From contig OZ251459.1 of NCBI GenBank assembly GCA_965242525.1, forward strand, positions 384,001 to 448,000: a stretch of DNA of 64,000 nucleotides, written 5' to 3'. How positions within the stretch are numbered: position 1 is the first letter of the stretch; each line of letters opens with the position of its first letter. This document shows, in pieces, positions 1-64,000 of the stretch. A program made the translations under genes and the position numbers. The DNA is from an uncultured Candidatus Binatia bacterium. Its GTDB lineage: Bacteria > Desulfobacterota > Binatia > UBA9968 > JAJDTQ01. Under the pieces are notes generated by a model that was not told the DNA's origin, searched no databases, and saw nothing but the letters and a program-made list of their open reading frames with translations.

Positions 1-318
1 CGAAGCCGCCGAAGCACCGCACCGGGGCAACGCCTTCCTCCCCGGCCCAGGCGTCGAGCCGCCCTTGCAGTTCACGACCGCCTGTCCGGCGTTCCCGACG
101 ATGGACTTGAACAGTATGCCTTTCATCTCCGCCCGGGACGCCTTCTTCACCAGGTCCAGGGCGTCCTGCTGGCCCGCGTGGGCGTGGCAGTGGATGTCGA
201 TGGCGTCCCTGACCTTGACATGGCCGGGATGGACCACTCCGGGCTTGTACTGGGTGCGCGCCGCATAGGAGGTGACGCACCGTTCCCGGGTCGGCGTCGA
301 GACCGCGTGATCGCTCAT
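1..318 (-). CDS. DUF6282-like amidohydrolase-superfamily protein, N-terminal part (runs off the window; apparent 1-nt frameshift near position 77)
   Basis: Manual translation from ATG at 318 gives MSDHAV...VRDAIDIHCHAHAGQQDALDLVKKASRAEMKGILFKS (DxHxH metal motif). A more plausible continuation, ELQGRLDAWAGEEGVAPVRCFGGF, lies in another frame. Confidence 0.6.
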   Translation of the reverse strand, partial: MSDHAVSTPTRERCVTSYAARTQYKPGVVHPGHVKVRDAIDIHCHAHAGQQDALDLVKKASRAEMKGILFKSIVGNAGQAVVNCKGGSTPGPGRKALPRCGASAAS

Positions 319-442
319 GGTTCGCCTCCTTTTGCTCCATCCGGCGCGCGTCCGCTCCCGTCCGCTCCGCGCATGGGCGGGAAGGGCGCGCACTCCGGGA
401 GCTACGCTTCATGTTAGACCCTCGGAACGCGAAACGAAAGAG

Positions 443-573
443 GGAACTTCTGATCAATCAGGGCAGGGGGCATGAGCGCGTCCTTCGACTTCGCTTCGCT
501 ACGCTCAGGACGAACGGAGATAGGGTCAGGGTGAGGGAATCCATCCTGGATGTCTCGATTGTTCAGAGGTTCC
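443..573. mobile_element. MITE with IS5-like TIRs and an internal 38-bp REP-like unit
   Basis: TIRs GGAACTTCTGATCAATC / GATTGTTCAGAGGTTCC; direct repeat AGAG at 439-442 and 574-577; REP-like unit at 480-517. Confidence 0.75.
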
Positions 574-638
574 AGAGGAAGGATCGTCCAATGCAGGATG
601 CCGGTTCGGACTCCCGGGCAGGGCCGCGGGCGCCGCGG

Positions 639-1952
639 CTACCGCATGAGTCCCGGCAGCCAGACGGCGATGGGCGGGAACAGCATCACCAGGGTGAGGG
701 CGGCGATGTTGATGAGCACGAAGGGGATGACGCCCCGGTAGATGGCCCCCAGGGTCACGTCCGGGGGCGCGACCCCCTTGAGCACGAATAGGTTCATGCC
801 GAAGGGCGGGGTGATGAGCGAGAGCTCGATGTTCACCATGGTGACGATGGCGAACCACAGGGGATCCAGGCCCAGGGAACGGATCACCGGAAAGAAGATC
901 GGCACGGTGATGAGCATGATGGAGATGGGTTCCATGAAGGATCCCATGATGAGGATCACCACCTGCATGGCGGCGATGATGAACCAGGGGGACACGGGCA
1001 GTTCGGTGGCGAAGAGGGAGAGGCCCATGGCCGCGCCGGAGTGGGCCAGGATCTGGCTGAACGCGGTGGCGCTGGTGACGATCAGCAGGGCGAACCCGGA
1101 GACTTCCACCGTGCCCAGCAGGGACTTCCGAAGGATCTCCCAGGACAGGCGCCGGTAGGCCAGGCCCAGGCCGAAGGCTCCGGCCACGCCCATGGCGGCC
1201 GACTCGCTGGGGGTCGCCACGCCGAAGAAGATGGACCCCAGCACCACCAGCACCAGCACCACCAACGGAAGGAAGTACTTGAGCGCGGCCATGCGCTCGC
1301 CCCAGGAGGGCCGTTCCAGTTCGATGGCCGGGGCCAGTTGCGGCCGGAGGGTGCAGGCGACGACGATGTAGCCGAACAGCAGCGTGGCGAGCAGCAGGCC
1401 GGGCAGGATCCCCCCGATCAACAGGTCCCCCACCGAGAGTTGGCTGATGCCGCCGAAGATCACCATCAGGGCGCTCGGCGGGATGAGCACGGCGAGGGCG
1501 CCGGAGGTGGCAAGGGTGCCCACGGCGAGTCCGGTGTCGTAGCCCTGCTTGCGCATCTCCGGGATCAGTATGGTCCCCAGGGTCGCGGAACTGGCCATGC
1601 TGGAGCCGCTGCCCGCGCCGAAGGCGGTGCCCGCCAGCACCGCCAGCACCGCCAGCCTGCCGGGAACGGCGCCCAGCCACTTGCCGATGGAGGTGATGGC
1701 GAGGGCGGCGAGCCCCGAGTGGAGCACCAGTTCGCCCATGAGGATGAACAGGGGCAGGGCGATGAACGCGAAGGTGCCGATGCTGGTGAAGCTGCTGAGG
1801 GCCACCGCCTGGACCGCGCCCGGGCCCACCAGCACGTAGAGGAACCCCAGGTTCAGCACGCCGAACGCGAACGCGATCGGGATGCCCGACGCCATCAGGA
1901 GCATGAGGGCGCCGAACATGACGACCAGGACGATCCACCACTCGAGGAGAAT
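639..1952 (-). CDS. dctM: TRAP transporter large permease (start uncertain: ATT at 1952, CTG at 1955 or ATG at 1919)
   Basis: Hydrophobic protein with ALPLFILMGEL, GALAVLIPPS, ATPSESAA and ITPPFGMNLF motifs; follows dctQ and dctP. Confidence 0.92.
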   Translation of the reverse strand: MLLEWWIVLVVMFGALMLLMASGIPIAFAFGVLNLGFLYVLVGPGAVQAVALSSFTSIGTFAFIALPLFILMGELVLHSGLAALAITSIGKWLGAVPGRLAVLAVLAGTAFGAGSGSSMASSATLGTILIPEMRKQGYDTGLAVGTLATSGALAVLIPPSALMVIFGGISQLSVGDLLIGGILPGLLLATLLFGYIVVACTLRPQLAPAIELERPSWGERMAALKYFLPLVVLVLVVLGSIFFGVATPSESAAMGVAGAFGLGLAYRRLSWEILRKSLLGTVEVSGFALLIVTSATAFSQILAHSGAAMGLSLFATELPVSPWFIIAAMQVVILIMGSFMEPISIMLITVPIFFPVIRSLGLDPLWFAIVTMVNIELSLITPPFGMNLFVLKGVAPPDVTLGAIYRGVIPFVLINIAALTLVMLFPPIAVWLPGLMR

Positions 1953-2467
1953 CAGCCGCCTCCCTTCCCGGGAGCCGCCTCGGTGTCCGCGCGCTGCGCC
2001 GCAAGGATTCGGAACACGAAGGCGAGGCCGAGCCACGCGGCCCCCAGGGGGATGATCACCAGCACCGGGAACTTGGGCAGGTTGAGCGCGGTGGAGAACC
2101 GGTAGCCGTTCTCGAACGCGTGCCACGCCACCACCCAGGACTGCCACGCGAGGACCACGCAGTAGAGGAGCCCCATGACGTCGGTGGCGACGCGCAGCCT
2201 GCGCTGCGGCGCTGGCTTGAGCCGCGAGGTCACGATCTCCACCTTCACGTGGTGGTCGTTCATGAGGATCCACGCGGCCGGGACGAAGGTCAGATAGACC
2301 AGCAGGTACTCGTTTATGTCGATGACCCAGATGGTGGGCGCGCGGAAGAGCAGGCGGGCGAACACGTCGTAGAGGACGGTCACCGCCATGACCACCACGA
2401 ACGCGGCGGAGAAGTAGCCGAGTACGCGGTTGGTCCGGTCGAAGGCCCGGTTCAGCGAATCCAGCAT
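1952..2467 (-). CDS. dctQ: TRAP transporter small permease
   Basis: 171 aa, four hydrophobic segments, HVKVEIV motif, lies between dctP and dctM. Confidence 0.9.
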   Translation of the reverse strand: MLDSLNRAFDRTNRVLGYFSAAFVVVMAVTVLYDVFARLLFRAPTIWVIDINEYLLVYLTFVPAAWILMNDHHVKVEIVTSRLKPAPQRRLRVATDVMGLLYCVVLAWQSWVVAWHAFENGYRFSTALNLPKFPVLVIIPLGAAWLGLAFVFRILAAQRADTEAAPGKGGG

Positions 2468-2536
2468 GGGGCGGGCCGCGGGCGGCGGCCGCCGGGCTGG
2501 GGCGACCGCGGCCGCGTCGGGTCCGGTGGCCCCGGA

Positions 2537-3553
2537 TCAGTTGTAGGGCGCCAGGGCCTTCCGGATCTGCGGGCCGTACTCGGGGGATTGCCTGAGCAGC
2601 TCGGGCCAGTAGGCGTTGCGGGCCTCGGCCAGCCGCTTCCTGGCGGCGTCGTCCACCTCGACCACCTTCATGCCGTTCTTACGGAGCCTCTCGATGGCCG
2701 CCTGGTCGTTGGTACGGAAGTAGCCGAGTATCGTGGGCTCCAGTTCTTCGATGGTCCCCGCCAGCACCTTCCTTGCGGCCTCCGGCAGCTTGTCCCACAC
2801 CCGCGTGGGCATATAGACGCCGCCCGGGGCGAACTGGATGGGCGTGGCGATCATGGCCTTGTAAACCTTGTGCTCGCCGAAACTCCATGCGTCGTTGGGC
2901 GCTCGGTAGGCGCCGTCCACCACGCCGCGCTGCAACGCCGTGTAGAGTTCGTTGGCCGGGAGGGTCTGGGGCGAGCCTCCGAGAGACTGGATGGCGGCGG
3001 CGTCCTGGGCGCCCGAGGCCCGGATCCGCTTGCCCTTGAGACCGTCGAGGTCCTCGATGGGCGTGGCCATGAGGAAGCGGAAGCCGGTGCCGGCCACGGT
3101 GATGCCCAGGAAGCGCATGGCGGATTTCTCCGCGTACGCCTTGTTGATGATCTCCAGGGCGCCGCTCTTGCGCAGGGCCTCCAGGTATTTCTCCAGGCTG
3201 TCGGGCGGGATCAGGCTCATGGCCGCGGCTTCCACGGTCTCGCCCACGTAGTAGGCGGGCGCGGAGTTGGTCATGTCGGCGATGCCGGTGCGCAGGGCCT
3301 GGAACTGCTCGAACGCGGAGGCCACCTCGTTCCCGCCCAGGAGGCGGATCTGCACCACGCCCTTGCCCCGTTCGTTCACTTCCTCGATGTAGTTCTTGTA
3401 CCAGGTGTTGCCGTCGATGCTCAGCGGCCATGCGGCGATGGCGCGGATCACCACCGGCGCGGCGTCGGCCGGAGCGGGGGCGGTCAGGCTCCCTCCGGCT
3501 ACGGAAAGCAGCAGGGCGAGCAGGGCGGCCTTCAGGCAGGGCTTCCTACGCAT
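2537..3553 (-). CDS. dctP: TRAP transporter substrate-binding protein
   Basis: Signal peptide; DLDGLKGKRIR and ELYTALQRGVVDG motifs. Confidence 0.92.
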   Translation of the reverse strand: MRRKPCLKAALLALLLSVAGGSLTAPAPADAAPVVIRAIAAWPLSIDGNTWYKNYIEEVNERGKGVVQIRLLGGNEVASAFEQFQALRTGIADMTNSAPAYYVGETVEAAAMSLIPPDSLEKYLEALRKSGALEIINKAYAEKSAMRFLGITVAGTGFRFLMATPIEDLDGLKGKRIRASGAQDAAAIQSLGGSPQTLPANELYTALQRGVVDGAYRAPNDAWSFGEHKVYKAMIATPIQFAPGGVYMPTRVWDKLPEAARKVLAGTIEELEPTILGYFRTNDQAAIERLRKNGMKVVEVDDAARKRLAEARNAYWPELLRQSPEYGPQIRKALAPYN

Positions 3554-3643
3554 GTCGTACCTCCGGTTGTCCTGTGGGGGAGAGCTTTCCCCGGAAACGG
3601 TTCGATCCTCTTGGGGAACCTCCGAAATGGGTCCCCGGGCCGG

Positions 3644-4144
3644 TCATACCGGCTTGTAGGGATAGCGTTTCACCTTCTCCATGTTCCTGCCCTCGATCCG
3701 GATGAGCTTGGTGGCGTCCGCGCGGTACGGGGAGTGCAGGTCGCCCTCGTTGTACAGGTGCGCCATGCCGGGCTTCAGCGTATAGGTGCGCAGCTTGCGC
3801 GCCTTGCCGGGGTTCCCCTCGGACGCGGGTTCGACTTTCTCCCAGTCGGTCATCTCGGTCTCGCCCGAAGCCTGGCCGTAGATGGCCCAGGCCGGACCGT
3901 GGTCGTGGGGCATGCTTCCCTTGGCCCCCTTGTGGTGGTGGGCCAGGATGCAGAACCCCAGGTCGGGGTCCTCGTAGATCACCTTGCGCTCGGGCTGGTC
4001 CTCCTCGATATGCCGGGCGAGGAACGCTTGGTCCCCGAGGACATCCTCCACCAGCGCGCATACCTTCCGGCGTCCTTCCGGGCCGGGATCGGCCTGGAGG
4101 ACGCGACGACAGTCCGCGGCGAACTGCTCCAGGGTGTGGCTCAT
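3644..4144 (-). CDS. Cupin / cysteine-dioxygenase-like metalloprotein
   Basis: MSHTLEQF start after a GGAG RBS; PHDHGPAWAIYG and GDLHSP cupin His motifs. Confidence 0.75.
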   Translation of the reverse strand: MSHTLEQFAADCRRVLQADPGPEGRRKVCALVEDVLGDQAFLARHIEEDQPERKVIYEDPDLGFCILAHHHKGAKGSMPHDHGPAWAIYGQASGETEMTDWEKVEPASEGNPGKARKLRTYTLKPGMAHLYNEGDLHSPYRADATKLIRIEGRNMEKVKRYPYKPV

Positions 4145-4350
4145 GGTGCGACTCCTTCGACAGGATTCCGGGGCCGTCAACGACCCGGCGGCCCGCGGGT
4201 TGGAACCCTTGTACGCCTTCCCCGGCGACGGTGTCAACCCGGTCGGGAAGACGCCGGAGGCGGGTGGAAGGGGAGGCGCGCGCCCGCGAGCGACGGGCTC
4301 GTATAGTGCTTCGCCGTGCGCTGTGCTATTCATCGGACCAGGGCCATGAA

Positions 4351-4548
4351 GGAACCTCTGGACGATCGAGACATCCGGGATGGATGCCCTCACTCCGACC
4401 TCCCATCCCCGTTCGTCCCGAGCGTAGCGAAGCGGTGACCTTCGTTCATCCCGAGCGTAGCGAAGCGGAGACCTTCGTTCATCCTGAGCGTAGCGAAGCG
4501 GAGTCGAAGGACGCGATCATGCCCCTGTCCCGGTTGTCCAGAGGTTCC
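4351..4548. mobile_element. MITE with IS5-like TIRs containing three tandem 33-bp REP-derived units
   Basis: TIRs GGAACCTCTGGACGATC / GGTTGTCCAGAGGTTCC; units start at 4410, 4443 and 4476; flanks TGAA/GGAA. Confidence 0.7.
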
Positions 4549-4561
4549 GGAAGATACTCCC

Positions 4562-5494
4562 ATGAAGATACTCATCACCGGCGGCGCGGGCTTCATCGGC
4601 TCCCATGTGGCGGACCACTGCCTCGCCGCGGGCCACGACGTGGTGGTGGCGGACAACCTGTCCAGCGGGAGCGCCGAACACGTTCCCGGCGACGCGAGGC
4701 TCCATCGGATGGACATATCCGCGCCCGAGTTCGCCCTGCTCGTGGAAAGGGAGCGCCCGGACGTGGTGAACCACCACGCGGCCCAGGTCAGCGTCGCGGT
4801 CTCGGCGCGGGACCCGGGGCTGGACGCCCGCACCAACTGCGTGGGACTCCTCAACGTGCTCGAGAGCTGTGTGAAGCACGGCGTCCGGCGCTTCGTCATG
4901 GTCTCCAGCGGCGGGGCGGTCTATGGCGACGTCCGCCAGCGCCCGACCTCCGAGGACGTGGTCCCGCAGCCGCTGTCGCCGTACGCCATCCACAAACTCA
5001 CCGGGGAGCGCTACCTGGAGTTCTACCGGCGGGAATACGGGCTCTCGTCCGTCACCCTGCGCTACGGCAATGTGTATGGACCGCGGCAGGACCCGCACGG
5101 GGAAGCCGGCGTGGTGGCCATATTCGTGGGGAAGCTGCTGCGCGGGGAGCAGCCGACGGTGTTCGCCTACCCCGACCAGCCCGCGGGCATGAGCCGCGAC
5201 TACGTGTACGTGGAGGACGTGGCCCGGGCCAACGTGCGCGCCGTCGAGACCGGCGCGGCGGGGGCCTTCAACATCGCCGGGGGCGCGCCCGTGCGCACCG
5301 GAGAGCTGCTGCGCGCGGTGCAGGCCGCGTGCGGCACGAACCTGGCCGCGGCCACGGGCCCGGCCCGGCCCGGCGACCTCCGGGAGAGCTGGCTGGACGT
5401 GTCGCGTGCGGAGCGCGTCCTCGGCTGGCGCCCCGAGGTCTCGTTGACCGACGGGCTCGCGCGCACGGTGGCGTACTTCCGCGGACGCGCGTGA
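4562..5494 (+). CDS. NAD-dependent epimerase/dehydratase (UDP-glucose 4-epimerase-like)
   Basis: ITGGAGFIGSH, YAIHK (YxxxK), LRYGNVYGPRQ, RDYVYVED. Confidence 0.92.
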   Translation: MKILITGGAGFIGSHVADHCLAAGHDVVVADNLSSGSAEHVPGDARLHRMDISAPEFALLVERERPDVVNHHAAQVSVAVSARDPGLDARTNCVGLLNVLESCVKHGVRRFVMVSSGGAVYGDVRQRPTSEDVVPQPLSPYAIHKLTGERYLEFYRREYGLSSVTLRYGNVYGPRQDPHGEAGVVAIFVGKLLRGEQPTVFAYPDQPAGMSRDYVYVEDVARANVRAVETGAAGAFNIAGGAPVRTGELLRAVQAACGTNLAAATGPARPGDLRESWLDVSRAERVLGWRPEVSLTDGLARTVAYFRGRA

Positions 5495-5582
5495 AGGACG
5501 CGCCGGCAGGATATTTCGATCGTTTTTCGATCGTTCGATTGCAAGGCGCTTCGATCGGAAGCGCCGCCACGGGACCCATGCC

Positions 5583-7220
5583 ATGCCTACGCACTATCGC
5601 GACCTCCTGAAAGAGCTCCGGCTCGCGTTTCCCCAGCCCGTGTCCGACCCGGTCCACGACTCGTATTTCGTGCACTCCATCATGCGCGCCCTGGACCAGG
5701 TGGACGCCATGAAGACCCAGTTGCCCATCCTCGGCTCCGGCGTGGCGGGGGACTTCGAGGAAGCCAGGAACGCGGCGTTGCCCGCGCACGCGTCGTCGGT
5801 GGAGTCGGTCACGTCCGACCTGGTGGGCTACCTGCGCGGCATCCCCGTATTCGGCCATCCCCGCACCCAGCAGAACGTCATCCCGCCGCCGACCATACCG
5901 AGCCTCATCGGCGTCCTGCTCTCTTCGCTGCACAACGCCAACGTGGTGTGGGACGAGTTCAGCCGCCTGGTGGCCCTCGCCGAGGTGGAGGCCGTGGGCG
6001 TCACCGCCCGGTTGGTGGGTTACGACCCGGAACGGGCCGCCGGAGTGTTCACCTTCGGCGGTACCGGCACGTCGCTCTACGGAGTGAAGATCGGACTGGA
6101 GAAGGCGTGTCCCCAAGCCATGCAGAAAGGCGTCGCCGAAGACGCGGTGGTCCTGGTTTCGGAGGCCGGGCACTACTGCGCCGCCAACGTCGCAGGGTGG
6201 CTCGGCATCGGCGCCGACAACCTGGTCATGGTCCCCACCACGGACGACAACGAGATGGACCTGGCCCGACTCGAAGAGGCCGCCCGGTCGGCGCTGGCCG
6301 GCGGAAAGAAGATCGCCGCCATCATCGCGACCCTGGGGACCACCGATGCGTTCGGGTTGGACGACCTGCAGGGGACCGTGGCGTTGCGGGACGCCCTGGT
6401 GGAGGAGTTCCAGCTCGCGTATCGTCCGCACGTGCACGTCGATGCGGTCATCGGCTGGGCCTGGTCCGTGTTCAACGGCTACGATTTCGAGCGCAACCCC
6501 CTGGGGTTCCGGCCGCGCACGGTCCGGGCCCTGGCGGGCGCGTGCCGTCGGATACGCCACCTGTCGCTGGCCGATTCCATCGGCGTGGACTTCCACAAGA
6601 CCGGCTTCGCCCCGTACATCTCCAGCCTGGTGGTGGTCAAGGACCGCGGGGACCTGCAACTGCTGGCGCGGCGCCCGGAACAGATGCCGTACCTCTACCA
6701 GGACGGCGAATACCGGCCCGGCATGTACACCCTCGAAACCTCCAGGGCGGGCGCCGGGCCCTTGGCGGCCCTGGCCAATTTCCGATTGTTCGGCGAGCAG
6801 GGGCTGCAGGTGGTGATCGGGCACGCGGTCGAGATGGTGCAGCTCCTGCGCGAGCACCTGGAAGGGCGCGAGGGAACCACCGTGCTCAACCGGGACAACT
6901 TCGGCACGGTGACGCTCTTCCGGGCCTATCCGCCGGGCGTCGATACCTTTTCCATCAAGCGCCAGGAGTTCGAAGACCCCGCGTACCGGGACACCCTGCT
7001 CGCCCACAACGACTACAACCGGAAGATCTTCCGGCACGTGCACGCGGAGGCCATGGCGGGCCGCGGCGTGGTCATTTCCTCCACCGACTGCTACCGGCGG
7101 ACGCGCTACGGCGAGCCCATATTCGCCCTGAAGTCGTACATCCTCTCGCCCTTCGTCGATGAACGCGACGTCGAAGCGGTAGCGGAAAAGATCCAGGAGG
7201 CCCGGGAAACGGTCTCGTAG
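5583..7220 (+). CDS. Group II PLP-dependent decarboxylase family protein
   Basis: FTFGGTG, ATLGTTDAFGLD, HVHVDA, DSIGVDFHK (PLP lysine), TLETSR. Confidence 0.88.
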   Translation: MPTHYRDLLKELRLAFPQPVSDPVHDSYFVHSIMRALDQVDAMKTQLPILGSGVAGDFEEARNAALPAHASSVESVTSDLVGYLRGIPVFGHPRTQQNVIPPPTIPSLIGVLLSSLHNANVVWDEFSRLVALAEVEAVGVTARLVGYDPERAAGVFTFGGTGTSLYGVKIGLEKACPQAMQKGVAEDAVVLVSEAGHYCAANVAGWLGIGADNLVMVPTTDDNEMDLARLEEAARSALAGGKKIAAIIATLGTTDAFGLDDLQGTVALRDALVEEFQLAYRPHVHVDAVIGWAWSVFNGYDFERNPLGFRPRTVRALAGACRRIRHLSLADSIGVDFHKTGFAPYISSLVVVKDRGDLQLLARRPEQMPYLYQDGEYRPGMYTLETSRAGAGPLAALANFRLFGEQGLQVVIGHAVEMVQLLREHLEGREGTTVLNRDNFGTVTLFRAYPPGVDTFSIKRQEFEDPAYRDTLLAHNDYNRKIFRHVHAEAMAGRGVVISSTDCYRRTRYGEPIFALKSYILSPFVDERDVEAVAEKIQEARETVS

Positions 7221-7385
7221 AGGCGGGGCCGCCCTACGTCTCCGTCGTCGCCTCGTGTCGGATGCGCGCCCGCACCTTGGCGCACGGCTCCGGCGGGCGT
7301 CCGCGGCTCGAGAAGGGCGCATCGCCGCGGGCATGGGGTCCGGGCGGCCTTGCATGGGGTCCCTGCCGCCGGTATGCTGGAGGGC

Positions 7386-8279
7386 ATGATGAACGCGGGA
7401 GAACTCACCGGGCGGCGGTTGGCCACCGGCGCGGTCGTGCTGCTGGTCCTGGCGGTGCTCTGGGGCAGTTGGGTGGTGGTGGAGAGCGGCCACGTGGGGG
7501 TCGTGCGCACCCTGGGGGCCGTGCAGCCGGATCCCCTGGCCGCGGGCTTCCACCTGAAGAAGCCCGTCCTGGACCGGGTGGAGCAGCTCGACGTGCGCCT
7601 GCGCAAGGCCGAGGCCGACGCCAGCGCGGCCTCGAAGGACTTGCAGGTGGTCAGCACCAAGGTCGCCGTGCAGTACTCGCTCATCGGCTCGGTGATGCCG
7701 TTGACCTACCGGAAGATCGGGGCCCGGGCCGAGGTCGTCGAGCAGAACGTCATCTACCCGGCCATCCTGGAGTCGGTCAAGTCCATTACCGCCAAGTACA
7801 CCGCGGAAGAGCTGGTCACCCGGCGCGCCGAGGTGAAGGTCCAGATCCAGCAGGCCATCGAATCCAACGTCAACACCACCCTGGAGCAAAAGGAAGTCCT
7901 CGGCGCCGTGGCGCTGGCCAACGTGGCCATCACCGACTTCGAGTTCTCGGCCGAATTCAACCGCGCCATCGAGGAGAAGGTCCGCGCCGAGCAGGAAGCG
8001 CTGAAGGCGCAGAACGAGAAGCTGCGCCGGGTGACGCAGGCCGAGGCCGCGGCCGCGGAGCGCACCCTGGCCGCGGACGCCGAAGCCTACCAGATCGAAG
8101 TGGAGTCGAAGGCGCGCGCCGCGGCCATCCGCCGGGAAGCCGAAGCGCTGAAGGACAACCCCGACCTGATCCAGCTTCGGATCGCCGAGAAGTGGGACGG
8201 CAAGCTGCCGCAGTTCTCCGGCGGCAACGCCGTCCCGTTCCTGAACATCGACGCACTCAAGGACCGGCGGGACGAGTAA
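7386..8279 (+). CDS. SPFH/prohibitin (band 7) protein
   Basis: N-terminal TM helix, GHVGVV, ASKDLQ, FNRAIEEKV coiled coil, EKWDGKLP. Confidence 0.92.
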   Translation: MMNAGELTGRRLATGAVVLLVLAVLWGSWVVVESGHVGVVRTLGAVQPDPLAAGFHLKKPVLDRVEQLDVRLRKAEADASAASKDLQVVSTKVAVQYSLIGSVMPLTYRKIGARAEVVEQNVIYPAILESVKSITAKYTAEELVTRRAEVKVQIQQAIESNVNTTLEQKEVLGAVALANVAITDFEFSAEFNRAIEEKVRAEQEALKAQNEKLRRVTQAEAAAAERTLAADAEAYQIEVESKARAAAIRREAEALKDNPDLIQLRIAEKWDGKLPQFSGGNAVPFLNIDALKDRRDE

Positions 8280-8330
8280 CCCGCGGCCCTCCCTGGAACG
8301 CTGCCCAGCCGGGTCCCCGGGCCTCTGCCG
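8265..8330. repeat. Direct repeat A (end of the SPFH gene plus downstream DNA); second copy at 10865-10930
   Basis: 66 bp, 6 mismatches by manual alignment, offset exactly 2600 bp. Confidence 0.9.
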
Positions 8331-8470
8331 ATCGGACCACTCTACCCCCGGCCCGTCAGGAGGCGTCGAGCCTTCGGTGGAGCCACCGGAGGATGGTGGG
8401 GAAGACGTCCGGGGACTCGCCCATGTGGCCGCCGGGAAAGAGGCGCATGGCCTTGGGGTCGCCGTGCTCC
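8331..8470 (-). pseudogene. Direct repeat B: duplicated 3' end of the alpha/beta hydrolase gene; other copy at 14988-15127
   Basis: 140 bp, 4 mismatches; encodes EHGDPKAMRLFPGGHMGESPDVFPTILRWLHRRLDAS*, identical to the C-terminus of ORF 15013-16110. Confidence 0.92.
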
Positions 8471-8686
8471 GCGGCTGACGGTTGCTCGCACTGTGCCTGG
8501 GAGTCTGGTACACAAGGGTCTGCCCTCGACGGACGAACCGGCCCCGGCCGAGGAGGTCCCGTGGATTTCGAGTTGGCCCATTGCCCTGTCCGGTCCCTGT
8601 CCCGGGGCGCTGCCACGGAATATCGGGAAGGCGCGCCGGTTGTCAACCGCGAAGCACTGCGCTCCTGAACCCTCATCGGGGTTGCC

Positions 8687-9763
8687 ATGAACGAAGTCTC
8701 GGACAAATACGACGTTTTTCTCCGCACGACTTGCGGGACGATCCTCCACGGCGACTGCATGGACGTTCTTTCCGATCTCGAATCGGATACCGTCGATCTG
8801 ATCATGACCAGCCCCCCTTTCGGGCTCGTCCGAAAGAAGGACTACGGCAACGTAGCGTCCGAGGATTACAACGACTGGTTCAGGGCTTTCGGCATGGAGT
8901 TCCACCGGGTGCTGAAGGACAGCGGGAGCCTGGTGATCGACATCGGCGGGGCATGGAGCAAGGGCCAGCCGACCCGAAGCCTCTACCACTTCAAGCTGCT
9001 CATCATGCTCTGCGAGGAAGCGGGATTCCATCTTGCCCAGGACTTCTACTGGTGGAACCCGTCACGTCTGCCTACGCCCGCCGAGTGGGTCACGGTTCGA
9101 CGCGTGCGCGTCAAGGACGCCGTCAACACGGTGTGGTGGCTTTCCAAGACCCCCTGGCCGAAGGCCAGCAACAAGAGGATCCTGCAACCGTACAGCGCGT
9201 CCATGAAGACCTTGCTCAAGACCGGCTACCGGGCAAAGAAACGCCCCTCGGGTCACGACATCAGCGACAAGTTCGGGACCGACAACGGCGCGGCGATTCC
9301 GCCGAACCTGATCGCCATTCCCAACACCGAAAGCAATTCATTCTATCTTCGCTACTGTGAAGACCACCGCCTGAAGCCGCACCCGGCGCGGTTTCCGACC
9401 GAGCTTCCCGAATACTTCATTCGAATGCTGACGGACCCGGGGGATGTCGTCGTCGATCCGTTCGGAGGTAGCTGCGTCACAGGGGAAGTCTGTGAGCGCC
9501 TGGAACGCAAATGGACCTGCATCGAGTTGATCGAGGACTATTGCAAGGCGGCGAAAGGACGCTTCGTTCGGGCGCCGCTGCAAAATACGACGACGGGCGC
9601 TGTGGATGACGGCAAGACCTATTATCAATTGCCCCACCCCAGGATGTTGTGGAAACGAGACGAGGACGAACCGCTGGCGGACGACGGCGGCAAGTCGCGC
9701 CCGAAGAAGGCGGCAAGCACACGAAAGGCGACTCGTCCCGGCACGCAGATGGAATTGATGTAA
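8687..9763 (+). CDS. Site-specific DNA amino-methyltransferase, beta class (probably N4-cytosine)
   Basis: DLIMTSPPF catalytic motif precedes HPARFP and the VVDPFGGS SAM motif. Confidence 0.92.
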   Translation: MNEVSDKYDVFLRTTCGTILHGDCMDVLSDLESDTVDLIMTSPPFGLVRKKDYGNVASEDYNDWFRAFGMEFHRVLKDSGSLVIDIGGAWSKGQPTRSLYHFKLLIMLCEEAGFHLAQDFYWWNPSRLPTPAEWVTVRRVRVKDAVNTVWWLSKTPWPKASNKRILQPYSASMKTLLKTGYRAKKRPSGHDISDKFGTDNGAAIPPNLIAIPNTESNSFYLRYCEDHRLKPHPARFPTELPEYFIRMLTDPGDVVVDPFGGSCVTGEVCERLERKWTCIELIEDYCKAAKGRFVRAPLQNTTTGAVDDGKTYYQLPHPRMLWKRDEDEPLADDGGKSRPKKAASTRKATRPGTQMELM

Positions 9764-9792
9764 GCGGGCATTTGCTCGACGGGTGCACGACG

Positions 9793-10833
9793 GTGGCGCG
9801 ACTCTCGAAACCGGACCTGCTGCGACTCGTCGAACGAGCGATCCGGGACAGCGGCTGGGGCTTTCTGAAACTCGGCGCACAGGACGAACACCCCGGCCGG
9901 TACCATGTCTATGGCGGTCGTGCGTCGCGTCGGATACGGGTTTACATCTGGAACGTGACCCACGGCGGCGGCGCTGCCCGATCCGCCACCGAATACCGCA
10001 TCCAGATCACGGGGATCATCGGCCCGGCGGGAGCCAGCGAGTTCGTTGCCGAACCCGAAGGCAGGACGCTCATCCTTGGCTGGTGGGACGAAATCGGCGT
10101 GTTCGTCGGGTTCGACTACACCCGACACAGCGGACCCTTGGGCGCGTCACCGTCCATACAGGTCAGCGAAGAAACCCTGCGAGCCGCGCACGTAGGCGGC
10201 TTTGCCGCGCACAACAAGGGCAACGGCGAAATCGCCGTTGCCTTCCGGCCCGATTTCATTGGCCATTACATCGAGAACCCGGGAAACCTGCATGACTGCG
10301 GGGTTTCTCCGCAAGTGACCCACCTGCTCAACAGGATTGGGGAGGATCCGGACAACGTCAGCGACGACGAAATTGCTCGCGAAGTTCCTGCGGAACGTCA
10401 GTACGCCGTTGTGTCCACGAGGCGGGCCTTGCGCGACATCGACTTCCGGCAACGGGTTCTGACCGCCTATGGCCATCGTTGCGCCATGTGCGGCATCCAG
10501 TTGAAGCTGCTCGACGCCGCGCACATCCTTCCGGCCGCCCATCCCGACAGCACGGACGAAACCAGCAACGGGGTTTCCCTTTGCACGCTGCATCATCGCG
10601 CCTTCGATCGAGGCCTGGTCACTTTCGATGGGAGATACTCCACTCATCTCAACGACAGGATGATCGCCGAGTTCGGCACCGCGGGTCTCGATGGAGGCCT
10701 CGATCAGTTCCGGTACAACCTGCGGCCTTTCCTTCTGCTGCCGCCCGACCGCCGTGACCTTCCGAACCCGGATTTCATAGAGAAGACGAACCGGATGCGA
10801 GGTTGGACGATGGAGTCCCCGCGTCGCGCATGA
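9793..10833 (+). CDS. HNH endonuclease, putative restriction partner of the methyltransferase
   Basis: C-terminal FRQRVLTAYGHRCAMCG...LDAAHI...NGVSLCTLHHRAFDRG; co-directional with the MTase; GTG start inferred. Confidence 0.85.
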   Translation: MARLSKPDLLRLVERAIRDSGWGFLKLGAQDEHPGRYHVYGGRASRRIRVYIWNVTHGGGAARSATEYRIQITGIIGPAGASEFVAEPEGRTLILGWWDEIGVFVGFDYTRHSGPLGASPSIQVSEETLRAAHVGGFAAHNKGNGEIAVAFRPDFIGHYIENPGNLHDCGVSPQVTHLLNRIGEDPDNVSDDEIAREVPAERQYAVVSTRRALRDIDFRQRVLTAYGHRCAMCGIQLKLLDAAHILPAAHPDSTDETSNGVSLCTLHHRAFDRGLVTFDGRYSTHLNDRMIAEFGTAGLDGGLDQFRYNLRPFLLLPPDRRDLPNPDFIEKTNRMRGWTMESPRRA

Positions 10834-10864
10834 AGTCGGCCGGTTGCACGGATTGCCCACTCAT

Positions 10865-10930
10865 CGGCGGGACGAGTAACCCGCCGCCCTCGCCGGAACG
10901 CTGCTCAGCCGGGTCCCCGGACTTCTGCCG
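10865..10930. repeat. Direct repeat A, second copy
   Basis: CGGCGGGACGAGTAACCCGC...CTGCCG matches 8265-8330. Confidence 0.9.
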
Positions 10931-12155
10931 CATGGAGGGTCAGCAGGAGTTCGGCGTCGTCGATGAGCTGGTAAACGGGCTTCTTTCCCGAGAGGGCTTC
11001 GCTCTCCCCCAGGATGATCGGGACGCCTTCGCCGCGTTTCTCCATGTAGAAGCGGCGTCCCACGTCGCCCACGGTTTGCGCCACGGGTATATCCGCCAGG
11101 AGACTCGTGATCAGTTCGTTGCGCGTCGCTTGGCGCAGGGCGATGTTGTCCGTGGTAACCGTGTTCGGAAGGCTTCCGGGCGAGTAGATTTCCAGCCGAT
11201 CGTCGAACATGAAGAAGCGGACCTTCGAGCCGAAGACGGAGTAGTCGCGGTGCGCCACGGCGTTGACCACCGCCTCGAAGACCGCTCTTTCGCTGAACTG
11301 CGGCCTTTCGACCCGGTGGGGCGTCTTCATGGCCGAGACGGTCTGGTTCTTCAGGAGGAAGGCCATCGCCCCGTCGATCTGTTCGTTCAGCGGGCCGCGG
11401 ATCCTCCGGGCGTCTATCTGGTAATTGGAGTCCCGCCTCGTTCCGCGATAGCGCACCGCTTCGATATAGGCGTTGGGCAGGAACCGCTCGGGAGCCGTGC
11501 AACAGAACAGGACCCCGGCCGCCGAGGCCCGTAAGGCCCCGCCTTCCTCCTGCGACAGAAGGCCGCGTTTCAGAAGCACGACGTCGGCCGGTTCGCTCGA
11601 CCGGCTCGTATGGTTGGCCCACAGCCCTTCCGACAGGTCGTCGATGCTCGATTGCGGCACCGGTTGTTCCTCGAACCGGATCAAGCGGGCCTGGCTTCGC
11701 TGCTGGAACAGCCGCGCCAGGTACTCGGACGGCATCTCACGACGCGAGCTTCCCTGCCGAAAGAAATACCTCCCGGAACTGCTGTGAACGAAGAGACTGC
11801 GCGGGATCTCCACCTTGAGCACCGCCCGGAGGGCGCCGCTCTGATCGGGAAGTTGCAGCCGGAACGCATGGAAGGGAAGGGGAGGCCGGATGATGTCGTT
11901 GCAGATCTCATGGACGCAGCGCTCGACGGCTTCGAGTCGGTCCACCGGAATGCCGAGAACGTCCCGCGTCTTGTCGTCCACGCCCAGGACGAGCACGCCA
12001 TCGCGGGTGTTGGCAATGGCCGCCATCTCGTCGGCCAAGTCGTTTCGCTTCGGTTCCTCCACCCGGCCGCCCCTGAAACGCACTCTCTTGCATTCGAGCG
12101 ACGTGTCCTCTCCGAGGCGTATCCGTTGCAGCAGTTCTTCAGGGCTGTCGAACAT
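10905..12155 (-). CDS. Schlafen/AlbA_2 domain plus HATPase (RecG C-terminal-like) protein
   Basis: GEDTSLECK, AIANTRDGVLVLGVDD, EAVVNAVAHRDY, RLEIYSPG, MEKRGEGV. Confidence 0.88.
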   Translation of the reverse strand: MFDSPEELLQRIRLGEDTSLECKRVRFRGGRVEEPKRNDLADEMAAIANTRDGVLVLGVDDKTRDVLGIPVDRLEAVERCVHEICNDIIRPPLPFHAFRLQLPDQSGALRAVLKVEIPRSLFVHSSSGRYFFRQGSSRREMPSEYLARLFQQRSQARLIRFEEQPVPQSSIDDLSEGLWANHTSRSSEPADVVLLKRGLLSQEEGGALRASAAGVLFCCTAPERFLPNAYIEAVRYRGTRRDSNYQIDARRIRGPLNEQIDGAMAFLLKNQTVSAMKTPHRVERPQFSERAVFEAVVNAVAHRDYSVFGSKVRFFMFDDRLEIYSPGSLPNTVTTDNIALRQATRNELITSLLADIPVAQTVGDVGRRFYMEKRGEGVPIILGESEALSGKKPVYQLIDDAELLLTLHAAEVRGPG

Positions 12156-12163
12156 CCACGTTC

Positions 12164-14926
12164 CTAAAGCGCAATGCGGCGGTAACGGTCGTCCAATGCC
12201 TTGCGGCCGCCCTCCATGACGGCGCAAATGGTTTCTCGAACCTGTCGTTCCTGCAGGCTGCCTTCGCACTCCTTTCGTGTTTCCCCGAGCGACTCGAGGG
12301 CCGTCACCAATTCGGCGTCGCCGTTGACGACGATGTTCGCGTTGTGCGTGACCACGATGACCTGTCGATGGCGTTTGACCTCCCGCAATTGGTTGACGAT
12401 GAGGCCATAGATCAGGTGGTTGTCCAAGTCGTCCTCCGGCTGGTCCAGGATCAACGGCTCCTTGCCGTAGGAAAGCAGGAAGGCCAGGAGCGCTGCGGTC
12501 TTCTGGCCGGGAGAACCTTCCTGTATGGACCGGAAACTTCGTCCGTCGCCCGTCGCGCTGTACCGGACCTCCAGGGAATCCTCCGGAAACCACAGGTCGA
12601 GACGGTCCAGGGCTTCTGGTGGAAGTTTGCCGACGTGGGTCGTGAAGCGTTTGTCCGCTATGCCTGCTGCAAGGGCCGCATGGTCCGGCGTCGAGGCGAT
12701 CCGCCGGATCTTCTCCTTGACCTCCGCAAGATTCCGTTCCATGTCCTCAGCGCCGTCACCGTCGACATAGAGTCTGCCGAGCAACCCCTCGCCATCCGGT
12801 GTCCCGATGTCCTTGTCGAAACCTCCGTCCTCTCTCCTGAGCAACCCGCGGATCTCGCCTTCGACGGTCTCACGCGCGCCGTAGGGGAGAACCCGTATCC
12901 GGACATACGGGTTCTCCCACAGCACTTCGTCGAGAAATCCGCTTCGACTCCGGGTCAGTTCCTGTCGGATTTCGAGGAGTCGCTGCAACTGGGTTTTTGC
13001 CTGATCTTCAAGCGTAACGATCTGTTTCCTCCGCTCGTCCAATTCCATCAGCCGTTGCTCGATGGTCTGTCGGCGCTGTACGAGCTCGCCATAGGCCGCA
13101 GGGTCGCCGGCTCCTTCCCGGGACAGCTTTTCCTGGAGGGCGTGATAGTTTTGCGCTGCGGCATCGACGCTCCGTTTCCAGGAAGATCCATCCTTGCCTT
13201 TCCGCCATTCGGTGACGATTTCGTCCGCTTGCGAGGCAAGCGCCTCGACTTTCTTGCGAATTTCATCCAGGCGGCCACGCGTCTTGGCGGCATGGTCCAT
13301 CAATTCATTGTCCGCTACGGAATCCGCATCGAAGGAGGTTCCGTCCGGAAGATCCGGGACGATTTCAGCTACGGCGCGACGCAGCTTTTCGCCCGCGTCG
13401 ATCCAGCCTTCTTCCCATGACTCGACATCCCGTTGCTGACGACGCCCTTTCTGGAAGGATTTGAGGGTTTCGGCATGTCCTGCCTGCTCGAAGATGGCCA
13501 GTTTCCGTTTCACGTCGTCGAGCTCGCCGCGAAGACGCGGCTCCTCGGCAAGACCGACCTTTATCTCCCGGGTCTTGGCGCGCAGGGATAGAAATCGGTT
13601 TTCCTCCGTCTGCCATTTCTCGGACCAGGAATGCCGATCGACAGCCGGGGTTTCATCGACGACCTTCAACAACGCAAGCGGTGTCCTTGCGAGTTGGAAT
13701 ATCTGCTTCTGGCTGTAGATTCGCACGGGGAACCGTTGCCGCACGTCGCCTTCCGTCCGTTGCCATCTTCCGTCGCCGTCCTCGTGTTCGATGGGAACAA
13801 GGTCGCCTCGGCCGTTCCACTGGATGCGGAACCGGGAGCCGTCCTTCCGATAGACCACCCTGATGGCAGCATCCTTTGTAAGCAGTCCCTCGTCTTCCCT
13901 GTTCGCATAAATCCCATGGTATTTTTCAAGCTCGGGTCGCAGGTCTTCCGGCCATTCATCGTCTCGTCGCAGGGCAAGGCGGAGGAACTCGACAAGGGTC
14001 GATTTGCCCGTGCCCCTGCCGCCGATGACGGCGTTGAGCCAAGGGTTGAACGTTTGCTCGAAGGGATGCTCCCGTCCGAAATAGCGCGCATCCGTAACCT
14101 CGATGCCTTCGATGACGGAATCCGCATGTTCGTTGGGATCGGCGCCCCCCTGGTCGGATCGTTGAACGGAAAGCCGGCCGTCGAGCAGGGCGAGGCGCAG
14201 TCCCTCGATGTTGGGTGATCCCATCTTGACCCAGGTGAAATGGCTGCCGGGATGTCGTTGTCCGGCTTCCCCGCGAGGATGGTGGCTGTCCGAGCCGAGG
14301 ACCTCTGTCCAGTTTACTTTCCCGTCGGTGTATGACGCTGGTTTTGGGGAGTCCAGGTCCACCAGTTCCATGGCGAAGATGTCCTTGCACTTCAACACTT
14401 GCGTTAACGTCGTCCCCAATGAAACCTTAAAAAGCCCTTTATAGTCGTCCACGTGGGCGGGAATCGGGATGCCCCCGGCGGAAGCGACTTCGCTGGCCAC
14501 CTCGATGAACGACTTGCTCGTGACGTCGTCGCTCCGCCCCCTCGTTCCCGAATAGCCTACCGCGCCGCGAAGGGCTTCGAGGTCTGCGGTCGTCTTCGAG
14601 GGATCGAAGATCGCAAGCAAGTGGATTCCGTTGTTGACGGAAATCTCCATGCCCGGGAAGACGTGAAGCGGCCTGAACCCCTCCGGTTTCTCCGATTGAA
14701 GTTGGCCGAGGGCCTCCTTGACGAGATCGACCCACTCCCCGGTGTTGTGGTCCGTGACGGCGACGCAGTCGATGCCCGCGCGCATGAAGTCGAGCAGCCA
14801 TTCCCCGGGCGACCGTCTCCGAAGGGCTGCGTGCTTTGACCCTTTGCCGTAATCGTCGGACGCCGGCGTATGCGTGTGGAAATCGAATTTCCACCAGCGC
14901 GCGCCGTTCCATTTTCGTTCGGTCAT
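12164..14926 (-). CDS. PHP-domain plus ABC/SMC-type ATPase (TrlF family, Ppl-like anti-phage protein)
   Basis: DFHTHTPAS, VTDHN, AHVD and SDSHH PHP motifs; GGRGTGKST Walker A; long coiled coil; SPGQK, ILDQPEDDLDN, VVTHNAN. Confidence 0.88.
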   Translation of the reverse strand: MTERKWNGARWWKFDFHTHTPASDDYGKGSKHAALRRRSPGEWLLDFMRAGIDCVAVTDHNTGEWVDLVKEALGQLQSEKPEGFRPLHVFPGMEISVNNGIHLLAIFDPSKTTADLEALRGAVGYSGTRGRSDDVTSKSFIEVASEVASAGGIPIPAHVDDYKGLFKVSLGTTLTQVLKCKDIFAMELVDLDSPKPASYTDGKVNWTEVLGSDSHHPRGEAGQRHPGSHFTWVKMGSPNIEGLRLALLDGRLSVQRSDQGGADPNEHADSVIEGIEVTDARYFGREHPFEQTFNPWLNAVIGGRGTGKSTLVEFLRLALRRDDEWPEDLRPELEKYHGIYANREDEGLLTKDAAIRVVYRKDGSRFRIQWNGRGDLVPIEHEDGDGRWQRTEGDVRQRFPVRIYSQKQIFQLARTPLALLKVVDETPAVDRHSWSEKWQTEENRFLSLRAKTREIKVGLAEEPRLRGELDDVKRKLAIFEQAGHAETLKSFQKGRRQQRDVESWEEGWIDAGEKLRRAVAEIVPDLPDGTSFDADSVADNELMDHAAKTRGRLDEIRKKVEALASQADEIVTEWRKGKDGSSWKRSVDAAAQNYHALQEKLSREGAGDPAAYGELVQRRQTIEQRLMELDERRKQIVTLEDQAKTQLQRLLEIRQELTRSRSGFLDEVLWENPYVRIRVLPYGARETVEGEIRGLLRREDGGFDKDIGTPDGEGLLGRLYVDGDGAEDMERNLAEVKEKIRRIASTPDHAALAAGIADKRFTTHVGKLPPEALDRLDLWFPEDSLEVRYSATGDGRSFRSIQEGSPGQKTAALLAFLLSYGKEPLILDQPEDDLDNHLIYGLIVNQLREVKRHRQVIVVTHNANIVVNGDAELVTALESLGETRKECEGSLQERQVRETICAVMEGGRKALDDRYRRIAL

Positions 14927-15012
14927 GGTTCCGTCAGTCCAGTGTCGTTTCCCATTGGAATCACGCTCCCCTTCCGCGGCATCCTGCATCGGACCACTCT
15001 ACCCCCGGTCCG

Positions 15013-16110
15013 TCAGGAGGCGTCGAGCCTTCGGTGGAGCCACCGGAGGATGGTGGGGAATACGTCCGGGGATTCGCCCATGTGGCCGCCGGGGAAGAGG
15101 CGCATGGCCTTGGGGTCGCCGTGCTCCAGCAGCAGGAAGAAGTCCTCGATGGGGACCTGGAGGTCGTCCTTGCCGTTGACCAGCAGCATGGGGGCGCAGG
15201 GCTTGTCCAGCCAGCCCTGGTCCTTGAGGGAAAGCACGGGCATGACCTCGACGAGTTCCTCGAAGGTCTTTCTGCCGAACAGCCGGGCCCGGGCTTCGAT
15301 GAGGTCGAAGAGGTAGGACGAGGCGTTGCGGGACCGCTGCTGCCACTCCGGCTGGAAGAACCCGTGTATGCCGCCGCCCCAGTTGACCGCGGCGCAGAGA
15401 CGTTCCGGCTCCACGTGGGCCATCTTGGTGGACCAGTAGCCGCCGAAGCTGGCCCCCAGCACGGCGATGCGGGCTGCGTCCACTTCCGGTCGGGCCGCCA
15501 GGTAGTCCAGGGCCGCGCAATAGACCTCGTGGGCGGTCTCGGAGGCGGGCACAGGGGACTCGCCGGTGCCGGGGCCGTCCATGATGAAGCAGCCCCAGCC
15601 CTCGGCCAGCAGCGACTCCACGAAGCCGTGGCGTTCTTCCTTCCAGTTGTCGATGCCGCCCCAGTGGAGGACGAGCGGCGCGGGCCGCCCCGCGGGAAGG
15701 CGCAGGTAGCCGACTACCTCCCGGTCGCGCAGGGGGACGGCGACGCGCTCCAGCGGGGGGTCGAAGTAGCGCGAGGCGGCGAGGTAGCTCTCGATGGTCT
15801 TGCGATAGGCCTCCTGCTTGCCGGGAGAGCCGGGGAACGGGTGGCGTCCGGCGCCGTAATACGCCGCGGCCCGGAGGTACGCCCGTTTCGCCTCCTCGTC
15901 CAACCCCCGGGACTCGGCCTCCCGGGCGGCCTCCTCCCAGCGGGCGCCGGGCCGGCTCCACGCCTCGGCCCAGTGGTCCGGGTCCAGGCTCTCCAGCGCG
16001 GACAGCGCCTCCTCGGCTTCGCCCGGGTCCATCAGGTGGAACGGGCTGCGTTTGCCCACGCGCTTGCGAATGCGGTCCTTGACCTCGTCGAGGGTTGCGG
16101 CCTCGGCCAT
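15013..16110 (-). CDS. Alpha/beta hydrolase (FrsA / 2,6-dihydroxypseudooxynicotine hydrolase-like)
   Basis: GGIDNWKEE, MDGPGTGE, GASFGG nucleophile elbow, NGKDD, GH. Confidence 0.88.
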   Translation of the reverse strand: MAEAATLDEVKDRIRKRVGKRSPFHLMDPGEAEEALSALESLDPDHWAEAWSRPGARWEEAAREAESRGLDEEAKRAYLRAAAYYGAGRHPFPGSPGKQEAYRKTIESYLAASRYFDPPLERVAVPLRDREVVGYLRLPAGRPAPLVLHWGGIDNWKEERHGFVESLLAEGWGCFIMDGPGTGESPVPASETAHEVYCAALDYLAARPEVDAARIAVLGASFGGYWSTKMAHVEPERLCAAVNWGGGIHGFFQPEWQQRSRNASSYLFDLIEARARLFGRKTFEELVEVMPVLSLKDQGWLDKPCAPMLLVNGKDDLQVPIEDFFLLLEHGDPKAMRLFPGGHMGESPDVFPTILRWLHRRLDAS

Positions 16111-16400
16111 GGGATCGTCCTCCGATCGTTCCGGGCGGAGTTGCCGGTTCGGGCTCCCCGCCGGCGTCCGGTCGAGAATATCACGGGGTTTTCCAAGATA
16201 ACTCCAACCCCTTGAAATCCTTGAGGTTTCTCTTACATCGGACCGCCCGCCCCTGTCAAGCGGAAAGTGTGGGAAAATCCGTCCACGGGGAAGGTTCCGG
16301 GGACCTCGCGGGCGCCGTCTCCGCGGTCCGTCCAGGGTCCGCGGTCCGTCTTCGATGGCAAGGTCCGGGGCGCGGTGGGGTCATGCCGGACCAGGGTTCG

Positions 16401-17990
16401 TCACTCTTCCCTGGAGCCTCCGAAAGCACCTGCGAGGTTGTAGCGGTCCACTGTCCCGCCCATGGCCTGATACTCGCTTCCGAGAAAGCGTCCGCTAACC
16501 TCACTGTTGGCGTCCGCAAACGCCCCTCCGTCGTCAATCGAAACCCTGTAGTCCAGTTCCCCGTCGCCCTCCCACAAGGCCATGTCATCCTGGTAACGAA
16601 CGTCATCGAACGACAGGTTGTGGGAACCCCGGTAAACACGCGACAGATCAACGGTCAACCTTGCGTTGCCGTTCACCCCCCTTGCGGCGTGGAACCCCAC
16701 CATTTCACCCGTCCATGCGGCAGTCCCCGAAGCGCCATGATAATCGGCCAACCGCCCAAGACTTCCGACACCTTCCCATCCCGCGGTGATTACTCCATCG
16801 TCATAAGTCGCCCGGAAGTCCACAACCCCATCCCTTGAGCTCCCCGTCAAGGAATACCGGCCCGTATCTCTCCACGGCCTCAAGCCGTCTTGGCCGTCCA
16901 GGTACAGGAAATGAACCGCGGCAGCGTCAACCTGGGGCAGCTTTCCGCCGAAAGCGGCATACTCATAATTCATGAGAGAGAGGGTTTCCCAGGGCTCGGT
17001 GTTCAGGTGGCCGTGGAACCCGAGCGCGTGCACCAGTTCATGCAATACGACTCGTGCATGAAGGCCCCTCGAGCCCCTGTATTCCGGGTCTATCGTGTCT
17101 GGAAGGACAATGATGCCTCTTTCGTTCCCTCGATAGCCATGATGAAAGAAAGAGTAACTTCGGTCGGAAACGGGAGCCAGAAATTCCCGAATCCTCCCCG
17201 GCGATGCGAAGTAAACCAGTATGCTTCCCCTTCTCAGCACGAGCCCGTCGTAAAAGATGTTGTTTTGCAATTCGTACGGTTCGTAGTAAAGGAAAACGTT
17301 GGCCTTGCGAATCCAATCGTCGTCGATCGAAGGCGTCCCCGACAGATCCCCGGCCACCCGGACGGACCTGCCGGACGGAAGCACCCGGTTCAATTCCCTT
17401 ACGCCCTGCCTGAGCGCATTCCTTCCCGCAGTATTGCCCCTGTCACTTGCGGCAAAGAAAACATTGACGGTCGATTGTGACATGGCCTCCACTGAACCAT
17501 CATCTTCGTCATCTCGCGTCCTGATACCGTCATAATACCGTTTCAACAGTCCCCTCGACACTTGCGAACGAATGCTGCCTTCCCATTCGATCGCGAGCGC
17601 GCCGCCCGTAGTTTCAGCAACATCCCCCATGACGGCAACGACGTTACAGTCCGCGCCGCCGGCTGGACAGGCAAGCGTGGAACTCATGGTGTCGGTGTCG
17701 AGAACCATCCGGCTCCCGCCCGCGGGGACAACGCCTTCCGTCAGGCTGTGACCCGTGGGCAGGTTGATGCATGACGGGGGGAAGCAGACATGACCCGAAG
17801 GCAAGATGACTACAGGCGCCGGCGGAGTTGGCGCAGGTTCAGGTTCAGGCTCCGGTCCAGGCGCCGGCGGCGGTGTCGGCGCCGGCGTTGGCGTCATGGA
17901 GACGCCCTTGCCGCCGCCGCACCCTGCCAGCATCAACGCGCCTGCTACCGCCAACGCCAGGATATTTCTCCGCCCCCTGCGGCGCGTCAC
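16401..17990 (-). CDS. Surface lipoprotein with a Pro-rich linker, metzincin-like zinc-protease motif and C-terminal TbpB-like beta-barrel
   Basis: Lipobox LAGC then GGG; PTPAP/PEPEP linker; HELVHALGFHGH plus SLMNY Met-turn; C-terminal WTGEMVG...SGRFLG...GAFGG; lower GC; GTG start at 17990 inferred. Confidence 0.7.
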   Translation of the reverse strand: MTRRRGRRNILALAVAGALMLAGCGGGKGVSMTPTPAPTPPPAPGPEPEPEPAPTPPAPVVILPSGHVCFPPSCINLPTGHSLTEGVVPAGGSRMVLDTDTMSSTLACPAGGADCNVVAVMGDVAETTGGALAIEWEGSIRSQVSRGLLKRYYDGIRTRDDEDDGSVEAMSQSTVNVFFAASDRGNTAGRNALRQGVRELNRVLPSGRSVRVAGDLSGTPSIDDDWIRKANVFLYYEPYELQNNIFYDGLVLRRGSILVYFASPGRIREFLAPVSDRSYSFFHHGYRGNERGIIVLPDTIDPEYRGSRGLHARVVLHELVHALGFHGHLNTEPWETLSLMNYEYAAFGGKLPQVDAAAVHFLYLDGQDGLRPWRDTGRYSLTGSSRDGVVDFRATYDDGVITAGWEGVGSLGRLADYHGASGTAAWTGEMVGFHAARGVNGNARLTVDLSRVYRGSHNLSFDDVRYQDDMALWEGDGELDYRVSIDDGGAFADANSEVSGRFLGSEYQAMGGTVDRYNLAGAFGGSREE

Positions 17991-18077
17991 CCGGATGTAC
18001 GGCTCCCACATGTCCGTGGCCACCGTCTTCACCCCCTCCCGCTCTTCCCGCTCGAACTGCTCGTGGAACTCCCGCAG
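17991..18077 (-). mobile_element. Short remnant of an ISL3-family transposase
   Basis: LREFHEQFEREEREGVKTVATDMWEPYIR resembles the ISL3 catalytic-region motif VAMDMWxPY. Confidence 0.6.
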
Positions 18078-18372
18078 CGCCTCCTCGTCCAACCCCCGGA
18101 CTCGGCCTCCCGGGCGGCCTCCTCCCGGCGGGCGCCGGGCCGGCTCCACGCCTCGGCCCAGTGGTCCGGGTCCGGGCGCTCCAGCGCGGACAGCGCCTCT
18201 TCGGCTTCGCCCGGGTCCATCAGGTGGAACGGGCTGCGTTTGCCCACGCGCTTGCGAATGCGGTCCTCGACCTCTTCGAGGGTTGCGGCCTCGGCCATGG
18301 GATCGTCCTCCGATCGTTCCGGGCGAAGTTGCCGGTCCGGGCTCCCCGCCGGCGTCCGGTTGAGAATATCAC
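18078..18372 (-). pseudogene. Direct repeat C: duplicated 5' end and upstream region of the alpha/beta hydrolase; other copy at 15889-16184
   Basis: 295 vs 296 bp near-identical copies; encodes MAEAATLEEVEDRIRKRVGKRSPFHLMDPGEAEEALSALE...; 1-bp deletion near 18099. Confidence 0.92.
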
Positions 18373-18414
18373 CGTTTCGTAATACAGAGTATCGGGCGAG
18401 GGGAGGCGGAACCC

Positions 18415-18747
18415 ATGACGAAAGAGGAGCATTACCATCGAGGCATGGAGTCCTACGCCGACGACCGGGTGGAGGAGGCCATCGACGCCTACCGGAAGGC
18501 CCTCGCCGAAGACCCGGACTATGCCGACGCCCTGCACGCCCTGGGGATGGCCTGCGCGAACCTGGGCCGCCTGGACGAGGCCATCGACGCGGGCAAGCGT
18601 CTGGTGGAGGTCAGCCCCGACGACGAGCTGGCTTACACGAGCCTTTCCATCTTCTACCAGCGCAAGGGGATGATCGAGGAGGCCGAAGCGGTGGGCGCCC
18701 GGGCCAGGACCCTGGGGTGGAAACGGCAGCTCGCCGAGAAGGAGTAG
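18415..18747 (+). CDS. Tetratricopeptide repeat protein
   Basis: AIDAYRKALAEDPDYADALHALGMA TPR pattern; GGAGG RBS. Confidence 0.88.
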   Translation: MTKEEHYHRGMESYADDRVEEAIDAYRKALAEDPDYADALHALGMACANLGRLDEAIDAGKRLVEVSPDDELAYTSLSIFYQRKGMIEEAEAVGARARTLGWKRQLAEKE

Positions 18748-18820
18748 CCGCGGCGGACGCTCCATGGCCGGGCCGGGGACCGGCGCCCCGGGACGGGCGG
18801 TCCGCGAAGAAGGGACACGC

Positions 18821-19756
18821 ATGAACCTGGACAGCATTTCCGTGGAGTCCATCCGCGATTCCCTGAGGGAGCGCAAGTACATCTGCGACCGGAGCCTGGC
18901 CACGGTGGTCTATCTGTCGGTGAAGCTGGGCAAGCCGGTGCTGCTCGAAGGCGAAGCGGGCGTGGGCAAGACCGAGATCGCCAAGGTGCTCTCGGACGTC
19001 CTCGACACCCGGCTGATCCGGCTCCAGTGCTATGAAGGACTGGACGCCAACACCGCGCTGTACGAGTGGAACTACCCGAAGCAGATGCTGCGGATCAAGC
19101 TGGAGGAGGTGGGTTCCCGGGACCGGGAGGCGCTGGAGACGCAGATCTTCTCGGAGGAGTACCTCATCAGCCGCCCGCTGCTCGACGCCATCCGCACCGA
19201 CGGCGCCGCTCCCCCGGTGCTGCTCATCGACGAGATCGACCGGGCGGACATGGAGTTCGAGGCGTTCCTGCTGGAGGTGCTCTCGGACTTCCAGATCAGC
19301 ATCCCGGAGGTCGGCACCATCCGCGCCCGCCGGCGTCCCTACGTCTTCCTGACCTCCAACCGCACCCGGGAGATCCACGACGCCCTCAAGCGCCGCTGCC
19401 TCTACCACTGGATCGAGTACCCCGCGTTCGACAAGGAGTACGAGATCGTCATGACCAAGTACCCGGAGATCCGGACCCTGCTGGCGGAGCAGATCTGCGC
19501 GTTCATGCAACAGGTGAGGCAGATGAACTTCTACAAGCGTCCGGGGGTGGCCGAGACCCTGGATTGGGCGTCCGCCCTGTTGCTGCTGAACCGCGCCGAG
19601 CTGGACCCCGAGATCGTGAAGGAGACCGTGGGCTGCGTGTTCAAGTACCGGGAGGACCTGCACCACCTGGAGGAAGAGCTGTCCGGCGACAAGCTCGACA
19701 TGGACCGGATAATCGAGGAACCCGCCTCGGTGGCGGGCGAGGCGGGACGCCGGTGA
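18821..19756 (+). CDS. MoxR/CoxD-family AAA+ ATPase
   Basis: LEGEAGVGKT, LQCYEGLD, LLIDEIDR, TSNRTREIHDALKRRC. Confidence 0.92.
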   Translation: MNLDSISVESIRDSLRERKYICDRSLATVVYLSVKLGKPVLLEGEAGVGKTEIAKVLSDVLDTRLIRLQCYEGLDANTALYEWNYPKQMLRIKLEEVGSRDREALETQIFSEEYLISRPLLDAIRTDGAAPPVLLIDEIDRADMEFEAFLLEVLSDFQISIPEVGTIRARRRPYVFLTSNRTREIHDALKRRCLYHWIEYPAFDKEYEIVMTKYPEIRTLLAEQICAFMQQVRQMNFYKRPGVAETLDWASALLLLNRAELDPEIVKETVGCVFKYREDLHHLEEELSGDKLDMDRIIEEPASVAGEAGRR

Positions 19757-19781
19757 CGCGGAAGGACCTTCGGGATCGGCC

Positions 19782-21002
19782 ATGGCGAGAGAACTGACGG
19801 ACGAAGAGGTCCTCCGCGCGGTGGAACGCTACCAGCCCCTGCGGGGCCGGGGCACCCTCGCCAACATCCTGATGTTCGGACGGGTGCTCAAGGACCTGGA
19901 TTTCCGGGTCGGCCTGAGCCAGGTCATCGACGCCAACCGGTGCCTGCCGCTCATCGACATCCGGCGCCGGCCCGACTTCCACCGGGCGCTTTCCGCCAAC
20001 CTCCTCCACGACCGGGAGGAGATGGCGCTGTTCGACCGGGTGTTCGAGGCTTTCTGGCAGGGGGACATGGAGATGGATCCTGCCATGGAGACCATGGAGG
20101 TCCCGGCCGGGAACCTGGACGACGCCCCGGACCCGTCGGACGACGGCGGCGGCGACATGGAAGAGACCGCGGCGGAGCAGGAGAGCGCGGGCGACCCCGG
20201 CGCCGACGACCCCGAGCCCGTGCAGGTCCCCGCCTATAGCCCCAACGAGCAGTTGCACGAGAAGGACTTCAGCGAGATGGGCATCGAGGAGAGCCGCGCG
20301 GTGAGCCAGGCGATCCTGCTCATCGCCTCGAAGATCGCCACCCAGGTGAGCCGTCGCAAGAAGCGCGCGCGCCGGGGCGTGGAGATCGACCCCCGCGGCA
20401 CCATGCGGCGCAACGTCAAGTACGGCGGCGAGCTGGTGGAGCTGGTGGCGCGGAAGCGGCGCATCAAGAAGACCCGGGTGGTGCTGCTGTGCGACGTGAG
20501 CGGCTCCATGGACTGTTACAGCCGTTTCCTCATCCAGTTCATGTACGGCCTGCAGAACGAGCTGTGGGGGGTGGAGACGTTCGTGTTCAGCACCACGCTC
20601 AGCCGCATCACCCACCTGATCCGGACCAAGAACATCGGCAACGCCCTGGAGAAGATCTCCCGGAGCGTCCTGGGCTGGTCCGGCGGCACCAACATCGGGC
20701 GCTCGCTGGAGGTCTTCAACCGGGACCACGCGGTCAGCATGGTGACGCACCGGACCGTGGTGGTCATCATCAGCGACGGCTGGGACCGGGGGGACGTGGG
20801 CGTCCTCGAACGGCAGATGCAGGCCCTCAAGCGGCGCTGCGGCAAGATGATCTGGTTGAACCCGCTGCTGGCCAGCGAGAACTACGAGCCCCTGTGCAAG
20901 GGCATGCAGGCGGCGCTGCCGTACCTGGACCTGTTCCTGTCCGCCCACAACGTGAGCAGCCTGGTCCATCTCGGCCACACCATGCGCCGGCTGGTGGCGT
21001 AG
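19782..21002 (+). CDS. CoxE-like VWA domain protein
   Basis: CDVSGSM MIDAS, WSGGTNIG, ISDGWDRG, WLNPL. Confidence 0.92.
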   Translation: MARELTDEEVLRAVERYQPLRGRGTLANILMFGRVLKDLDFRVGLSQVIDANRCLPLIDIRRRPDFHRALSANLLHDREEMALFDRVFEAFWQGDMEMDPAMETMEVPAGNLDDAPDPSDDGGGDMEETAAEQESAGDPGADDPEPVQVPAYSPNEQLHEKDFSEMGIEESRAVSQAILLIASKIATQVSRRKKRARRGVEIDPRGTMRRNVKYGGELVELVARKRRIKKTRVVLLCDVSGSMDCYSRFLIQFMYGLQNELWGVETFVFSTTLSRITHLIRTKNIGNALEKISRSVLGWSGGTNIGRSLEVFNRDHAVSMVTHRTVVVIISDGWDRGDVGVLERQMQALKRRCGKMIWLNPLLASENYEPLCKGMQAALPYLDLFLSAHNVSSLVHLGHTMRRLVA

Positions 21003-21081
21003 GGACGCGCCGGGCGCGCAGGCAGGAGACGCGCCGGGCCGGCGCCGGGCGCGGTCTTGCGGCTCCACCAAGGAGGCACAC

Positions 21082-21411
21082 ATGGATTCCGTGTACGAAG
21101 ACGTGAAGGAGTTCCTCGACAAGGGCGAGACGGTGGCGGTGGCCACCATCGTCTCCACCCGGGGCTCCACGCCTCGGGAGGTGGGCGCCAAGATGGTGGT
21201 GACGGCCTGGGGCGAGATCCTGGGCACCATCGGCGGCGGCTGCGGCGAGGCCGACGTCCGGCGCGAGGCCATCGAGGTGGTGCGGACCCGGAAGCCCCGC
21301 ACCGTGCGCGTGGACCTGCTGGACGACATCTCCTCGGACAGTCCGGCGGTGTGCGGCGGTATCATGAACGTCTTCATCGACCCCTGGTGGAAGGACGAGG
21401 ATGGCGACTGA
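21082..21411 (+). CDS. XdhC/CoxF family protein, N-terminal module
   Basis: GSTPREVGAKM, GTIGGGCGE, CGG. Confidence 0.9.
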   Translation: MDSVYEDVKEFLDKGETVAVATIVSTRGSTPREVGAKMVVTAWGEILGTIGGGCGEADVRREAIEVVRTRKPRTVRVDLLDDISSDSPAVCGGIMNVFIDPWWKDEDGD

Positions 21412-21482
21412 CGGGCGGGCGACCCGCGGGCGCCTCGCCGGGGGCGGGTTCCGGGCGCGGCGCGCCACAAGGTGAAGGACGC

Positions 21483-22253
21483 ATGGACGCACTGGTTCGG
21501 GAGCTGATCGAGGTCAGGCGCGGCGGCGCGGCCGCGGTGCTGGCCACCGTGGTGGAGTCCCGGGGCCTGGACGGGTTCGGCAGCGGCGCCAAGTGCCTGG
21601 TCCGGGATGGCAGGATCGTCCTGGGGGCGCCGCCGGACCCGGAACTGGAGCGGACGCTGCTCCGGGAAGCGGCCGCGCGGCTCTCGGAGGAGCGCTCCGG
21701 GCTCGTGTCCGTGGAGACCGGGTCCGGCGGGCAGGCGGACGTCTTCCTGGAGGTGATGCCGTCGCCGCCGAAGCTGGTGGTGGTGGGGGCGGGGCACATC
21801 GCCGTGCCCCTGGTGAAGATGGCCAAGCTCATGGACTACCACGTGGTGGTCATCGACGACCGCATCCTGTTCGCCAACCGCGAACGGTTCCCGGAAGCCG
21901 ACGAGGTGGTGGTGGGCGACATGGCCCGGACCGTGAAGGAGCTCGACGTCACGCCTTCCACCTACGTGGTCCTCATCACCCGGGGCCACAAGTACGACGA
22001 GCCCTGCCTGCGGGAGCTGCTCCACCGCCCGGCCAGGTACATCGGCATGATCGGCAGCAAGAGGCGGATCAAGGCCTGCTTCGAGAGGTTCAAGGCGGAG
22101 GAAGACGTCTCCGAAGACCTCATTTCCCGGGTGTACGCGCCCATCGGGCTGGACATCGGCACGGAGACGCCGGAGGAGATCGGGTTGTGCATCCTGGGCG
22201 AGATCATCAAGGTCCGGCGCGGCGGAAAGGCGCAGTCCCTCTCCGGGAAGTAG
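21483..22253 (+). CDS. XdhC/CoxI family protein, Rossmann module
   Basis: VVGAGHIA, ITRGHKYD, YIGMIGSKRR, APIGLDIGTETPEEI. Confidence 0.9.
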   Translation: MDALVRELIEVRRGGAAAVLATVVESRGLDGFGSGAKCLVRDGRIVLGAPPDPELERTLLREAAARLSEERSGLVSVETGSGGQADVFLEVMPSPPKLVVVGAGHIAVPLVKMAKLMDYHVVVIDDRILFANRERFPEADEVVVGDMARTVKELDVTPSTYVVLITRGHKYDEPCLRELLHRPARYIGMIGSKRRIKACFERFKAEEDVSEDLISRVYAPIGLDIGTETPEEIGLCILGEIIKVRRGGKAQSLSGK

Positions 22254-22262
22254 CGGCCGCGG

Positions 22263-22685
22263 GTGGAGGGTTCCCGCCACATCCTGGTGAAGGGGGTGGT
22301 GTTCTCGGACCTGGGCCGGGCAGGGGAGTTCCTGAGGCTCGACTGGGTGCGGGACGCCATCCGGGAGAGTGTCGGCTTCGACCCCTTTCCCGGCACGCTG
22401 AACATGCGGGTCCGGGGGGAGGACCTGGGGCGGTGGGAGCAGGTCCGGCGCAGCGGCGAAAAGATCGTCCTGCCGTCGCCCGACCCCGCCTTCTGCAACG
22501 CGTTCCTGCTCACGGGCTCCCTGTGGGGATGGGGCGCGTCGGAGTCGCGCGAACGGGTGGCGGTGGTGGCGCCGGAGGTGGAGGACTACCCCGGCGACAA
22601 GCTGGAGGTGGTCGCCGCGGTCTCGTTGAAGCAGACCCGCTCGGTGCGGGACGGCGACGAGTTGACCGTGGCGTTCGGGGCGTGA
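22263..22685 (+). CDS. Archaeal-type CTP-dependent riboflavin kinase (DUF120) domain protein
   Basis: GVVFSDLGRAGEF, GFDPFPGTLN, LEVVAAVSLK...DGDEL. Confidence 0.78.
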   Translation: MEGSRHILVKGVVFSDLGRAGEFLRLDWVRDAIRESVGFDPFPGTLNMRVRGEDLGRWEQVRRSGEKIVLPSPDPAFCNAFLLTGSLWGWGASESRERVAVVAPEVEDYPGDKLEVVAAVSLKQTRSVRDGDELTVAFGA

Positions 22686-22758
22686 CCCGGACCGGCGCCG
22701 GGAACGGCGCGAGGCGGGGCGCGCGCCGCCCCGGGACAGTTACAGGAGGTAAGTCCAC

Positions 22759-23352
22759 ATGCGCCGTCTCATCGTAGGCATGTCGGGCGCCACGGGCTCG
22801 ATCTTCGGCATCCGCATCCTCCAGGTGCTGGCGCCGATCCCGGACATCGAGACCCATCTGGTCATGAGCAAGGCCGCCAAGATGACCCTCCAGGTGGAGA
22901 CGCCGCATTCGGTGAAGGAAGTGGAGGAGATGGCGGACGTGGCGCACGACATCAACAACGTGGGGGCCAGCATCGCCAGCGGCTCCTTCCGCACCGCGGG
23001 CATGGTCATCGCGCCGTGCTCCATGAAGTCCATGGGCGGCATCGTGCTCTCGGTGGGGGGGGACCTGCTGGTGCGGGCCGCGGACGTGATCCTCAAGGAG
23101 CGCAGGAAGCTCGTGCTGGTGGCGCGCGAGACCCCCCTGCACCTGGGCCACCTGGAGAGCATGGCCACGCTCACGCGCATGGGCGCGGTGGTCTTTCCGC
23201 CCGTGCCCGCCTTCTACCACCGCCCCAAGACCCTGGACGACGTGATCGACCAGACGGTGGCGCGGATCCTGGACCAGTTCGAGGTGGAGACGGACATGTT
23301 CAAGAGGTGGAACGAAGAGTCCCTGAGCCGCTACCCCGGGGCCGGGGAATGA
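22759..23352 (+). CDS. ubiX: Flavin prenyltransferase
   Basis: GMSGATG, IASGSF, APCSMKS, RAADVILKERR, RETPL, PPVPAFY. Confidence 0.95.
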   Translation: MRRLIVGMSGATGSIFGIRILQVLAPIPDIETHLVMSKAAKMTLQVETPHSVKEVEEMADVAHDINNVGASIASGSFRTAGMVIAPCSMKSMGGIVLSVGGDLLVRAADVILKERRKLVLVARETPLHLGHLESMATLTRMGAVVFPPVPAFYHRPKTLDDVIDQTVARILDQFEVETDMFKRWNEESLSRYPGAGE

Positions 23353-23402
23353 AATGATGCGGAGGCGGCCCTTCGAGGCGCGCCTTCCCATGCGGTCTTC
23401 AC

Positions 23403-23888
23403 ATGGCCGATCTCGAAGAACAGGTCCTCGAATACCTGCAGACCCATAACACCGTGACCCTCGGCACGTGCCGGGAGGGGCTGCCGTGGAACGCCACGGT
23501 GTTCTACGCCAGCGACGGGCTCCACCTCTATTTCTTCTCGGCGCCGGACTCGCGCCACTGCTCCAACCTGGCGGAGAACCCCCGGGTGGCGGCGACCGTA
23601 CAGGAAGACTACCGGGACTGGCGCGAGATCAAGGGCATCCAGCTCGAAGGGACGGTGGAACTCGTGGATTCGGTGGCGGCCAAGGCCAAGGCCCTGGCGG
23701 TCTATGCGCGCAAGTACCCGGGGGTCGTCAAGCTGTTCACGGACCCCGGCAGCGGCGTCTATCACCGGGCGTTCCTCAAGGTGAAGTTCTACCGCGTGGT
23801 TCCCGAGAGGTTGTACTACATCGACAACCGGCAAGGGTTCGGCAAGAGGCAGGAGCTGGCTCTGGGCGGGCGCGCGGACGCGGGTTGA
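23403..23888 (+). CDS. Pyridoxamine 5'-phosphate oxidase-like FMN-binding split-barrel protein
   Basis: TLGT...PWNATVFYA...SRHCSNL...IKGIQLEG...DNRQGFG. Confidence 0.85.
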   Translation: MADLEEQVLEYLQTHNTVTLGTCREGLPWNATVFYASDGLHLYFFSAPDSRHCSNLAENPRVAATVQEDYRDWREIKGIQLEGTVELVDSVAAKAKALAVYARKYPGVVKLFTDPGSGVYHRAFLKVKFYRVVPERLYYIDNRQGFGKRQELALGGRADAG

Positions 23889-23925
23889 CGTGCCCCTGAA
23901 CGATCGTCCCCGTTCGTCCGTGTCC

Positions 23926-23963
23926 CCGTTCGTCCTGAGCGTAGCGTAGCGGAGTCGAAGGAC
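23926..23963. repeat. 38-bp REP-like unit
   Basis: CCGTTCGTCCTGAGCGTAGCGTAGCGGAGTCGAAGGAC. Confidence 0.85.
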
Positions 23964-24097
23964 GCGCTTTCCCGAAGGACGGGCTTTCCCACGGGGAGAT
24001 GGAGTTCGAGCCGGGATCCATCGGACGTTCCTCGACATCTTCGGACCGCGGCCGACGGCGCGCCCACAGGGAAACGCGCGCAAGGGAGGAGGATCTC

Positions 24098-24580
24098 GTG
24101 TCACGACTCGTAGGCAAGGAACTCCCGGACGAGCTGTTCGCGCTCATGGCCGGCGGAGAGGCCCAGGCGGGCAAGGTGGTGGTCATGGCCACGGTGGACG
24201 AGAAGGGGTGGGCCCACCCGGCCATGGCCTCCTACTACGAGCTTGCGGCAAAGGGGCCGAGCCGCGTCCACTTGGCCGTGGGCAGGAACAGCACCACGGA
24301 GAGGAACCTCGTGCGCACCGGCGCCCTGACCCTGGTGGTCACCGACCGCGGGGTGAACTTCTACCTGAAGGGGGACGCCCGGCGGACCCGGGAACAGTTG
24401 GCGGACACCCCCTTCGCGCTGTTCCAGGTGGAGCTCCATACGGTGCTGGAGGACCAGGACCCCGGCGCCGCCATCGTCACCGGGGTGCGCTACGAGTGGA
24501 ACCGGAGCCCCGAAGCGGAGTTCATGCAGCAGGTGCTCGACAGGACCCGCGACGCGCTGCGGGCGGCGCCCTGGGAATGA
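24098..24580 (+). CDS. Pyridoxamine 5'-phosphate oxidase-like protein
   Basis: MATVDEKGWAHPAMAS...STTERNL; GGAGGAGG RBS before the GTG at 24098. Confidence 0.75.
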   Translation: MSRLVGKELPDELFALMAGGEAQAGKVVVMATVDEKGWAHPAMASYYELAAKGPSRVHLAVGRNSTTERNLVRTGALTLVVTDRGVNFYLKGDARRTREQLADTPFALFQVELHTVLEDQDPGAAIVTGVRYEWNRSPEAEFMQQVLDRTRDALRAAPWE

Positions 24581-24708
24581 GCGCCAACGAGCGCCGGAGG
24601 GCGCGTCCGGGCCTGCGCTGGCCAGCCGCGGCGGATCGTGCTAGGGGTTGTCCCTGACGCGGGCCGCGGCGTGTCCGCCCACTACAGAAACCCCAAGGAG
24701 GTCCAGGT

Positions 24709-25557
24709 ATGGAACCGGTTGCCATTGACGTGCACGTACACCTTTGCGACGAGTTGACACTCAGTTCCAAGGGCGACCGCCCGAAGCAGATGGCCCAGTA
24801 CTTCAAGAGGGAGCGCAAGCCCGTCTCCATCGACGAGATGGCCGACCAATACCGTGCGCGCAAGATGATGGCGGTGATCCAGAACACCACCGACGAGACC
24901 ATCACGGGGTTGAAGCCGGTGCCCAACGACCACGTGGCCGACGGGGTGAAGCGGAATTCCGACGTCTTCATGGGGTTCGGCGTCATCGATCCGTGGCAGC
25001 AGAAGGTGGCGCTGCAGGAGATCCGGCGCATCAAGGACCTGGGGTTGCACGGCGTGGGCGAGATCAACCCCGCACGGCAGCAGTTCTTCCCCAACGACAC
25101 CCGCTTCTACCCCTTGTGGGAAGAGTGCCAGAAGCTCGACCTGCCGATCCTGTTCCACAGCGGCATGGCCGGGGCCGGGGCCGGCACCCCCGGAGGCATG
25201 GGCAACAAGCTCAAGTTCACCCAGCCCATCCACCTGGACGACGTGGCCGCGGACTTCCCCCAGTTGAAGATCATCTGCGCCCACCCGTCGTGGCCCTGGA
25301 CCGCGGAGAGCCTCGCCATCGCCCGGCACAAGAGCAACTTCTTCATCGACCTGTCCGGGTGGTCGCCCAAGTACTTCGCCGCGGAGCTGGTCCAGCAGGT
25401 CAACTCCATACTCCAGGACAAGGCCATGTTCGGCTCGGACTGGCCGGCCATCGGCGTGGAGCGCTGGCTCGAGGACTTCGCCAAGCTCAGCATCAAGCCG
25501 GAAGTGAAGCAGAAGCTCATGCTGGACAACGCCAGGAAGTTCTTCGGCCTGAACTGA
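24709..25557 (+). CDS. Amidohydrolase_2 family protein
   Basis: IDVHVH, LFHSG, AHPSWPW, IDLSGWSPKY, FGSDWP. Confidence 0.9.
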   Translation: MEPVAIDVHVHLCDELTLSSKGDRPKQMAQYFKRERKPVSIDEMADQYRARKMMAVIQNTTDETITGLKPVPNDHVADGVKRNSDVFMGFGVIDPWQQKVALQEIRRIKDLGLHGVGEINPARQQFFPNDTRFYPLWEECQKLDLPILFHSGMAGAGAGTPGGMGNKLKFTQPIHLDDVAADFPQLKIICAHPSWPWTAESLAIARHKSNFFIDLSGWSPKYFAAELVQQVNSILQDKAMFGSDWPAIGVERWLEDFAKLSIKPEVKQKLMLDNARKFFGLN

Positions 25558-25637
25558 GGCGCCGTCTCCGCATCCGGGCGCTGGAGGAAAGCGGGGCGGT
25601 CCCGGAGGCCCCCTTTCCTCCGCCCCGAGCGCTCCCC

Positions 25638-26987
<1,350 letters not shown>

Positions 26988-26988
26988 C

Positions 26989-28596
26989 GTGATGAAGGAC
27001 GGGACGGAGCCGGCGGCGTTCGCCGCCATCGACGTGGGCTCCAACGCCATGCGGCTCAAGATCGTCGGGTTGGAGGCCGACGGCTCCGTCCGGAGCCTGT
27101 GCCAGCAGCGGGCGCCGGTGCGCCTGGGGCACGAGGTCTTCCTCACCGGCTTCCTCAACGAGGGCCTGATCGAGAAGGCGGTGGAGGCCTTCGGCGAGTT
27201 CCGCGGCGCCATCGACGAGTGGAAGGTGCGGTCCACCCGGGCCATCGCCACCAGCGCCGCGCGGGAAGCCGTCAACGGCGACGTGCTGGTCCAGAGGGTG
27301 TTCAGCCGCACGGGGATCCGCCTGGAGCGGATCTCCGGCGTGGAGGAGGCGCGGCTGGTCCAGCTCGCCGTATCCCGAAGGCTGGACCTGCGGAACAAGA
27401 CCGTGCTGGTCATCGACATCGGCGGCGGCAGCGTGGAGTTCGACATCGTCCGCCGCGGCTCCATCGTCTATTCCAACAGCCTGCGCCTGGGCGCGGTGAG
27501 GATGCACGAGACCTTCCTCCGGAGCGAGCGCGTCTCCGACATCCAGGTGCTGCTGCTCCGGGCCTACATGGACCAGTTGGTGGAAGCGACCCTGAACGCG
27601 GTGAACGAGCACGAGATCGACCTGATCGTCGGCACCGGCGGCAACGTGGAAGACCTGGCCGCCCTCATCGGCGTCGAGTCCGACCGGGAGGCCGAGGGCA
27701 TCCCGAAAGACGTGCGCTTCATTCCCCTGCGCAGACTGCAAACCCTGCTCAAGGAGCTTTCGCGGTTGAGCGTCGCGGAGCGCATGGAGGAATACGGCAT
27801 GAAGCCCGACCGCGCGGACGTGGTGCTGCCGGCCGCGGTGGTGCTCAGCGAGGTGGTGGGCAAGGTCCCGGGCTCGCACGGGCTCTATTCGCCGGACGTG
27901 GGTCTCAAGGACGGCGTGCTGGTGGAGGTCATCGACCGTTTCAAGCGCTCCTGGGACTCGACGTCGGAGGAGACGGAGATCATCAAGGCGGCCACGACCC
28001 TCGGGCAGAAGTACCGCTTCCACCTGGGCCACGCCCGGCAGGTGCGGTACCTGGCGGAGTTGCTGTTCGACCGGCTGGCGCCGTTGCACGGCCTGCCCGG
28101 GGAGGCGCGGACGCTCCTCCGGGTGGCGGCCACCCTGCACGACATCGGCGATTTCGTCCACCTCTCCGGCCACCACAAGCATTCGTTCTACCTCATACGC
28201 AACTCGGAGATCGTGGGGCTGGGGCCGGGCCAACTGGAGCTCGTGGCCAACGTGGCGCGCTACCACCGCAAGGCCTTCCCCAACGCCCAGAAGCACGAGC
28301 CCTTTCGCGCCCTGTCGGAATCCGGGCGGGAATGGGTGGTGAAGCTGGCCGCGGTCCTGCGGGTGGCCGACGCCCTGGACCACGAGCACCGGTCGGTGGT
28401 GGACGACCTGGAGGTCCGCATCCGGCGGCGTTCGGTGACCATCGACCTCCAGTCCATGGGACCGTGCCTGCTGGAGCGCTGGCGCCTGCAGGAGAAGGGC
28501 CGCCTCTTTGAGGCGACCTTCGGCCGGAGCATCGAGTTGCTGGTCAACGCCGCGCGGGTCTCGACCCCGGCCCAATCCGGACCCGCGGCTAATTGA
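26989..28596 (+). CDS. ppx: Ppx/GppA exopolyphosphatase with HD domain
   Basis: AIDVGSN, ATSAARE, IDIGGGSVE, LHDIG, RYHRK. Confidence 0.9.
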   Translation: MMKDGTEPAAFAAIDVGSNAMRLKIVGLEADGSVRSLCQQRAPVRLGHEVFLTGFLNEGLIEKAVEAFGEFRGAIDEWKVRSTRAIATSAAREAVNGDVLVQRVFSRTGIRLERISGVEEARLVQLAVSRRLDLRNKTVLVIDIGGGSVEFDIVRRGSIVYSNSLRLGAVRMHETFLRSERVSDIQVLLLRAYMDQLVEATLNAVNEHEIDLIVGTGGNVEDLAALIGVESDREAEGIPKDVRFIPLRRLQTLLKELSRLSVAERMEEYGMKPDRADVVLPAAVVLSEVVGKVPGSHGLYSPDVGLKDGVLVEVIDRFKRSWDSTSEETEIIKAATTLGQKYRFHLGHARQVRYLAELLFDRLAPLHGLPGEARTLLRVAATLHDIGDFVHLSGHHKHSFYLIRNSEIVGLGPGQLELVANVARYHRKAFPNAQKHEPFRALSESGREWVVKLAAVLRVADALDHEHRSVVDDLEVRIRRRSVTIDLQSMGPCLLERWRLQEKGRLFEATFGRSIELLVNAARVSTPAQSGPAAN

Positions 28597-29275
28597 GGGT
28601 GCGCGGGCCGGAGGTCGGGGTCGCCGGCGGGGCTTCGCCGCCCAACTCCAGCAGGCTGAGGAGGACCTTCTCCCGTTCCCCCGGGGACCCGGCTTCCAGC
28701 AGCGCCTGCTTCTCCGATGGGTGGAAGGGCACGGCGACCCCCAGGGTGTTCACGAGGTCGGCGTCGGGTATGGGGTCGAGCCGGTCCATGTCGATGGCGA
28801 GGCCCCGGGCCTGGGCGTAGCGGCCCAGGGCCCGGGTCAGACGCGGACGATCCACGGCCTCGGCCCCGGCGTCCCGAAGGTCCCCGAAGCACTCGTAGTC
28901 CGGCCGCACGCGCCGGTAGCCGCGTTCGAGGGACAGCTCTTCCCTGACCCGGAAGCGGCTGATCCCCCGGAGCTGCACCATGTAGCGCCCGTCGGCAGAC
29001 TTCTCCCACCGCTCGATGTGTCCGGCGCAACCCACGTCGTAGAGTTCGGGCGCGGCGCCCTCGGCCCCGGGCCGGGGCAGGTTGTCGTCCTGGGGAACGA
29101 AGGGCTGGATCATGCCGAAGACGCCCTCGGCCTCCAGCGCGTCGTGCACCATGTTCCGGTAGCGGGTCTCGAATATGTGCAGCGGCAGCCGCGTGCCCGG
29201 CAGCAGCAGCACCCCGGTAAGCGGAAAGACCGACAGGACCTCGGGCAACGAGACCGAAGCGGCTTTGTCTTCCAT
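28589..29275 (-). CDS. LON peptidase substrate-binding domain protein
   Basis: VFPLTGVLLLPGTRLPLHIFETRYRNMV, VGCAG, EKQALLE. Confidence 0.9.
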   Translation of the reverse strand: MEDKAASVSLPEVLSVFPLTGVLLLPGTRLPLHIFETRYRNMVHDALEAEGVFGMIQPFVPQDDNLPRPGAEGAAPELYDVGCAGHIERWEKSADGRYMVQLRGISRFRVREELSLERGYRRVRPDYECFGDLRDAGAEAVDRPRLTRALGRYAQARGLAIDMDRLDPIPDADLVNTLGVAVPFHPSEKQALLEAGSPGEREKVLLSLLELGGEAPPATPTSGPRTLN

Positions 29276-29500
29276 GCGCACCTCCCTCCACCCGATTATA
29301 GAGCCTGTCCCCGGACGGTCAACCGCGGACGGGGCAGGGGTCGCTTTCGGGCCGGCCCGTCGCGCGGAACGCCGTCGCGTCCGCAGGGGCGGGCCGAGGC
29401 GGAGCCGCGGGCGGACGCGCGCCCGCGCGGGTTGAAGCGGGCGGCGAAACAGGGAATAGTGGGGCTTCGAGTCTGTTTCATGGCTGAAAGGAGCGCCGTC

Positions 29501-30670
29501 ATGTGGAAGGGATTCAAGGTCATCGACGCGGACGCGCACATGCACGAGCCCAAGTACCTGTGGGAGAGGTACGTGGAGCCGGCCTACCGGGACCAGGCGC
29601 CCAAGGTGGCGTTCATGGACGGGGCCTTCATGGTTTACGAGCCGGACGGGCGGATCATCCCCAAGAGCGAGAAGCAGCCGAAGCTTCCGGCCACCGCGTG
29701 GGCCGACATGGAAGCCAAGTACGGGGAAGGGTACCGCACCTGGTGGTCCGCGGAAACGCGCCTCAAGGACATGGACGCCTACGGCTGGGACGTCCAGGTG
29801 CTGCTGCCCACGGGCAACAACGGCAACTTCGCCTACCGGGTGGCCCTCAAGGACGGCAAGCTGGGCGCCGCCATGTGCCGCGCCTACAACAACTGGTGCC
29901 GGGACTACTGCGACGCCGACCCGGGGCGGCTGAAGTTCGTCGCGGTCCTTCCCGGGGGAGACGTGGACGCCATGGTGGTCGAGGCTCGGCGGGCGGTGGG
30001 GGAGCTCGGGGCCGTCTCCGTCCGCAACCCCTTCCTGCCGGAAGGGAAGTGGCTGCACGACTCCGAGAACGACGCGCTGTGGGAGCTGGCCTGCGAGCTG
30101 GACTTTCCCATAACGGTCCACGGCGAGTACCGCCAGCGCCGCTTCCACCCCTTTGCCGGCGGCAACCGCGGCAACGTGGACGACCGGGACCTCCAGCAGC
30201 TCGCCCTGCGGGGCCTGGACCACGCGCTGGGGTTCCCGTGCGACAACATGGCGACCATGGGCCACTTCATCTTCACCGGCATCCTGGAGCGTTTCCCGGC
30301 GCTGCGGCTGGGCATCCTGGAGTCCAACGTGGGCTGGGTCCCGTTCTGGCTCGGGCGCATGGACGAGCACACCCACGGCCGCAACAGCGTCATGGGAAAC
30401 GCGGTGGAGCGGCTGCCGCTGCTGCCCAGCGAGTACTTCGCCCGGCAGGTCACGGTCACGTGCGACAGCGACGAACGCGCCCTGTCGTACGCGGTGGAGC
30501 ACCTGGACGGCGACAACATCGCCTGGAACACGGACTACCCGCATCCGGACGCGCCCCGGCCGGAGAAGGCGCTGCCGGACCTGGATGCGCAGCCCATATC
30601 CGACGAAGCCAAGGGCAAGATCCTGTGGGACAACGCGGTGAAACTCTACGGCCCCCGGATACTTGCGTGA
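29501..30670 (+). CDS. Amidohydrolase_2 family protein
   Basis: IDADAHMHEP, AYNNW, LERFPALR, TDYPHPD. Confidence 0.9.
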   Translation: MWKGFKVIDADAHMHEPKYLWERYVEPAYRDQAPKVAFMDGAFMVYEPDGRIIPKSEKQPKLPATAWADMEAKYGEGYRTWWSAETRLKDMDAYGWDVQVLLPTGNNGNFAYRVALKDGKLGAAMCRAYNNWCRDYCDADPGRLKFVAVLPGGDVDAMVVEARRAVGELGAVSVRNPFLPEGKWLHDSENDALWELACELDFPITVHGEYRQRRFHPFAGGNRGNVDDRDLQQLALRGLDHALGFPCDNMATMGHFIFTGILERFPALRLGILESNVGWVPFWLGRMDEHTHGRNSVMGNAVERLPLLPSEYFARQVTVTCDSDERALSYAVEHLDGDNIAWNTDYPHPDAPRPEKALPDLDAQPISDEAKGKILWDNAVKLYGPRILA

Positions 30671-30704
30671 CGCCGCGGACCTGTACGCAGGGGATCCCAC
30701 CATC

Positions 30705-30742
30705 CCGTTCGTCCTGAGCGTAGCGAAGCGAAGTCGAAGGAC
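30705..30742. repeat. 38-bp REP-like unit
   Basis: CCGTTCGTCCTGAGCGTAGCGAAGCGAAGTCGAAGGAC. Confidence 0.85.
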
Positions 30743-30780
30743 GCGCTCTTCGTAACCCCTGACTCCCGAAAGGACCCCTC

Positions 30781-31263
30781 ATGCCCGACCTCATTACCCT
30801 CGGACGACCCCTTGGCGAGCTGCTCAAGGAGAAGGGACAGACCGTCGCGGTGGCCGAATCCTCCACCGGCGGGTTGGTCTCCGCGGCGCTGCTGGCGCTG
30901 CCCGGCGCCTCGGCGTACTTCGTGGGCGGCGGCGTGATCTACACCCGGCACGCCCGGTCAGGGCTGTTGCTGATGCCCGAAAGCGAGGCGACGGCGCGAG
31001 GCAGCACGGAACCCTATGCGCTGCGCACGGCCCGGCTGGTCCGGGAGCGGTTGCACGCCACCTGGGGGCTGGCGGAAAGCGGCGCCGCGGGTCCTTCCGG
31101 GAACCGTTACGGAGACGCCCCGGGGCACAGTTGCATGGCGGTCGCGGGACCGGTGGAGAAGGCCGTCACCGTGGAGACCGGCCAAGCGGACCGGGAAGCC
31201 AACATGTGGGCCTTCGCCAGGGCCGCCCTGGACCTTCTGGAGGACGCGGTCCGGTCGGGTTAG
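30781..31263 (+). CDS. CinA C-terminal / PncC-like protein
   Basis: VAVAESSTGGL, PGASAYF, SGAAGP. Confidence 0.88.
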   Translation: MPDLITLGRPLGELLKEKGQTVAVAESSTGGLVSAALLALPGASAYFVGGGVIYTRHARSGLLLMPESEATARGSTEPYALRTARLVRERLHATWGLAESGAAGPSGNRYGDAPGHSCMAVAGPVEKAVTVETGQADREANMWAFARAALDLLEDAVRSG

Positions 31264-31517
31264 GGAACGTCGGAGCCATTCCGGTTCGAGTGCCATCTCC
31301 CATGGGAAAGGGCGTCCTTCGACTTCGCTTCGCTACGCTCAGGACGAACGGAGTTTTTCGCGATGCTACGCTCAGGACGAAGAGGGGCCTTCGCTTCACA
31401 GTCCGATTCCCTCCGCTTCGCGATCCGATTCCCTCCCCCCTCGAGGGGGAGGGTCAGGGTGGGGGGCGCCCGCACCGACGGACCTGGGACGAACGAGGAC
31501 CGTCGTCCAGGGTTTCC
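31264..31517. repeat. Degenerate MITE/REP cluster: 38-bp unit at 31314-31351, partial unit at 31365-31381, and a second palindromic REP type at 31431-31466
   Basis: GTCCTTCGACTTCGCTTCGCTACGCTCAGGACGAACGG; CCCTCCCCCCTCGAGGGGGAGGG palindrome; lies between convergent genes. Confidence 0.7.
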
Positions 31518-31567
31518 TCGGGCGAACTCGTCCCGTTCCGGCCGAACCCTGTTCCGACAACGCGCCC

Positions 31568-32851
31568 CTATTCCGACAACGCGCGGAGCACCGTGCGGCT
31601 GACCTCGAACAGCCGGTGGTCACGGCAGCGCCGCCCGATTACTTGCAGCCCCACGGGCAGACCGGTGGGCCCCTCGAACACCGGGAGGGTGACGCACGGC
31701 GCGTGGGTCCAGGTGGCGAGTATGTTGAAGGAGGTGTCCCCGGTGTCGTCCAGTCCTTCGGGGGCTTCCCCGGTGGCGCCCGGAGTCAGGAGCGCGTCGA
31801 AGTCCTTGGCCGCCTCTTCCAGGTAGGCCCTGCACGCGGCCACCACCCGCTCCCCCTCCCGGTACTCCTCGTAGGAGACCTTCGGCCAGTCGGCCAGCTT
31901 GCCTTGCTGGAACTCGCTCAGCCGGTGGAAACAGTGGTTCCGTTCCCACGACAGCGCGCGTGCGAGCTCGTACTCGCTGACCCGGCGGCCCATGGTCTCG
32001 AAATCGGCGAAGGGGCCGCCCAGGTCCAGGTCCGACACCTTGGCGCCGGCTCTGGCGAGCCGCGCCGCGGCCCCTTCCACCAGCGCCCTGGTGTAGTCCC
32101 GGGCCCGATCCCACAGGGGCGTGCGGCACAACCCGATGCGCAGGTCCCGGACCGCCGCCGGAGCGAGGGGTTGGAGCGGAGCGCCGGTGACCGCCGCCCG
32201 GAACCGCGGCAGGTCCTCCACCGAACGGCCGAAGAGCCCCACCGTGTCGAAAGACGCGGTGTTCTCCTTGACGCCCGACGTGCTGACCTCGCCGTAGCTC
32301 GGCTTGTAACCCACGCAGCCGCAATAGGACGCGGGACGGATGACCGACCCCAGGGTCTGCGTGCCGAAGGCCATGAACGCCATGAAGTCCGCCACCGCCG
32401 CGGCCGAGCCGCTGGAGGAGCCGCCCGGGGTATGCCCCGGGTGGTGGGGGTTCCTGGTCTTGCCGGGATGGCGGCTGGCGAACTCGGTGGTGACGGTCTT
32501 GCCCAGCAGGACCCCGCCCGCGGCCAGGGCCAGGGCCACGCACGCGGCGTCGGCCCGGGGCCGGTAGCCGTCGTAGATGGGCGAGCCGTAGCCCGTGGGC
32601 ATGTCCGCGGTGTCCATGATGTCCTTGACCGCGAAGGGAACGCCGTGCAGCGGGCCGCGGCGGGAGGCCCGGTCGCGCTCCCGCGCCTGGGCCAAGGAGT
32701 AGTCGGGGTCCAGGTGGACCCAGGCTTCCACCTGGGGTTCCCGCTCCCGGATCCGCTCCAGGCATGCGGCCGTCAGCGCCTCGGAGGTCAGCGCGCCCCG
32801 GTCCATCCGTTGGATGGCTTCGCTGGCGGAGAGTCGGCAGGGGTCGTTCAT
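31568..32851 (-). CDS. Amidase signature family protein
   Basis: GPLHGVPFAVKD, GKTVTTEFA, PGGSSSGSAAAV, GTQTLGSVIRPASYCG. Confidence 0.93.
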   Translation of the reverse strand: MNDPCRLSASEAIQRMDRGALTSEALTAACLERIREREPQVEAWVHLDPDYSLAQARERDRASRRGPLHGVPFAVKDIMDTADMPTGYGSPIYDGYRPRADAACVALALAAGGVLLGKTVTTEFASRHPGKTRNPHHPGHTPGGSSSGSAAAVADFMAFMAFGTQTLGSVIRPASYCGCVGYKPSYGEVSTSGVKENTASFDTVGLFGRSVEDLPRFRAAVTGAPLQPLAPAAVRDLRIGLCRTPLWDRARDYTRALVEGAAARLARAGAKVSDLDLGGPFADFETMGRRVSEYELARALSWERNHCFHRLSEFQQGKLADWPKVSYEEYREGERVVAACRAYLEEAAKDFDALLTPGATGEAPEGLDDTGDTSFNILATWTHAPCVTLPVFEGPTGLPVGLQVIGRRCRDHRLFEVSRTVLRALSE

Positions 32852-32916
32852 GGTCGGGTTCCTCCGGTTCGGGTCGTGGTCGAAGGAAGCTATTCGAACG
32901 CCGCGTTCCTTGTCAA

Positions 32917-33100
32917 GGAAACTCCGAACAATTGCCCCGTTCGTCCTGAGCGCAGCGAAGCGAAGTCGAAGGACGCGCGCGGTGTGTGTAGTCCTGCCAC
33001 CGGCGAACGCACCGTTCGTCCTGAGCGTAGCGAAGCGAAGTCGAAGGACGCGCTTTCCCATGTGGAGAGGCGCTTCGAGCCGGAATTGTTCAGAGGTTCC
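32917..33100. mobile_element. MITE with IS5-like TIRs containing two REP-like units
   Basis: TIRs GGAAACTCCGAACAATT / AATTGTTCAGAGGTTCC; TSD TCAA at 32913-32916 and 33101-33104; units at 32937-32974 and 33012-33049. Confidence 0.78.
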
Positions 33101-33250
33101 TCAAGGCGCGCCCCCGTCCGCAACCGGCCAAGGGTCTTCTGCCCGATCCGGCTTGACATCCCGCCGCGGGAACCATAGGGTCTGGAACCACGCTCGTCCT
33201 GCATGGGAGCGTACCGAGGCCGTCAACTCCGGACCACACGGGAGGACACC

Positions 33251-34291
33251 ATGACCAGGAAACTCGCGTTGGCGTTTTTGGCTCTGGGCACGGCGGTGGC
33301 CTTGTCCGGGGCCGCGGCCCACGCCGCGACCGACAACTTCTTTGCCGGCAAGACCATCCGCATCGTCGTGGCCTATTCGCCCGGCGGCGGGTTCGACGCC
33401 TACTCGCGCATGCTCGCGCGCCACATGCCCAGGCACATCCCCGGCAACCCCACGGTGGTGGTCCAGAACCGTCCGGGGGCCGGCGGCCTCATCAGCAGCA
33501 ACTTCCTCTACAACAAGGCTAGGCCCGACGGCCTGACCATCGGCAACTGGATCGGCGGGCTGATCCTGCAGCAGTACCTGGGGAACAAGGGGGTCCGCTT
33601 CGACGCGGCCAAGTTCGAGTGGATCGGCGCGCCGGTGCGGATCCACAACGTGTGCATCGTCACGCGGCAGAGCGGCATCCTCGACGTGGACAAGTGGCGC
33701 GCGGCAAAGGAGCCGGTGAAGCTCGGCGGCGGCCGGCCCGGCTCCACCACCTGGGACATCCCGCGCATCCTCATCAACCACACGGACCTTCCCACCCGGC
33801 TCATCGAAGGCTACGGCGGCACCGCGCCGGTGCGGCTGGCCGCGGAGCGGGGGGAGCTGGCCGGCGTGTGCGCGAGCTGGGAGGGACTCAGGAACCCCTG
33901 GGCCGCGGCCCTGGCCAAGGGCGACGTGAAGGTGGTGCTGCAACTGGTGGACAAGCCCCACCCGGACCTGGCCAAGGTCCCCCTGGCCAGGGACATCATG
34001 AAGTCGGACGAGGGCCGGCTGGTGCTCAAGACCGTGGTCCACGACATCGGCGGCTCCCTCAACCGTCCGTACTCGCTGCCCCCGGGCACGCCCCGGGACC
34101 GGGTGATGATCCTGCGCCGGGCCTTCGACGCCGCCATGAAGGCCCCCGAGCTCCTGGCCGAAGCCCGGAAGTCCAGGTTCGACGTCAACCCCGTCTCCGG
34201 CGAGGAAGTGGAGCGGCTCGTGGCCGACATCGCCAAGCTGCCGCCGGAGTTGATGGACACCATCCGGAAGACCTTCGCGCCGAAACGGTAA
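33251..34291 (+). CDS. Tripartite tricarboxylate transporter substrate-binding protein (Bug/TctC family)
   Basis: Signal peptide; YSPGGGFD, NRPGAGG, PDGLTIG, PPGTP. Confidence 0.9.
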   Translation: MTRKLALAFLALGTAVALSGAAAHAATDNFFAGKTIRIVVAYSPGGGFDAYSRMLARHMPRHIPGNPTVVVQNRPGAGGLISSNFLYNKARPDGLTIGNWIGGLILQQYLGNKGVRFDAAKFEWIGAPVRIHNVCIVTRQSGILDVDKWRAAKEPVKLGGGRPGSTTWDIPRILINHTDLPTRLIEGYGGTAPVRLAAERGELAGVCASWEGLRNPWAAALAKGDVKVVLQLVDKPHPDLAKVPLARDIMKSDEGRLVLKTVVHDIGGSLNRPYSLPPGTPRDRVMILRRAFDAAMKAPELLAEARKSRFDVNPVSGEEVERLVADIAKLPPELMDTIRKTFAPKR

Positions 34292-34371
34292 CGGGCGCCG
34301 CGGGCGGGAAACGGGGGGAGGGAGCTTGACTCAGGGCGCCTCCCCCTGTTTCATTGGCGGTGGTTCGACCA

Positions 34372-34998
34372 ATGGCTCGCGCTTCGGGACTGGCGTACAG
34401 CATTCACACGCCGCGGCTCATCCTCCGTTGCTGGCATCCCACGGACGCCACCCTGCTCCAGAGAGAGATCAACGACAACCTCGACCACCTGCGCCCGTGG
34501 ATGGACTGGGCGCTGCAGGAGCCGGAGACCCTCGACATGAAGACGGAGCGGCTGCGGCGGTTCCGGGACGACTTCCTTGCCCGGCGGGACTTCGTTTACG
34601 GCATATTCGCCGCGGGCGGGGTCCGCATCGTGGGGGGCACGGGACTCCACACCCGGGAGAACAAGGACGCGCGGGAGATCGGCTACTGGATCGGCCGCGC
34701 CTACAGCGGCAAGGGGCTGGCCACCGAGTCCACCGGGGCGTTGACCCGGGTGGCCTTCGAGATCAACCGGGTGGAGCGGGTCGAGATACGCTGCGACCCG
34801 CGCAACCGGGCCAGCGCCCGGGTGGCGGAGAAACTCGGCTTCCTCCACCGGACCACGCTGTACGGCAACAAGACCGATGCCGCGGGGGAGTTGCGGGACA
34901 CCATGGTGTGGGCCATGGACGCTCAAGAGTACCCGGGCAGCCGCGCGTCCGCCGCGTCGGTCGCCGCGTACAGCCGGGCCCGGATACGCATCCTGTGA
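34372..34998 (+). CDS. GNAT N-acetyltransferase (RimJ/RimL family)
   Basis: TPRLILR, EIGYWI...GKGLATE, NRASARVAEKLGF. Confidence 0.9.
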   Translation: MARASGLAYSIHTPRLILRCWHPTDATLLQREINDNLDHLRPWMDWALQEPETLDMKTERLRRFRDDFLARRDFVYGIFAAGGVRIVGGTGLHTRENKDAREIGYWIGRAYSGKGLATESTGALTRVAFEINRVERVEIRCDPRNRASARVAEKLGFLHRTTLYGNKTDAAGELRDTMVWAMDAQEYPGSRASAASVAAYSRARIRIL

Positions 34999-35076
34999 CC
35001 GCCGCGGCCGCAGCGTCCCGCCCCTTCGCCCCGCGGTCGCATCTCACCCCAGCCAGGGAGAGGGGGAGAAACGCAG

Positions 35077-35284
35077 GGAAACCCCGGATGATTGGACGGG
35101 GGACATGAGCGCGTCCTTCGACTCCGCTTCGCTACGCTCAGGACGAACGGGGATCAGGACGCGCAGGGGTGGGAGTGCGAATAGCGGCGACGTATTCCGG
35201 CTGCAAGCGAGATCAGGACGCGCAGGGATAGGAGAGTCAGGGTGAGGGATTTCGTCTTCCATGCCTCGATTGTTCGGGGTTTCC
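35077..35284. mobile_element. MITE with IS5-like TIRs and a REP-like unit
   Basis: TIRs GGAAACCCCGGATGATT / GATTGTTCGGGGTTTCC; TSD GCAG at 35073-35076 and 35285-35288; unit at 35113-35150. Confidence 0.75.
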
Positions 35285-35291
35285 GCAGAAG

Positions 35292-36422
35292 CTACCGGAT
35301 GCCGTACAGCCGCGCCGCGTTGTCCGCGGTCAGGCGCCGGCGCATGGTCTCGCTCAGGCCGCCCATGGTCTGCTCGATGAACTCGCGGGAGTCGGGCCAC
35401 ACCCCGTCCCGGTGGGGGTAGTCCGACGCCCAGCAGAAGTTCTCCGGGGCGTATTCTTCGGCCAAGTGCGCGCCCACCTTGTCGTCCTGGAACGTGGCCC
35501 ACATCTGGCGCCGGAACAGCACGCTGGGGGGCGTGCGGATCATGCCCTCGTACTCGCCTTCCCGGAACTTGGTGTCCAGGCGCTCCAGCACGTAGGGGAT
35601 CCAGCCGATGTGGCTCTCGGCCATCACCACCTTGAGGGCGGGATGGCGCTCCAGGGCGCCGCACAGGAGGATGGACACGAGGCACTCGTCGGCCTGCATG
35701 GCCACCACCGCGAGGTGGGCCTGGTAGGAGACCTTGGGGATGTTCCGGCGGAGCTTCTCTTCGGCGTTCCTGGGGCCCACGGTGGTGGTGCCGTGCCCCG
35801 CGCCGATGTGGAAGGACAGGGCCACTTCCTCCTCCTCGGCCGCGGCCCACATGGGCTCCCACATCTCGTGCCAGACGGGCGCGGGGCCGTTGAAGAAGTC
35901 GAACAGCGCGCCCTTGAGGCCCAGGCCGTTGCGCCCCACGCGGCGGATCTCCCCGGCTGCGGCCTCGGGCGAATGGGCGGGGACGTCCGCGATGCCGATG
36001 AAGCGCTGGGGGTCGTGCGCGCAGAACTCGGCGATGAAGTCGTTGTAGGCCCGGTAGGTGGCGGTGACCACGTGGGGGTCCTCGATGCTGTCCTCCACGA
36101 AGCGGATGCCGTAGATGACCTCCGCGGCGATGCCGTCCATGTCCAGGTCCCGGGCCCGGAGCTTCGGGTCCGACGGATGGGTGGGCTCCCAGCCGGCTTC
36201 GCGCATGCGCCGCCCCCGGTGGTTGGTCATGGGCTGCCGCCCCATCCACGCCCGGTGTCCGCCCATGACCACGCCGTCGCCGACCCACGTGGGCTTGCCG
36301 TCCACCATGCGCACGTTGGGCACGCGCTCCTTCATGCTCGCCGGCGCCCGGGACGTGAAGGTGTCCTCGTCGAGGTAGAACAGGTCCATGTGTCCGTCGG
36401 CAGAGATCACTCGGTCGCTCAT
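35292..36422 (-). CDS. Amidohydrolase_2 family protein
   Basis: VISADGH, AYNDF, SFHIG, WASDYPHRD. Confidence 0.9.
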   Translation of the reverse strand: MSDRVISADGHMDLFYLDEDTFTSRAPASMKERVPNVRMVDGKPTWVGDGVVMGGHRAWMGRQPMTNHRGRRMREAGWEPTHPSDPKLRARDLDMDGIAAEVIYGIRFVEDSIEDPHVVTATYRAYNDFIAEFCAHDPQRFIGIADVPAHSPEAAAGEIRRVGRNGLGLKGALFDFFNGPAPVWHEMWEPMWAAAEEEEVALSFHIGAGHGTTTVGPRNAEEKLRRNIPKVSYQAHLAVVAMQADECLVSILLCGALERHPALKVVMAESHIGWIPYVLERLDTKFREGEYEGMIRTPPSVLFRRQMWATFQDDKVGAHLAEEYAPENFCWASDYPHRDGVWPDSREFIEQTMGGLSETMRRRLTADNAARLYGIR

Positions 36423-36642
36423 GGTGGTTCCCTCCGTCCCTCGGCCTTCCATGCGCCGCATGACGCAGGCCGGCCCGCCCCGGCAGGCCCGGTCGATGGC
36501 CATGCCTCTTTCGGGCCAAATCTATTGCCTGACGGGTCGGACTGTCAAACTGGACATCCGCGGCCATTTCGTCTAAGTCCCGGGGATTGGCGGGCGGTTC
36601 GAGGACCGGCCGCCGGTCCACCCAAGGAGGTCGAGGGCAACG

Positions 36643-37236
36643 ATGGCAGAGTTGGTCGATCCGCTGCGGCACCACGATTGGAATTCGGAAGAGTACGTCG
36701 AGGACTGGGCGAACCGCCAGAGGGTGAACGAGACCCTGAGGAACCGGCAGTTCACGCTGCTTGCCGGGCTCGTGCCCATGGGACGGGAAGACCCTTTCCG
36801 GTTCATGGACGTGGGCTGCGGTTACGGCGCCCTCAGCCGGTTCCTGCTCGAACACTTTCCCGGCGCCACCGCGGTGTGCCACGACGGCTCGGCCGCCATG
36901 GCCAAGCTGGGCGGCGAACGCATGAGGCATCTGGAAGGGCGGTTCGAGTACGTGATCTCCGACTTCAGCAAGAGGGACTGGAGCCGGGCGGCCGAGGGCG
37001 AGTTCGACCTCGTGGTCTCGTGCAACGCCATCCACAACGTCCGGCTCGGCCCCGTCATCGAGGCGGTGTACGAGGAGATCTTCGGGCGGGTCCGTTCGGG
37101 CGGACGGTTCTTCAACCTCGATCGGGGCTCCGCGGTCCAGGACCAGCTCGACTGGTTCCGGAGCGCGGGGTTCCAGGACGTGGAGTGCCACGAAAAGGGC
37201 TCGGGGCTCTCCCTCTACGGCGGCGCCAAGCCCTGA
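36643..37236 (+). CDS. Class I SAM-dependent methyltransferase
   Basis: MDVGCGYG, FDLVVS, AIHN. Confidence 0.88.
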   Translation: MAELVDPLRHHDWNSEEYVEDWANRQRVNETLRNRQFTLLAGLVPMGREDPFRFMDVGCGYGALSRFLLEHFPGATAVCHDGSAAMAKLGGERMRHLEGRFEYVISDFSKRDWSRAAEGEFDLVVSCNAIHNVRLGPVIEAVYEEIFGRVRSGGRFFNLDRGSAVQDQLDWFRSAGFQDVECHEKGSGLSLYGGAKP

Positions 37237-37258
37237 CGTCCCCGGGGCGCCTTGCTCC

Positions 37259-38434
37259 ATGACCGGAGCGCAGGTCGGCAACCTCGCGCTGTTGTACGGC
37301 ACCACCCTGCTCATGAGCCTGGGGCAGGGCATGGTGTTCCCCACCATCCCGCTGCTGGCGTCGTCCTTCGACGTGTCCGCGGGCCTCGCGGTGCAGGTGG
37401 TCACGGCCCATGCCCTGGGCCGGACGGTCTCGCTCATCCCCGCGGGTCTCCTCATCGACCGGTACGGGACCAGGACCGCCATGTTGGCAGGGGGGTCCCT
37501 GGTGCTGTCCGGGGCGTGGTTGACGGCCGCCACCCCTTACCTGGGCTTGCTCTTCCTGGGGCAGTTCCTGGCCGGGGTCGGCGAAAGCGTCTGGACCATG
37601 GGGCGCGAGGTCTCCGGCGTCCAGTCGGTGACGCAGGACCAGCGCGGGCGCCTGCTGAGCGGCTTCATGGGGGTGAAGTCCGCGGGCATGGCCATCGGAC
37701 CGGTGGCGGGCGGCGTCATCGCGGAGTGGGCCGGGTTCCGGACCGTGTTCGCGGCCTATGCCGGGGCCGCGGCCCTGGTGCTGCTCACGTCGCTCTTGTC
37801 CGGGAAGGACGCGGCCCGGGGCGCGGTGGGCAAGCTCTCCTGGTGGGGCAAGGTCTCGGACGTGGCCCCCGGCTTGCGGCCCACGTTCGTGGCGCTGGTG
37901 GCCGCGACCTTCGCCATGCAGATGTACCGCACCACGCTGCAAGGCATGCTGCCGCTCTACGCGGGCGTCGAGTTGGGCTTTTCCGCGGCGCGGGTGGGCC
38001 GCCTGTTCGGCGTGTCCGGCCTCTTCGTCCTGCTCATGATCCTGCCCGCGGGCCTCATCACGGACCGGGTGGGCCGCAAGTACGCCAGCGTTCCCAGCAC
38101 CGCGCTGCCCGGGGTGGCCTTCCTCGCCTTTCCCCTTGCCTCGACCCTGCCGCAGCTCATGGTCATCATGATCCTGGTCGGCCTGGCCCAGGGCATGTCC
38201 CTGGGGGCCCTGTCCGTTTCCACCTACGACGTGATACCCGATTCCGCCCGGGGACGGCTCCAGGGGCTCCGCCGCACCGTGGGCGAGTCGGGCGCGGTAG
38301 TCGGCCCGCTCGTGGGCGGTTGGCTGGCCCACCTGTTCAGCGCCGGCCGGACGTTCCTCTTCTATGCGCCGCTCCTGCTGGCCGCGGCCGCGGGTTTGGC
38401 CTTCGTGGCCAAGGAGACACTGGTGAGGAAGTGA
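37259..38434 (+). CDS. MFS transporter
   Basis: About 12 hydrophobic segments; GLLIDRYG and GLITDRVGRK motif A. Confidence 0.92.
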   Translation: MTGAQVGNLALLYGTTLLMSLGQGMVFPTIPLLASSFDVSAGLAVQVVTAHALGRTVSLIPAGLLIDRYGTRTAMLAGGSLVLSGAWLTAATPYLGLLFLGQFLAGVGESVWTMGREVSGVQSVTQDQRGRLLSGFMGVKSAGMAIGPVAGGVIAEWAGFRTVFAAYAGAAALVLLTSLLSGKDAARGAVGKLSWWGKVSDVAPGLRPTFVALVAATFAMQMYRTTLQGMLPLYAGVELGFSAARVGRLFGVSGLFVLLMILPAGLITDRVGRKYASVPSTALPGVAFLAFPLASTLPQLMVIMILVGLAQGMSLGALSVSTYDVIPDSARGRLQGLRRTVGESGAVVGPLVGGWLAHLFSAGRTFLFYAPLLLAAAAGLAFVAKETLVRK

Positions 38435-38472
38435 GGCGGAGTTGGCGGAGGGGTCCGGGAAGCCGCGCCCGC

Positions 38473-38715
38473 CTAGATCTGCTTGGGTTGGCGGCTTGGC
38501 GCGGTTTTGGTGAAGCCCTCGAACAAGCCTTCCAGTCGCGCCATGCGTTCCCGGAGGTCGCTGATGTCCCGGCGCACGTCGGTGACTTCCAGGCGTACGT
38601 CCTTGATTTCCTGGCGCATGGCCCGTTGGCCCGGGACGATGACGGCCGCCAGGGCGATGGCGGTTCCGACGATGGTCAGGACGATGGTCGCCGTGGTTAT
38701 GAGGTCGCGTCTCAT
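38473..38715 (-). CDS. Small membrane-anchored coiled-coil protein
   Basis: N-terminal TM then heptads EIKDVRLEVTDVRRDISDLRERMARLEG. Confidence 0.7.
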   Translation of the reverse strand: MRRDLITTATIVLTIVGTAIALAAVIVPGQRAMRQEIKDVRLEVTDVRRDISDLRERMARLEGLFEGFTKTAPSRQPKQI

Positions 38716-38816
38716 GGGTCCACGTTACCGCCGGACGGCGGGGGTGTCAAGGTCGAGGGAGGCAGAGCCTATACCGGGCATGTCTCACTCTGGCCGCTGC
38801 CGCGGCGCTCCTGTTC

Positions 38817-38866
38817 GCCGCGGACTTGTCCTTCGCAGCCAGGGAGACGCTGGCGAGGAAGTGAGG
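38817..38866 (+). repeat. Degenerate copy of the MFS gene 3' end (38387-38436)
   Basis: 42 of 50 nt identical, including GAGGAAGTGAGG with the stop codon. Confidence 0.75.
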
Positions 38867-38942
38867 GGCCAAGCGGCGCGATGCCCCGATGTTCGATGCT
38901 TCACGAACGTCGGACGGCCCGGGCGTTTCCCGTTTCGCTTCA

Positions 38943-39050
38943 GGAACCCCTGATCGATCAGGACAGGGGGCATGAGCACATCCTTCGACTCCGCTTCGCT
39001 ACGCTCAGGACGAACGGGACAGGAGGGTGTGTCTCGATTGTTCAGGTTCC
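38943..39050. mobile_element. Short MITE with a REP-like unit
   Basis: GGAACCCCTGATCGATC ... GATTGTTCAGGTTCC; unit at 38980-39017; flanks TTCA/CTCA. Confidence 0.65.
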
Positions 39051-39051
39051 C

Positions 39052-40050
39052 TCACCGTACCCGCCGTCCACGCGCGGTGAGCCGGTATTTCTGGTTCCTG
39101 TGGGTGGGGGATTCCGGATGGGTCATCTCCACCAGCCCCGCGGACATGGCCGGACCCAGGTAGTTCTTGCGGAACGTGGGACGATGGGACAGCCCCATGT
39201 CCGCCATGAGTCGAGCCGCGGTCTTCGGGCCTTTCCGCAAGGCCGCGAGCAGCCGTGCTTCCTGGTCGCTTACCTGGTCGCTTGCTTGGTCGCTCGGCGT
39301 GGGGACCCGCAAGGCCTCGAGGATGGTTTCCAGCATGAACTCGATGAACCGCGTGCTCTCGCCGTCCGCCGAACTTTGCCGGATGGCCTCATAGTAGTCG
39401 TGTTGGCGTGCGTGGACCAGGCTCTCCACCGGGACGTCGGCGAACAGCGCCTTCCATCGGGTCAGGATCACGGTCTGCCAGAGTCGTCCCATCCGCCCGT
39501 TGCCGTCCTCGAAAGGGTGGATGAACTCCAACTCGTAGTGGAAGACCGAACTGGCGATGAGCGGATGCTCGTCGGCGCCGTCCAGCCACGTCAAGAGGCC
39601 GGCCATGAGCTCCGGCGCCCGCTCTGCGGGCGGGCCTATGTGGTGGACTTGGCCGGCGCCCATGACGCCTACGTTGGTACGACGGTATCGTCCCGGGGCG
39701 TCCAGCAGTCCGGTCATCAATATCCGGTGGGCGTGCAGAAGGTCGGCTTCGCTGGCCGGGTTCCAGTTCCGATATCGATCGTAGGCATGGATGGCGTTGC
39801 GGGCTTCCTGCACGTCCTTCGGCGGGGCGATGACGGGCTTGCCGTCCAGGATCGTCGAAACCTGCTGCTCGCTGAGGATGTTGCCTTCGATGGCCAGTGA
39901 GCCGTGAACCGTACGGACGCGGTTGATTCGCCGCAAGCGCAAGTCCCGCGCCACGCCCGCGGCCTCCGCCTGGCCGATGGCTTCACCGATCTGCACGACG
40001 CGGGACAGGATGGCCGGCGTGATCGTGTATGGGGGTTTGTCGGAGGGCAT
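39052..40050 (-). CDS. Fic family protein with a C-terminal HTH
   Basis: SLAIEGN inhibitory-helix motif; HPFEDGNGRMGR Fic motif. Confidence 0.93.
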   Translation of the reverse strand: MPSDKPPYTITPAILSRVVQIGEAIGQAEAAGVARDLRLRRINRVRTVHGSLAIEGNILSEQQVSTILDGKPVIAPPKDVQEARNAIHAYDRYRNWNPASEADLLHAHRILMTGLLDAPGRYRRTNVGVMGAGQVHHIGPPAERAPELMAGLLTWLDGADEHPLIASSVFHYELEFIHPFEDGNGRMGRLWQTVILTRWKALFADVPVESLVHARQHDYYEAIRQSSADGESTRFIEFMLETILEALRVPTPSDQASDQVSDQEARLLAALRKGPKTAARLMADMGLSHRPTFRKNYLGPAMSAGLVEMTHPESPTHRNQKYRLTARGRRVR

Positions 40051-40135
40051 GGCGGTCGGTTGCCGTTCAGCGGCGTCCTGCCTTGGACCAATTCTCCAGA
40101 TGGACTTTGCCATGCCTGGGGACTAAAATCACCCC

Positions 40136-40399
40136 ATGAGCGGCGCGATCCTGTTCGATACCCACGCGTTCGTGAAGGGCCTGACCGAAGCCGGTATGCC
40201 CGTGGAGCAGGCCGAGGTGCTGGCGCGCTCGCAGGCCGGCCTCATCGACGAAAGGCTGGCCACCAGACGGGGCATGGAGGAACTGGAAATCAGCCTCCGC
40301 CGCGAGATGAAGGAGTTGGAGTTGCGGCTGACCATACGCCTCGGCTCCATGATGGCGGCGGCCGTCGGTGTGGTGGCCGTGCTGGTGAAGCCCCTGTAA
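40136..40399 (+). CDS. DUF1640/CCDC90-like small coiled-coil membrane protein
   Basis: FDTHAFVKGLTEAGMPVEQAE...LATR...LTIRLG plus C-terminal TM. Confidence 0.85.
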   Translation: MSGAILFDTHAFVKGLTEAGMPVEQAEVLARSQAGLIDERLATRRGMEELEISLRREMKELELRLTIRLGSMMAAAVGVVAVLVKPL

Positions 40400-40470
40400 C
40401 CGACGTCACGACGGAGGACGACCGTGGGGCTGTCGAGGGCAAGGGATGCTTCGCATATCCCGGGTCCATC

Positions 40471-41328
40471 CTACCCTGCCCTCTGCTGTGGCCCTGGACC
40501 CCGTGTGTCCCAGATCGGAATTGACGTACCGTCGCTACGCCAGCACCGTCGCTCCGACAACTCCTGTGCCACATAGGGCATCAGCGCCTGTCGCGTCCGT
40601 ACCAACAGCTTGCCAGTGTTGGCAATGCCGTATTCGTGCTCGTAGCAAAGCCTTTCCTCTTGGGACAATCCCGGCCACAACAAAAAAGTCCGTTTCTCGA
40701 AGGTGTGCCAGTCGCTGTCGTCTTCCAGGTCAACGAAAGGAAAGTCCCCTCTTGGCCAAGCCTCAAACGCACGAGCAGGAACCACATCGACGTAGCGGTC
40801 GTCCAGTCGATTGCCCAAGGCGTCGCGTCCCTCTGCCCGGTATCCTCTCAGGTGATACCGTCCACGGGATCGGACGACAGCGGACGGGCAAAAGACGAAA
40901 TCCTGGCGTCCCGTCTTCGCCGCATAGATCAGGCTCACGGCTTGCCGTTCCAGGCAAGCAGCGAGGATTACACGAACGGAGCGAGACCGAGTTGACGCGG
41001 AGAGGGACGTGTCGTGCCCGCCTCCGTGCGGCGCTGTCATGGAAAACGGGTTTCCAGGCAGGCAATCCGCTGTCAGAAGCAGGAAAAGGGCGGTATTGGG
41101 ATCGGTCACCGATGGTCCGGGATCGAATTCCTCGACAGGAACGAGACAGCGCTCAGCACCCGGTCGGTAGCGTGGCAAGATTCCGGCGTCCCGCCAATCG
41201 GAGATCAGGCTGCGTGCCGTGCGCTCGGAAACGCCCAGAAAGTCCTGAATTTCCCTTGCTCGAAGGTGACCACGCCAAAACAACATCATCTCGGCGAAGT
41301 AGCGAGCAATTTTCCGGTCAAGATCCAT
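40471..41328 (-). CDS. wHTH-WYL transcriptional regulator (CapW/BrxR-like), divergent from the cas operon
   Basis: LFWRGHLRAREIQDFLGVSERTA wHTH; AVSLIY...FCPSAVVRSRGRYHLRGY WYL core. Confidence 0.82.
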   Translation of the reverse strand: MDLDRKIARYFAEMMLFWRGHLRAREIQDFLGVSERTARSLISDWRDAGILPRYRPGAERCLVPVEEFDPGPSVTDPNTALFLLLTADCLPGNPFSMTAPHGGGHDTSLSASTRSRSVRVILAACLERQAVSLIYAAKTGRQDFVFCPSAVVRSRGRYHLRGYRAEGRDALGNRLDDRYVDVVPARAFEAWPRGDFPFVDLEDDSDWHTFEKRTFLLWPGLSQEERLCYEHEYGIANTGKLLVRTRQALMPYVAQELSERRCWRSDGTSIPIWDTRGPGPQQRAG

Positions 41329-41352
41329 TGCAGATCAGATTATATCTTGCCC

Positions 41353-41375
41353 TGCAATTATTGCAAGTTGCAATA
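41353..41375. promoter_or_regulatory. Overlapping palindromes, candidate WYL-regulator operator
   Basis: TGCAAT-T-ATTGCA (41353-41365) and TATTGCAA-G-TTGCAATA (41359-41375) in the AT-rich 100-bp divergent promoter region. Confidence 0.65.
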
Positions 41376-41428
41376 GCTCAGGGATGGTGTTATCCGTTAT
41401 CCTAGTACCGCTTATTGGAGAGTCGTCT

Positions 41429-42157
41429 ATGAGGATCAGACTTTCAGCACCGCGGGGCGAATACGCTCTGTTTCACTTTCTGGACAGCCTGCACGCTTCG
41501 CTGGTCAATGCCTGGACATCCTGCGGCGCCCGCACGGTGGACGTTATCGGGCGTGAGGCTGGCAACTGGTCCTTCGGCGCCGTAGGTAAGGCGACGGCCA
41601 AGGGTTTTCTTCTGAAGTCTGTGGTTGTGGGAGCCGAGGGGGACCCACTTGAGTCCATTTTACCCCAGATGGTCCCCGATATGGTACGAAAGTCGTCAAC
41701 CAACGGCGATGTGGTGGACCTGTCTGCATGGGACCGCGTTGTCGATGAGCTTCCCGTAGTCTGCAGGCCAAGGGAGAACGCCGTGCTTCCGGCCATCATG
41801 CTCTCGCCACTGGCCGTGTCCGTAAGTGGCCGAAAGGGACGCTGGCACGACGACCTGAGCAAAGCGGGGACGGATCTGGAGGAGGCGGTCAACTTCCGCC
41901 TGTCACGTCTGACTAGCCGGCATGTGCGCCTGACGATCGAGCCTGACCGGTTGTACCTCCGAGCCAATCCAAAGCACTCGACTTTGGTCCGCACGCGGGC
42001 GGTCCGAGGAGCCAAGCCAGCGTTCGTGATCGGCATGCTGTGCCCGCTGCTCATCAGCGGCCGGCTCGAAGACGTGCGTTCGGCCTGGGCGCTCGGGATC
42101 GGAGAGAAGAACCGCTACGGTTTCGGCTGCATAGGACATGCCGGAGGAGCCGTATGA
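41429..42157 (+). CDS. cas6: CRISPR-associated endoribonuclease Cas6
   Basis: C-terminal G-loop GIGEKNRYGFGCI; first gene of the cas operon. Confidence 0.88.
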   Translation: MRIRLSAPRGEYALFHFLDSLHASLVNAWTSCGARTVDVIGREAGNWSFGAVGKATAKGFLLKSVVVGAEGDPLESILPQMVPDMVRKSSTNGDVVDLSAWDRVVDELPVVCRPRENAVLPAIMLSPLAVSVSGRKGRWHDDLSKAGTDLEEAVNFRLSRLTSRHVRLTIEPDRLYLRANPKHSTLVRTRAVRGAKPAFVIGMLCPLLISGRLEDVRSAWALGIGEKNRYGFGCIGHAGGAV

Positions 42158-45090
42158 GCATCCGGCCCCAGGACTTCGCCCACAAAACGGCCGTCGAAGT
42201 GTACGGCGCGTTTCTCGACGAGTGCGTCGTCGCATGCGTCGGAAGGGACCGGGTAGGTCAGCTAGGCAAGTCCTCAACCGGCAAGATCGACGGCCGTCCG
42301 GTGCGTTTGGTTACGATCAGCGGCAAGGGGGGATGGACTGACGATCCGATCTTGGCAGAGCGCTGGGAGAAGAACGACAACATCAGTTTGTTGGACCATC
42401 TGCTGTCCGTGGCTCGTGGCGCGCTCATGTTCTGGTTGGCCGATGCTCCTCGTCCGTGGTCGAACGAGGCCGATCTCGCCGAGATGCATCGAACCGCACA
42501 CGCCGTAGTGTGCATCGCCTTCCTTCATGATATCGACAAGGACTTGGAATTGCGGCGTGGGACGGAGATCACCGTTGCCCATGTGGCTGAACGTATGCGC
42601 CGCTACGGGATCGACGAGTTTCTGACGAAACGGGGAATCCGTATCTCCCAGGACGCGATGCTCAACTATATCGAGGAGGTCGAAGGTACACAGGCTGCCA
42701 GAAGTCCTGCCGCGCCGGACTACAACTCGCGAATTGCCGCTACATGCCGCTACATCGAGTTGGCCGACAAGCTGGAGGGAAAGTTTACCAGCCGGGAGCC
42801 GGGCGCGGGCGTTGACGGAGTGATCGCTTCGCTAGGCGATGCCAATCGCTGGCCTGTGCTGAGGGACCCATCGCTGAAACAGTGGGACAAGGTGGAGATC
42901 CACGACCACTTGCACGTCTTCCTGCTGGATCGCTTCCAGCGTGCGCTGTCCACTACCTGCAAGGCCCTCACCGGCCGGCTACCCCTCATTGAAACAGTGC
43001 ATGACGGAAGGCTGTTGTGCGTGGTCCCGCGGGAGCAGGCCGGCAGCATCAAGGCGCAAGCTCTCGACGACTTCCTCGGCGATCTTCCGTACGGCCTCGA
43101 TTTCTCGGTCAACAACCGCTTGGCCTGCGGGTTCGTTGGCGGCAGGGCATCGTGGGACGAGTGCCGTGCCGTGATGCAACGTACGGGCAATTGGCAGAAG
43201 TTCATGAACCTGCTGGCCCTCCCAAGATCCTATGCACAGGCACATACCCGAGACATAGATGATCTGTTCTCCCGGGCCGGGATGGAGACGTCGTGGAGTC
43301 CGCTTGACGACGGCTCCAGCGCCACGGTGAAGCCTGCGCTCGATCATCCTGGAGGTGACTCCCGTGATCTGGACATGGACCCGGCGCATGCCCTTGTGTT
43401 CCTTACGATGGCGCTCAACCACGCGGACGCCAAAGGCAGGTCGGCTGCACCGGAGGCCGGCGTGCGAGAGCAGGAACTCCTGCATCTGCTGAAGGACCAG
43501 GGAATGGAGCCGCCATCGGTCGTCACCCAAGCACCCGTTGGTGACGGTCGCGCGCGTCGCGTCCTGACAGCGCTGTGGACTATCGCTGAAGTGTGGCGGC
43601 TGGCCGAGGAAGATCCAGGCGGGGCCCAGGAACTCATCGGTCGTATCGTTGGCCGCTCAGGTCTGGTTGGACTCTGGCTGGATGGCAACGCCAACCGTAC
43701 TGGTATCGCAAACCAGATCCAAGATGTGTCCAGCGACATCCTCAACGCTCTGCGCCTGCGTTTTTCAGCCTATCTTACCGAAGGTGCGACAAACCCGTTC
43801 GATGGCGATGCGGCTGTCAAGCGTTGTATTCTGTGTAATGAGCCTGTCAGTGCTTTGCGCAACGTCAGCACCGCGTCGCGAGCGCACGGCGTCAAGGTAA
43901 CGGCATTCTCCGGCCGGGATAGGCGCAACGACCATCTGGCGTCACCGTCCGGTGACACGCACTTGTGTCCGGTCTGCCTGGCTGAATTGCAGTTGCGTAA
44001 GCACGTGCAGGAAGAATTCAAGGGTGGAGGCGACCTGCCTCCGCTCATTTCCTCACCAGGCATCAGCGGGCTCTTCGGTGGCCTTGCGTTTCAGCAGGAA
44101 GACCAAGAGGTGGCCATGGGACTGAACGACCTCAAACGTCTGGACCTCAAAAAAGGAGCCGTATATGAAGGGCTCGACTGTCACACGAAGCGTATCCGCA
44201 TAGCGCGGCTTGAGGCCCTGCCGAACAAGGACGCCAAACTGGTCGCGCAGCTTTGCATGATTCTCAATGCGGTTCGGCGCCTGGGCCGTCCGATCCACGT
44301 CTTCCGTGGCTCGCCGCGCCGGCATCCGGCGATATTTCACTCCGACGCGCTGCCGATTTGGTTGGAGCATCTGCTCGACGGAGATTCTCTGCGTATCGAG
44401 CAGATCCCTGATGCCTTGTCCAGGCTGGAGATATTCGAGGGTTTGGCAGAGATGCCCGGTCTGGGAATCGAGTGGGCCAAACAGTTTGCCGATCCCGACC
44501 CGGTGGTCAGGCTCGGTGCGATCTGTGTTGCCTGGACGCTGGCGATAGATCGGCGAGGAGTTGGAGACCGGAAACATGACTGGCCGGATATCGAAGCCAG
44601 AACTCGCGAGCACGCGCTCGCGCTCATCAAAATCATCGGAGGTGAATCAGTGAACTTGAAGGACAGTCGAGATCCCCTGATTCGGCTTGCATGGCTCGCA
44701 AGCCGAATCCAGAAACGTCGCAGCACGCGCGATTCGACCAACAAACAACTCCTGTGTTGGAAGACTGCGCTCGACTTCTTTCCCGGTGCTGAACAGTCGG
44801 TGACCAAGGACGGCAACGCCTTGATCCTGGGACTGGCGGCGACGCTTGAGGAAGAGCTCACGCGCAAGAAGGACGCTGCTGCGAAGAAGCATCGTAACGA
44901 TCTGGCTCTGGGTGACGCATGCGTCGAGTTCGCACGCCATTTTGCGAACGAAGTCTGGATAAATGTTTTCAAATCCAGGGAGCCTGCGTCGCAGGTGCGG
45001 CGGCGAGCGGCTGCGATTTATCGCTTCGCTTTGTTGGAGACCTATCGCGAGCGAGGCATTCCTGAAGCGACAGACGACAACACCGATTAA
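42154..45090 (+). CDS. cas10d: Divergent Cas10d-like large subunit with an N-terminal HD nuclease
   Basis: 978 aa; GKGG...SLLDH...FLHDIDK HD motif; CILC/CPVC zinc finger; no GGDD; precedes cas7 and cas5; ATGA overlap with cas6. Confidence 0.78.
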   Translation: MSIRPQDFAHKTAVEVYGAFLDECVVACVGRDRVGQLGKSSTGKIDGRPVRLVTISGKGGWTDDPILAERWEKNDNISLLDHLLSVARGALMFWLADAPRPWSNEADLAEMHRTAHAVVCIAFLHDIDKDLELRRGTEITVAHVAERMRRYGIDEFLTKRGIRISQDAMLNYIEEVEGTQAARSPAAPDYNSRIAATCRYIELADKLEGKFTSREPGAGVDGVIASLGDANRWPVLRDPSLKQWDKVEIHDHLHVFLLDRFQRALSTTCKALTGRLPLIETVHDGRLLCVVPREQAGSIKAQALDDFLGDLPYGLDFSVNNRLACGFVGGRASWDECRAVMQRTGNWQKFMNLLALPRSYAQAHTRDIDDLFSRAGMETSWSPLDDGSSATVKPALDHPGGDSRDLDMDPAHALVFLTMALNHADAKGRSAAPEAGVREQELLHLLKDQGMEPPSVVTQAPVGDGRARRVLTALWTIAEVWRLAEEDPGGAQELIGRIVGRSGLVGLWLDGNANRTGIANQIQDVSSDILNALRLRFSAYLTEGATNPFDGDAAVKRCILCNEPVSALRNVSTASRAHGVKVTAFSGRDRRNDHLASPSGDTHLCPVCLAELQLRKHVQEEFKGGGDLPPLISSPGISGLFGGLAFQQEDQEVAMGLNDLKRLDLKKGAVYEGLDCHTKRIRIARLEALPNKDAKLVAQLCMILNAVRRLGRPIHVFRGSPRRHPAIFHSDALPIWLEHLLDGDSLRIEQIPDALSRLEIFEGLAEMPGLGIEWAKQFADPDPVVRLGAICVAWTLAIDRRGVGDRKHDWPDIEARTREHALALIKIIGGESVNLKDSRDPLIRLAWLASRIQKRRSTRDSTNKQLLCWKTALDFFPGAEQSVTKDGNALILGLAATLEEELTRKKDAAAKKHRNDLALGDACVEFARHFANEVWINVFKSREPASQVRRRAAAIYRFALLETYRERGIPEATDDNTD
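44650..45090 (+). CDS. cas11d: Predicted internally translated small subunit Cas11d (146 aa)
   Basis: GGAGGTGA at 44638-44645, with GGAGG 7 nt before an in-frame GTG at 44650; helical C-terminal domain. Confidence 0.7.
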   Translation: MNLKDSRDPLIRLAWLASRIQKRRSTRDSTNKQLLCWKTALDFFPGAEQSVTKDGNALILGLAATLEEELTRKKDAAAKKHRNDLALGDACVEFARHFANEVWINVFKSREPASQVRRRAAAIYRFALLETYRERGIPEATDDNTD

Positions 45091-45132
45091 CGACAATTCC
45101 TGACCGGCCGTCAGAAAGACAAGGAGGGGATA

Positions 45133-46137
45133 ATGATCGATAAGTTTATTCCATACCTCAACGAGGGAGACCTCGTTGAGGAAGTGGTCGCGGCGAACGG
45201 AAAAGATACTTACGTTATGCCGACTCGCCGCAACGCGGGACACGTCGCTCTCGCGCTGGTCCGCGAGATCACGGCGCCGACGGTTTTCCGTAACGCAGAG
45301 GAGGAAATCACGGACATCGAAGACCGTGACGGAGTGCGCCGGGTACGGGCGACTTCGAACAAGTTCAAGTTTGGCGAACGTGGCCGTGGCCTGCTGGTGC
45401 TCCGCGCCTGGAACGTTGGCGGCCGGTTGCCGCAGAACCGCACCGCGGTCGGCGACCGCATTTCGGTTCGTGACGCACTTGATCTGAACACCTTGGTATT
45501 CGGCGATTCAGCGATGTGGGGAACTCGCGTGCTTTCGGTGAAAGCCGCGGTGCAGTACTCCGACGCACTGAGCACAGTGCCGTACCGCGATGCCGTGGGC
45601 GAGAGCTTCCACCACCGCGGCGACGAAACTGGAACACTCTGGGATGCAGAGAACAAGAAGAACACAGAGAACCTGTTCACCCGCCACTTCGTGCTTCCCG
45701 GCACTCTCTTGTTGCAGGTTCTGACGAGCAACGGCCGCCAGCTTCCGCCTATTGGCCTCGATCACCTGTTGTTGAGCCTCGGCGTCGCCGGTTCCTATGG
45801 TGGACAGACCTCGGTCACCGGTGTTAACGTGCGCACCCATATCGCCGGCATCTTTGCCGCTCGTCTGGAAGTGCCGATATCTTCCCCTTACGAGTTGCTG
45901 CGACAATTGCCTGCTGATACTGATATGACGTCGGTAGGTGACTTGGCAGCGGCCGTCAGGCAGGTGATGTCGAGACAGTACCAGACCCACGCCGATACCG
46001 ATGAAGCGTGCGAATACCAGCGGCAACTCGTCGAAGCATTCGAGCGGGACGATCCGGATCTGAGAGGCCGATACCAGCATGCCTCTCCACGGATTGCCGA
46101 TCTGTTCGAGCAGCATTTCACACCGAAGAAGGCGTGA
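45133..46137 (+). CDS. cas7: Type I-D Cas7 (Csc2-like)
   Basis: LVREITAPTVFRN, KFKFGERGRGL, VFGDSA, YSDALS, HFVLPGT, YGGQTS; AAGGAGG RBS. Confidence 0.82.
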   Translation: MIDKFIPYLNEGDLVEEVVAANGKDTYVMPTRRNAGHVALALVREITAPTVFRNAEEEITDIEDRDGVRRVRATSNKFKFGERGRGLLVLRAWNVGGRLPQNRTAVGDRISVRDALDLNTLVFGDSAMWGTRVLSVKAAVQYSDALSTVPYRDAVGESFHHRGDETGTLWDAENKKNTENLFTRHFVLPGTLLLQVLTSNGRQLPPIGLDHLLLSLGVAGSYGGQTSVTGVNVRTHIAGIFAARLEVPISSPYELLRQLPADTDMTSVGDLAAAVRQVMSRQYQTHADTDEACEYQRQLVEAFERDDPDLRGRYQHASPRIADLFEQHFTPKKA

Positions 46138-46140
46138 CCG

Positions 46141-46800
46141 GTGGCCGAAGCCGTCTTCCCGTTCCAATTGACTGCGCTCACGCCGTGGGCATGGCATGGA
46201 CTCGCCGTTCCTTCGGGAACCGCAACACTCAACGATGTCGTGACCGATACGGCAGTGGCGTTCGGGACTGCATCGGCGCTTGGTATGATGCCGCGCTCGC
46301 CGTGTCTGCCATCGGCACCCGATTACCGTAACCACTTAGCCGCTTTGCCGTTCAAGACAACGCTGTTCCTCGGTCATGACAATCGACTGAATCGCCCGTT
46401 GGCCCGTCGCCTCAACCTGGATGCCGAGTGTGGCATGCCGAAGAGTGTGGAAGACGCACGGAAGAGAGGCAATATCAAGGACTACTACCATATCCAGGAA
46501 GTCAGTGTAGGCTCGGTCTTCCACGGCTCCTTCTTGCACGAAAACCCTCTGCGTGTTGCACATGATGCGTATGGAGAACCGATAGAAGCCTTGGTCATCA
46601 GGCTTGGAATTGGAAGAAACGGGGTTGGCATACTTGAACCTTGTGCGGACGGCTACGACATCTGTCTCAACTTGCATACCGCGCGGTTGTTCGATCCGGA
46701 TACCGACTTGCAGGCCGGGCCGTACCGTCTGCACACCATTCAACCCAGCCGGCCTGTCGAGCCAGACGTGGCGTTGAGCCTCACGGCTCGCTGGACATGA
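46141..46800 (+). CDS. cas5: Type I-D Cas5 (Csc1-like)
   Basis: 219 aa directly after cas7; C-terminal IRLGIGRNGVG G-loop. Confidence 0.7.
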   Translation: MAEAVFPFQLTALTPWAWHGLAVPSGTATLNDVVTDTAVAFGTASALGMMPRSPCLPSAPDYRNHLAALPFKTTLFLGHDNRLNRPLARRLNLDAECGMPKSVEDARKRGNIKDYYHIQEVSVGSVFHGSFLHENPLRVAHDAYGEPIEALVIRLGIGRNGVGILEPCADGYDICLNLHTARLFDPDTDLQAGPYRLHTIQPSRPVEPDVALSLTARWT

Positions 46801-48854
46801 TCATCAGAGCACACTCGATCCCGATGCTGCCCGCAGCCGGCCTGTCGCCGATGCAGGAGCGTCTGCTGCGTTCCGAGAAACCCGTACGGCTCGTGTCGGC
46901 GCCGACCGGCTCGGGCAAGTCCTACGCGTTCATGCGGGCAGTGCTCGACGAGGATGCGCGGGTGCTGTTCATCGTTCCAACCAAACGACTGCTGCAGAAC
47001 CTGATCAAGGGGGCTCGCGAGCAGGCAGGGGAGCGTCTTCGCAGGCGCGGTCTGGACGACACGCAGGTTCGCGACTGGATCGACGAACGGATTATCGAAT
47101 GGTCAGGGAACCAAGCCAGGGATGGACACGTGAACCTGTCGGGAACCAGGGTTCGGCAGTTCCTTGACGGCGGCGCGCATTCGGACGGCCAGGTTATCTT
47201 CGCCATACCCGAAGTGGTGGTGACGATGATATCCGGCATACGTCTCATGGGGGCTAGCGCTGTCAATCCCTTTCTTTACGTGCGCCGCTTCGACCACCTG
47301 GTCTTCGACGAATTCCACACCATCGACGATCGATCCTTCGGCTTAGCCTGCCTGTTCTCGCGCTTGGCGGTCATGGAACGGAGGGGAAAGGTGTCCCTTC
47401 TCTCCGCCACCCCGATTGATGTCACAAGGATACTCGAACGAACCGGAGTAGGACAGGAAAACACGGAGATGGTAGCTGAGCAGATTGTCGATGGACATGC
47501 ACCGGACCATCGACCTGTCCATGGCAACGTCGAGATTGAAGTACAGGACCGCTCTATCGTCGAATCCATCGAACTCAACCGCGACGCCGTACGTTCGTCG
47601 ATTACTCACGGGTTTACGGTCATCGTGATCTATGACCGGCTGAACCAACTCAAGCGGGAGGAAGATACAGTCCGTAGCACTCTGATAGATGCAGGCGTCT
47701 CCGACGACAAGATACTGACGATCAACTCCATCGACGACTCGAGAAGAAGGCCAGGGGAAACACGCCGCGGGCGAAAGTATGAGGATCCTGGCGAATATAA
47801 CGCATTGCTGTGCACCTCATCGGTTGAAGTCGGCGTCACCTTCCGCAGTACGCTCATGTTCACGGAACCCGGACACGGACTTGCCAGCTTCGTACAGCGC
47901 GTCGGCCGCGTCTCGCGTGGCGCCGACGCTGGCCGGGTGGTGGTGGTGTCGTTGTCGCGTCAGCGCCGCAATCGCGATTCCTGGGTCCGGCGGATCGGCG
48001 ATGTGGTCGAATCCCGCACGGAAGTGGACGTGCAGACGTTCGTTGATGAGATTCTGCGCGACGACCGGCGTCGTCTGGAGCCGACGCGAAAGGAAACGGA
48101 AGCGGATGTCGCTATGGTTGGCACCGACGTGCCCTTCTATCGTCGCGCTTCATGGCGCGGAGCATTCTGGGCAGCCTTGTTCGTCATTGCCGTACGGAGT
48201 ACGAAAATGGATGTACAGAAGGCAGCGCGTGACCGACTTCGAGGAATCTCTTCGGGCGTTATCAAATTCGTGGAGGCGAAGATCGATGAAATACGGTCAG
48301 TACACACCATAAATGACAACCTGCGGAACCATTCCCAGCCTCATAGACAATGGGTGAATGCATTGTTCACAAGTGCGCTGACTTACCGCGACATCGGCGC
48401 TACAGTCGTAGTCGCGGATCCTGACGGTACACGGTGCACGGTATCAGAGTCTTTTTTACGACGAGAGACGGACATCCTCAGCCGTTACATCGCGATCTGT
48501 GAGGATGGAGAACAGGTCGTCTATCTCAAGTCGCATACTTTGGACGACGAGATCAAGAGGAATCCCGAAGGACGAGAGGTTCAGCGGATGATGCTTTACG
48601 TGCCGTCACCTATCGGCGAAAGGGGTTTTTCCCTTCTGATTCGAGAACGTGATAAGGGTACCGAGCAACTCAACGTGCGTCTAATCGAAGAATGGCGGTA
48701 TCGCTTCTGTCGCTTCATCCCAGGACCGGAAGAAAAGGTGAACGATCCGCAGAAGAAGGTGATGGGAGCAGCCACTGCCCTGGTCGAGAAGCTCGGCCGT
48801 CCGCCTTTGGACGAGGATTATGAGGATTCTGGAAAAAGCGCGTTGTTTGCGTGA
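46797..48854 (+). CDS. cas3: Cas3' SF2 helicase without an HD domain
   Basis: APTGSGKS within the first 45 aa, VFDEFH, LSATP, TSSVEVGV, QRVGRVSR. Confidence 0.85.
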   Translation: MIIRAHSIPMLPAAGLSPMQERLLRSEKPVRLVSAPTGSGKSYAFMRAVLDEDARVLFIVPTKRLLQNLIKGAREQAGERLRRRGLDDTQVRDWIDERIIEWSGNQARDGHVNLSGTRVRQFLDGGAHSDGQVIFAIPEVVVTMISGIRLMGASAVNPFLYVRRFDHLVFDEFHTIDDRSFGLACLFSRLAVMERRGKVSLLSATPIDVTRILERTGVGQENTEMVAEQIVDGHAPDHRPVHGNVEIEVQDRSIVESIELNRDAVRSSITHGFTVIVIYDRLNQLKREEDTVRSTLIDAGVSDDKILTINSIDDSRRRPGETRRGRKYEDPGEYNALLCTSSVEVGVTFRSTLMFTEPGHGLASFVQRVGRVSRGADAGRVVVVSLSRQRRNRDSWVRRIGDVVESRTEVDVQTFVDEILRDDRRRLEPTRKETEADVAMVGTDVPFYRRASWRGAFWAALFVIAVRSTKMDVQKAARDRLRGISSGVIKFVEAKIDEIRSVHTINDNLRNHSQPHRQWVNALFTSALTYRDIGATVVVADPDGTRCTVSESFLRRETDILSRYIAICEDGEQVVYLKSHTLDDEIKRNPEGREVQRMMLYVPSPIGERGFSLLIRERDKGTEQLNVRLIEEWRYRFCRFIPGPEEKVNDPQKKVMGAATALVEKLGRPPLDEDYEDSGKSALFA

Positions 48855-49185
48855 ACTGGCCGAGAAGTTCGGTTTGCATGGCCTCTATTTCCAGCACGTG
48901 GCTTTGTGTCGCCGTCGTGCTTGGCTTCACTTGATGGGCGCCACACATGCTGCGGGCAACCAGCGAGTTCGTCGAGGGCTGGCGCTCCATCAGACCGAGA
49001 AGCATCCGAGCGAGGTGCCCATGGGCCTTGGCATCGCACCGGACGCTATCGACTTCGAACGGCGGACCGTGATCGAGAAGAAGGGAAGCGCCGGTGCACC
49101 CGATGCGGTGTCGCGTCAAGCGTTGTTTTACGCCGCGTTTATGACGGCGGCTACGGGGGAGGTTTGGCGTGCGGAGGTTCAGATA

Positions 49186-50289
49186 TTAAGGTTCTCAGAA
49201 TAGAAACCATTACAAGTTCGTATAACAAGTAGTGGGAGCATGGAAGAAGCTCCGTATCAAAGCAGGCAGTTGTTGCATCCGACGCAGGTGAGACATGGTC
49301 ATGGCTCGCAAGGTTTCCCGGGATGTGATCCGCTTGCGCCCCAACGCCTGGTTCTTCAAGTTGTTCCACACCAGTTCGTCCGGGTTGAGTTCCGGCGAGT
49401 ACGGCGGCAGGTAATGCAACTCGAGCATCCCTTCCTGTTCCTCCACGAAACGCCGCACCGACTTGGCCCGATGGACCGGGTGGCCGTCCACAATCAGGAA
49501 AATGGGAGAGGTCGCATTCACCATCAGGCGTCTGAGAAACCCGATGAACACCGGCGCCGTCACTCGCCCCGGAGTCACCATGAAGCGAAGATGCCCACGG
49601 GCGCTGATGGCAGAGATGAGGTTCGCCCCGAACCGCGCCCCCGTGCCCGACACCACCGGAGTATGCCCCCGAAGCCCCCAGGTCGTGCCCCAATGACTGT
49701 CCGAACGAACCCCCGCCTCGTCTCCGAAGAAGATCTGCGCCCCCACACGCTTCGCCCGGTCATGCAGCTTCGGGTATTCCTCCTCCCGCCAATGACGGGC
49801 CGCCTCCGGATCCTGTTGATAGGCACGCCAAACAGGACGCTGCACGCTCAATCCCATCTGCCCCAGCAACCGGCACACCGTACTGTGACTCAGCCGCACA
49901 CCCCATCGCCTGTCGATCAGCTCCTGCACCATCTTCGCCGTCCACAGCGCAAACGGAAACCGCAACTGCAACGGGTTCTTCTCCACCACCGTGTCATAAA
50001 CCCATTTCAGCGCCCTCGCATCCAGCTTCGGAGGCCGCCCTCCTCGCTTGCGGGCGTCCAGCTTCCCCCATCCCCCGCTGCGGTACAACGCCAACCAACG
50101 GAACACCGTGCGCAGGTTCACTCCCATGGCCGCCGCCACTTCTGTCGGCTTCGACCCCGCTTGCAGGCTCGCAATCCCGCGCCGGCGCAATTCCGTCAAG
50201 GTCCGATGATCCAGTTTTCGTCCGTCCGTGTTCATACCCGTTATCATACTATACTTCTGGTTCTATGGCAACTAAAATCGGACCCTTAA
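49186..50289 (-). mobile_element. IS630-family insertion sequence (1104 bp)
   Basis: TA duplicated at 49184-49185 and 50290-50291; imperfect TIRs TTAAGGTTCTCAGAATAGAAACCAT vs TTAAGGGTCCGATTTTAGTTGCCAT. Confidence 0.9.
49210..50247 (-). CDS. IS630 transposase
   Basis: N-terminal HTH, GGRPPKL, FGDEAG, VDGHPVH, LPPYSPELNPDE. Confidence 0.95.
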   Translation of the reverse strand: MITGMNTDGRKLDHRTLTELRRRGIASLQAGSKPTEVAAAMGVNLRTVFRWLALYRSGGWGKLDARKRGGRPPKLDARALKWVYDTVVEKNPLQLRFPFALWTAKMVQELIDRRWGVRLSHSTVCRLLGQMGLSVQRPVWRAYQQDPEAARHWREEEYPKLHDRAKRVGAQIFFGDEAGVRSDSHWGTTWGLRGHTPVVSGTGARFGANLISAISARGHLRFMVTPGRVTAPVFIGFLRRLMVNATSPIFLIVDGHPVHRAKSVRRFVEEQEGMLELHYLPPYSPELNPDELVWNNLKNQALGRKRITSRETLRAMTMSHLRRMQQLPALIRSFFHAPTTCYTNL

Positions 50290-50463
50290 TATATGGGTCG
50301 CGGAACCGGATCGAGCACAATCTGACGGAAGAGGTGCTTGATCGACTCGTGGAGGATGCCAGGGATAGTGCGAACTTGTTGGAGGGGTGTCCTCCGTCCG
50401 CTCATCGTATCCGCCTCTGCAACTCATGTAGTTGCCACCTTCTGTGCTGGGACGAGGAATGAA

Positions 50464-51432
50464 ATGGATGTTGTCATTATTCCGCGTGACGCACGGCTCA
50501 GTCGACACGAGAACGCGTTGGTCGTGACCTCCGACGCTGGGCGCAAGTCCATTCCGCTCAATGGCCTCAAGCACGTTCTGTGCATGGGCAACGGCTCCAT
50601 TTCCATTCGTCTGCTCAAGGACATGGGGCGACGAGGAATACGCTTCTCGGTACTCGATGCTGGAGGACGTTTCCTGGGCGCATTTGAGCCAGAGGAAGAG
50701 ACACCTTCCGGGAGGGTACGCATAGGACAGGCCAAATTGTTCCTGGACGAGGCGGAGCGTTTGCGTATTGCCAAGGCCATCGTAAGTGCACAGGCTCATT
50801 CAATGCGCGGTTTGTTGCAGCGCTACCGTCGCAACGGAACCTCCGGCTTGGAAGCCTCTCTGGACGGCATTGAGGATGCGATGGACGGCATAGAGAGGGC
50901 TGCCAGCCTGGACGAACTCATGGGTACCGAAGGACTGGTCCGAGCTTTCCTTCACGATGCTTTTGGGCGTATTACACAGGATGCCAGGCTGGAGCGGCGA
51001 GTCCGGCGGCCGCCCCCTGACCCGGTAAATTGTTTGATGTCCTTTTTCAACATGCTGCTCTATTCTGCATGTGCAAACGAATTGGCCAAGACTCACCTTG
51101 AACGAACTGTATCCTTTCTCCATTCACCCGGGACAGGAAGACGCTCCCTCTCGATCGACATGGCGGAAACGTTCAGGCCAGTTCTGTCCGATGCGCTTAT
51201 CTTGTCGGTTTTCCGACGTCGCCAAACAGACGATTCATGGTGGACCAGAGAGCCTGGCGTATGTCTGCTTAGCGAAAAAGGGAGAATGAAGGCTACGGAG
51301 CGCTTTTGGTCGCGCATCGAGGAACGCTACGGAAACGAGACGTTGCGTAAGGCCATTCACCGGCAATGTATGTCCTTGGAAAGGGATGCGCTTGGGATCG
51401 GACGATTCAAGCCGTTCATATGGCGAGGTTGA
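50464..51432 (+). CDS. cas1: CRISPR integrase Cas1 (type I-B-like sequence)
   Basis: LMGTEG, RRPPPDPVNCLMSF, SFLH, SLSIDMAETFRP. Confidence 0.93.
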   Translation: MDVVIIPRDARLSRHENALVVTSDAGRKSIPLNGLKHVLCMGNGSISIRLLKDMGRRGIRFSVLDAGGRFLGAFEPEEETPSGRVRIGQAKLFLDEAERLRIAKAIVSAQAHSMRGLLQRYRRNGTSGLEASLDGIEDAMDGIERAASLDELMGTEGLVRAFLHDAFGRITQDARLERRVRRPPPDPVNCLMSFFNMLLYSACANELAKTHLERTVSFLHSPGTGRRSLSIDMAETFRPVLSDALILSVFRRRQTDDSWWTREPGVCLLSEKGRMKATERFWSRIEERYGNETLRKAIHRQCMSLERDALGIGRFKPFIWRG

Positions 51433-51436
51433 GGTT

Positions 51437-51736
51437 GTGTTCGTAATGGTCTGCTACGACGTCCCTGCGAAGAGGACGGATCTGTACAAGAAACTGCTCA
51501 AGGAATTTCTTGTCCACGAACAGGCTTCAGTTTTCATGGGTGATATTTCAGAGTCGGATGTCATCAGGATGGTGGCGAAGATCGCGAAGATGATCGGGCC
51601 GGAAGATCGGGTACTGAAGGTTGTCTGCAAGAATCGACACAACGCTGAGGTATCCAGACTCAGCAAGGAGGCTCTCGGTGGTCAGATGCGCCAGGAGGAG
51701 GATGGTTGGCATGGCAAGAACTGGTCGTTGATTTGA
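51437..51736 (+). CDS. cas2: Cas2
   Basis: FVMVCYDV, EQASVFMG; directly after cas1. Confidence 0.92.
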   Translation: MFVMVCYDVPAKRTDLYKKLLKEFLVHEQASVFMGDISESDVIRMVAKIAKMIGPEDRVLKVVCKNRHNAEVSRLSKEALGGQMRQEEDGWHGKNWSLI

Positions 51737-51888
51737 ATCGCCAAAAGTGCGCCTGGGCACAAAACTATCCTCAGAGGGGTTCTCAGGCGCAGAATTGGCG
51801 TCCGAATGTGCCACAAATCCCATTCAACTACTCATCAAACCTCCCAGGGACTACACATCTGTTGTCTTCTGGTCTCCTGAAATAGAGG
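51737..51888 (+). promoter_or_regulatory. CRISPR leader
   Basis: Non-coding, lower-GC 152 bp between cas2 and the first perfect repeat; the opposite terminal repeat is mutated. Confidence 0.72.
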
Positions 51889-54800
51889 GTTCCCGATCCC
51901 CATGAGGGGTAATGAGGCCGAGCAGGAAGCCCTCGACGCGCGGGACGACGCCGTTCCCGATCCCCATGAGGGGTAATGAGCAAGTCAAAGAACACATGGG
52001 GCCACCAGTCCGACATTGTTCCCGATCCCCATGAGGGGTAATGAGGGTGTAAATGATACGCCCACGACCCCCGATCAACGGCACGAGTTCCCGATCCCCA
52101 TGAGGGGTAATGAGACCGTGGTGGTGGTCGCGTTCGCCGTGGGCGTGCTGAGTTCCCGATCCCCATGAGAGGTAATGAGTGGCAGTCGATCCGTGAGGCC
52201 CTGGGGGTGGACGCGCTGTTCCCGATCCCCATGAGGGGTAATGAGCCGCCCTACGGTATCGACTTCATCCGGGATGCCCTGAGTTCCCGATCCCCATGAG
52301 GGGTAATGAGACCTCAGCCCCTGATATGCTACCAGGAGCAGCGTGTGGTTCCCGATCCCCATGAGGGGTAATGAGGTATCAGGGCCGCGGCGGTGGGGCG
52401 GGAGGTCATCGAGTTCCCGATCCCCATGAGGGGTAATGAGAGGGGCCACCGCGTCTTGATCCACCGGCGCCGGCTGGGCGTTCCCGATCCCCATGAGGGG
52501 TAATGAGGTGATGCCGTCCGGTCGGTCGTCCTGGGTCCGTCCGAACGTTCCCGATCCCCATGAGGGGTAATGAGCGGCTATCGGGCACGCAGGGGGGGCA
52601 GGACGCCTTCAGTTCCCGATCCCCATGAGGGGTAATGAGCAGGTGCAGTGCGTGCGGATCAACGAGGACCGCTTCGGTTCCCGATCCCCATGAGGGGTAA
52701 TGAGTCCCCGACGCCCACGGGCGACGACCCGGAACTGTACAGTTCCCGATCCCCATGAGGGGTAATGAGCTGTGCGGATGGAGTTCTACAGGTCGGACAG
52801 GCTGGTTCCCGATCCCCATGAGGGGTAATGAGACGGGGGCGCCATCCTGCTCCGTGCGCACTACCAGTTCGTTCCCGATCCCCATGAGGGGTAATGAGTG
52901 GCATCAGGCGCCATGCATCCAGCCAGCACGTCTGCTGTTCCCGATCCCCATGAGGGGTAATGAGCAGATTGAGATTTGCCGCTTCTGTCGGAACGAGGTT
53001 GTTCCCGATCCCCATGAGGGGTAATGAGCCGCATGTCCCTGGTACGCGACTGTTGGACCACGAGTTGTTCCCGATCCCCATGAGGGGTAATGAGATTTGA
53101 AAGTGAATACGGGTGAGAGTGGGGTAATCCTGAGTTCCCGATCCCCATGAGGGGTAATGAGGACGCTTCAGGCGCCTGGTACGTCGCGGACGCCACCACG
53201 TTCCCGATCCCCATGAGGGGTAATGAGAAGCGGATGGAGAGCGCCTCCGCGGAGGTCGAGCGGGAGGTTCCCGATCCCCATGAGGGGTAATGAGGTCCAG
53301 TACGACGTCCCGGCCACCGGCGCCCTCGCCATGTTCCCGATCCCCATGAGGGGTAATGAGACGATCCCTGCGGACCAGTCGCGGCACAGGTCCCGGGTTC
53401 CCGATCCCCATGAGGGGTAATGAGTCGACAGTCCCGAGGCTCCCGTGCCTAGACCCGGTGAAGTTCCCGATCCCCATGAGGGGTAATGAGTGGATCTTCT
53501 CGGCCTGCGCCCCGGACTCCGCGTCCTGGTTCCCGATCCCCATGAGGGGTAATGAGACGGTGACCACGGCCTCCGTGACCAGGTAGAACCAGTAGTTCCC
53601 GATCCCCATGAGGGGTAATGAGGCCGGATACACCACAGGCAGGACGGAGGAGCCTCCGGCGTTCCCGATCCCCATGAGGGGTAATGAGGACATCTATGCG
53701 GCGAACCAGGAACAGGCGCGGGTCGTTCCCGATCCCCATGAGGGGTAATGAGGTGATCGTGTGGACGCTTCCGGGCTTGGACCCCTCGGTTCCCGATCCC
53801 CATGAGGGGTAATGAGATCACGCCGGAGGAGTTCGGCGCCCGGTTCAACCTGGTTCCCGATCCCCATGAGGGGTAATGAGTTCCATTGGCGGGACGACAC
53901 CGTTTTCATCTCGAACACCGTTCCCGATCCCCATGAGGGGTAATGAGAAACCCCAGGAAATCCCGGAAGCGATGCTGGAAGGGGCGTTCCCGATCCCCAT
54001 GAGGGGTAATGAGCACCAGTGCTTGACGCCTGCAACTTCCACCAGGCCCGCGTTCCCGATCCCCATGAGGGGTAATGAGGAGATGCTGGTCTCCGGGTCC
54101 ATCATCAACCATGCCAGTTCCCGATCCCCATGAGGGGTAATGAGAAGGAACTGTTGGGATACCCGCCTACGGCGCGGTTGAGTTCCCGATCCCCATGAGG
54201 GGTAATGAGTTCCATTGGCGGGACGACACCGTTTTCATCTCGAACACCGTTCCCGATCCCCATGAGGGGTAATGAGCTGTTGGTTGTGCTTTGGCGTGAG
54301 GTTTGGAAGGGCGGCCGGTTCCCGATCCCCATGAGGGGTAATGAGACGGCATCCACGACTCCGACCTGTGCGAACATGGAGCGTTCCCGATCCCCATGAG
54401 GGGTAATGAGACGGCATCCACGACTCCGACCTGTGCGAACATGGAGCGTTCCCGATCCCCATGAGGGGTAATGAGTGGACCTCGGCCCGGGTGACCTCCC
54501 CGTCCGCGTCCCGGTTCCCGATCCCCATGAGGGGTAATGAGACCTGGATCGGGCTGCTGCCCCAGCCGGCCGTGAAGGTTCCCGATCCCCATGAGGGGTA
54601 ATGAGCAGGCCACTACGGGCGTGGGTCCGCTCAGGCCCAGGCGTTCCCGATCCCCATGAGGGGTAATGAGTGGACGAGGTCACGGCGGCAGCGGCGACGA
54701 CGATGGACACGTTCCCGATCCCCATGAGGGGTAATGAGCCGCTAACTCCAGCCCTGCTTCCGACGCGATAATCAAGGGTTCCCGATCCCCATGAGGGGTA

Positions 54801-55457
54801 ATGAGAGTCACATCAGGCAGGCGGTGAGCAACGCGGCCGGGGAGGTTCCCGATCCCCATGAGGGGTAATGAGTGGCTAAGTCTCGTCCACCGCGGCCCTG
54901 ACTGCCTCGTTCCCGATCCCCATGAGGGGTAATGAGTGCCGCTGGAGGCCGCGGATGACCGCGACCCTGTCCGGTTCCCGATCCCCATGAGGGGTAATGA
55001 GAAGGCGCTGGTGTCCCGTCTCGGGGCGATGCCGCTGGTTCCCGATCCCCATGAGGGGTAATGAGAGCGAGAAGTCCATGGGCGAGACCGTCTGCGCGAT
55101 GGTTCCCGATCCCCATGAGGGGTAATGAGCTGGTGGGATCGACGTGGGCGGACACAGCGAGCCCGGGTTCCCGATCCCCATGAGGGGTAATGAGCTGGGC
55201 CTCGCGTCCGTGCCGCCGCCGTGGGAGCTGAGTTCCCGATCCCCATGAGGGGTAATGAGCTGGGCCTCGCGTCCGTGCCGCCGCCGTGGGAGCTGAGTTC
55301 CCGATCCCCATGAGGGGTAATGAGGTGGAGTCGATCACCCACTCGGGCGCGGGAGACGACGCCGGTTCCCGATCCCCATGAGGGGTAATGAGCGCGCTCA
55401 CGCGGGGGACGGCGTTTCCAGCCGCTGACGTTCCCGATCTCCATGAGGGGTAATGAG
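51889..55457 (+). CRISPR. CRISPR array: 55 repeats of GTTCCCGATCCCCATGAGGGGTAATGAG (28 bp) and 54 spacers of 35-41 bp
   Basis: Counted manually; CCCC-ATGA-GGGG hairpin; single mismatches in repeat 5 (starts 52152) and the last repeat (starts 55430). Confidence 0.98.
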
Positions 55458-55646
55458 ATCAGGTAAGGGGGAGATCGAGTCAAGCACGGAGCGGTGGCCA
55501 TGTTATCCTGGGAGTACCGGCGCCCCCGGACTGCGTGGCCCTGCGAATCCGCCCGCTCGTCCGGTGCTCCCGCCGTAGTGGAAGCAAATCGCCGCGGTCC
55601 CGTGCTACGTTGGCGACGGTCGCAAATCCACGAACGGAGGAAATCC

Positions 55647-56408
55647 ATGCGCCTGAAGGACAAGGTCGCCATCATCACCGGAGGCGGGCACGGGCTGGGC
55701 AGGGCGTACGCCAAGCAGTTCGCGGAGGAAGGGGCGCGGGTGGTCGTCGCGGACGTGGATGGCGCCGCGGGCGAATCTGTGGCCGGGGAGTTGACCCGAT
55801 CGGGCGGGTCGGGATGGGCGCGGACCGCCGACGTCACCCGGTACGACAGCGTCGAAGGGTTGGTGCGGGAGACCCTCGATCGCTACGGTCGCATCGACGT
55901 GCTGCTCAACAACGCCGCCATCTACGTGACCCGGAAGCTCTGGATGGGGTCGGTGGAAGACTGCCCGCTGGATGAGTGGGACCGGGTGCTGGAGGTGAAC
56001 CTCAAGGGCGTCTTCCTGTGTTGCCGGGCGGTGATCCCGGTGATGAAGCGGCAGCGCTCGGGGAAGATCATCAACGTCGCTTCGGGCACCTTCTTCAACG
56101 GCTCCAGCAACATGCCCCACTACACCAGCTCCAAGGGCGGAGTGGTGGCGCTGACGCGGGTGATGGCCCGGCAACTGGGCGACTGGAACATCAACGTCAA
56201 CTGCATGACCCCGGGCTCCACCATGAGCGAGGACGTGGTCACCGACGAGGTTCGGGAACGGCGCGCCGCGAGCGCCAGCCGACGCGCCCTGAAGCGCATC
56301 GAGGTGCCCGAGGACGTGACCGGCGCCGCGCTCTTCCTGGCCAGTGCGGACAGCGACTTCATGACCGGGCAGTTGCTGGTGGTGGAGGGCGGCGGGATCA
56401 TGCACTGA
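55647..56408 (+). CDS. SDR family oxidoreductase (FabG-like)
   Basis: TGGGHGLG, NNAA, YTSSK, NVN. Confidence 0.92.
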   Translation: MRLKDKVAIITGGGHGLGRAYAKQFAEEGARVVVADVDGAAGESVAGELTRSGGSGWARTADVTRYDSVEGLVRETLDRYGRIDVLLNNAAIYVTRKLWMGSVEDCPLDEWDRVLEVNLKGVFLCCRAVIPVMKRQRSGKIINVASGTFFNGSSNMPHYTSSKGGVVALTRVMARQLGDWNINVNCMTPGSTMSEDVVTDEVRERRAASASRRALKRIEVPEDVTGAALFLASADSDFMTGQLLVVEGGGIMH

Positions 56409-56559
56409 GTACGCCGAGGAATCCGCAACGGTTTCTTCGAGGTTCCGGCGTTGCTCCGCCTCGAACCTGCCCCGGAAGCCCTTGCAGCGAGAGGCCGGGG
56501 CGGCGGTGAAGGCCGTGCGGAGGGGAGCGGGGATTGGACGAGGCGGCTGCCGCGGCGTT

Positions 56560-58983
56560 TCAGGCGAGTTTCGAGCGCAGCATCTCGTTGACCAGGCGGG
56601 GGTCGGCCTTGCCGTCCGTGGATTTCATCACCTGGCCCACGAAGAACCCGAGCAGGGTGGTCTTGCCCTGCCGGTAGAGGGCGGCGTTCCCGGGATGGGC
56701 GGCGATGACGGCGTCCACCACCGGCTCCAGTTGGCCCGGGTCCGCCACCTGCCGAAGCCCCCGGCCCTCGACGATCTCCGCGGGGCTCCCTCCGTCCTCC
56801 AGCATGACCGCGAAGACCTGCCGGGCCGCGTTGCCCGATATGACCTGCCGGTCCACGAGGGCCACCAGTTCCGCCGCGGCCGCGGGCGTCACCGGCAACG
56901 ATTCGAGGGGCTTCTCCTTCAGCAGCGGACGCAGTTCGTTGACCACCCAGTTGCCCACCGCTCTCGGGTCGGGGCCGCGGCGAACCGTCTCCTCGAAGAA
57001 CCGGGCGAGGGCGTCGTCCGAGGCCAGCAGCAACGCATGCTCCGCCCCGAGCCCGAGCCGGTTCCGGTAGTCGTCTATCTTCGCCCGCTGGGCCGGGGTC
57101 AGCGCCGCATGGGATGGGGTCCCGCGGTCCGCGGGGGCCGCAGGGCCACGTTGACGATGACCCCGCCCCTGCCCTGCCGGAGTCCCGCGGTCCGCGGGGA
57201 CCGCGGCGGGGGCCTCGGCCCGGGCCGCGGCAGGCCGCGACCGGGAACGCCTCTGCCTGCCGGAGCCGTCTCCCCGCTGCACGAGCTTGAGCCACGAGTC
57301 GCGCAGCGTCACGATGCGGTTGAAGACGATGGCGTCCGGGGCGGAGTCCGGATCCACGCAGAAGTACCCCAGCCGCTCGAACTGGAACCGTTCCCCCGGA
57401 CGCGCGGTCCCGAGGCTCGGCTCCACGTAGCCCCTGACGGTCTCCAGCGACCGGGGGTTCAGCAGCTCCCGGTAGTCCCGGTCCGGGTCGGCCTGGGGGT
57501 CCGCTGCCGAGAACAGCCGGTCATAGAGCCGGAGCTCGGCTCCGAGGGCATGGGCCGAGGACACCCAATGGATCGTCCCCGGGACCTTCCGGCCGCTGGC
57601 GTCGGCGCCGCTTCGGGTCTCCGGGTCGTAGGTGCAGCGCAACTCCCGCACCCTCCCGGTGGCCGGGTCCCTGACCGCTTCCTCGCACTTGACGACGTAG
57701 GCGTAGCGCAACCGCACTTCGCGCCCAGGCGCCAGCCGGTGGTACCCCTTGGGGGGATCTTCGAGGAAGTCGTCCTCCTCGATGTAGAGTTCCCGGGCGA
57801 AGGGGAGCGTCCGCGCTCCTTCCCCGGGCACGTCCCGGGGAAAGTAGGGCGCCTCCAACTCTTCGGTCCGGCCTTCCGGGTAGTTGGAGAGGACCACCTT
57901 GAGGGGGCGCGCCACCGCCAGGACCCGGGGTGCCCGCGGGTTCAGGTGGTCGCGGATGCAGTACTCCAACTGGTCCGTCTCCACGGTGTTGTCGCTCTTG
58001 GCGATGCCGACGCCCCGGCAGAAGTTGCGGATGGCCTCGGGGGTGTACCCCCGTCTTCGGAGTCCCGCCAGCGTAGGCATGCGCGGGTCGTCCCAGCCGG
58101 CCACGCGCTCCTCCTGCACGAGATCCAGGAGCCTGCGCTTGCTCATGACCGTGTAGTCGAGGTTCAGCCGCGCGAACTCGATCTGCCTCGGGGCGGAGGG
58201 CGCGTCCGCCTGTGCGAGGATCCAGTCGTAGAGTTCGCGGTTGTTCTCGAACTCCAGGGTGCACAGCGAGTGGGTCACCCCCTCCAGGGCGTCCGACAGG
58301 GGATGGGCGAAATCGTACATGGGATAGATGGGCCAAGCGTCGCCGGTGTGGTGGTGGGACACGTGGCGGATGCGGTAGAGCACGGGGTCGCGCATCTTCA
58401 TGTTCGGCGAAGCCATGTCGATCTTCGCCCGCAGCACGTGGGCGCCGTCCGGGAACTCCCCCCGACGCATGCGGGAGAACAGGTCCAGGTTCTCCGCCGC
58501 GGCGCGTTCGCGGTAGGGGCTCTCGCGTCCCGGTCGGGTCACCGTGCCGCGGCCTTCGCGTATGGCCGCCTCGCTCAGGCTGCAAACGTAGGCGCGCCCC
58601 CGCTCGATGAGCCGGACGCCGAAGCCGTAGAGCTCGTCGAAGTAGTCCGAGGCGTTGTACGGGACGCCGCCCCAGTCGAACCCCAGCCAGCGGATGTCGT
58701 CCTCGATGGCCTTTGCGTAGAGGGTGTCCTCCTTGGCCGGGTCGGTGTCGTCGAAGCGCAGGTTGCAGCGTCCGCCGAACTCCTCGGCGACCCCGAAGTT
58801 GAGGCAGATGGACTTGGCGTGGCCGATGTGCAGGAACCCGTTGGGCTCGGGCGGAAAGCGCGTCACCACGCCGCCCGGATGCCGGCCCGCGGCCACGTCG
58901 TCCCGGATGATGGCGCGGATGAAGTCCGGGGAAGGCTCGCGCTTCCCCGCATCGCCGCTCTTGGCCGTCTTGCTCATGGTCAT
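56560..58983 (-). CDS. glnS: Glutamine--tRNA ligase with a C-terminal YqeY/GatB-like domain
   Basis: [37 protein letters not shown]; C-terminal [19 protein letters not shown]. Confidence 0.95.
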
Positions 58984-59017
58984 GGACTACCGACCGCTCG
59001 AGGAACGTCCGCCCGGC

Positions 59018-59875
59018 TCACGCGTGCAGCCGTCCGGTGCCCGCCACGGTGGTGCGCCGCAGCAGGCGCCGCTCGTCTTCGGGATAGACCGTGCGGGCGT
59101 GGATGGAGCAGAGGTTGTCCCACATCAGCAGGTCTCCCACCTCCCAGGCGTGTTCGTACCGGAGGCTCGGGTCTTCCGCGATGTCGAACAGGGTATGGAG
59201 CACGGCGTCGCTCTCCGCGGGGTCCATGCCCTCGATGCGGACGGACATCATGCGGTTCACGTACAGCGCCTTGCGTCCAGTCACCGGGTGGGTGATGAAT
59301 ATGGGCTGCACGTAGTAGCGGGCGCCGTCCAGATCCACGTCCGCGTCCACCCGGTGCCGCTGGTAGTCGTACACCTGCAAGACCCTGCAACCCTCGAGCC
59401 TCTCCTTCAAGTCCCCGGGCACGTTGTCGTACGCGGCGTACATGTTGTTGACCAGGGTGCGGCCGCCGTGGGCGGACACCTCGATGCCGTACAGTATGGT
59501 GGCGGCGTCGGGCACCTCGTGGAACGCGGTGTCCTGGTGGAAGCCCAGCTCGGCGTCGCCGTTGGCCGAAGCCCCCGCCAGCGGCTTGCCGTCCTCCAGG
59601 ATGTTGCTCACCACCATCACCGGCGTGGTGTAGACGTCGTCCGCGGACTTGCGCAGCCGCGGCCCCACGGTGCGCTTGCCGATGTCGCCGAAGGCGGTGG
59701 TGAAGCGGTTCTGCTGCTCCACGGTCAGGTCCTGGCCGCGGAAGAGCAGGGCCACGTGCTCGTAGAACAGGGCCAGGATCGCGTCCCGTGTCGGTTGGTC
59801 CAGGGGCCGGCCCAGGTCGAGTCCCTGGATCTCCACCCCCAGGGCGGGCGCAAGCGGTCGTGTGGTCAAGTTCAT
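59018..59875 (-). CDS. TauD/TfdA family 2OG-Fe(II) dioxygenase
   Basis: FHQD, HPVTGRKALYVN, WDNLCSIHAR, RLLRR. Confidence 0.92.
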   Translation of the reverse strand: MNLTTRPLAPALGVEIQGLDLGRPLDQPTRDAILALFYEHVALLFRGQDLTVEQQNRFTTAFGDIGKRTVGPRLRKSADDVYTTPVMVVSNILEDGKPLAGASANGDAELGFHQDTAFHEVPDAATILYGIEVSAHGGRTLVNNMYAAYDNVPGDLKERLEGCRVLQVYDYQRHRVDADVDLDGARYYVQPIFITHPVTGRKALYVNRMMSVRIEGMDPAESDAVLHTLFDIAEDPSLRYEHAWEVGDLLMWDNLCSIHARTVYPEDERRLLRRTTVAGTGRLHA

Positions 59876-59898
59876 GGCGTCCTCCTCCCGGTTCCGGC

Positions 59899-60753
59899 TC
59901 ACCCGTGCACGGGCTCGGCGCCGGCCACGGTGCAGCGCCGCAGGATCCGGCGCTCCCGGTTGGGGAAGTCTGTGCGCGCGTGGGTGGAGCAACGGTTGTC
60001 CCACATGAGCAGGTCCCCCACCCGCCACCGGTGGTCATAGACGATGCGGGGGTCCTCGGCGATGTCGAACAGTTGGTCGAGGATGGCGTCGCTCTCGCTC
60101 CGGTCCATGCCTTCGATGTGCGCGGTCATGGTCCGGTTCACGTAGAGGGCCTTCCTGCCGGTGACCGGATGGCGCACGAATATGGGTTGCGGGTGGCTGC
60201 GGGCCCCCGCCATGTCCACGTTGGGGTCGATGCGATAACGGTTGTAGTCGTACACCTGGAGGACGGTGCGCCCTTCGAGCCGGTCCCGGAGCGCCGCGGG
60301 GATGCGCTCGTAGGCCTTGTACATGTTCGAGACCCGGGTGAGGCCCCCGCGGGTGGTGACCTCGATGCCGTACAGCATGGTGGCGATGTTGGGCACCGGG
60401 TAGAAGCAGGTGTCGTGGTGGAACCACATGTCGCCGTCGCCGAACGAGGCCGTGCCGCCGGTGGGGCCTTCGTCGCTGCGGTTGGTGACCATCATCACCG
60501 GGCTGGCGTAGGCGTCCTTGGGGGACTTGACGAAACGGGCGCCCACCGTGCGCTTGCCGAGTTCGCCGAAGGTGGCGGCGAAGGCGGTCTGCTGGTCCTC
60601 GGTCAGGTCCTGTCCCCGGAACAGCAGCAGCACGTGCTCGTGGAACGCGTCCAGGACCCGGGCGCGGGTCTCCCGATCCAGCGGCTCCCGCAGGTCCAGG
60701 CCCTCGATCTCCGCGCCGATGGCCGGGCACACGGGTCTGATGGTCAAGCTCAT
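59899..60753 (-). CDS. TauD/TfdA family 2OG-Fe(II) dioxygenase (tandem paralogue)
   Basis: WFHHD, HPVTGRKALYVN, WDNRCSTHAR. Confidence 0.92.
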   Translation of the reverse strand: MSLTIRPVCPAIGAEIEGLDLREPLDRETRARVLDAFHEHVLLLFRGQDLTEDQQTAFAATFGELGKRTVGARFVKSPKDAYASPVMMVTNRSDEGPTGGTASFGDGDMWFHHDTCFYPVPNIATMLYGIEVTTRGGLTRVSNMYKAYERIPAALRDRLEGRTVLQVYDYNRYRIDPNVDMAGARSHPQPIFVRHPVTGRKALYVNRTMTAHIEGMDRSESDAILDQLFDIAEDPRIVYDHRWRVGDLLMWDNRCSTHARTDFPNRERRILRRCTVAGAEPVHG

Positions 60754-60991
60754 GGGGTTCCCCTCCTGGGTGGGCGTTCCGCCATCCGTCGCCTCCATGC
60801 GGCGACCGCGGGAGCGGGGTCGAGACCTTCGCTCTCGTCGGCGACTCTATCGTTCCATGCCGCGAAGTGTCAAGATCAAGCCCTGCGGGCGCAGGAGCGG
60901 AGCGACCGTTTGAACCGCGGCCCGGGAATTGGCATTGATGGAACGAGGGCCGGGAACCGGACCGGATCCGGAACGATCCGGGATGGACGAA

Positions 60992-61230
60992 GGAAACCCT
61001 GAACAAGAGCGTCCTTCGACTTCGCTTCGCTACGCTCAGGACGAACGGAGATAACAAGGGTGTTGGAGCAGGCGCCGTTCGACAGGGAGGAAACCGGTGT
61101 GAAGGGCCTGCAAACAGGGGCGCTGCCGCGCTATCCTGCGTCCTTGTAGTGGCGGCTACTCCAAGATCCGCAATAGCAGGGGGCAGGGTGAGGGAATCCA
61201 TCCTGGATGTCTCGATCGTCCAGATGTCCC
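60992..61230. mobile_element. Degenerate MITE with a REP-like unit
   Basis: GGAAACCCTGAACAAG left end; unit at 61011-61048; CAGGGTGAGGGAATCCATCCTGGATGTCTCGAT block shared with the 443-573 copy. Confidence 0.62.
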
Positions 61231-61287
61231 ACACGAAATCCTGAGGAGCCGGAAAGATTCTCGTTCGACCGGCAGGAGGGAACGTCC

Positions 61288-62085
61288 ATGAAATGGCTCG
61301 AAGGCCAGGTGGCAGTGGTGACCGGCGCGGGGTCGGGGATCGGCAAGGCGGTGGCGGCGCGTTTCGTGGAGGAGGGCGCGAAGGTGGTGGCCTTCGACCT
61401 GTCGGCCGAACGGCTGGCGGCGTTGGAAGACGAGGCGGGGGAGGGGGTGGCGGTGGTGCGCGGGGACGTGAGGAGCCCGGAGGACAACCGGCGGGCGGTG
61501 GCCGCGGCGGTGGCGGAGTTCGGCCGGCTCACCGTGTTCGTGGGCAACGCCGGCATCCACGACGGCAGGCGGGCCCTGAAGGACCTGTCCGACGAGGAGT
61601 TGGAGCGCGGCTACGAGGAAGTCATGGGGGTCAACCTCAAGGGCTACCTGCTGGGCGCCAGGGCGGCCTTGCCCGAGCTGGAGAAGACCCGCGGCAACAT
61701 GGTGTTCACCCTGTCCACGTCGTCTTTCTACGTGAGCGGCGGGACCCTGTACGTGGCCTCCAAGCACGCCGCCCTGGGGATGGTGCGCCAGTTGGCCAAC
61801 GAGCTGGCCCCGTCCATCCGGGTCAACGGCGTGGCGCCGTCGGGCACGGCCACGGGCCTGCGCACCGCGCCGTCCCTGGCCCGCGGCCCGGGCGCCGGGG
61901 ACGACGTGTTCGGCGCTCCCCGGGCTCCCGCGGCGTTGAGCGGGAACCTGCTGGAGGTCGCGGTGGAGCCCGATGACCACGCCGGGGCCTACGTGCTGCT
62001 GGCGTCGTCCCAGTCCCGGGTGATGACCGGCGAGGTGATCCACACGGACGCGGGCCGCGGGGTCACCTCGGTCCTGACCCGGTAG
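61288..62085 (+). CDS. SDR oxidoreductase, HcaB/BphB cis-dihydrodiol dehydrogenase-like
   Basis: MKWLEGQVAVVTGAGSGIG, FVGNAGIHD, YVASKHA, IRVNGVAP. Confidence 0.82.
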   Translation: MKWLEGQVAVVTGAGSGIGKAVAARFVEEGAKVVAFDLSAERLAALEDEAGEGVAVVRGDVRSPEDNRRAVAAAVAEFGRLTVFVGNAGIHDGRRALKDLSDEELERGYEEVMGVNLKGYLLGARAALPELEKTRGNMVFTLSTSSFYVSGGTLYVASKHAALGMVRQLANELAPSIRVNGVAPSGTATGLRTAPSLARGPGAGDDVFGAPRAPAALSGNLLEVAVEPDDHAGAYVLLASSQSRVMTGEVIHTDAGRGVTSVLTR

Positions 62086-62122
62086 CGTCGAGCAGGTCGC
62101 AACCACGGAGGCGTGCGGAACC

Positions 62123-63313
62123 ATGACCGCGGCATTGCAGGGAACCATGGCCCTCGACTTGAGCGGACACGTGGCGGGGCCGTTCGCCGGGAGTCTCCTG
62201 GGAGACCTCGGTTGCGACGTCATCAAGGTGGAGTTGCCGGACGGGGGCGACACCCACCGCGGGCGGAACCCGCTCTACGAGGGCTACGGCCCCAGCTTCC
62301 GCGCCCTCAACCGGAACAAGCGGAGCCTGACCCTGGACCTGCGGCGGCCCGAGGGCAGGGAGGCGCTGTTCAAGCTGCTGGAGAAGGCGGACGTCCTGCT
62401 GGAGAACTTCCGCCCGGAGACCCGCGCCAGGCTCGGCCTCGATTACGAACCCCTGTCCCGGCTCAACCCGAGGCTGGTGCACTGCTCCATCACGGGCTAC
62501 GGCCAGGAAGGTCCGTACCGCGACAAGCCGGGTTTCGACACCATCGGCCAGGCCCTGAGCGGCATGCTGAGCCTCATGACCGACTTCGACCGGCCCAGGG
62601 TGGTGGGGGTGTCCGTCACCGACCATTCCACCGGGGTGTTCGCCGCCTACGGCATCCTGGCGGCGTTGCTGGCGCGCCACCACACGGGCCGGGGCCAGTT
62701 CGTGGACGCGTCGCTGCTGCGCACCAGCCTGGCGTTCATCGAGTCCCACATGGCCGACTACCTGAACGGCGGCGAGGCCATCACGCGCGAGAACTTCCCC
62801 CGCGGCCGCATCTACTGTTTCGTCCCCGGCGACGGGAAGCCCCTGGTGGTCCACCTTTCCGGGCACCAGAAGGCATGGGAGGGGCTGGTGGCCGCGGTGG
62901 GGCGGCGCGACCTCCTGGACGACCCCCGTTTCGCCACCCGCAACGACCGCTGGAAACACCACTACGACGCGGTTCCCATCCTGCAGGCCGAGTTCGAGAA
63001 GGAGCCGCGTGCGCACTGGCTCGAAGCCCTGGACGCCGCGGGCGTGCCCAACGCGCCCATATACCGCATCGAGGAGGTGCTGGACGACCCGCAGGTCAGG
63101 GAGATGGGCCTGCCCCGGGAGATCCGGCATCCGAAGATGGGGCCGAGCAACCTCATCGGCAACGCGGTCCGGCTCTCCGACACCCCTGCCCGGTTCCATC
63201 GGGCCGCGCCGCTCCTGGGCGAGGACACCGACGACATCCTGCGGGAGATGGGTTACGACGAGGAGACGCTGGCGCGGCTCCGGGAGCGCGGGGTGACCGG
63301 CTCCCGGGGGTGA
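62123..63313 (+). CDS. CaiB/BaiF family III CoA-transferase
   Basis: AGPF...LGDLG, NRNKRS, ADVLLENFRP, SITGYG, APLLGE. Confidence 0.93.
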   Translation: MTAALQGTMALDLSGHVAGPFAGSLLGDLGCDVIKVELPDGGDTHRGRNPLYEGYGPSFRALNRNKRSLTLDLRRPEGREALFKLLEKADVLLENFRPETRARLGLDYEPLSRLNPRLVHCSITGYGQEGPYRDKPGFDTIGQALSGMLSLMTDFDRPRVVGVSVTDHSTGVFAAYGILAALLARHHTGRGQFVDASLLRTSLAFIESHMADYLNGGEAITRENFPRGRIYCFVPGDGKPLVVHLSGHQKAWEGLVAAVGRRDLLDDPRFATRNDRWKHHYDAVPILQAEFEKEPRAHWLEALDAAGVPNAPIYRIEEVLDDPQVREMGLPREIRHPKMGPSNLIGNAVRLSDTPARFHRAAPLLGEDTDDILREMGYDEETLARLRERGVTGSRG

Positions 63314-63447
63314 GGCGGGCCGGGGCGCCGACGCCGGGGCCCGGGCGCGAACGCGGCCCCGAATCTTGACGGCCGAAGACATGTAGTGGTAGAGGCTATG
63401 GGGAAGTGCGCGAAACGTTCGGAAACGTTCACAAGGGGGTAACCAAA

Positions 63448-64000
63448 ATGGCAGGAAACGGAACCCGAGAGGGTTGTGAGGTCATCATATCTTCGGACTC
63501 CCACGTCATGGAGCCGTCGGACACCCTGGTGGAGAGGTGTCCCAGCGGTTTCAAGGACCAGGTGCCGCGCTTTCCCAAGCTGGAAGTGGGCACCAGCTTC
63601 CAGACCCAGCCGGGGGGGTCCGACCCGGGCAAGCGCATCACCGAGATGGAGACCGACGGCGTGACCGCGGAGGTGCTCTTTCCCACCTACCTGCTGCCCC
63701 ACTTCGCCATGGACGACGCCCGGCTGCAGGAGGTCTCCTTCCGGGCCTACAACGACTGGGTGCTGGACTACTGCTCGGTGGCGCCCAACCGGCTGGTGGG
63801 GGTGGCGGCCATCTCCGTGTATGACATCGACAAGGCGGTGGAGGAGCTGGAGCGCTGCGCCAAGCTCGGCCTGAAGGGCTCGCTCATCTGGCAGGCGCCG
63901 CACGCGGACCTGCCGTTCCGGTCCGAGCACTACGAGAAGTTCTGGTCCGCGTCCGAGGACCTGGGGATGCCCGTGCACCTGCACATCCTCACCGGCCACG
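63448..64000 (+). CDS. Amidohydrolase_2 family protein (partial, runs off the window)
   Basis: Manual translation gives IISSDSHVMEP...DGVTAEVLFPT...AYNDW...VHLHILTGH. Confidence 0.88.
   Translation, partial: MAGNGTREGCEVIISSDSHVMEPSDTLVERCPSGFKDQVPRFPKLEVGTSFQTQPGGSDPGKRITEMETDGVTAEVLFPTYLLPHFAMDDARLQEVSFRAYNDWVLDYCSVAPNRLVGVAAISVYDIDKAVEELERCAKLGLKGSLIWQAPHADLPFRSEHYEKFWSASEDLGMPVHLHILTGH

Follow-up and report, generated by a model that had tools for sequence, protein, structure and literature searches.

The 64,000-nucleotide window that was analysed contains a CRISPR-Cas locus whose plus-strand genes run in the order cas6-cas10d-cas7-cas5-cas3′-cas4-cas1-cas2, with a repeat array downstream (Table 1). 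All of the genes except cas4 are full-length open frames with full-length profile matches. A preliminary description had named the cas genes and the array, all of which are present, but had omitted a divergent WYL regulator and an insertion sequence (IS). It was right that cas6 is the first of the plus-strand cas genes, but not in starting cas6 at position 40471, which is the end of the minus-strand regulator gene.

Table 1. Features of the CRISPR-Cas locus, with positions counted from the start of the window
Feature	Position	Strand	Basis or remark
HTH/WYL transcriptional regulator, 285 aa	40471..41328	-	Divergent from cas6; Pfam, PADLOC
cas6, Cas6d-type endoribonuclease, 242 aa	41429..42157	+	ORF opens at 41384; PADLOC, Pfam
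cas10d, large subunit with N-terminal HD nuclease domain, 978 aa	42154..45090	+	PADLOC, AF2 model, Foldseek, VIA
Candidate internal cas11d (small subunit) frame within cas10d, 146 codons	44650..45090	+	GTG833, or TTG835 at 44656
cas7d, Csc2 family backbone subunit, 334 aa	45133..46137	+	Pfam, NCBIfam, PADLOC, model
cas5d, 219 aa, GTG start	46141..46800	+	PADLOC Cas5d (191.7 bits; positions 4-209 of the 209-position profile)
cas3′ helicase without HD, 685 aa	46797..48854	+	ATG overlaps cas5 stop; PADLOC, Pfam
cas4, N-terminal part	48820..49185	+	Frame enters IS, stops at 49203
IS630-family insertion sequence	about 49184..50291	-	Inserted at TA in cas4; transposase 49210-50247, 345 aa
cas4, C-terminal part, Cys cluster C-x2-C-x-C-x3-C	50289..50462	+	tblastn with L011 Cas4
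cas1, 322 aa	50464..51432	+	Pfam Cas_Cas1 241.4 bits; best subtype profiles I-B
cas2, 96 aa	51446..51736	+	Pfam CRISPR_Cas2 49.6 bits; PADLOC Cas2b 60.3 vs Cas2d 29.4
Leader (function inferred)	51737..51888	+	Position, cas2 to first repeat
CRISPR array, 55 repeats of 28 nt, 54 spacers (51 distinct)	51889..55457	+	Repeat search

The array was as previously described, with 55 copies of the repeat GTTCCCGATCCCCATGAGGGGTAATGAG (53 exact and two with one mismatch). Matches to the repeat were found in none of 100 shuffled sequences, and no other array with the same repeat was found elsewhere in the genome. Spacers are 35 to 41 nt long (mode, 37 nt), and three are duplicated. Placement of the leader at the cas2 end fits because a one-mismatch repeat sits at the far end (55430-55457). 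The 4-bp stem reported earlier (CCCC/GGGG) is the sole predicted repeat structure, but it is no more stable than that of shuffled sequence (z, -0.47).

The regulator matched Pfam HTH_28 (27.5 bits; cut-off, 25) and the PADLOC CRISPR-associated WYL profile PDLC01457 (E = 1.8e-7), and its match to Pfam WYL (21.0 bits) was just below the cut-off of 21.8. Equivalents lie at the same position in the related loci L011 and L013 by similarity (64.6% and 26.3%) and in L012 and L014 by annotation. By analogy with studied I-D systems, the regulator may control expression of the cas locus.

Effector genes and the large subunit

The large subunit matched the PADLOC profile Cas10_Id with 757 bits over positions 2-925 of 934, and its predicted structure (AF2; pLDDT, 88.5) resembles only solved Cas10d structures above background. 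The five best Foldseek matches in the PDB, 7sba_I (E = 1e-13), 6thh_C, 7sbb_I, 6yes_A, and 6yes_B, are all Cas10d, with E values from 1e-13 to 6e-5 compared to 0.11 for the next match. VIA gave Z scores of 14.5 to 14.8 over residues 11-971, and the next match, the HD domain of SAMHD1, scored 7.7. The HD nuclease that had been assigned to this protein was borne out, with H82, H125, D126, and D205 (order H...HD...D), as well as K129, invariant in 50 of 50 relatives. Since an HD domain and a fold like that of Cas10d are both seen, the protein is not Cas8b. The zinc-finger cluster noted before, CxxC...CxxC (C558/C561/C605/C608), is present as well; of its four cysteines, C558 alone is conserved in the family. 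The Cas10d family lacks a conserved GGDD motif, and the two of 50 relatives with such a motif have it at unrelated positions.

The C terminus of the Cas10d model matches the Cas11d chain 7sba_J (TM, 0.64 on the target), and 7 nt upstream of GTG833 there is a GGAGG motif. All six loci of the lineage inspected have a start in the same frame, 146 to 167 codons before the stop and accompanied by a Shine-Dalgarno-like motif, and 27 of 50 relatives have Met at the column of L835. These features point to candidate translation of Cas11d from an internal start in cas10d.

Cas7 scored above the cut-offs for Pfam Csc2 (42.6 bits; cut-off, 25.5) and NCBIfam cas_Csc2 (39.7 bits; cut-off, 38) and matched PADLOC Cas7d with 52.8 bits; its model, which is of low confidence (pLDDT, 57.7), ranked Cas7d 7sba_A (E = 4.4e-8) and Csc2 4txd at the top. 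Cas6 matched PADLOC Cas6d (220.4 bits, positions 2-235 of 241) and Pfam Cas_Cas6_C (32.5 bits). Cas3′ matched PADLOC Cas3d (387.9 bits) and exceeded the cut-offs for Pfam DEAD (50.7 bits) and ResIII (24.1 bits), with Helicase_C (20.4 bits) below its cut-off of 23.5. Pfam detected no HD domain in Cas3′, in agreement with its earlier designation as an HD-less helicase.

The distance from cyanobacterial loci that had been emphasized before was also evident. Neither Cas10d nor Cas5 matched an NCBIfam model, Cas5 had no Pfam match, and Cas3′ reached 54.4 bits with NCBIfam cas3_cyano, under the cut-off of 69.1. Sequence searches of the PDB gave no match for Cas10d at E ≤ 1, either with the single protein or with a 50-sequence profile, and matched no Cas protein for Cas7, Cas5, or Cas3′. 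Because PDB sequence matches were absent, assignment to I-D rests on the I-D-labelled profiles, with labels given by others, and on the fold.

By analogy with studied I-D systems, Cas6 would cleave each 28-nt repeat where the short CCCC/GGGG hairpin forms, leaving a 7- to 8-nt 5′ handle, (G)UAAUGAG. Cas7d, Cas5d, Cas10d, and internally translated Cas11d would then assemble on a crRNA with a spacer of ∼37 nt, and the complex would read a PAM on the 5′ side of the protospacer and bring in the Cas3′ helicase, with the DNA cut by the HD domain of Cas10d.

Adaptation genes and the interrupted cas4

The adaptation module had been described as I-B-like, which held for Cas1 and Cas2 but not for Cas4. 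Cas1 scored higher with PADLOC Cas1b (231.8 bits) than with Cas1d (151.5 bits), and higher with NCBIfam cas1_HMARI (220.8 bits, below the cut-off of 304.1) than with cas1_CYANO (154.2 bits). I-B profiles are the best for Cas1 and Cas2 throughout the lineage, with Cas1b the best for Cas1 in three of three other loci. The gene order of I-B systems also seems to agree with the order here. These similarities could indicate a new subtype or recent hybridization of I-B with I-D, in which an I-D-like effector newly acquired an I-B adaptation module and the gene order was changed; in that case a separate subtype would be warranted. The lack of sequence matches to solved I-D proteins, the short repeat, and a PAM that is possibly other than GTN would fit such an origin. 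However, the divergence of Cas1, Cas2, and Cas4 parallels that of the effector genes across the three other loci (identity to L011, 69% for Cas10d and 80% for Cas1; to L013 and L014, 32 to 35% and 37 to 41%), so the combination is an old, lineage-wide feature rather than a recent graft. Furthermore, the effector proteins, Cas6, and Cas4 are all covered by available profiles with an I-D label, relatives within the lineage score 820 to 1,540 bits on Cas10_Id profiles, and the large subunit has the fold and HD domain of Cas10d instead of being a Cas8b. A new subtype or recent hybrid is therefore very improbable.

Cas4 appears short because the IS630 element splits the gene, and thus the short Cas4 that had been read as an I-B trait is an artefact of the insertion. 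The N-terminal part matched Cas4d (PADLOC, 116.6 bits, positions 9-126 of 181) better than Cas4b (31.6 bits). Residues 7-128 of the intact L011 Cas4 align to the N-terminal part (80% identity) and residues 128-184 to the C-terminal part (60% identity) in tblastn; as the parts meet at residue 128, no cas4 coding sequence was lost. The transposase matched NCBIfam transpos_IS630 with 241.4 bits (cut-off, 100), and the element is a recently active one. The same genome has three further copies that are 100% identical and one partial copy with 97% identity. Contigs of sequencing runs X1, X3, and X4 bridged the left IS junction, and those of X1 and X3 the right junction.

According to a 2023 review, the I-D systems that have been studied depend on Cas4 for the choice of PAM-compatible spacers but not for interference (PMC10212523). 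Because cas4 is split, PAM-guided acquisition of spacers is probably impaired. The insertion might instead mark the onset of degradation of a nonfunctional remnant with an array that is no longer protective. The identical copies of the element elsewhere fit this explanation, as do the duplicated spacers and the absence, among joints listed for four runs, of any that skips the IS as an uninterrupted cas4 allele would. We regard decay as unlikely, since the other genes are open over their full length, nearly all of the repeats are identical, the HD residues of Cas10d are intact, and the step attributed to Cas4 is not interference. The effector genes are intact.

Spacer targets and the PAM

Spacers 6, 33, 18, and 44 matched co-assembled phage contigs (C3 to C6) at 35/37, 32/38, 31/38, and 29/39 positions, respectively, compared to a best match of 67% in a shuffled-spacer control. 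The contigs encode terminase, portal, S78 protease, and capsid proteins. We propose that the array is a record of past contact with tailed phage, fragments of which are in the same assembly. The phage bearing the best protospacer co-occurred with the host in four of four runs, which could mean that interference is off or that the phages are escape variants. The former would agree with a decaying system, as would a PAM-phase signal that is weaker in the 20 leader-proximal spacers (permutation P = 0.045), but the 2 to 10 mismatches in the surviving protospacers are expected of escape variants.

The 5′ flanks of the four protospacers are ATA, ATC, ATC, and AAA, with A at -3 in all four (background A, ∼17%) and T at -2 in three. 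The spacers have GC peaks at positions +3 and +6, a periodicity that is best fit by W-W at -3/-2 (log-likelihood gain, 19.2 for ATN versus 1.4 for GTN). With three background sets, codon phase gave 14 to 19 nats for ATN/TAN/TTN/AAN versus 0.4 to 3.1 for GTN, and there was no codon-phase signal at the 3′ end (best value, -0.3). L011 also favours an ATN-type PAM (7.4 versus 3.2). Apart from these two arrays, none gave a clear phase signal; it was ambiguous in L012 and L013, and L014 had none. Together, the flanks of four protospacers from one phage family, three of them with 6 to 10 mismatches, and the codon phase of the spacers tentatively hint that the PAM of the lineage is probably 5′-ATN/AWN, not GTN. 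Thus, the earlier caution that the PAM could not be assumed from known I-D systems looks justified.

Alternatively, the PAM may be the canonical 5′-GTN, with A at -3 being the trace of G-to-A mutations by which phages living alongside the host escaped. The protospacers do come from phage variants persisting with the host, three of the four are heavily mutated, and for L012 and L014 the fits of GTN and ATN are about equal. This reading is a possible one, but we consider it doubtful because of the uniform A at -3 and because the codon-phase signal, which is independent of the phage contigs and recurs in L011, favours ATN and similar motifs.

Relation to known type I-D systems

I-D PADLOC profiles cover Cas10d, Cas6, Cas5, and Cas3′ lengthwise, and the Cas4d match is cut by the IS; in the profile searches that had been suggested as a check, Cas1 and Cas2 were best with I-B profiles. 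Four other full loci of Proteobacteria, one in a Pseudomonadales metagenome-assembled genome and the others on plasmids of Roseomonas, Thiothrix, and Paracoccus, share the regulator, the identical order of genes, and the family of 28-nt repeats. L011, L013, and L014 have the order, regulator, and repeat family in common, and L012 does likewise but without adaptation genes. The cas6-cas10d-cas7 start was found again in two distant relatives (31 to 32% identity; tblastn). Cas10d homologues formed 236 clusters at 90% identity, of which the best 120 are 68 to 96% identical, and 192 representatives at 50% identity had E ≤ 1e-3.

GC content is 53 to 62% over 40-55 kb compared to 67 to 72% in the flanks, and the locus family was found in 2 of 401 genomes of the host phylum sampled, counting the host itself. 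The low GC and this rarity argue for horizontal acquisition. Taken together, the locus is very probably a genuine CRISPR-Cas system of type I-D, horizontally acquired, of a non-cyanobacterial bacterial I-D lineage that is often plasmid-borne in Proteobacteria.

The I-D-like architecture recognized in the preliminary description, with HD on a large subunit of Cas10d fold and a separate Cas3′, is thus retained, but not the status of a new system or rearranged hybrid, because I-D profiles cover the effector proteins and other loci share the order and repeat family. The 2023 review already describes a Cas10d lineage of “predominantly other bacteria” and varying positions of cas3′ and cas6 (PMC10212523), which also argues against a recent hybrid. 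The Synechocystis I-D repeat is given there as 37 nt (8- plus 29-nt handles), in contrast to 28 nt here (PMC10212523), and the PAM of all three studied I-D systems is GTN or GTH (PMC10212523; PMC7544194). In sequence, the lineage is remote from every studied I-D system. The locus is a new member within the known I-D kind, not a new system, and it belongs to an I-D branch that is widespread, yet unstudied.

Gene content and subtype of the locus

The CRISPR-Cas locus in the window is a genuine, mostly intact type I-D locus belonging to a known, unstudied bacterial lineage, a non-cyanobacterial branch of the subtype. The anatomy in the preliminary description was largely right: the array and the cas genes upstream of it were confirmed, with intact reading frames and a single cas gene, cas4, split by an insertion sequence. 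Position 40471, given there as the start of the locus, belongs to a minus-strand HTH/WYL regulator and not to cas6, and cas4, described as encoding a short protein, is interrupted by an IS630 element and is not naturally short. Adjoining the regulator is an open reading frame of 353 amino acids whose translation contains HPFEDGNGR, which we take to be a Fic-domain signature.

Features of the locus, with profile matches and with protein identities to the loci of a Pseudomonadales MAG and of the Roseomonas and Thiothrix plasmids
Feature	Coordinates in window	Strand	Profile match, bits (PADLOC unless noted)	Identity, MAG	Identity, Roseomonas/Thiothrix
353-aa ORF	39052-40113	-			
WYL/HTH regulator, 285 aa	40471-41328	-			
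cas6	41429-42157	+	Cas6d, 220 (Cas6b, 24)		
cas10d (large subunit), 978 aa	42154-45090	+	Cas10_Id, 757, profile positions 2-925 of 934	69%	32-35%
Four-Cys cluster, Cas10d residues 558-608	43825-43977				
In-frame GTG, cas10d codon 833	44650				
cas7	45133-46137	+	Cas7d, 53		
cas5	46141-46800	+	Cas5d, 192 (191.7), full length		
cas3'	46797-48854	+	Cas3d, 388 (387.9)		
cas4			Cas4d, 117 (Cas4b, 32), cut by IS at profile position 126 of 181	80%	42-49%
cas4, part aligned with residues 7-128 of an intact relative	48820-49185				
IS630 element	49184-50291				
IS630-family transposase	49210-50247	-	241 (not PADLOC; cut-off, 100)		
cas4, part aligned with residues 128-184 of an intact relative	50289-50459				
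cas1	50464-51432	+	Cas1b, 231.8 (Cas1d, 151.5)	80%	37-41%
cas2	51446-51736	+	Cas2b, 60.3 (Cas2d, 29.4)	67%	39-41%
Repeat array	51889-55457	+			

Three more copies of the IS630 element that are 100% identical to it, and one partial copy that is 97% identical, lie elsewhere on the chromosome, so the element has been recently active in the host genome. Because the two aligned pieces of a relative's intact Cas4 meet at residue 128, cas4 was split cleanly and nothing was lost. Contigs from three public sequencing runs bridged the left junction of the element, and those from two of these runs also bridged the right junction. In four runs no contig joined cas4 across the insertion, a comparison in which contigs cannot prove the absence of an uninterrupted allele.

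Among the PADLOC models, the large subunit matched the Cas10_Id profiles alone, and the I-D-labeled profiles were matched along their entire length, with Cas4 cut by the IS. Cas7 was identified as Csc2 by Pfam (42.6 bits; cut-off, 25.5) and by NCBIfam (39.7 bits; cut-off, 38), and Csc2 was the sole curated I-D model of NCBIfam to be passed (cas3_cyano, 54.4 versus 69.1; cas1_CYANO, 154.2 versus 385). Neither the large subunit nor Cas5 had a match in NCBIfam, and Cas5 had none in Pfam either. In Cas3', the Pfam DEAD and ResIII families scored above their cut-offs and Helicase_C scored under its own; no HD match was found in this helicase with Pfam. When the PDB was searched by sequence, neither Cas10d, Cas7, Cas5, and Cas3' as single queries nor a Cas10d profile built from 50 relatives (18 to 60% identity) recovered a Cas protein; the link to solved I-D structures came from comparison of folds alone.

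Since sequence comparison with solved structures failed, the structure of the large subunit was modeled (pLDDT, 88.5; pTM, 0.87). The best five matches of the model in a Foldseek search of the PDB were all Cas10d (7SBA/7SBB from Synechocystis and 6THH/6YES from S. islandicus; E values of 1e-13 to 6e-5), ahead of a sixth match with an E value of 0.11. A second aligner matched the model to Cas10d over residues 11 to 971 with Z scores of 14.5 to 14.8; the next fold was the HD domain of SAMHD1 (Z score, 7.7), and the N-terminal domain aligned with the HD hydrolases SAMHD1 and YpgQ at Z scores of 6 to 7.7. The HD residues H82, H125-D126, K129, and D205 are invariant in all 50 Cas10d relatives, and the H...HD...D order of the motifs reads as the type I order. 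A GGDD motif is absent from the window Cas10d and is not conserved, appearing in 2 of the 50 relatives at unrelated positions. The defining features of subtype I-D are present in the locus. A low-confidence model of Cas7 (pLDDT, 57.7), built from a shallow alignment of 20 sequences, had 7sba_A and 4txd as its best fold matches, which lends weak support to the assignment of that subunit.

Cas10d contains a four-cysteine cluster (CxxC...CxxC) that is confined to the sub-clade of the window. C558 is invariant in the 50 relatives; the other three positions are cysteine in zero to three of them and mostly Thr, Ser, or Ala. The cluster could form a zinc site that this sub-clade alone acquired or retained.

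The C terminus of the Cas10d model matches the Cas11d chain 7sba_J (TM score on the target, 0.64). An in-frame GTG codon lies 7 nt after GGAGG and 146 codons before the cas10d stop, and all six lineage loci examined have an in-frame start with a Shine-Dalgarno-like motif 146 to 167 codons from the end of cas10d; methionine occupies the column of Cas10d residue 835 in 27 of 50 relatives. Internal translation of Cas11d in type I-D is described in a preprint (bioRxiv 10.1101/2020.04.18.045682), and by analogy Cas11d would be made from a start inside the window cas10d.

Relatives of the locus and its adaptation module

The preliminary description put the system forward as a candidate for a new one, but it is not new. 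The same gene order, WYL regulator, and 28-nt repeat family recur in cultured Proteobacteria and in the Pseudomonadales MAG OY761542.1. The MAG locus has the regulator and eight genes in the order found in the window, followed by 27 repeats one base off the window repeat, a change by which U-G replaces a C-G pair of the stem. Comparison of the window array with a plasmid collection revealed related arrays in three cultured Proteobacteria. Roseomonas marmotae p1318-7 (NZ_CP061098.1) and Thiothrix fructosivorans ATCC 49748 pTfr153 (NZ_CP072750.1) have the complete cassette with its gene order unchanged, and a Paracoccus liaowanqingii plasmid (NZ_CP040759.1) carries the regulator, five interference genes, and an array without cas4-cas1-cas2. 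The repeats of these four relatives are all 28 nt long and finish in GAG at the 3' end; they have the core TCCCCATGAGGGGT, with one core position changed in those of Thiothrix and the MAG. A divergent WYL regulator was annotated or detected by similarity in three of the four; the Roseomonas gene in the regulator position is annotated "hypothetical" and its product is 26% identical to the window regulator.

The window proteins are 63 to 81% identical to those of the MAG locus and 26 to 53% identical to those of the three plasmid loci, and a cassette beginning with cas6-cas10d-cas7 was also found in two distant relatives (31 to 32% identity; tblastn). Other lineage members scored 820 to 1540 bits on the same Cas10_Id profiles, which were therefore evidently built from this lineage. 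The Cas10d family comprises 236 clusters at 90% identity, of which the best 120 are 68 to 96% identical, and a search of 1.84 billion proteins yielded 192 representatives at 50% identity; Cas7 is represented by 630 clusters. The lineage is nonetheless sparse in any given phylum: samples of 401 genomes from the phylum of the host and 401 from the phylum of the MAG each contained 2 genomes with it, the starting genome included. A search of genome contigs with Cas10d yielded 1 locus from 21 candidate stretches. A review (PMC10212523) describes a Cas10d lineage found mostly in bacteria other than cyanobacteria and notes that cas3' and cas6 vary in position. A literature search, covering sources other than subscription journals and supplements, found no study of the lineage.

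In the PGAP annotation of the three plasmid loci, Cas10d and Cas5d are each a "hypothetical protein," Cas3' is a "DEAD/DEAH box helicase," and Cas7 alone is named as type I-D. This annotation explains the apparent novelty of such loci to readers, and those whose Cas10d and Cas5d are labeled in this way in RefSeq are easily mistaken for new systems.

The GC content of the locus is 53 to 62% over about 40 to 55.5 kb, compared to 67 to 72% in the flanks. This low-GC island and the plasmid location of the relatives fit horizontal acquisition.

The module for adaptation had been read as I-B-like, a reading that holds for Cas1 and Cas2, which fit I-B profiles better than I-D profiles, but not for Cas4, which fits Cas4d and not Cas4b. 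The best subtype model for Cas1 was cas1_HMARI (I-B), at 220.8 bits, below the cut-off of 304.1. Cas1 also fitted the Cas1b profile best in all three further lineage loci tested. The proposal of a hybrid formed at this locus was not borne out, as Cas1, Cas2, and Cas4 diverge in step with the effector genes. The I-B fit in the further loci and this parallel divergence indicate that I-B-like adaptation and an I-D effector were combined long ago in the lineage and have stayed together since.

At positions 752768 to 754480 of host contig C1 (796 to 2508 of L029, a stretch of that contig), some 320 kb away from the window, the genome has a further CRISPR-Cas locus, which is of subtype I-G. It encodes a Cas4g/Cas1g fusion (772.9 bits; cut-off, 560), an I-G Cas3-extension protein, and Cas2. 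Its intact Cas4-Cas1 could be relevant given the broken cas4 in the window.

Array, protospacers, and PAM

The array consists of 55 copies of the 28-nt repeat GTTCCCGATCCCCATGAGGGGTAATGAG, 53 of them exact and 2 with one mismatch; 100 shuffles gave zero matches. It is read on the plus strand, because the degenerate repeat is last and a 152-nt leader directly follows the 3' end of cas2. No other array with this repeat was found in the 4.23-Mb genome, and an exact scan of JGI metagenome contigs for the repeat, with one degenerate position allowed, returned 0 stretches. The sole structure predicted for the repeat is a 4-bp CCCC/GGGG stem, with a stability not above that of shuffled sequence. Rfam matched CRISPR-DR37 alone in the region from 51700 to 52400, at 22.1 bits and thus under the 40-bit gathering score, so that no curated repeat family can be named.

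There are 54 spacers, 51 of them distinct, of 35 to 41 nt (mode, 37 nt). Three pairs are duplicates: 53881-53919 and 54210-54248, which are five units apart, and 54346-54382 and 54411-54447, and 55195-55231 and 55260-55296, both of which are adjacent. This pattern points to repeat-mediated duplication inside the array. Contigs of two public sequencing runs (X3 and X5) that correspond to window positions 51900 to 53000 contain repeat-flanked stretches that visual inspection did not match to any of the 54 window spacers; these may be array variants in the population.

Searches of public phage and plasmid collections with the window array found no protospacer, the three related arrays being the sole matches. 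The sole match of the Thiothrix array in these collections was itself, and comparison of the MAG array with the MAG genome produced no convincing match (best E value, 0.03, overlapping a repeat). The protospacer search that the preliminary description had suggested as a route to the PAM was productive in the host assembly, where four spacers match contigs C3 to C6: spacer 6 at 35 of 37 positions, spacer 33 at 32 of 38, spacer 18 at 31 of 38, and spacer 44 at 29 of 39. The best match of shuffled spacers was 67%; a match of spacer 1 (26 of 36; flank, GGC) was set aside as too near this maximum. The four contigs are related, 8 to 10 kb long, and 64 to 66% GC, and they encode a terminase large subunit, a portal, an S78 prohead protease, and a capsid protein, which identifies them as pieces of tailed phage, variants of one head module. 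The contig with the spacer 6 target was present in all four runs examined. In this small sample, the 5' flanks of the protospacers are ATA, ATC, ATC, and AAA.

The spacers themselves provided an indirect indicator of the PAM. They have an excess of GC at positions +3 and +6, with G or C at +3 in 45 of the 51 distinct spacers, a pattern resembling that of third codon positions kept in register. In order to use this signal, the likelihood was calculated that each dinucleotide at -3/-2 in the host genome would yield the observed first 12 spacer bases. Over three background sets, the gain relative to base composition was 14 to 19 nats for ATN, TAN, TTN, and AAN, compared to 0.4 to 3.1 for GTN; there was no gain in phase at the 3' spacer end (best, -0.3). 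The MAG array gave the same ranking (7.4 versus 3.2). The GC excess at +3 was also seen in the MAG and Paracoccus arrays but not in the AT-richer Thiothrix array, and the phase signal was ambiguous in the Paracoccus and Roseomonas arrays and absent in the Thiothrix array.

The PAM reported for all three studied I-D systems is GTN or GTH, and an AAA PAM abolished binding in the I-D system of S. islandicus (review; PMC7544194). A live alternative is that the A at -3 in the phage contigs reflects G-to-A escape from a GTN PAM. The protospacer flanks, taken together with the phase signal in the spacers, favor ATN/AWN over GTN, and a 5'-ATN/AWN PAM for the clade of the window is on balance the better-supported reading, from a small sample with three degraded protospacers among its four.

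The break in cas4 should deprive spacer uptake of its PAM selectivity. The fit to the PAM-phase model is poorer for the 20 spacers nearest the leader (51917-53199) than for the 34 older spacers (53228-55429); the difference is marginal and came from a scan in which the split point was varied (permutation P = 0.045). As a hint, this weaker phase could reflect uptake after cas4 was broken. The pairing of an IS-split cas4 with an array whose PAM-phase signal is graded amounts to a small-scale natural experiment on the role of Cas4 in spacer choice.

Proposed function and comparison with known systems

By analogy with studied I-D systems, Cas6 would cut the repeat hairpin and leave a handle of 7 to 8 nt, and Cas7d, Cas5d, Cas10d, and Cas11d would assemble on the spacer of about 37 nt. 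The stoichiometry of the complex is probably near that in Synechocystis, where I-D spacers are about 35 nt (review). An R-loop would form in a PAM-dependent manner, Cas3' would unwind the DNA, and the HD domain of Cas10d would cut it.

The locus has little weight for classification, as existing typing profiles call it I-D and the same cassette is found in cultured Proteobacteria. We regard it as a tentative possibility, somewhat short of an even chance, that the largely plasmid-borne lineage of the locus represents a functionally distinct I-D variant with an A/T-type PAM (5'-ATN/AWN), a crRNA derived from a 28-nt repeat with a (G)UAAUGAG handle, and a fixed adaptation module of I-B ancestry. 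If so, such a variant would offer another targeting range for I-D-based genome editing, and an A/T-type PAM, if it holds, would widen the target range of I-D editors.

The window locus shares with its four lineage relatives the order cas6-cas10d-cas7d-cas5d-cas3'-cas4-cas1-cas2-array, except that the Paracoccus locus is without cas4-cas1-cas2, and differs from them in the IS630-split cas4. The order of type I-B loci, cas6-large subunit-cas7-cas5-cas3-cas4-cas1-cas2, is also that of the window, and for both Cas1 and Cas2 the I-B profiles give the top scores. However, the window locus has Cas10d with an HD domain instead of Cas8b, its Cas3 is without HD, its Cas7, Cas5, Cas6, and Cas4 fit I-D profiles far better, and its Cas1 is under the I-B curated cut-off. 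In cyanobacterial I-D loci, according to the preliminary description, cas3' is first and cas6 follows cas5.

Like the I-D systems of Synechocystis sp. PCC 6803, Microcystis aeruginosa, and Sulfolobus islandicus, the window locus has an HD domain on a large subunit with the Cas10d fold and a separate Cas3'. It also resembles studied I-D systems in its Csc2-type Cas7 backbone, a Cas11d-like C terminus with an internal start (predicted in the window), a WYL regulator, Cas4-Cas1-Cas2, and spacers of about 35 to 37 nt. In contrast to these systems, its repeat ends in GAG, I-B profiles describe its Cas1 and Cas2 better, and its PAM is probably ATN/AWN rather than GTN/GTH. The I-D repeat of Synechocystis is 37 nt (review), compared to 28 nt with a 4-bp stem in the window. 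The large subunit differs from solved Cas10d proteins in having a structure-based identity of 11 to 14% without a match at the sequence level. Because of this divergence, and because no experimental study of the lineage was found in the papers searched, it provides an independent test of how general such I-D features as the Cas10d HD domain, an internally encoded Cas11d, and the PAM pocket are.
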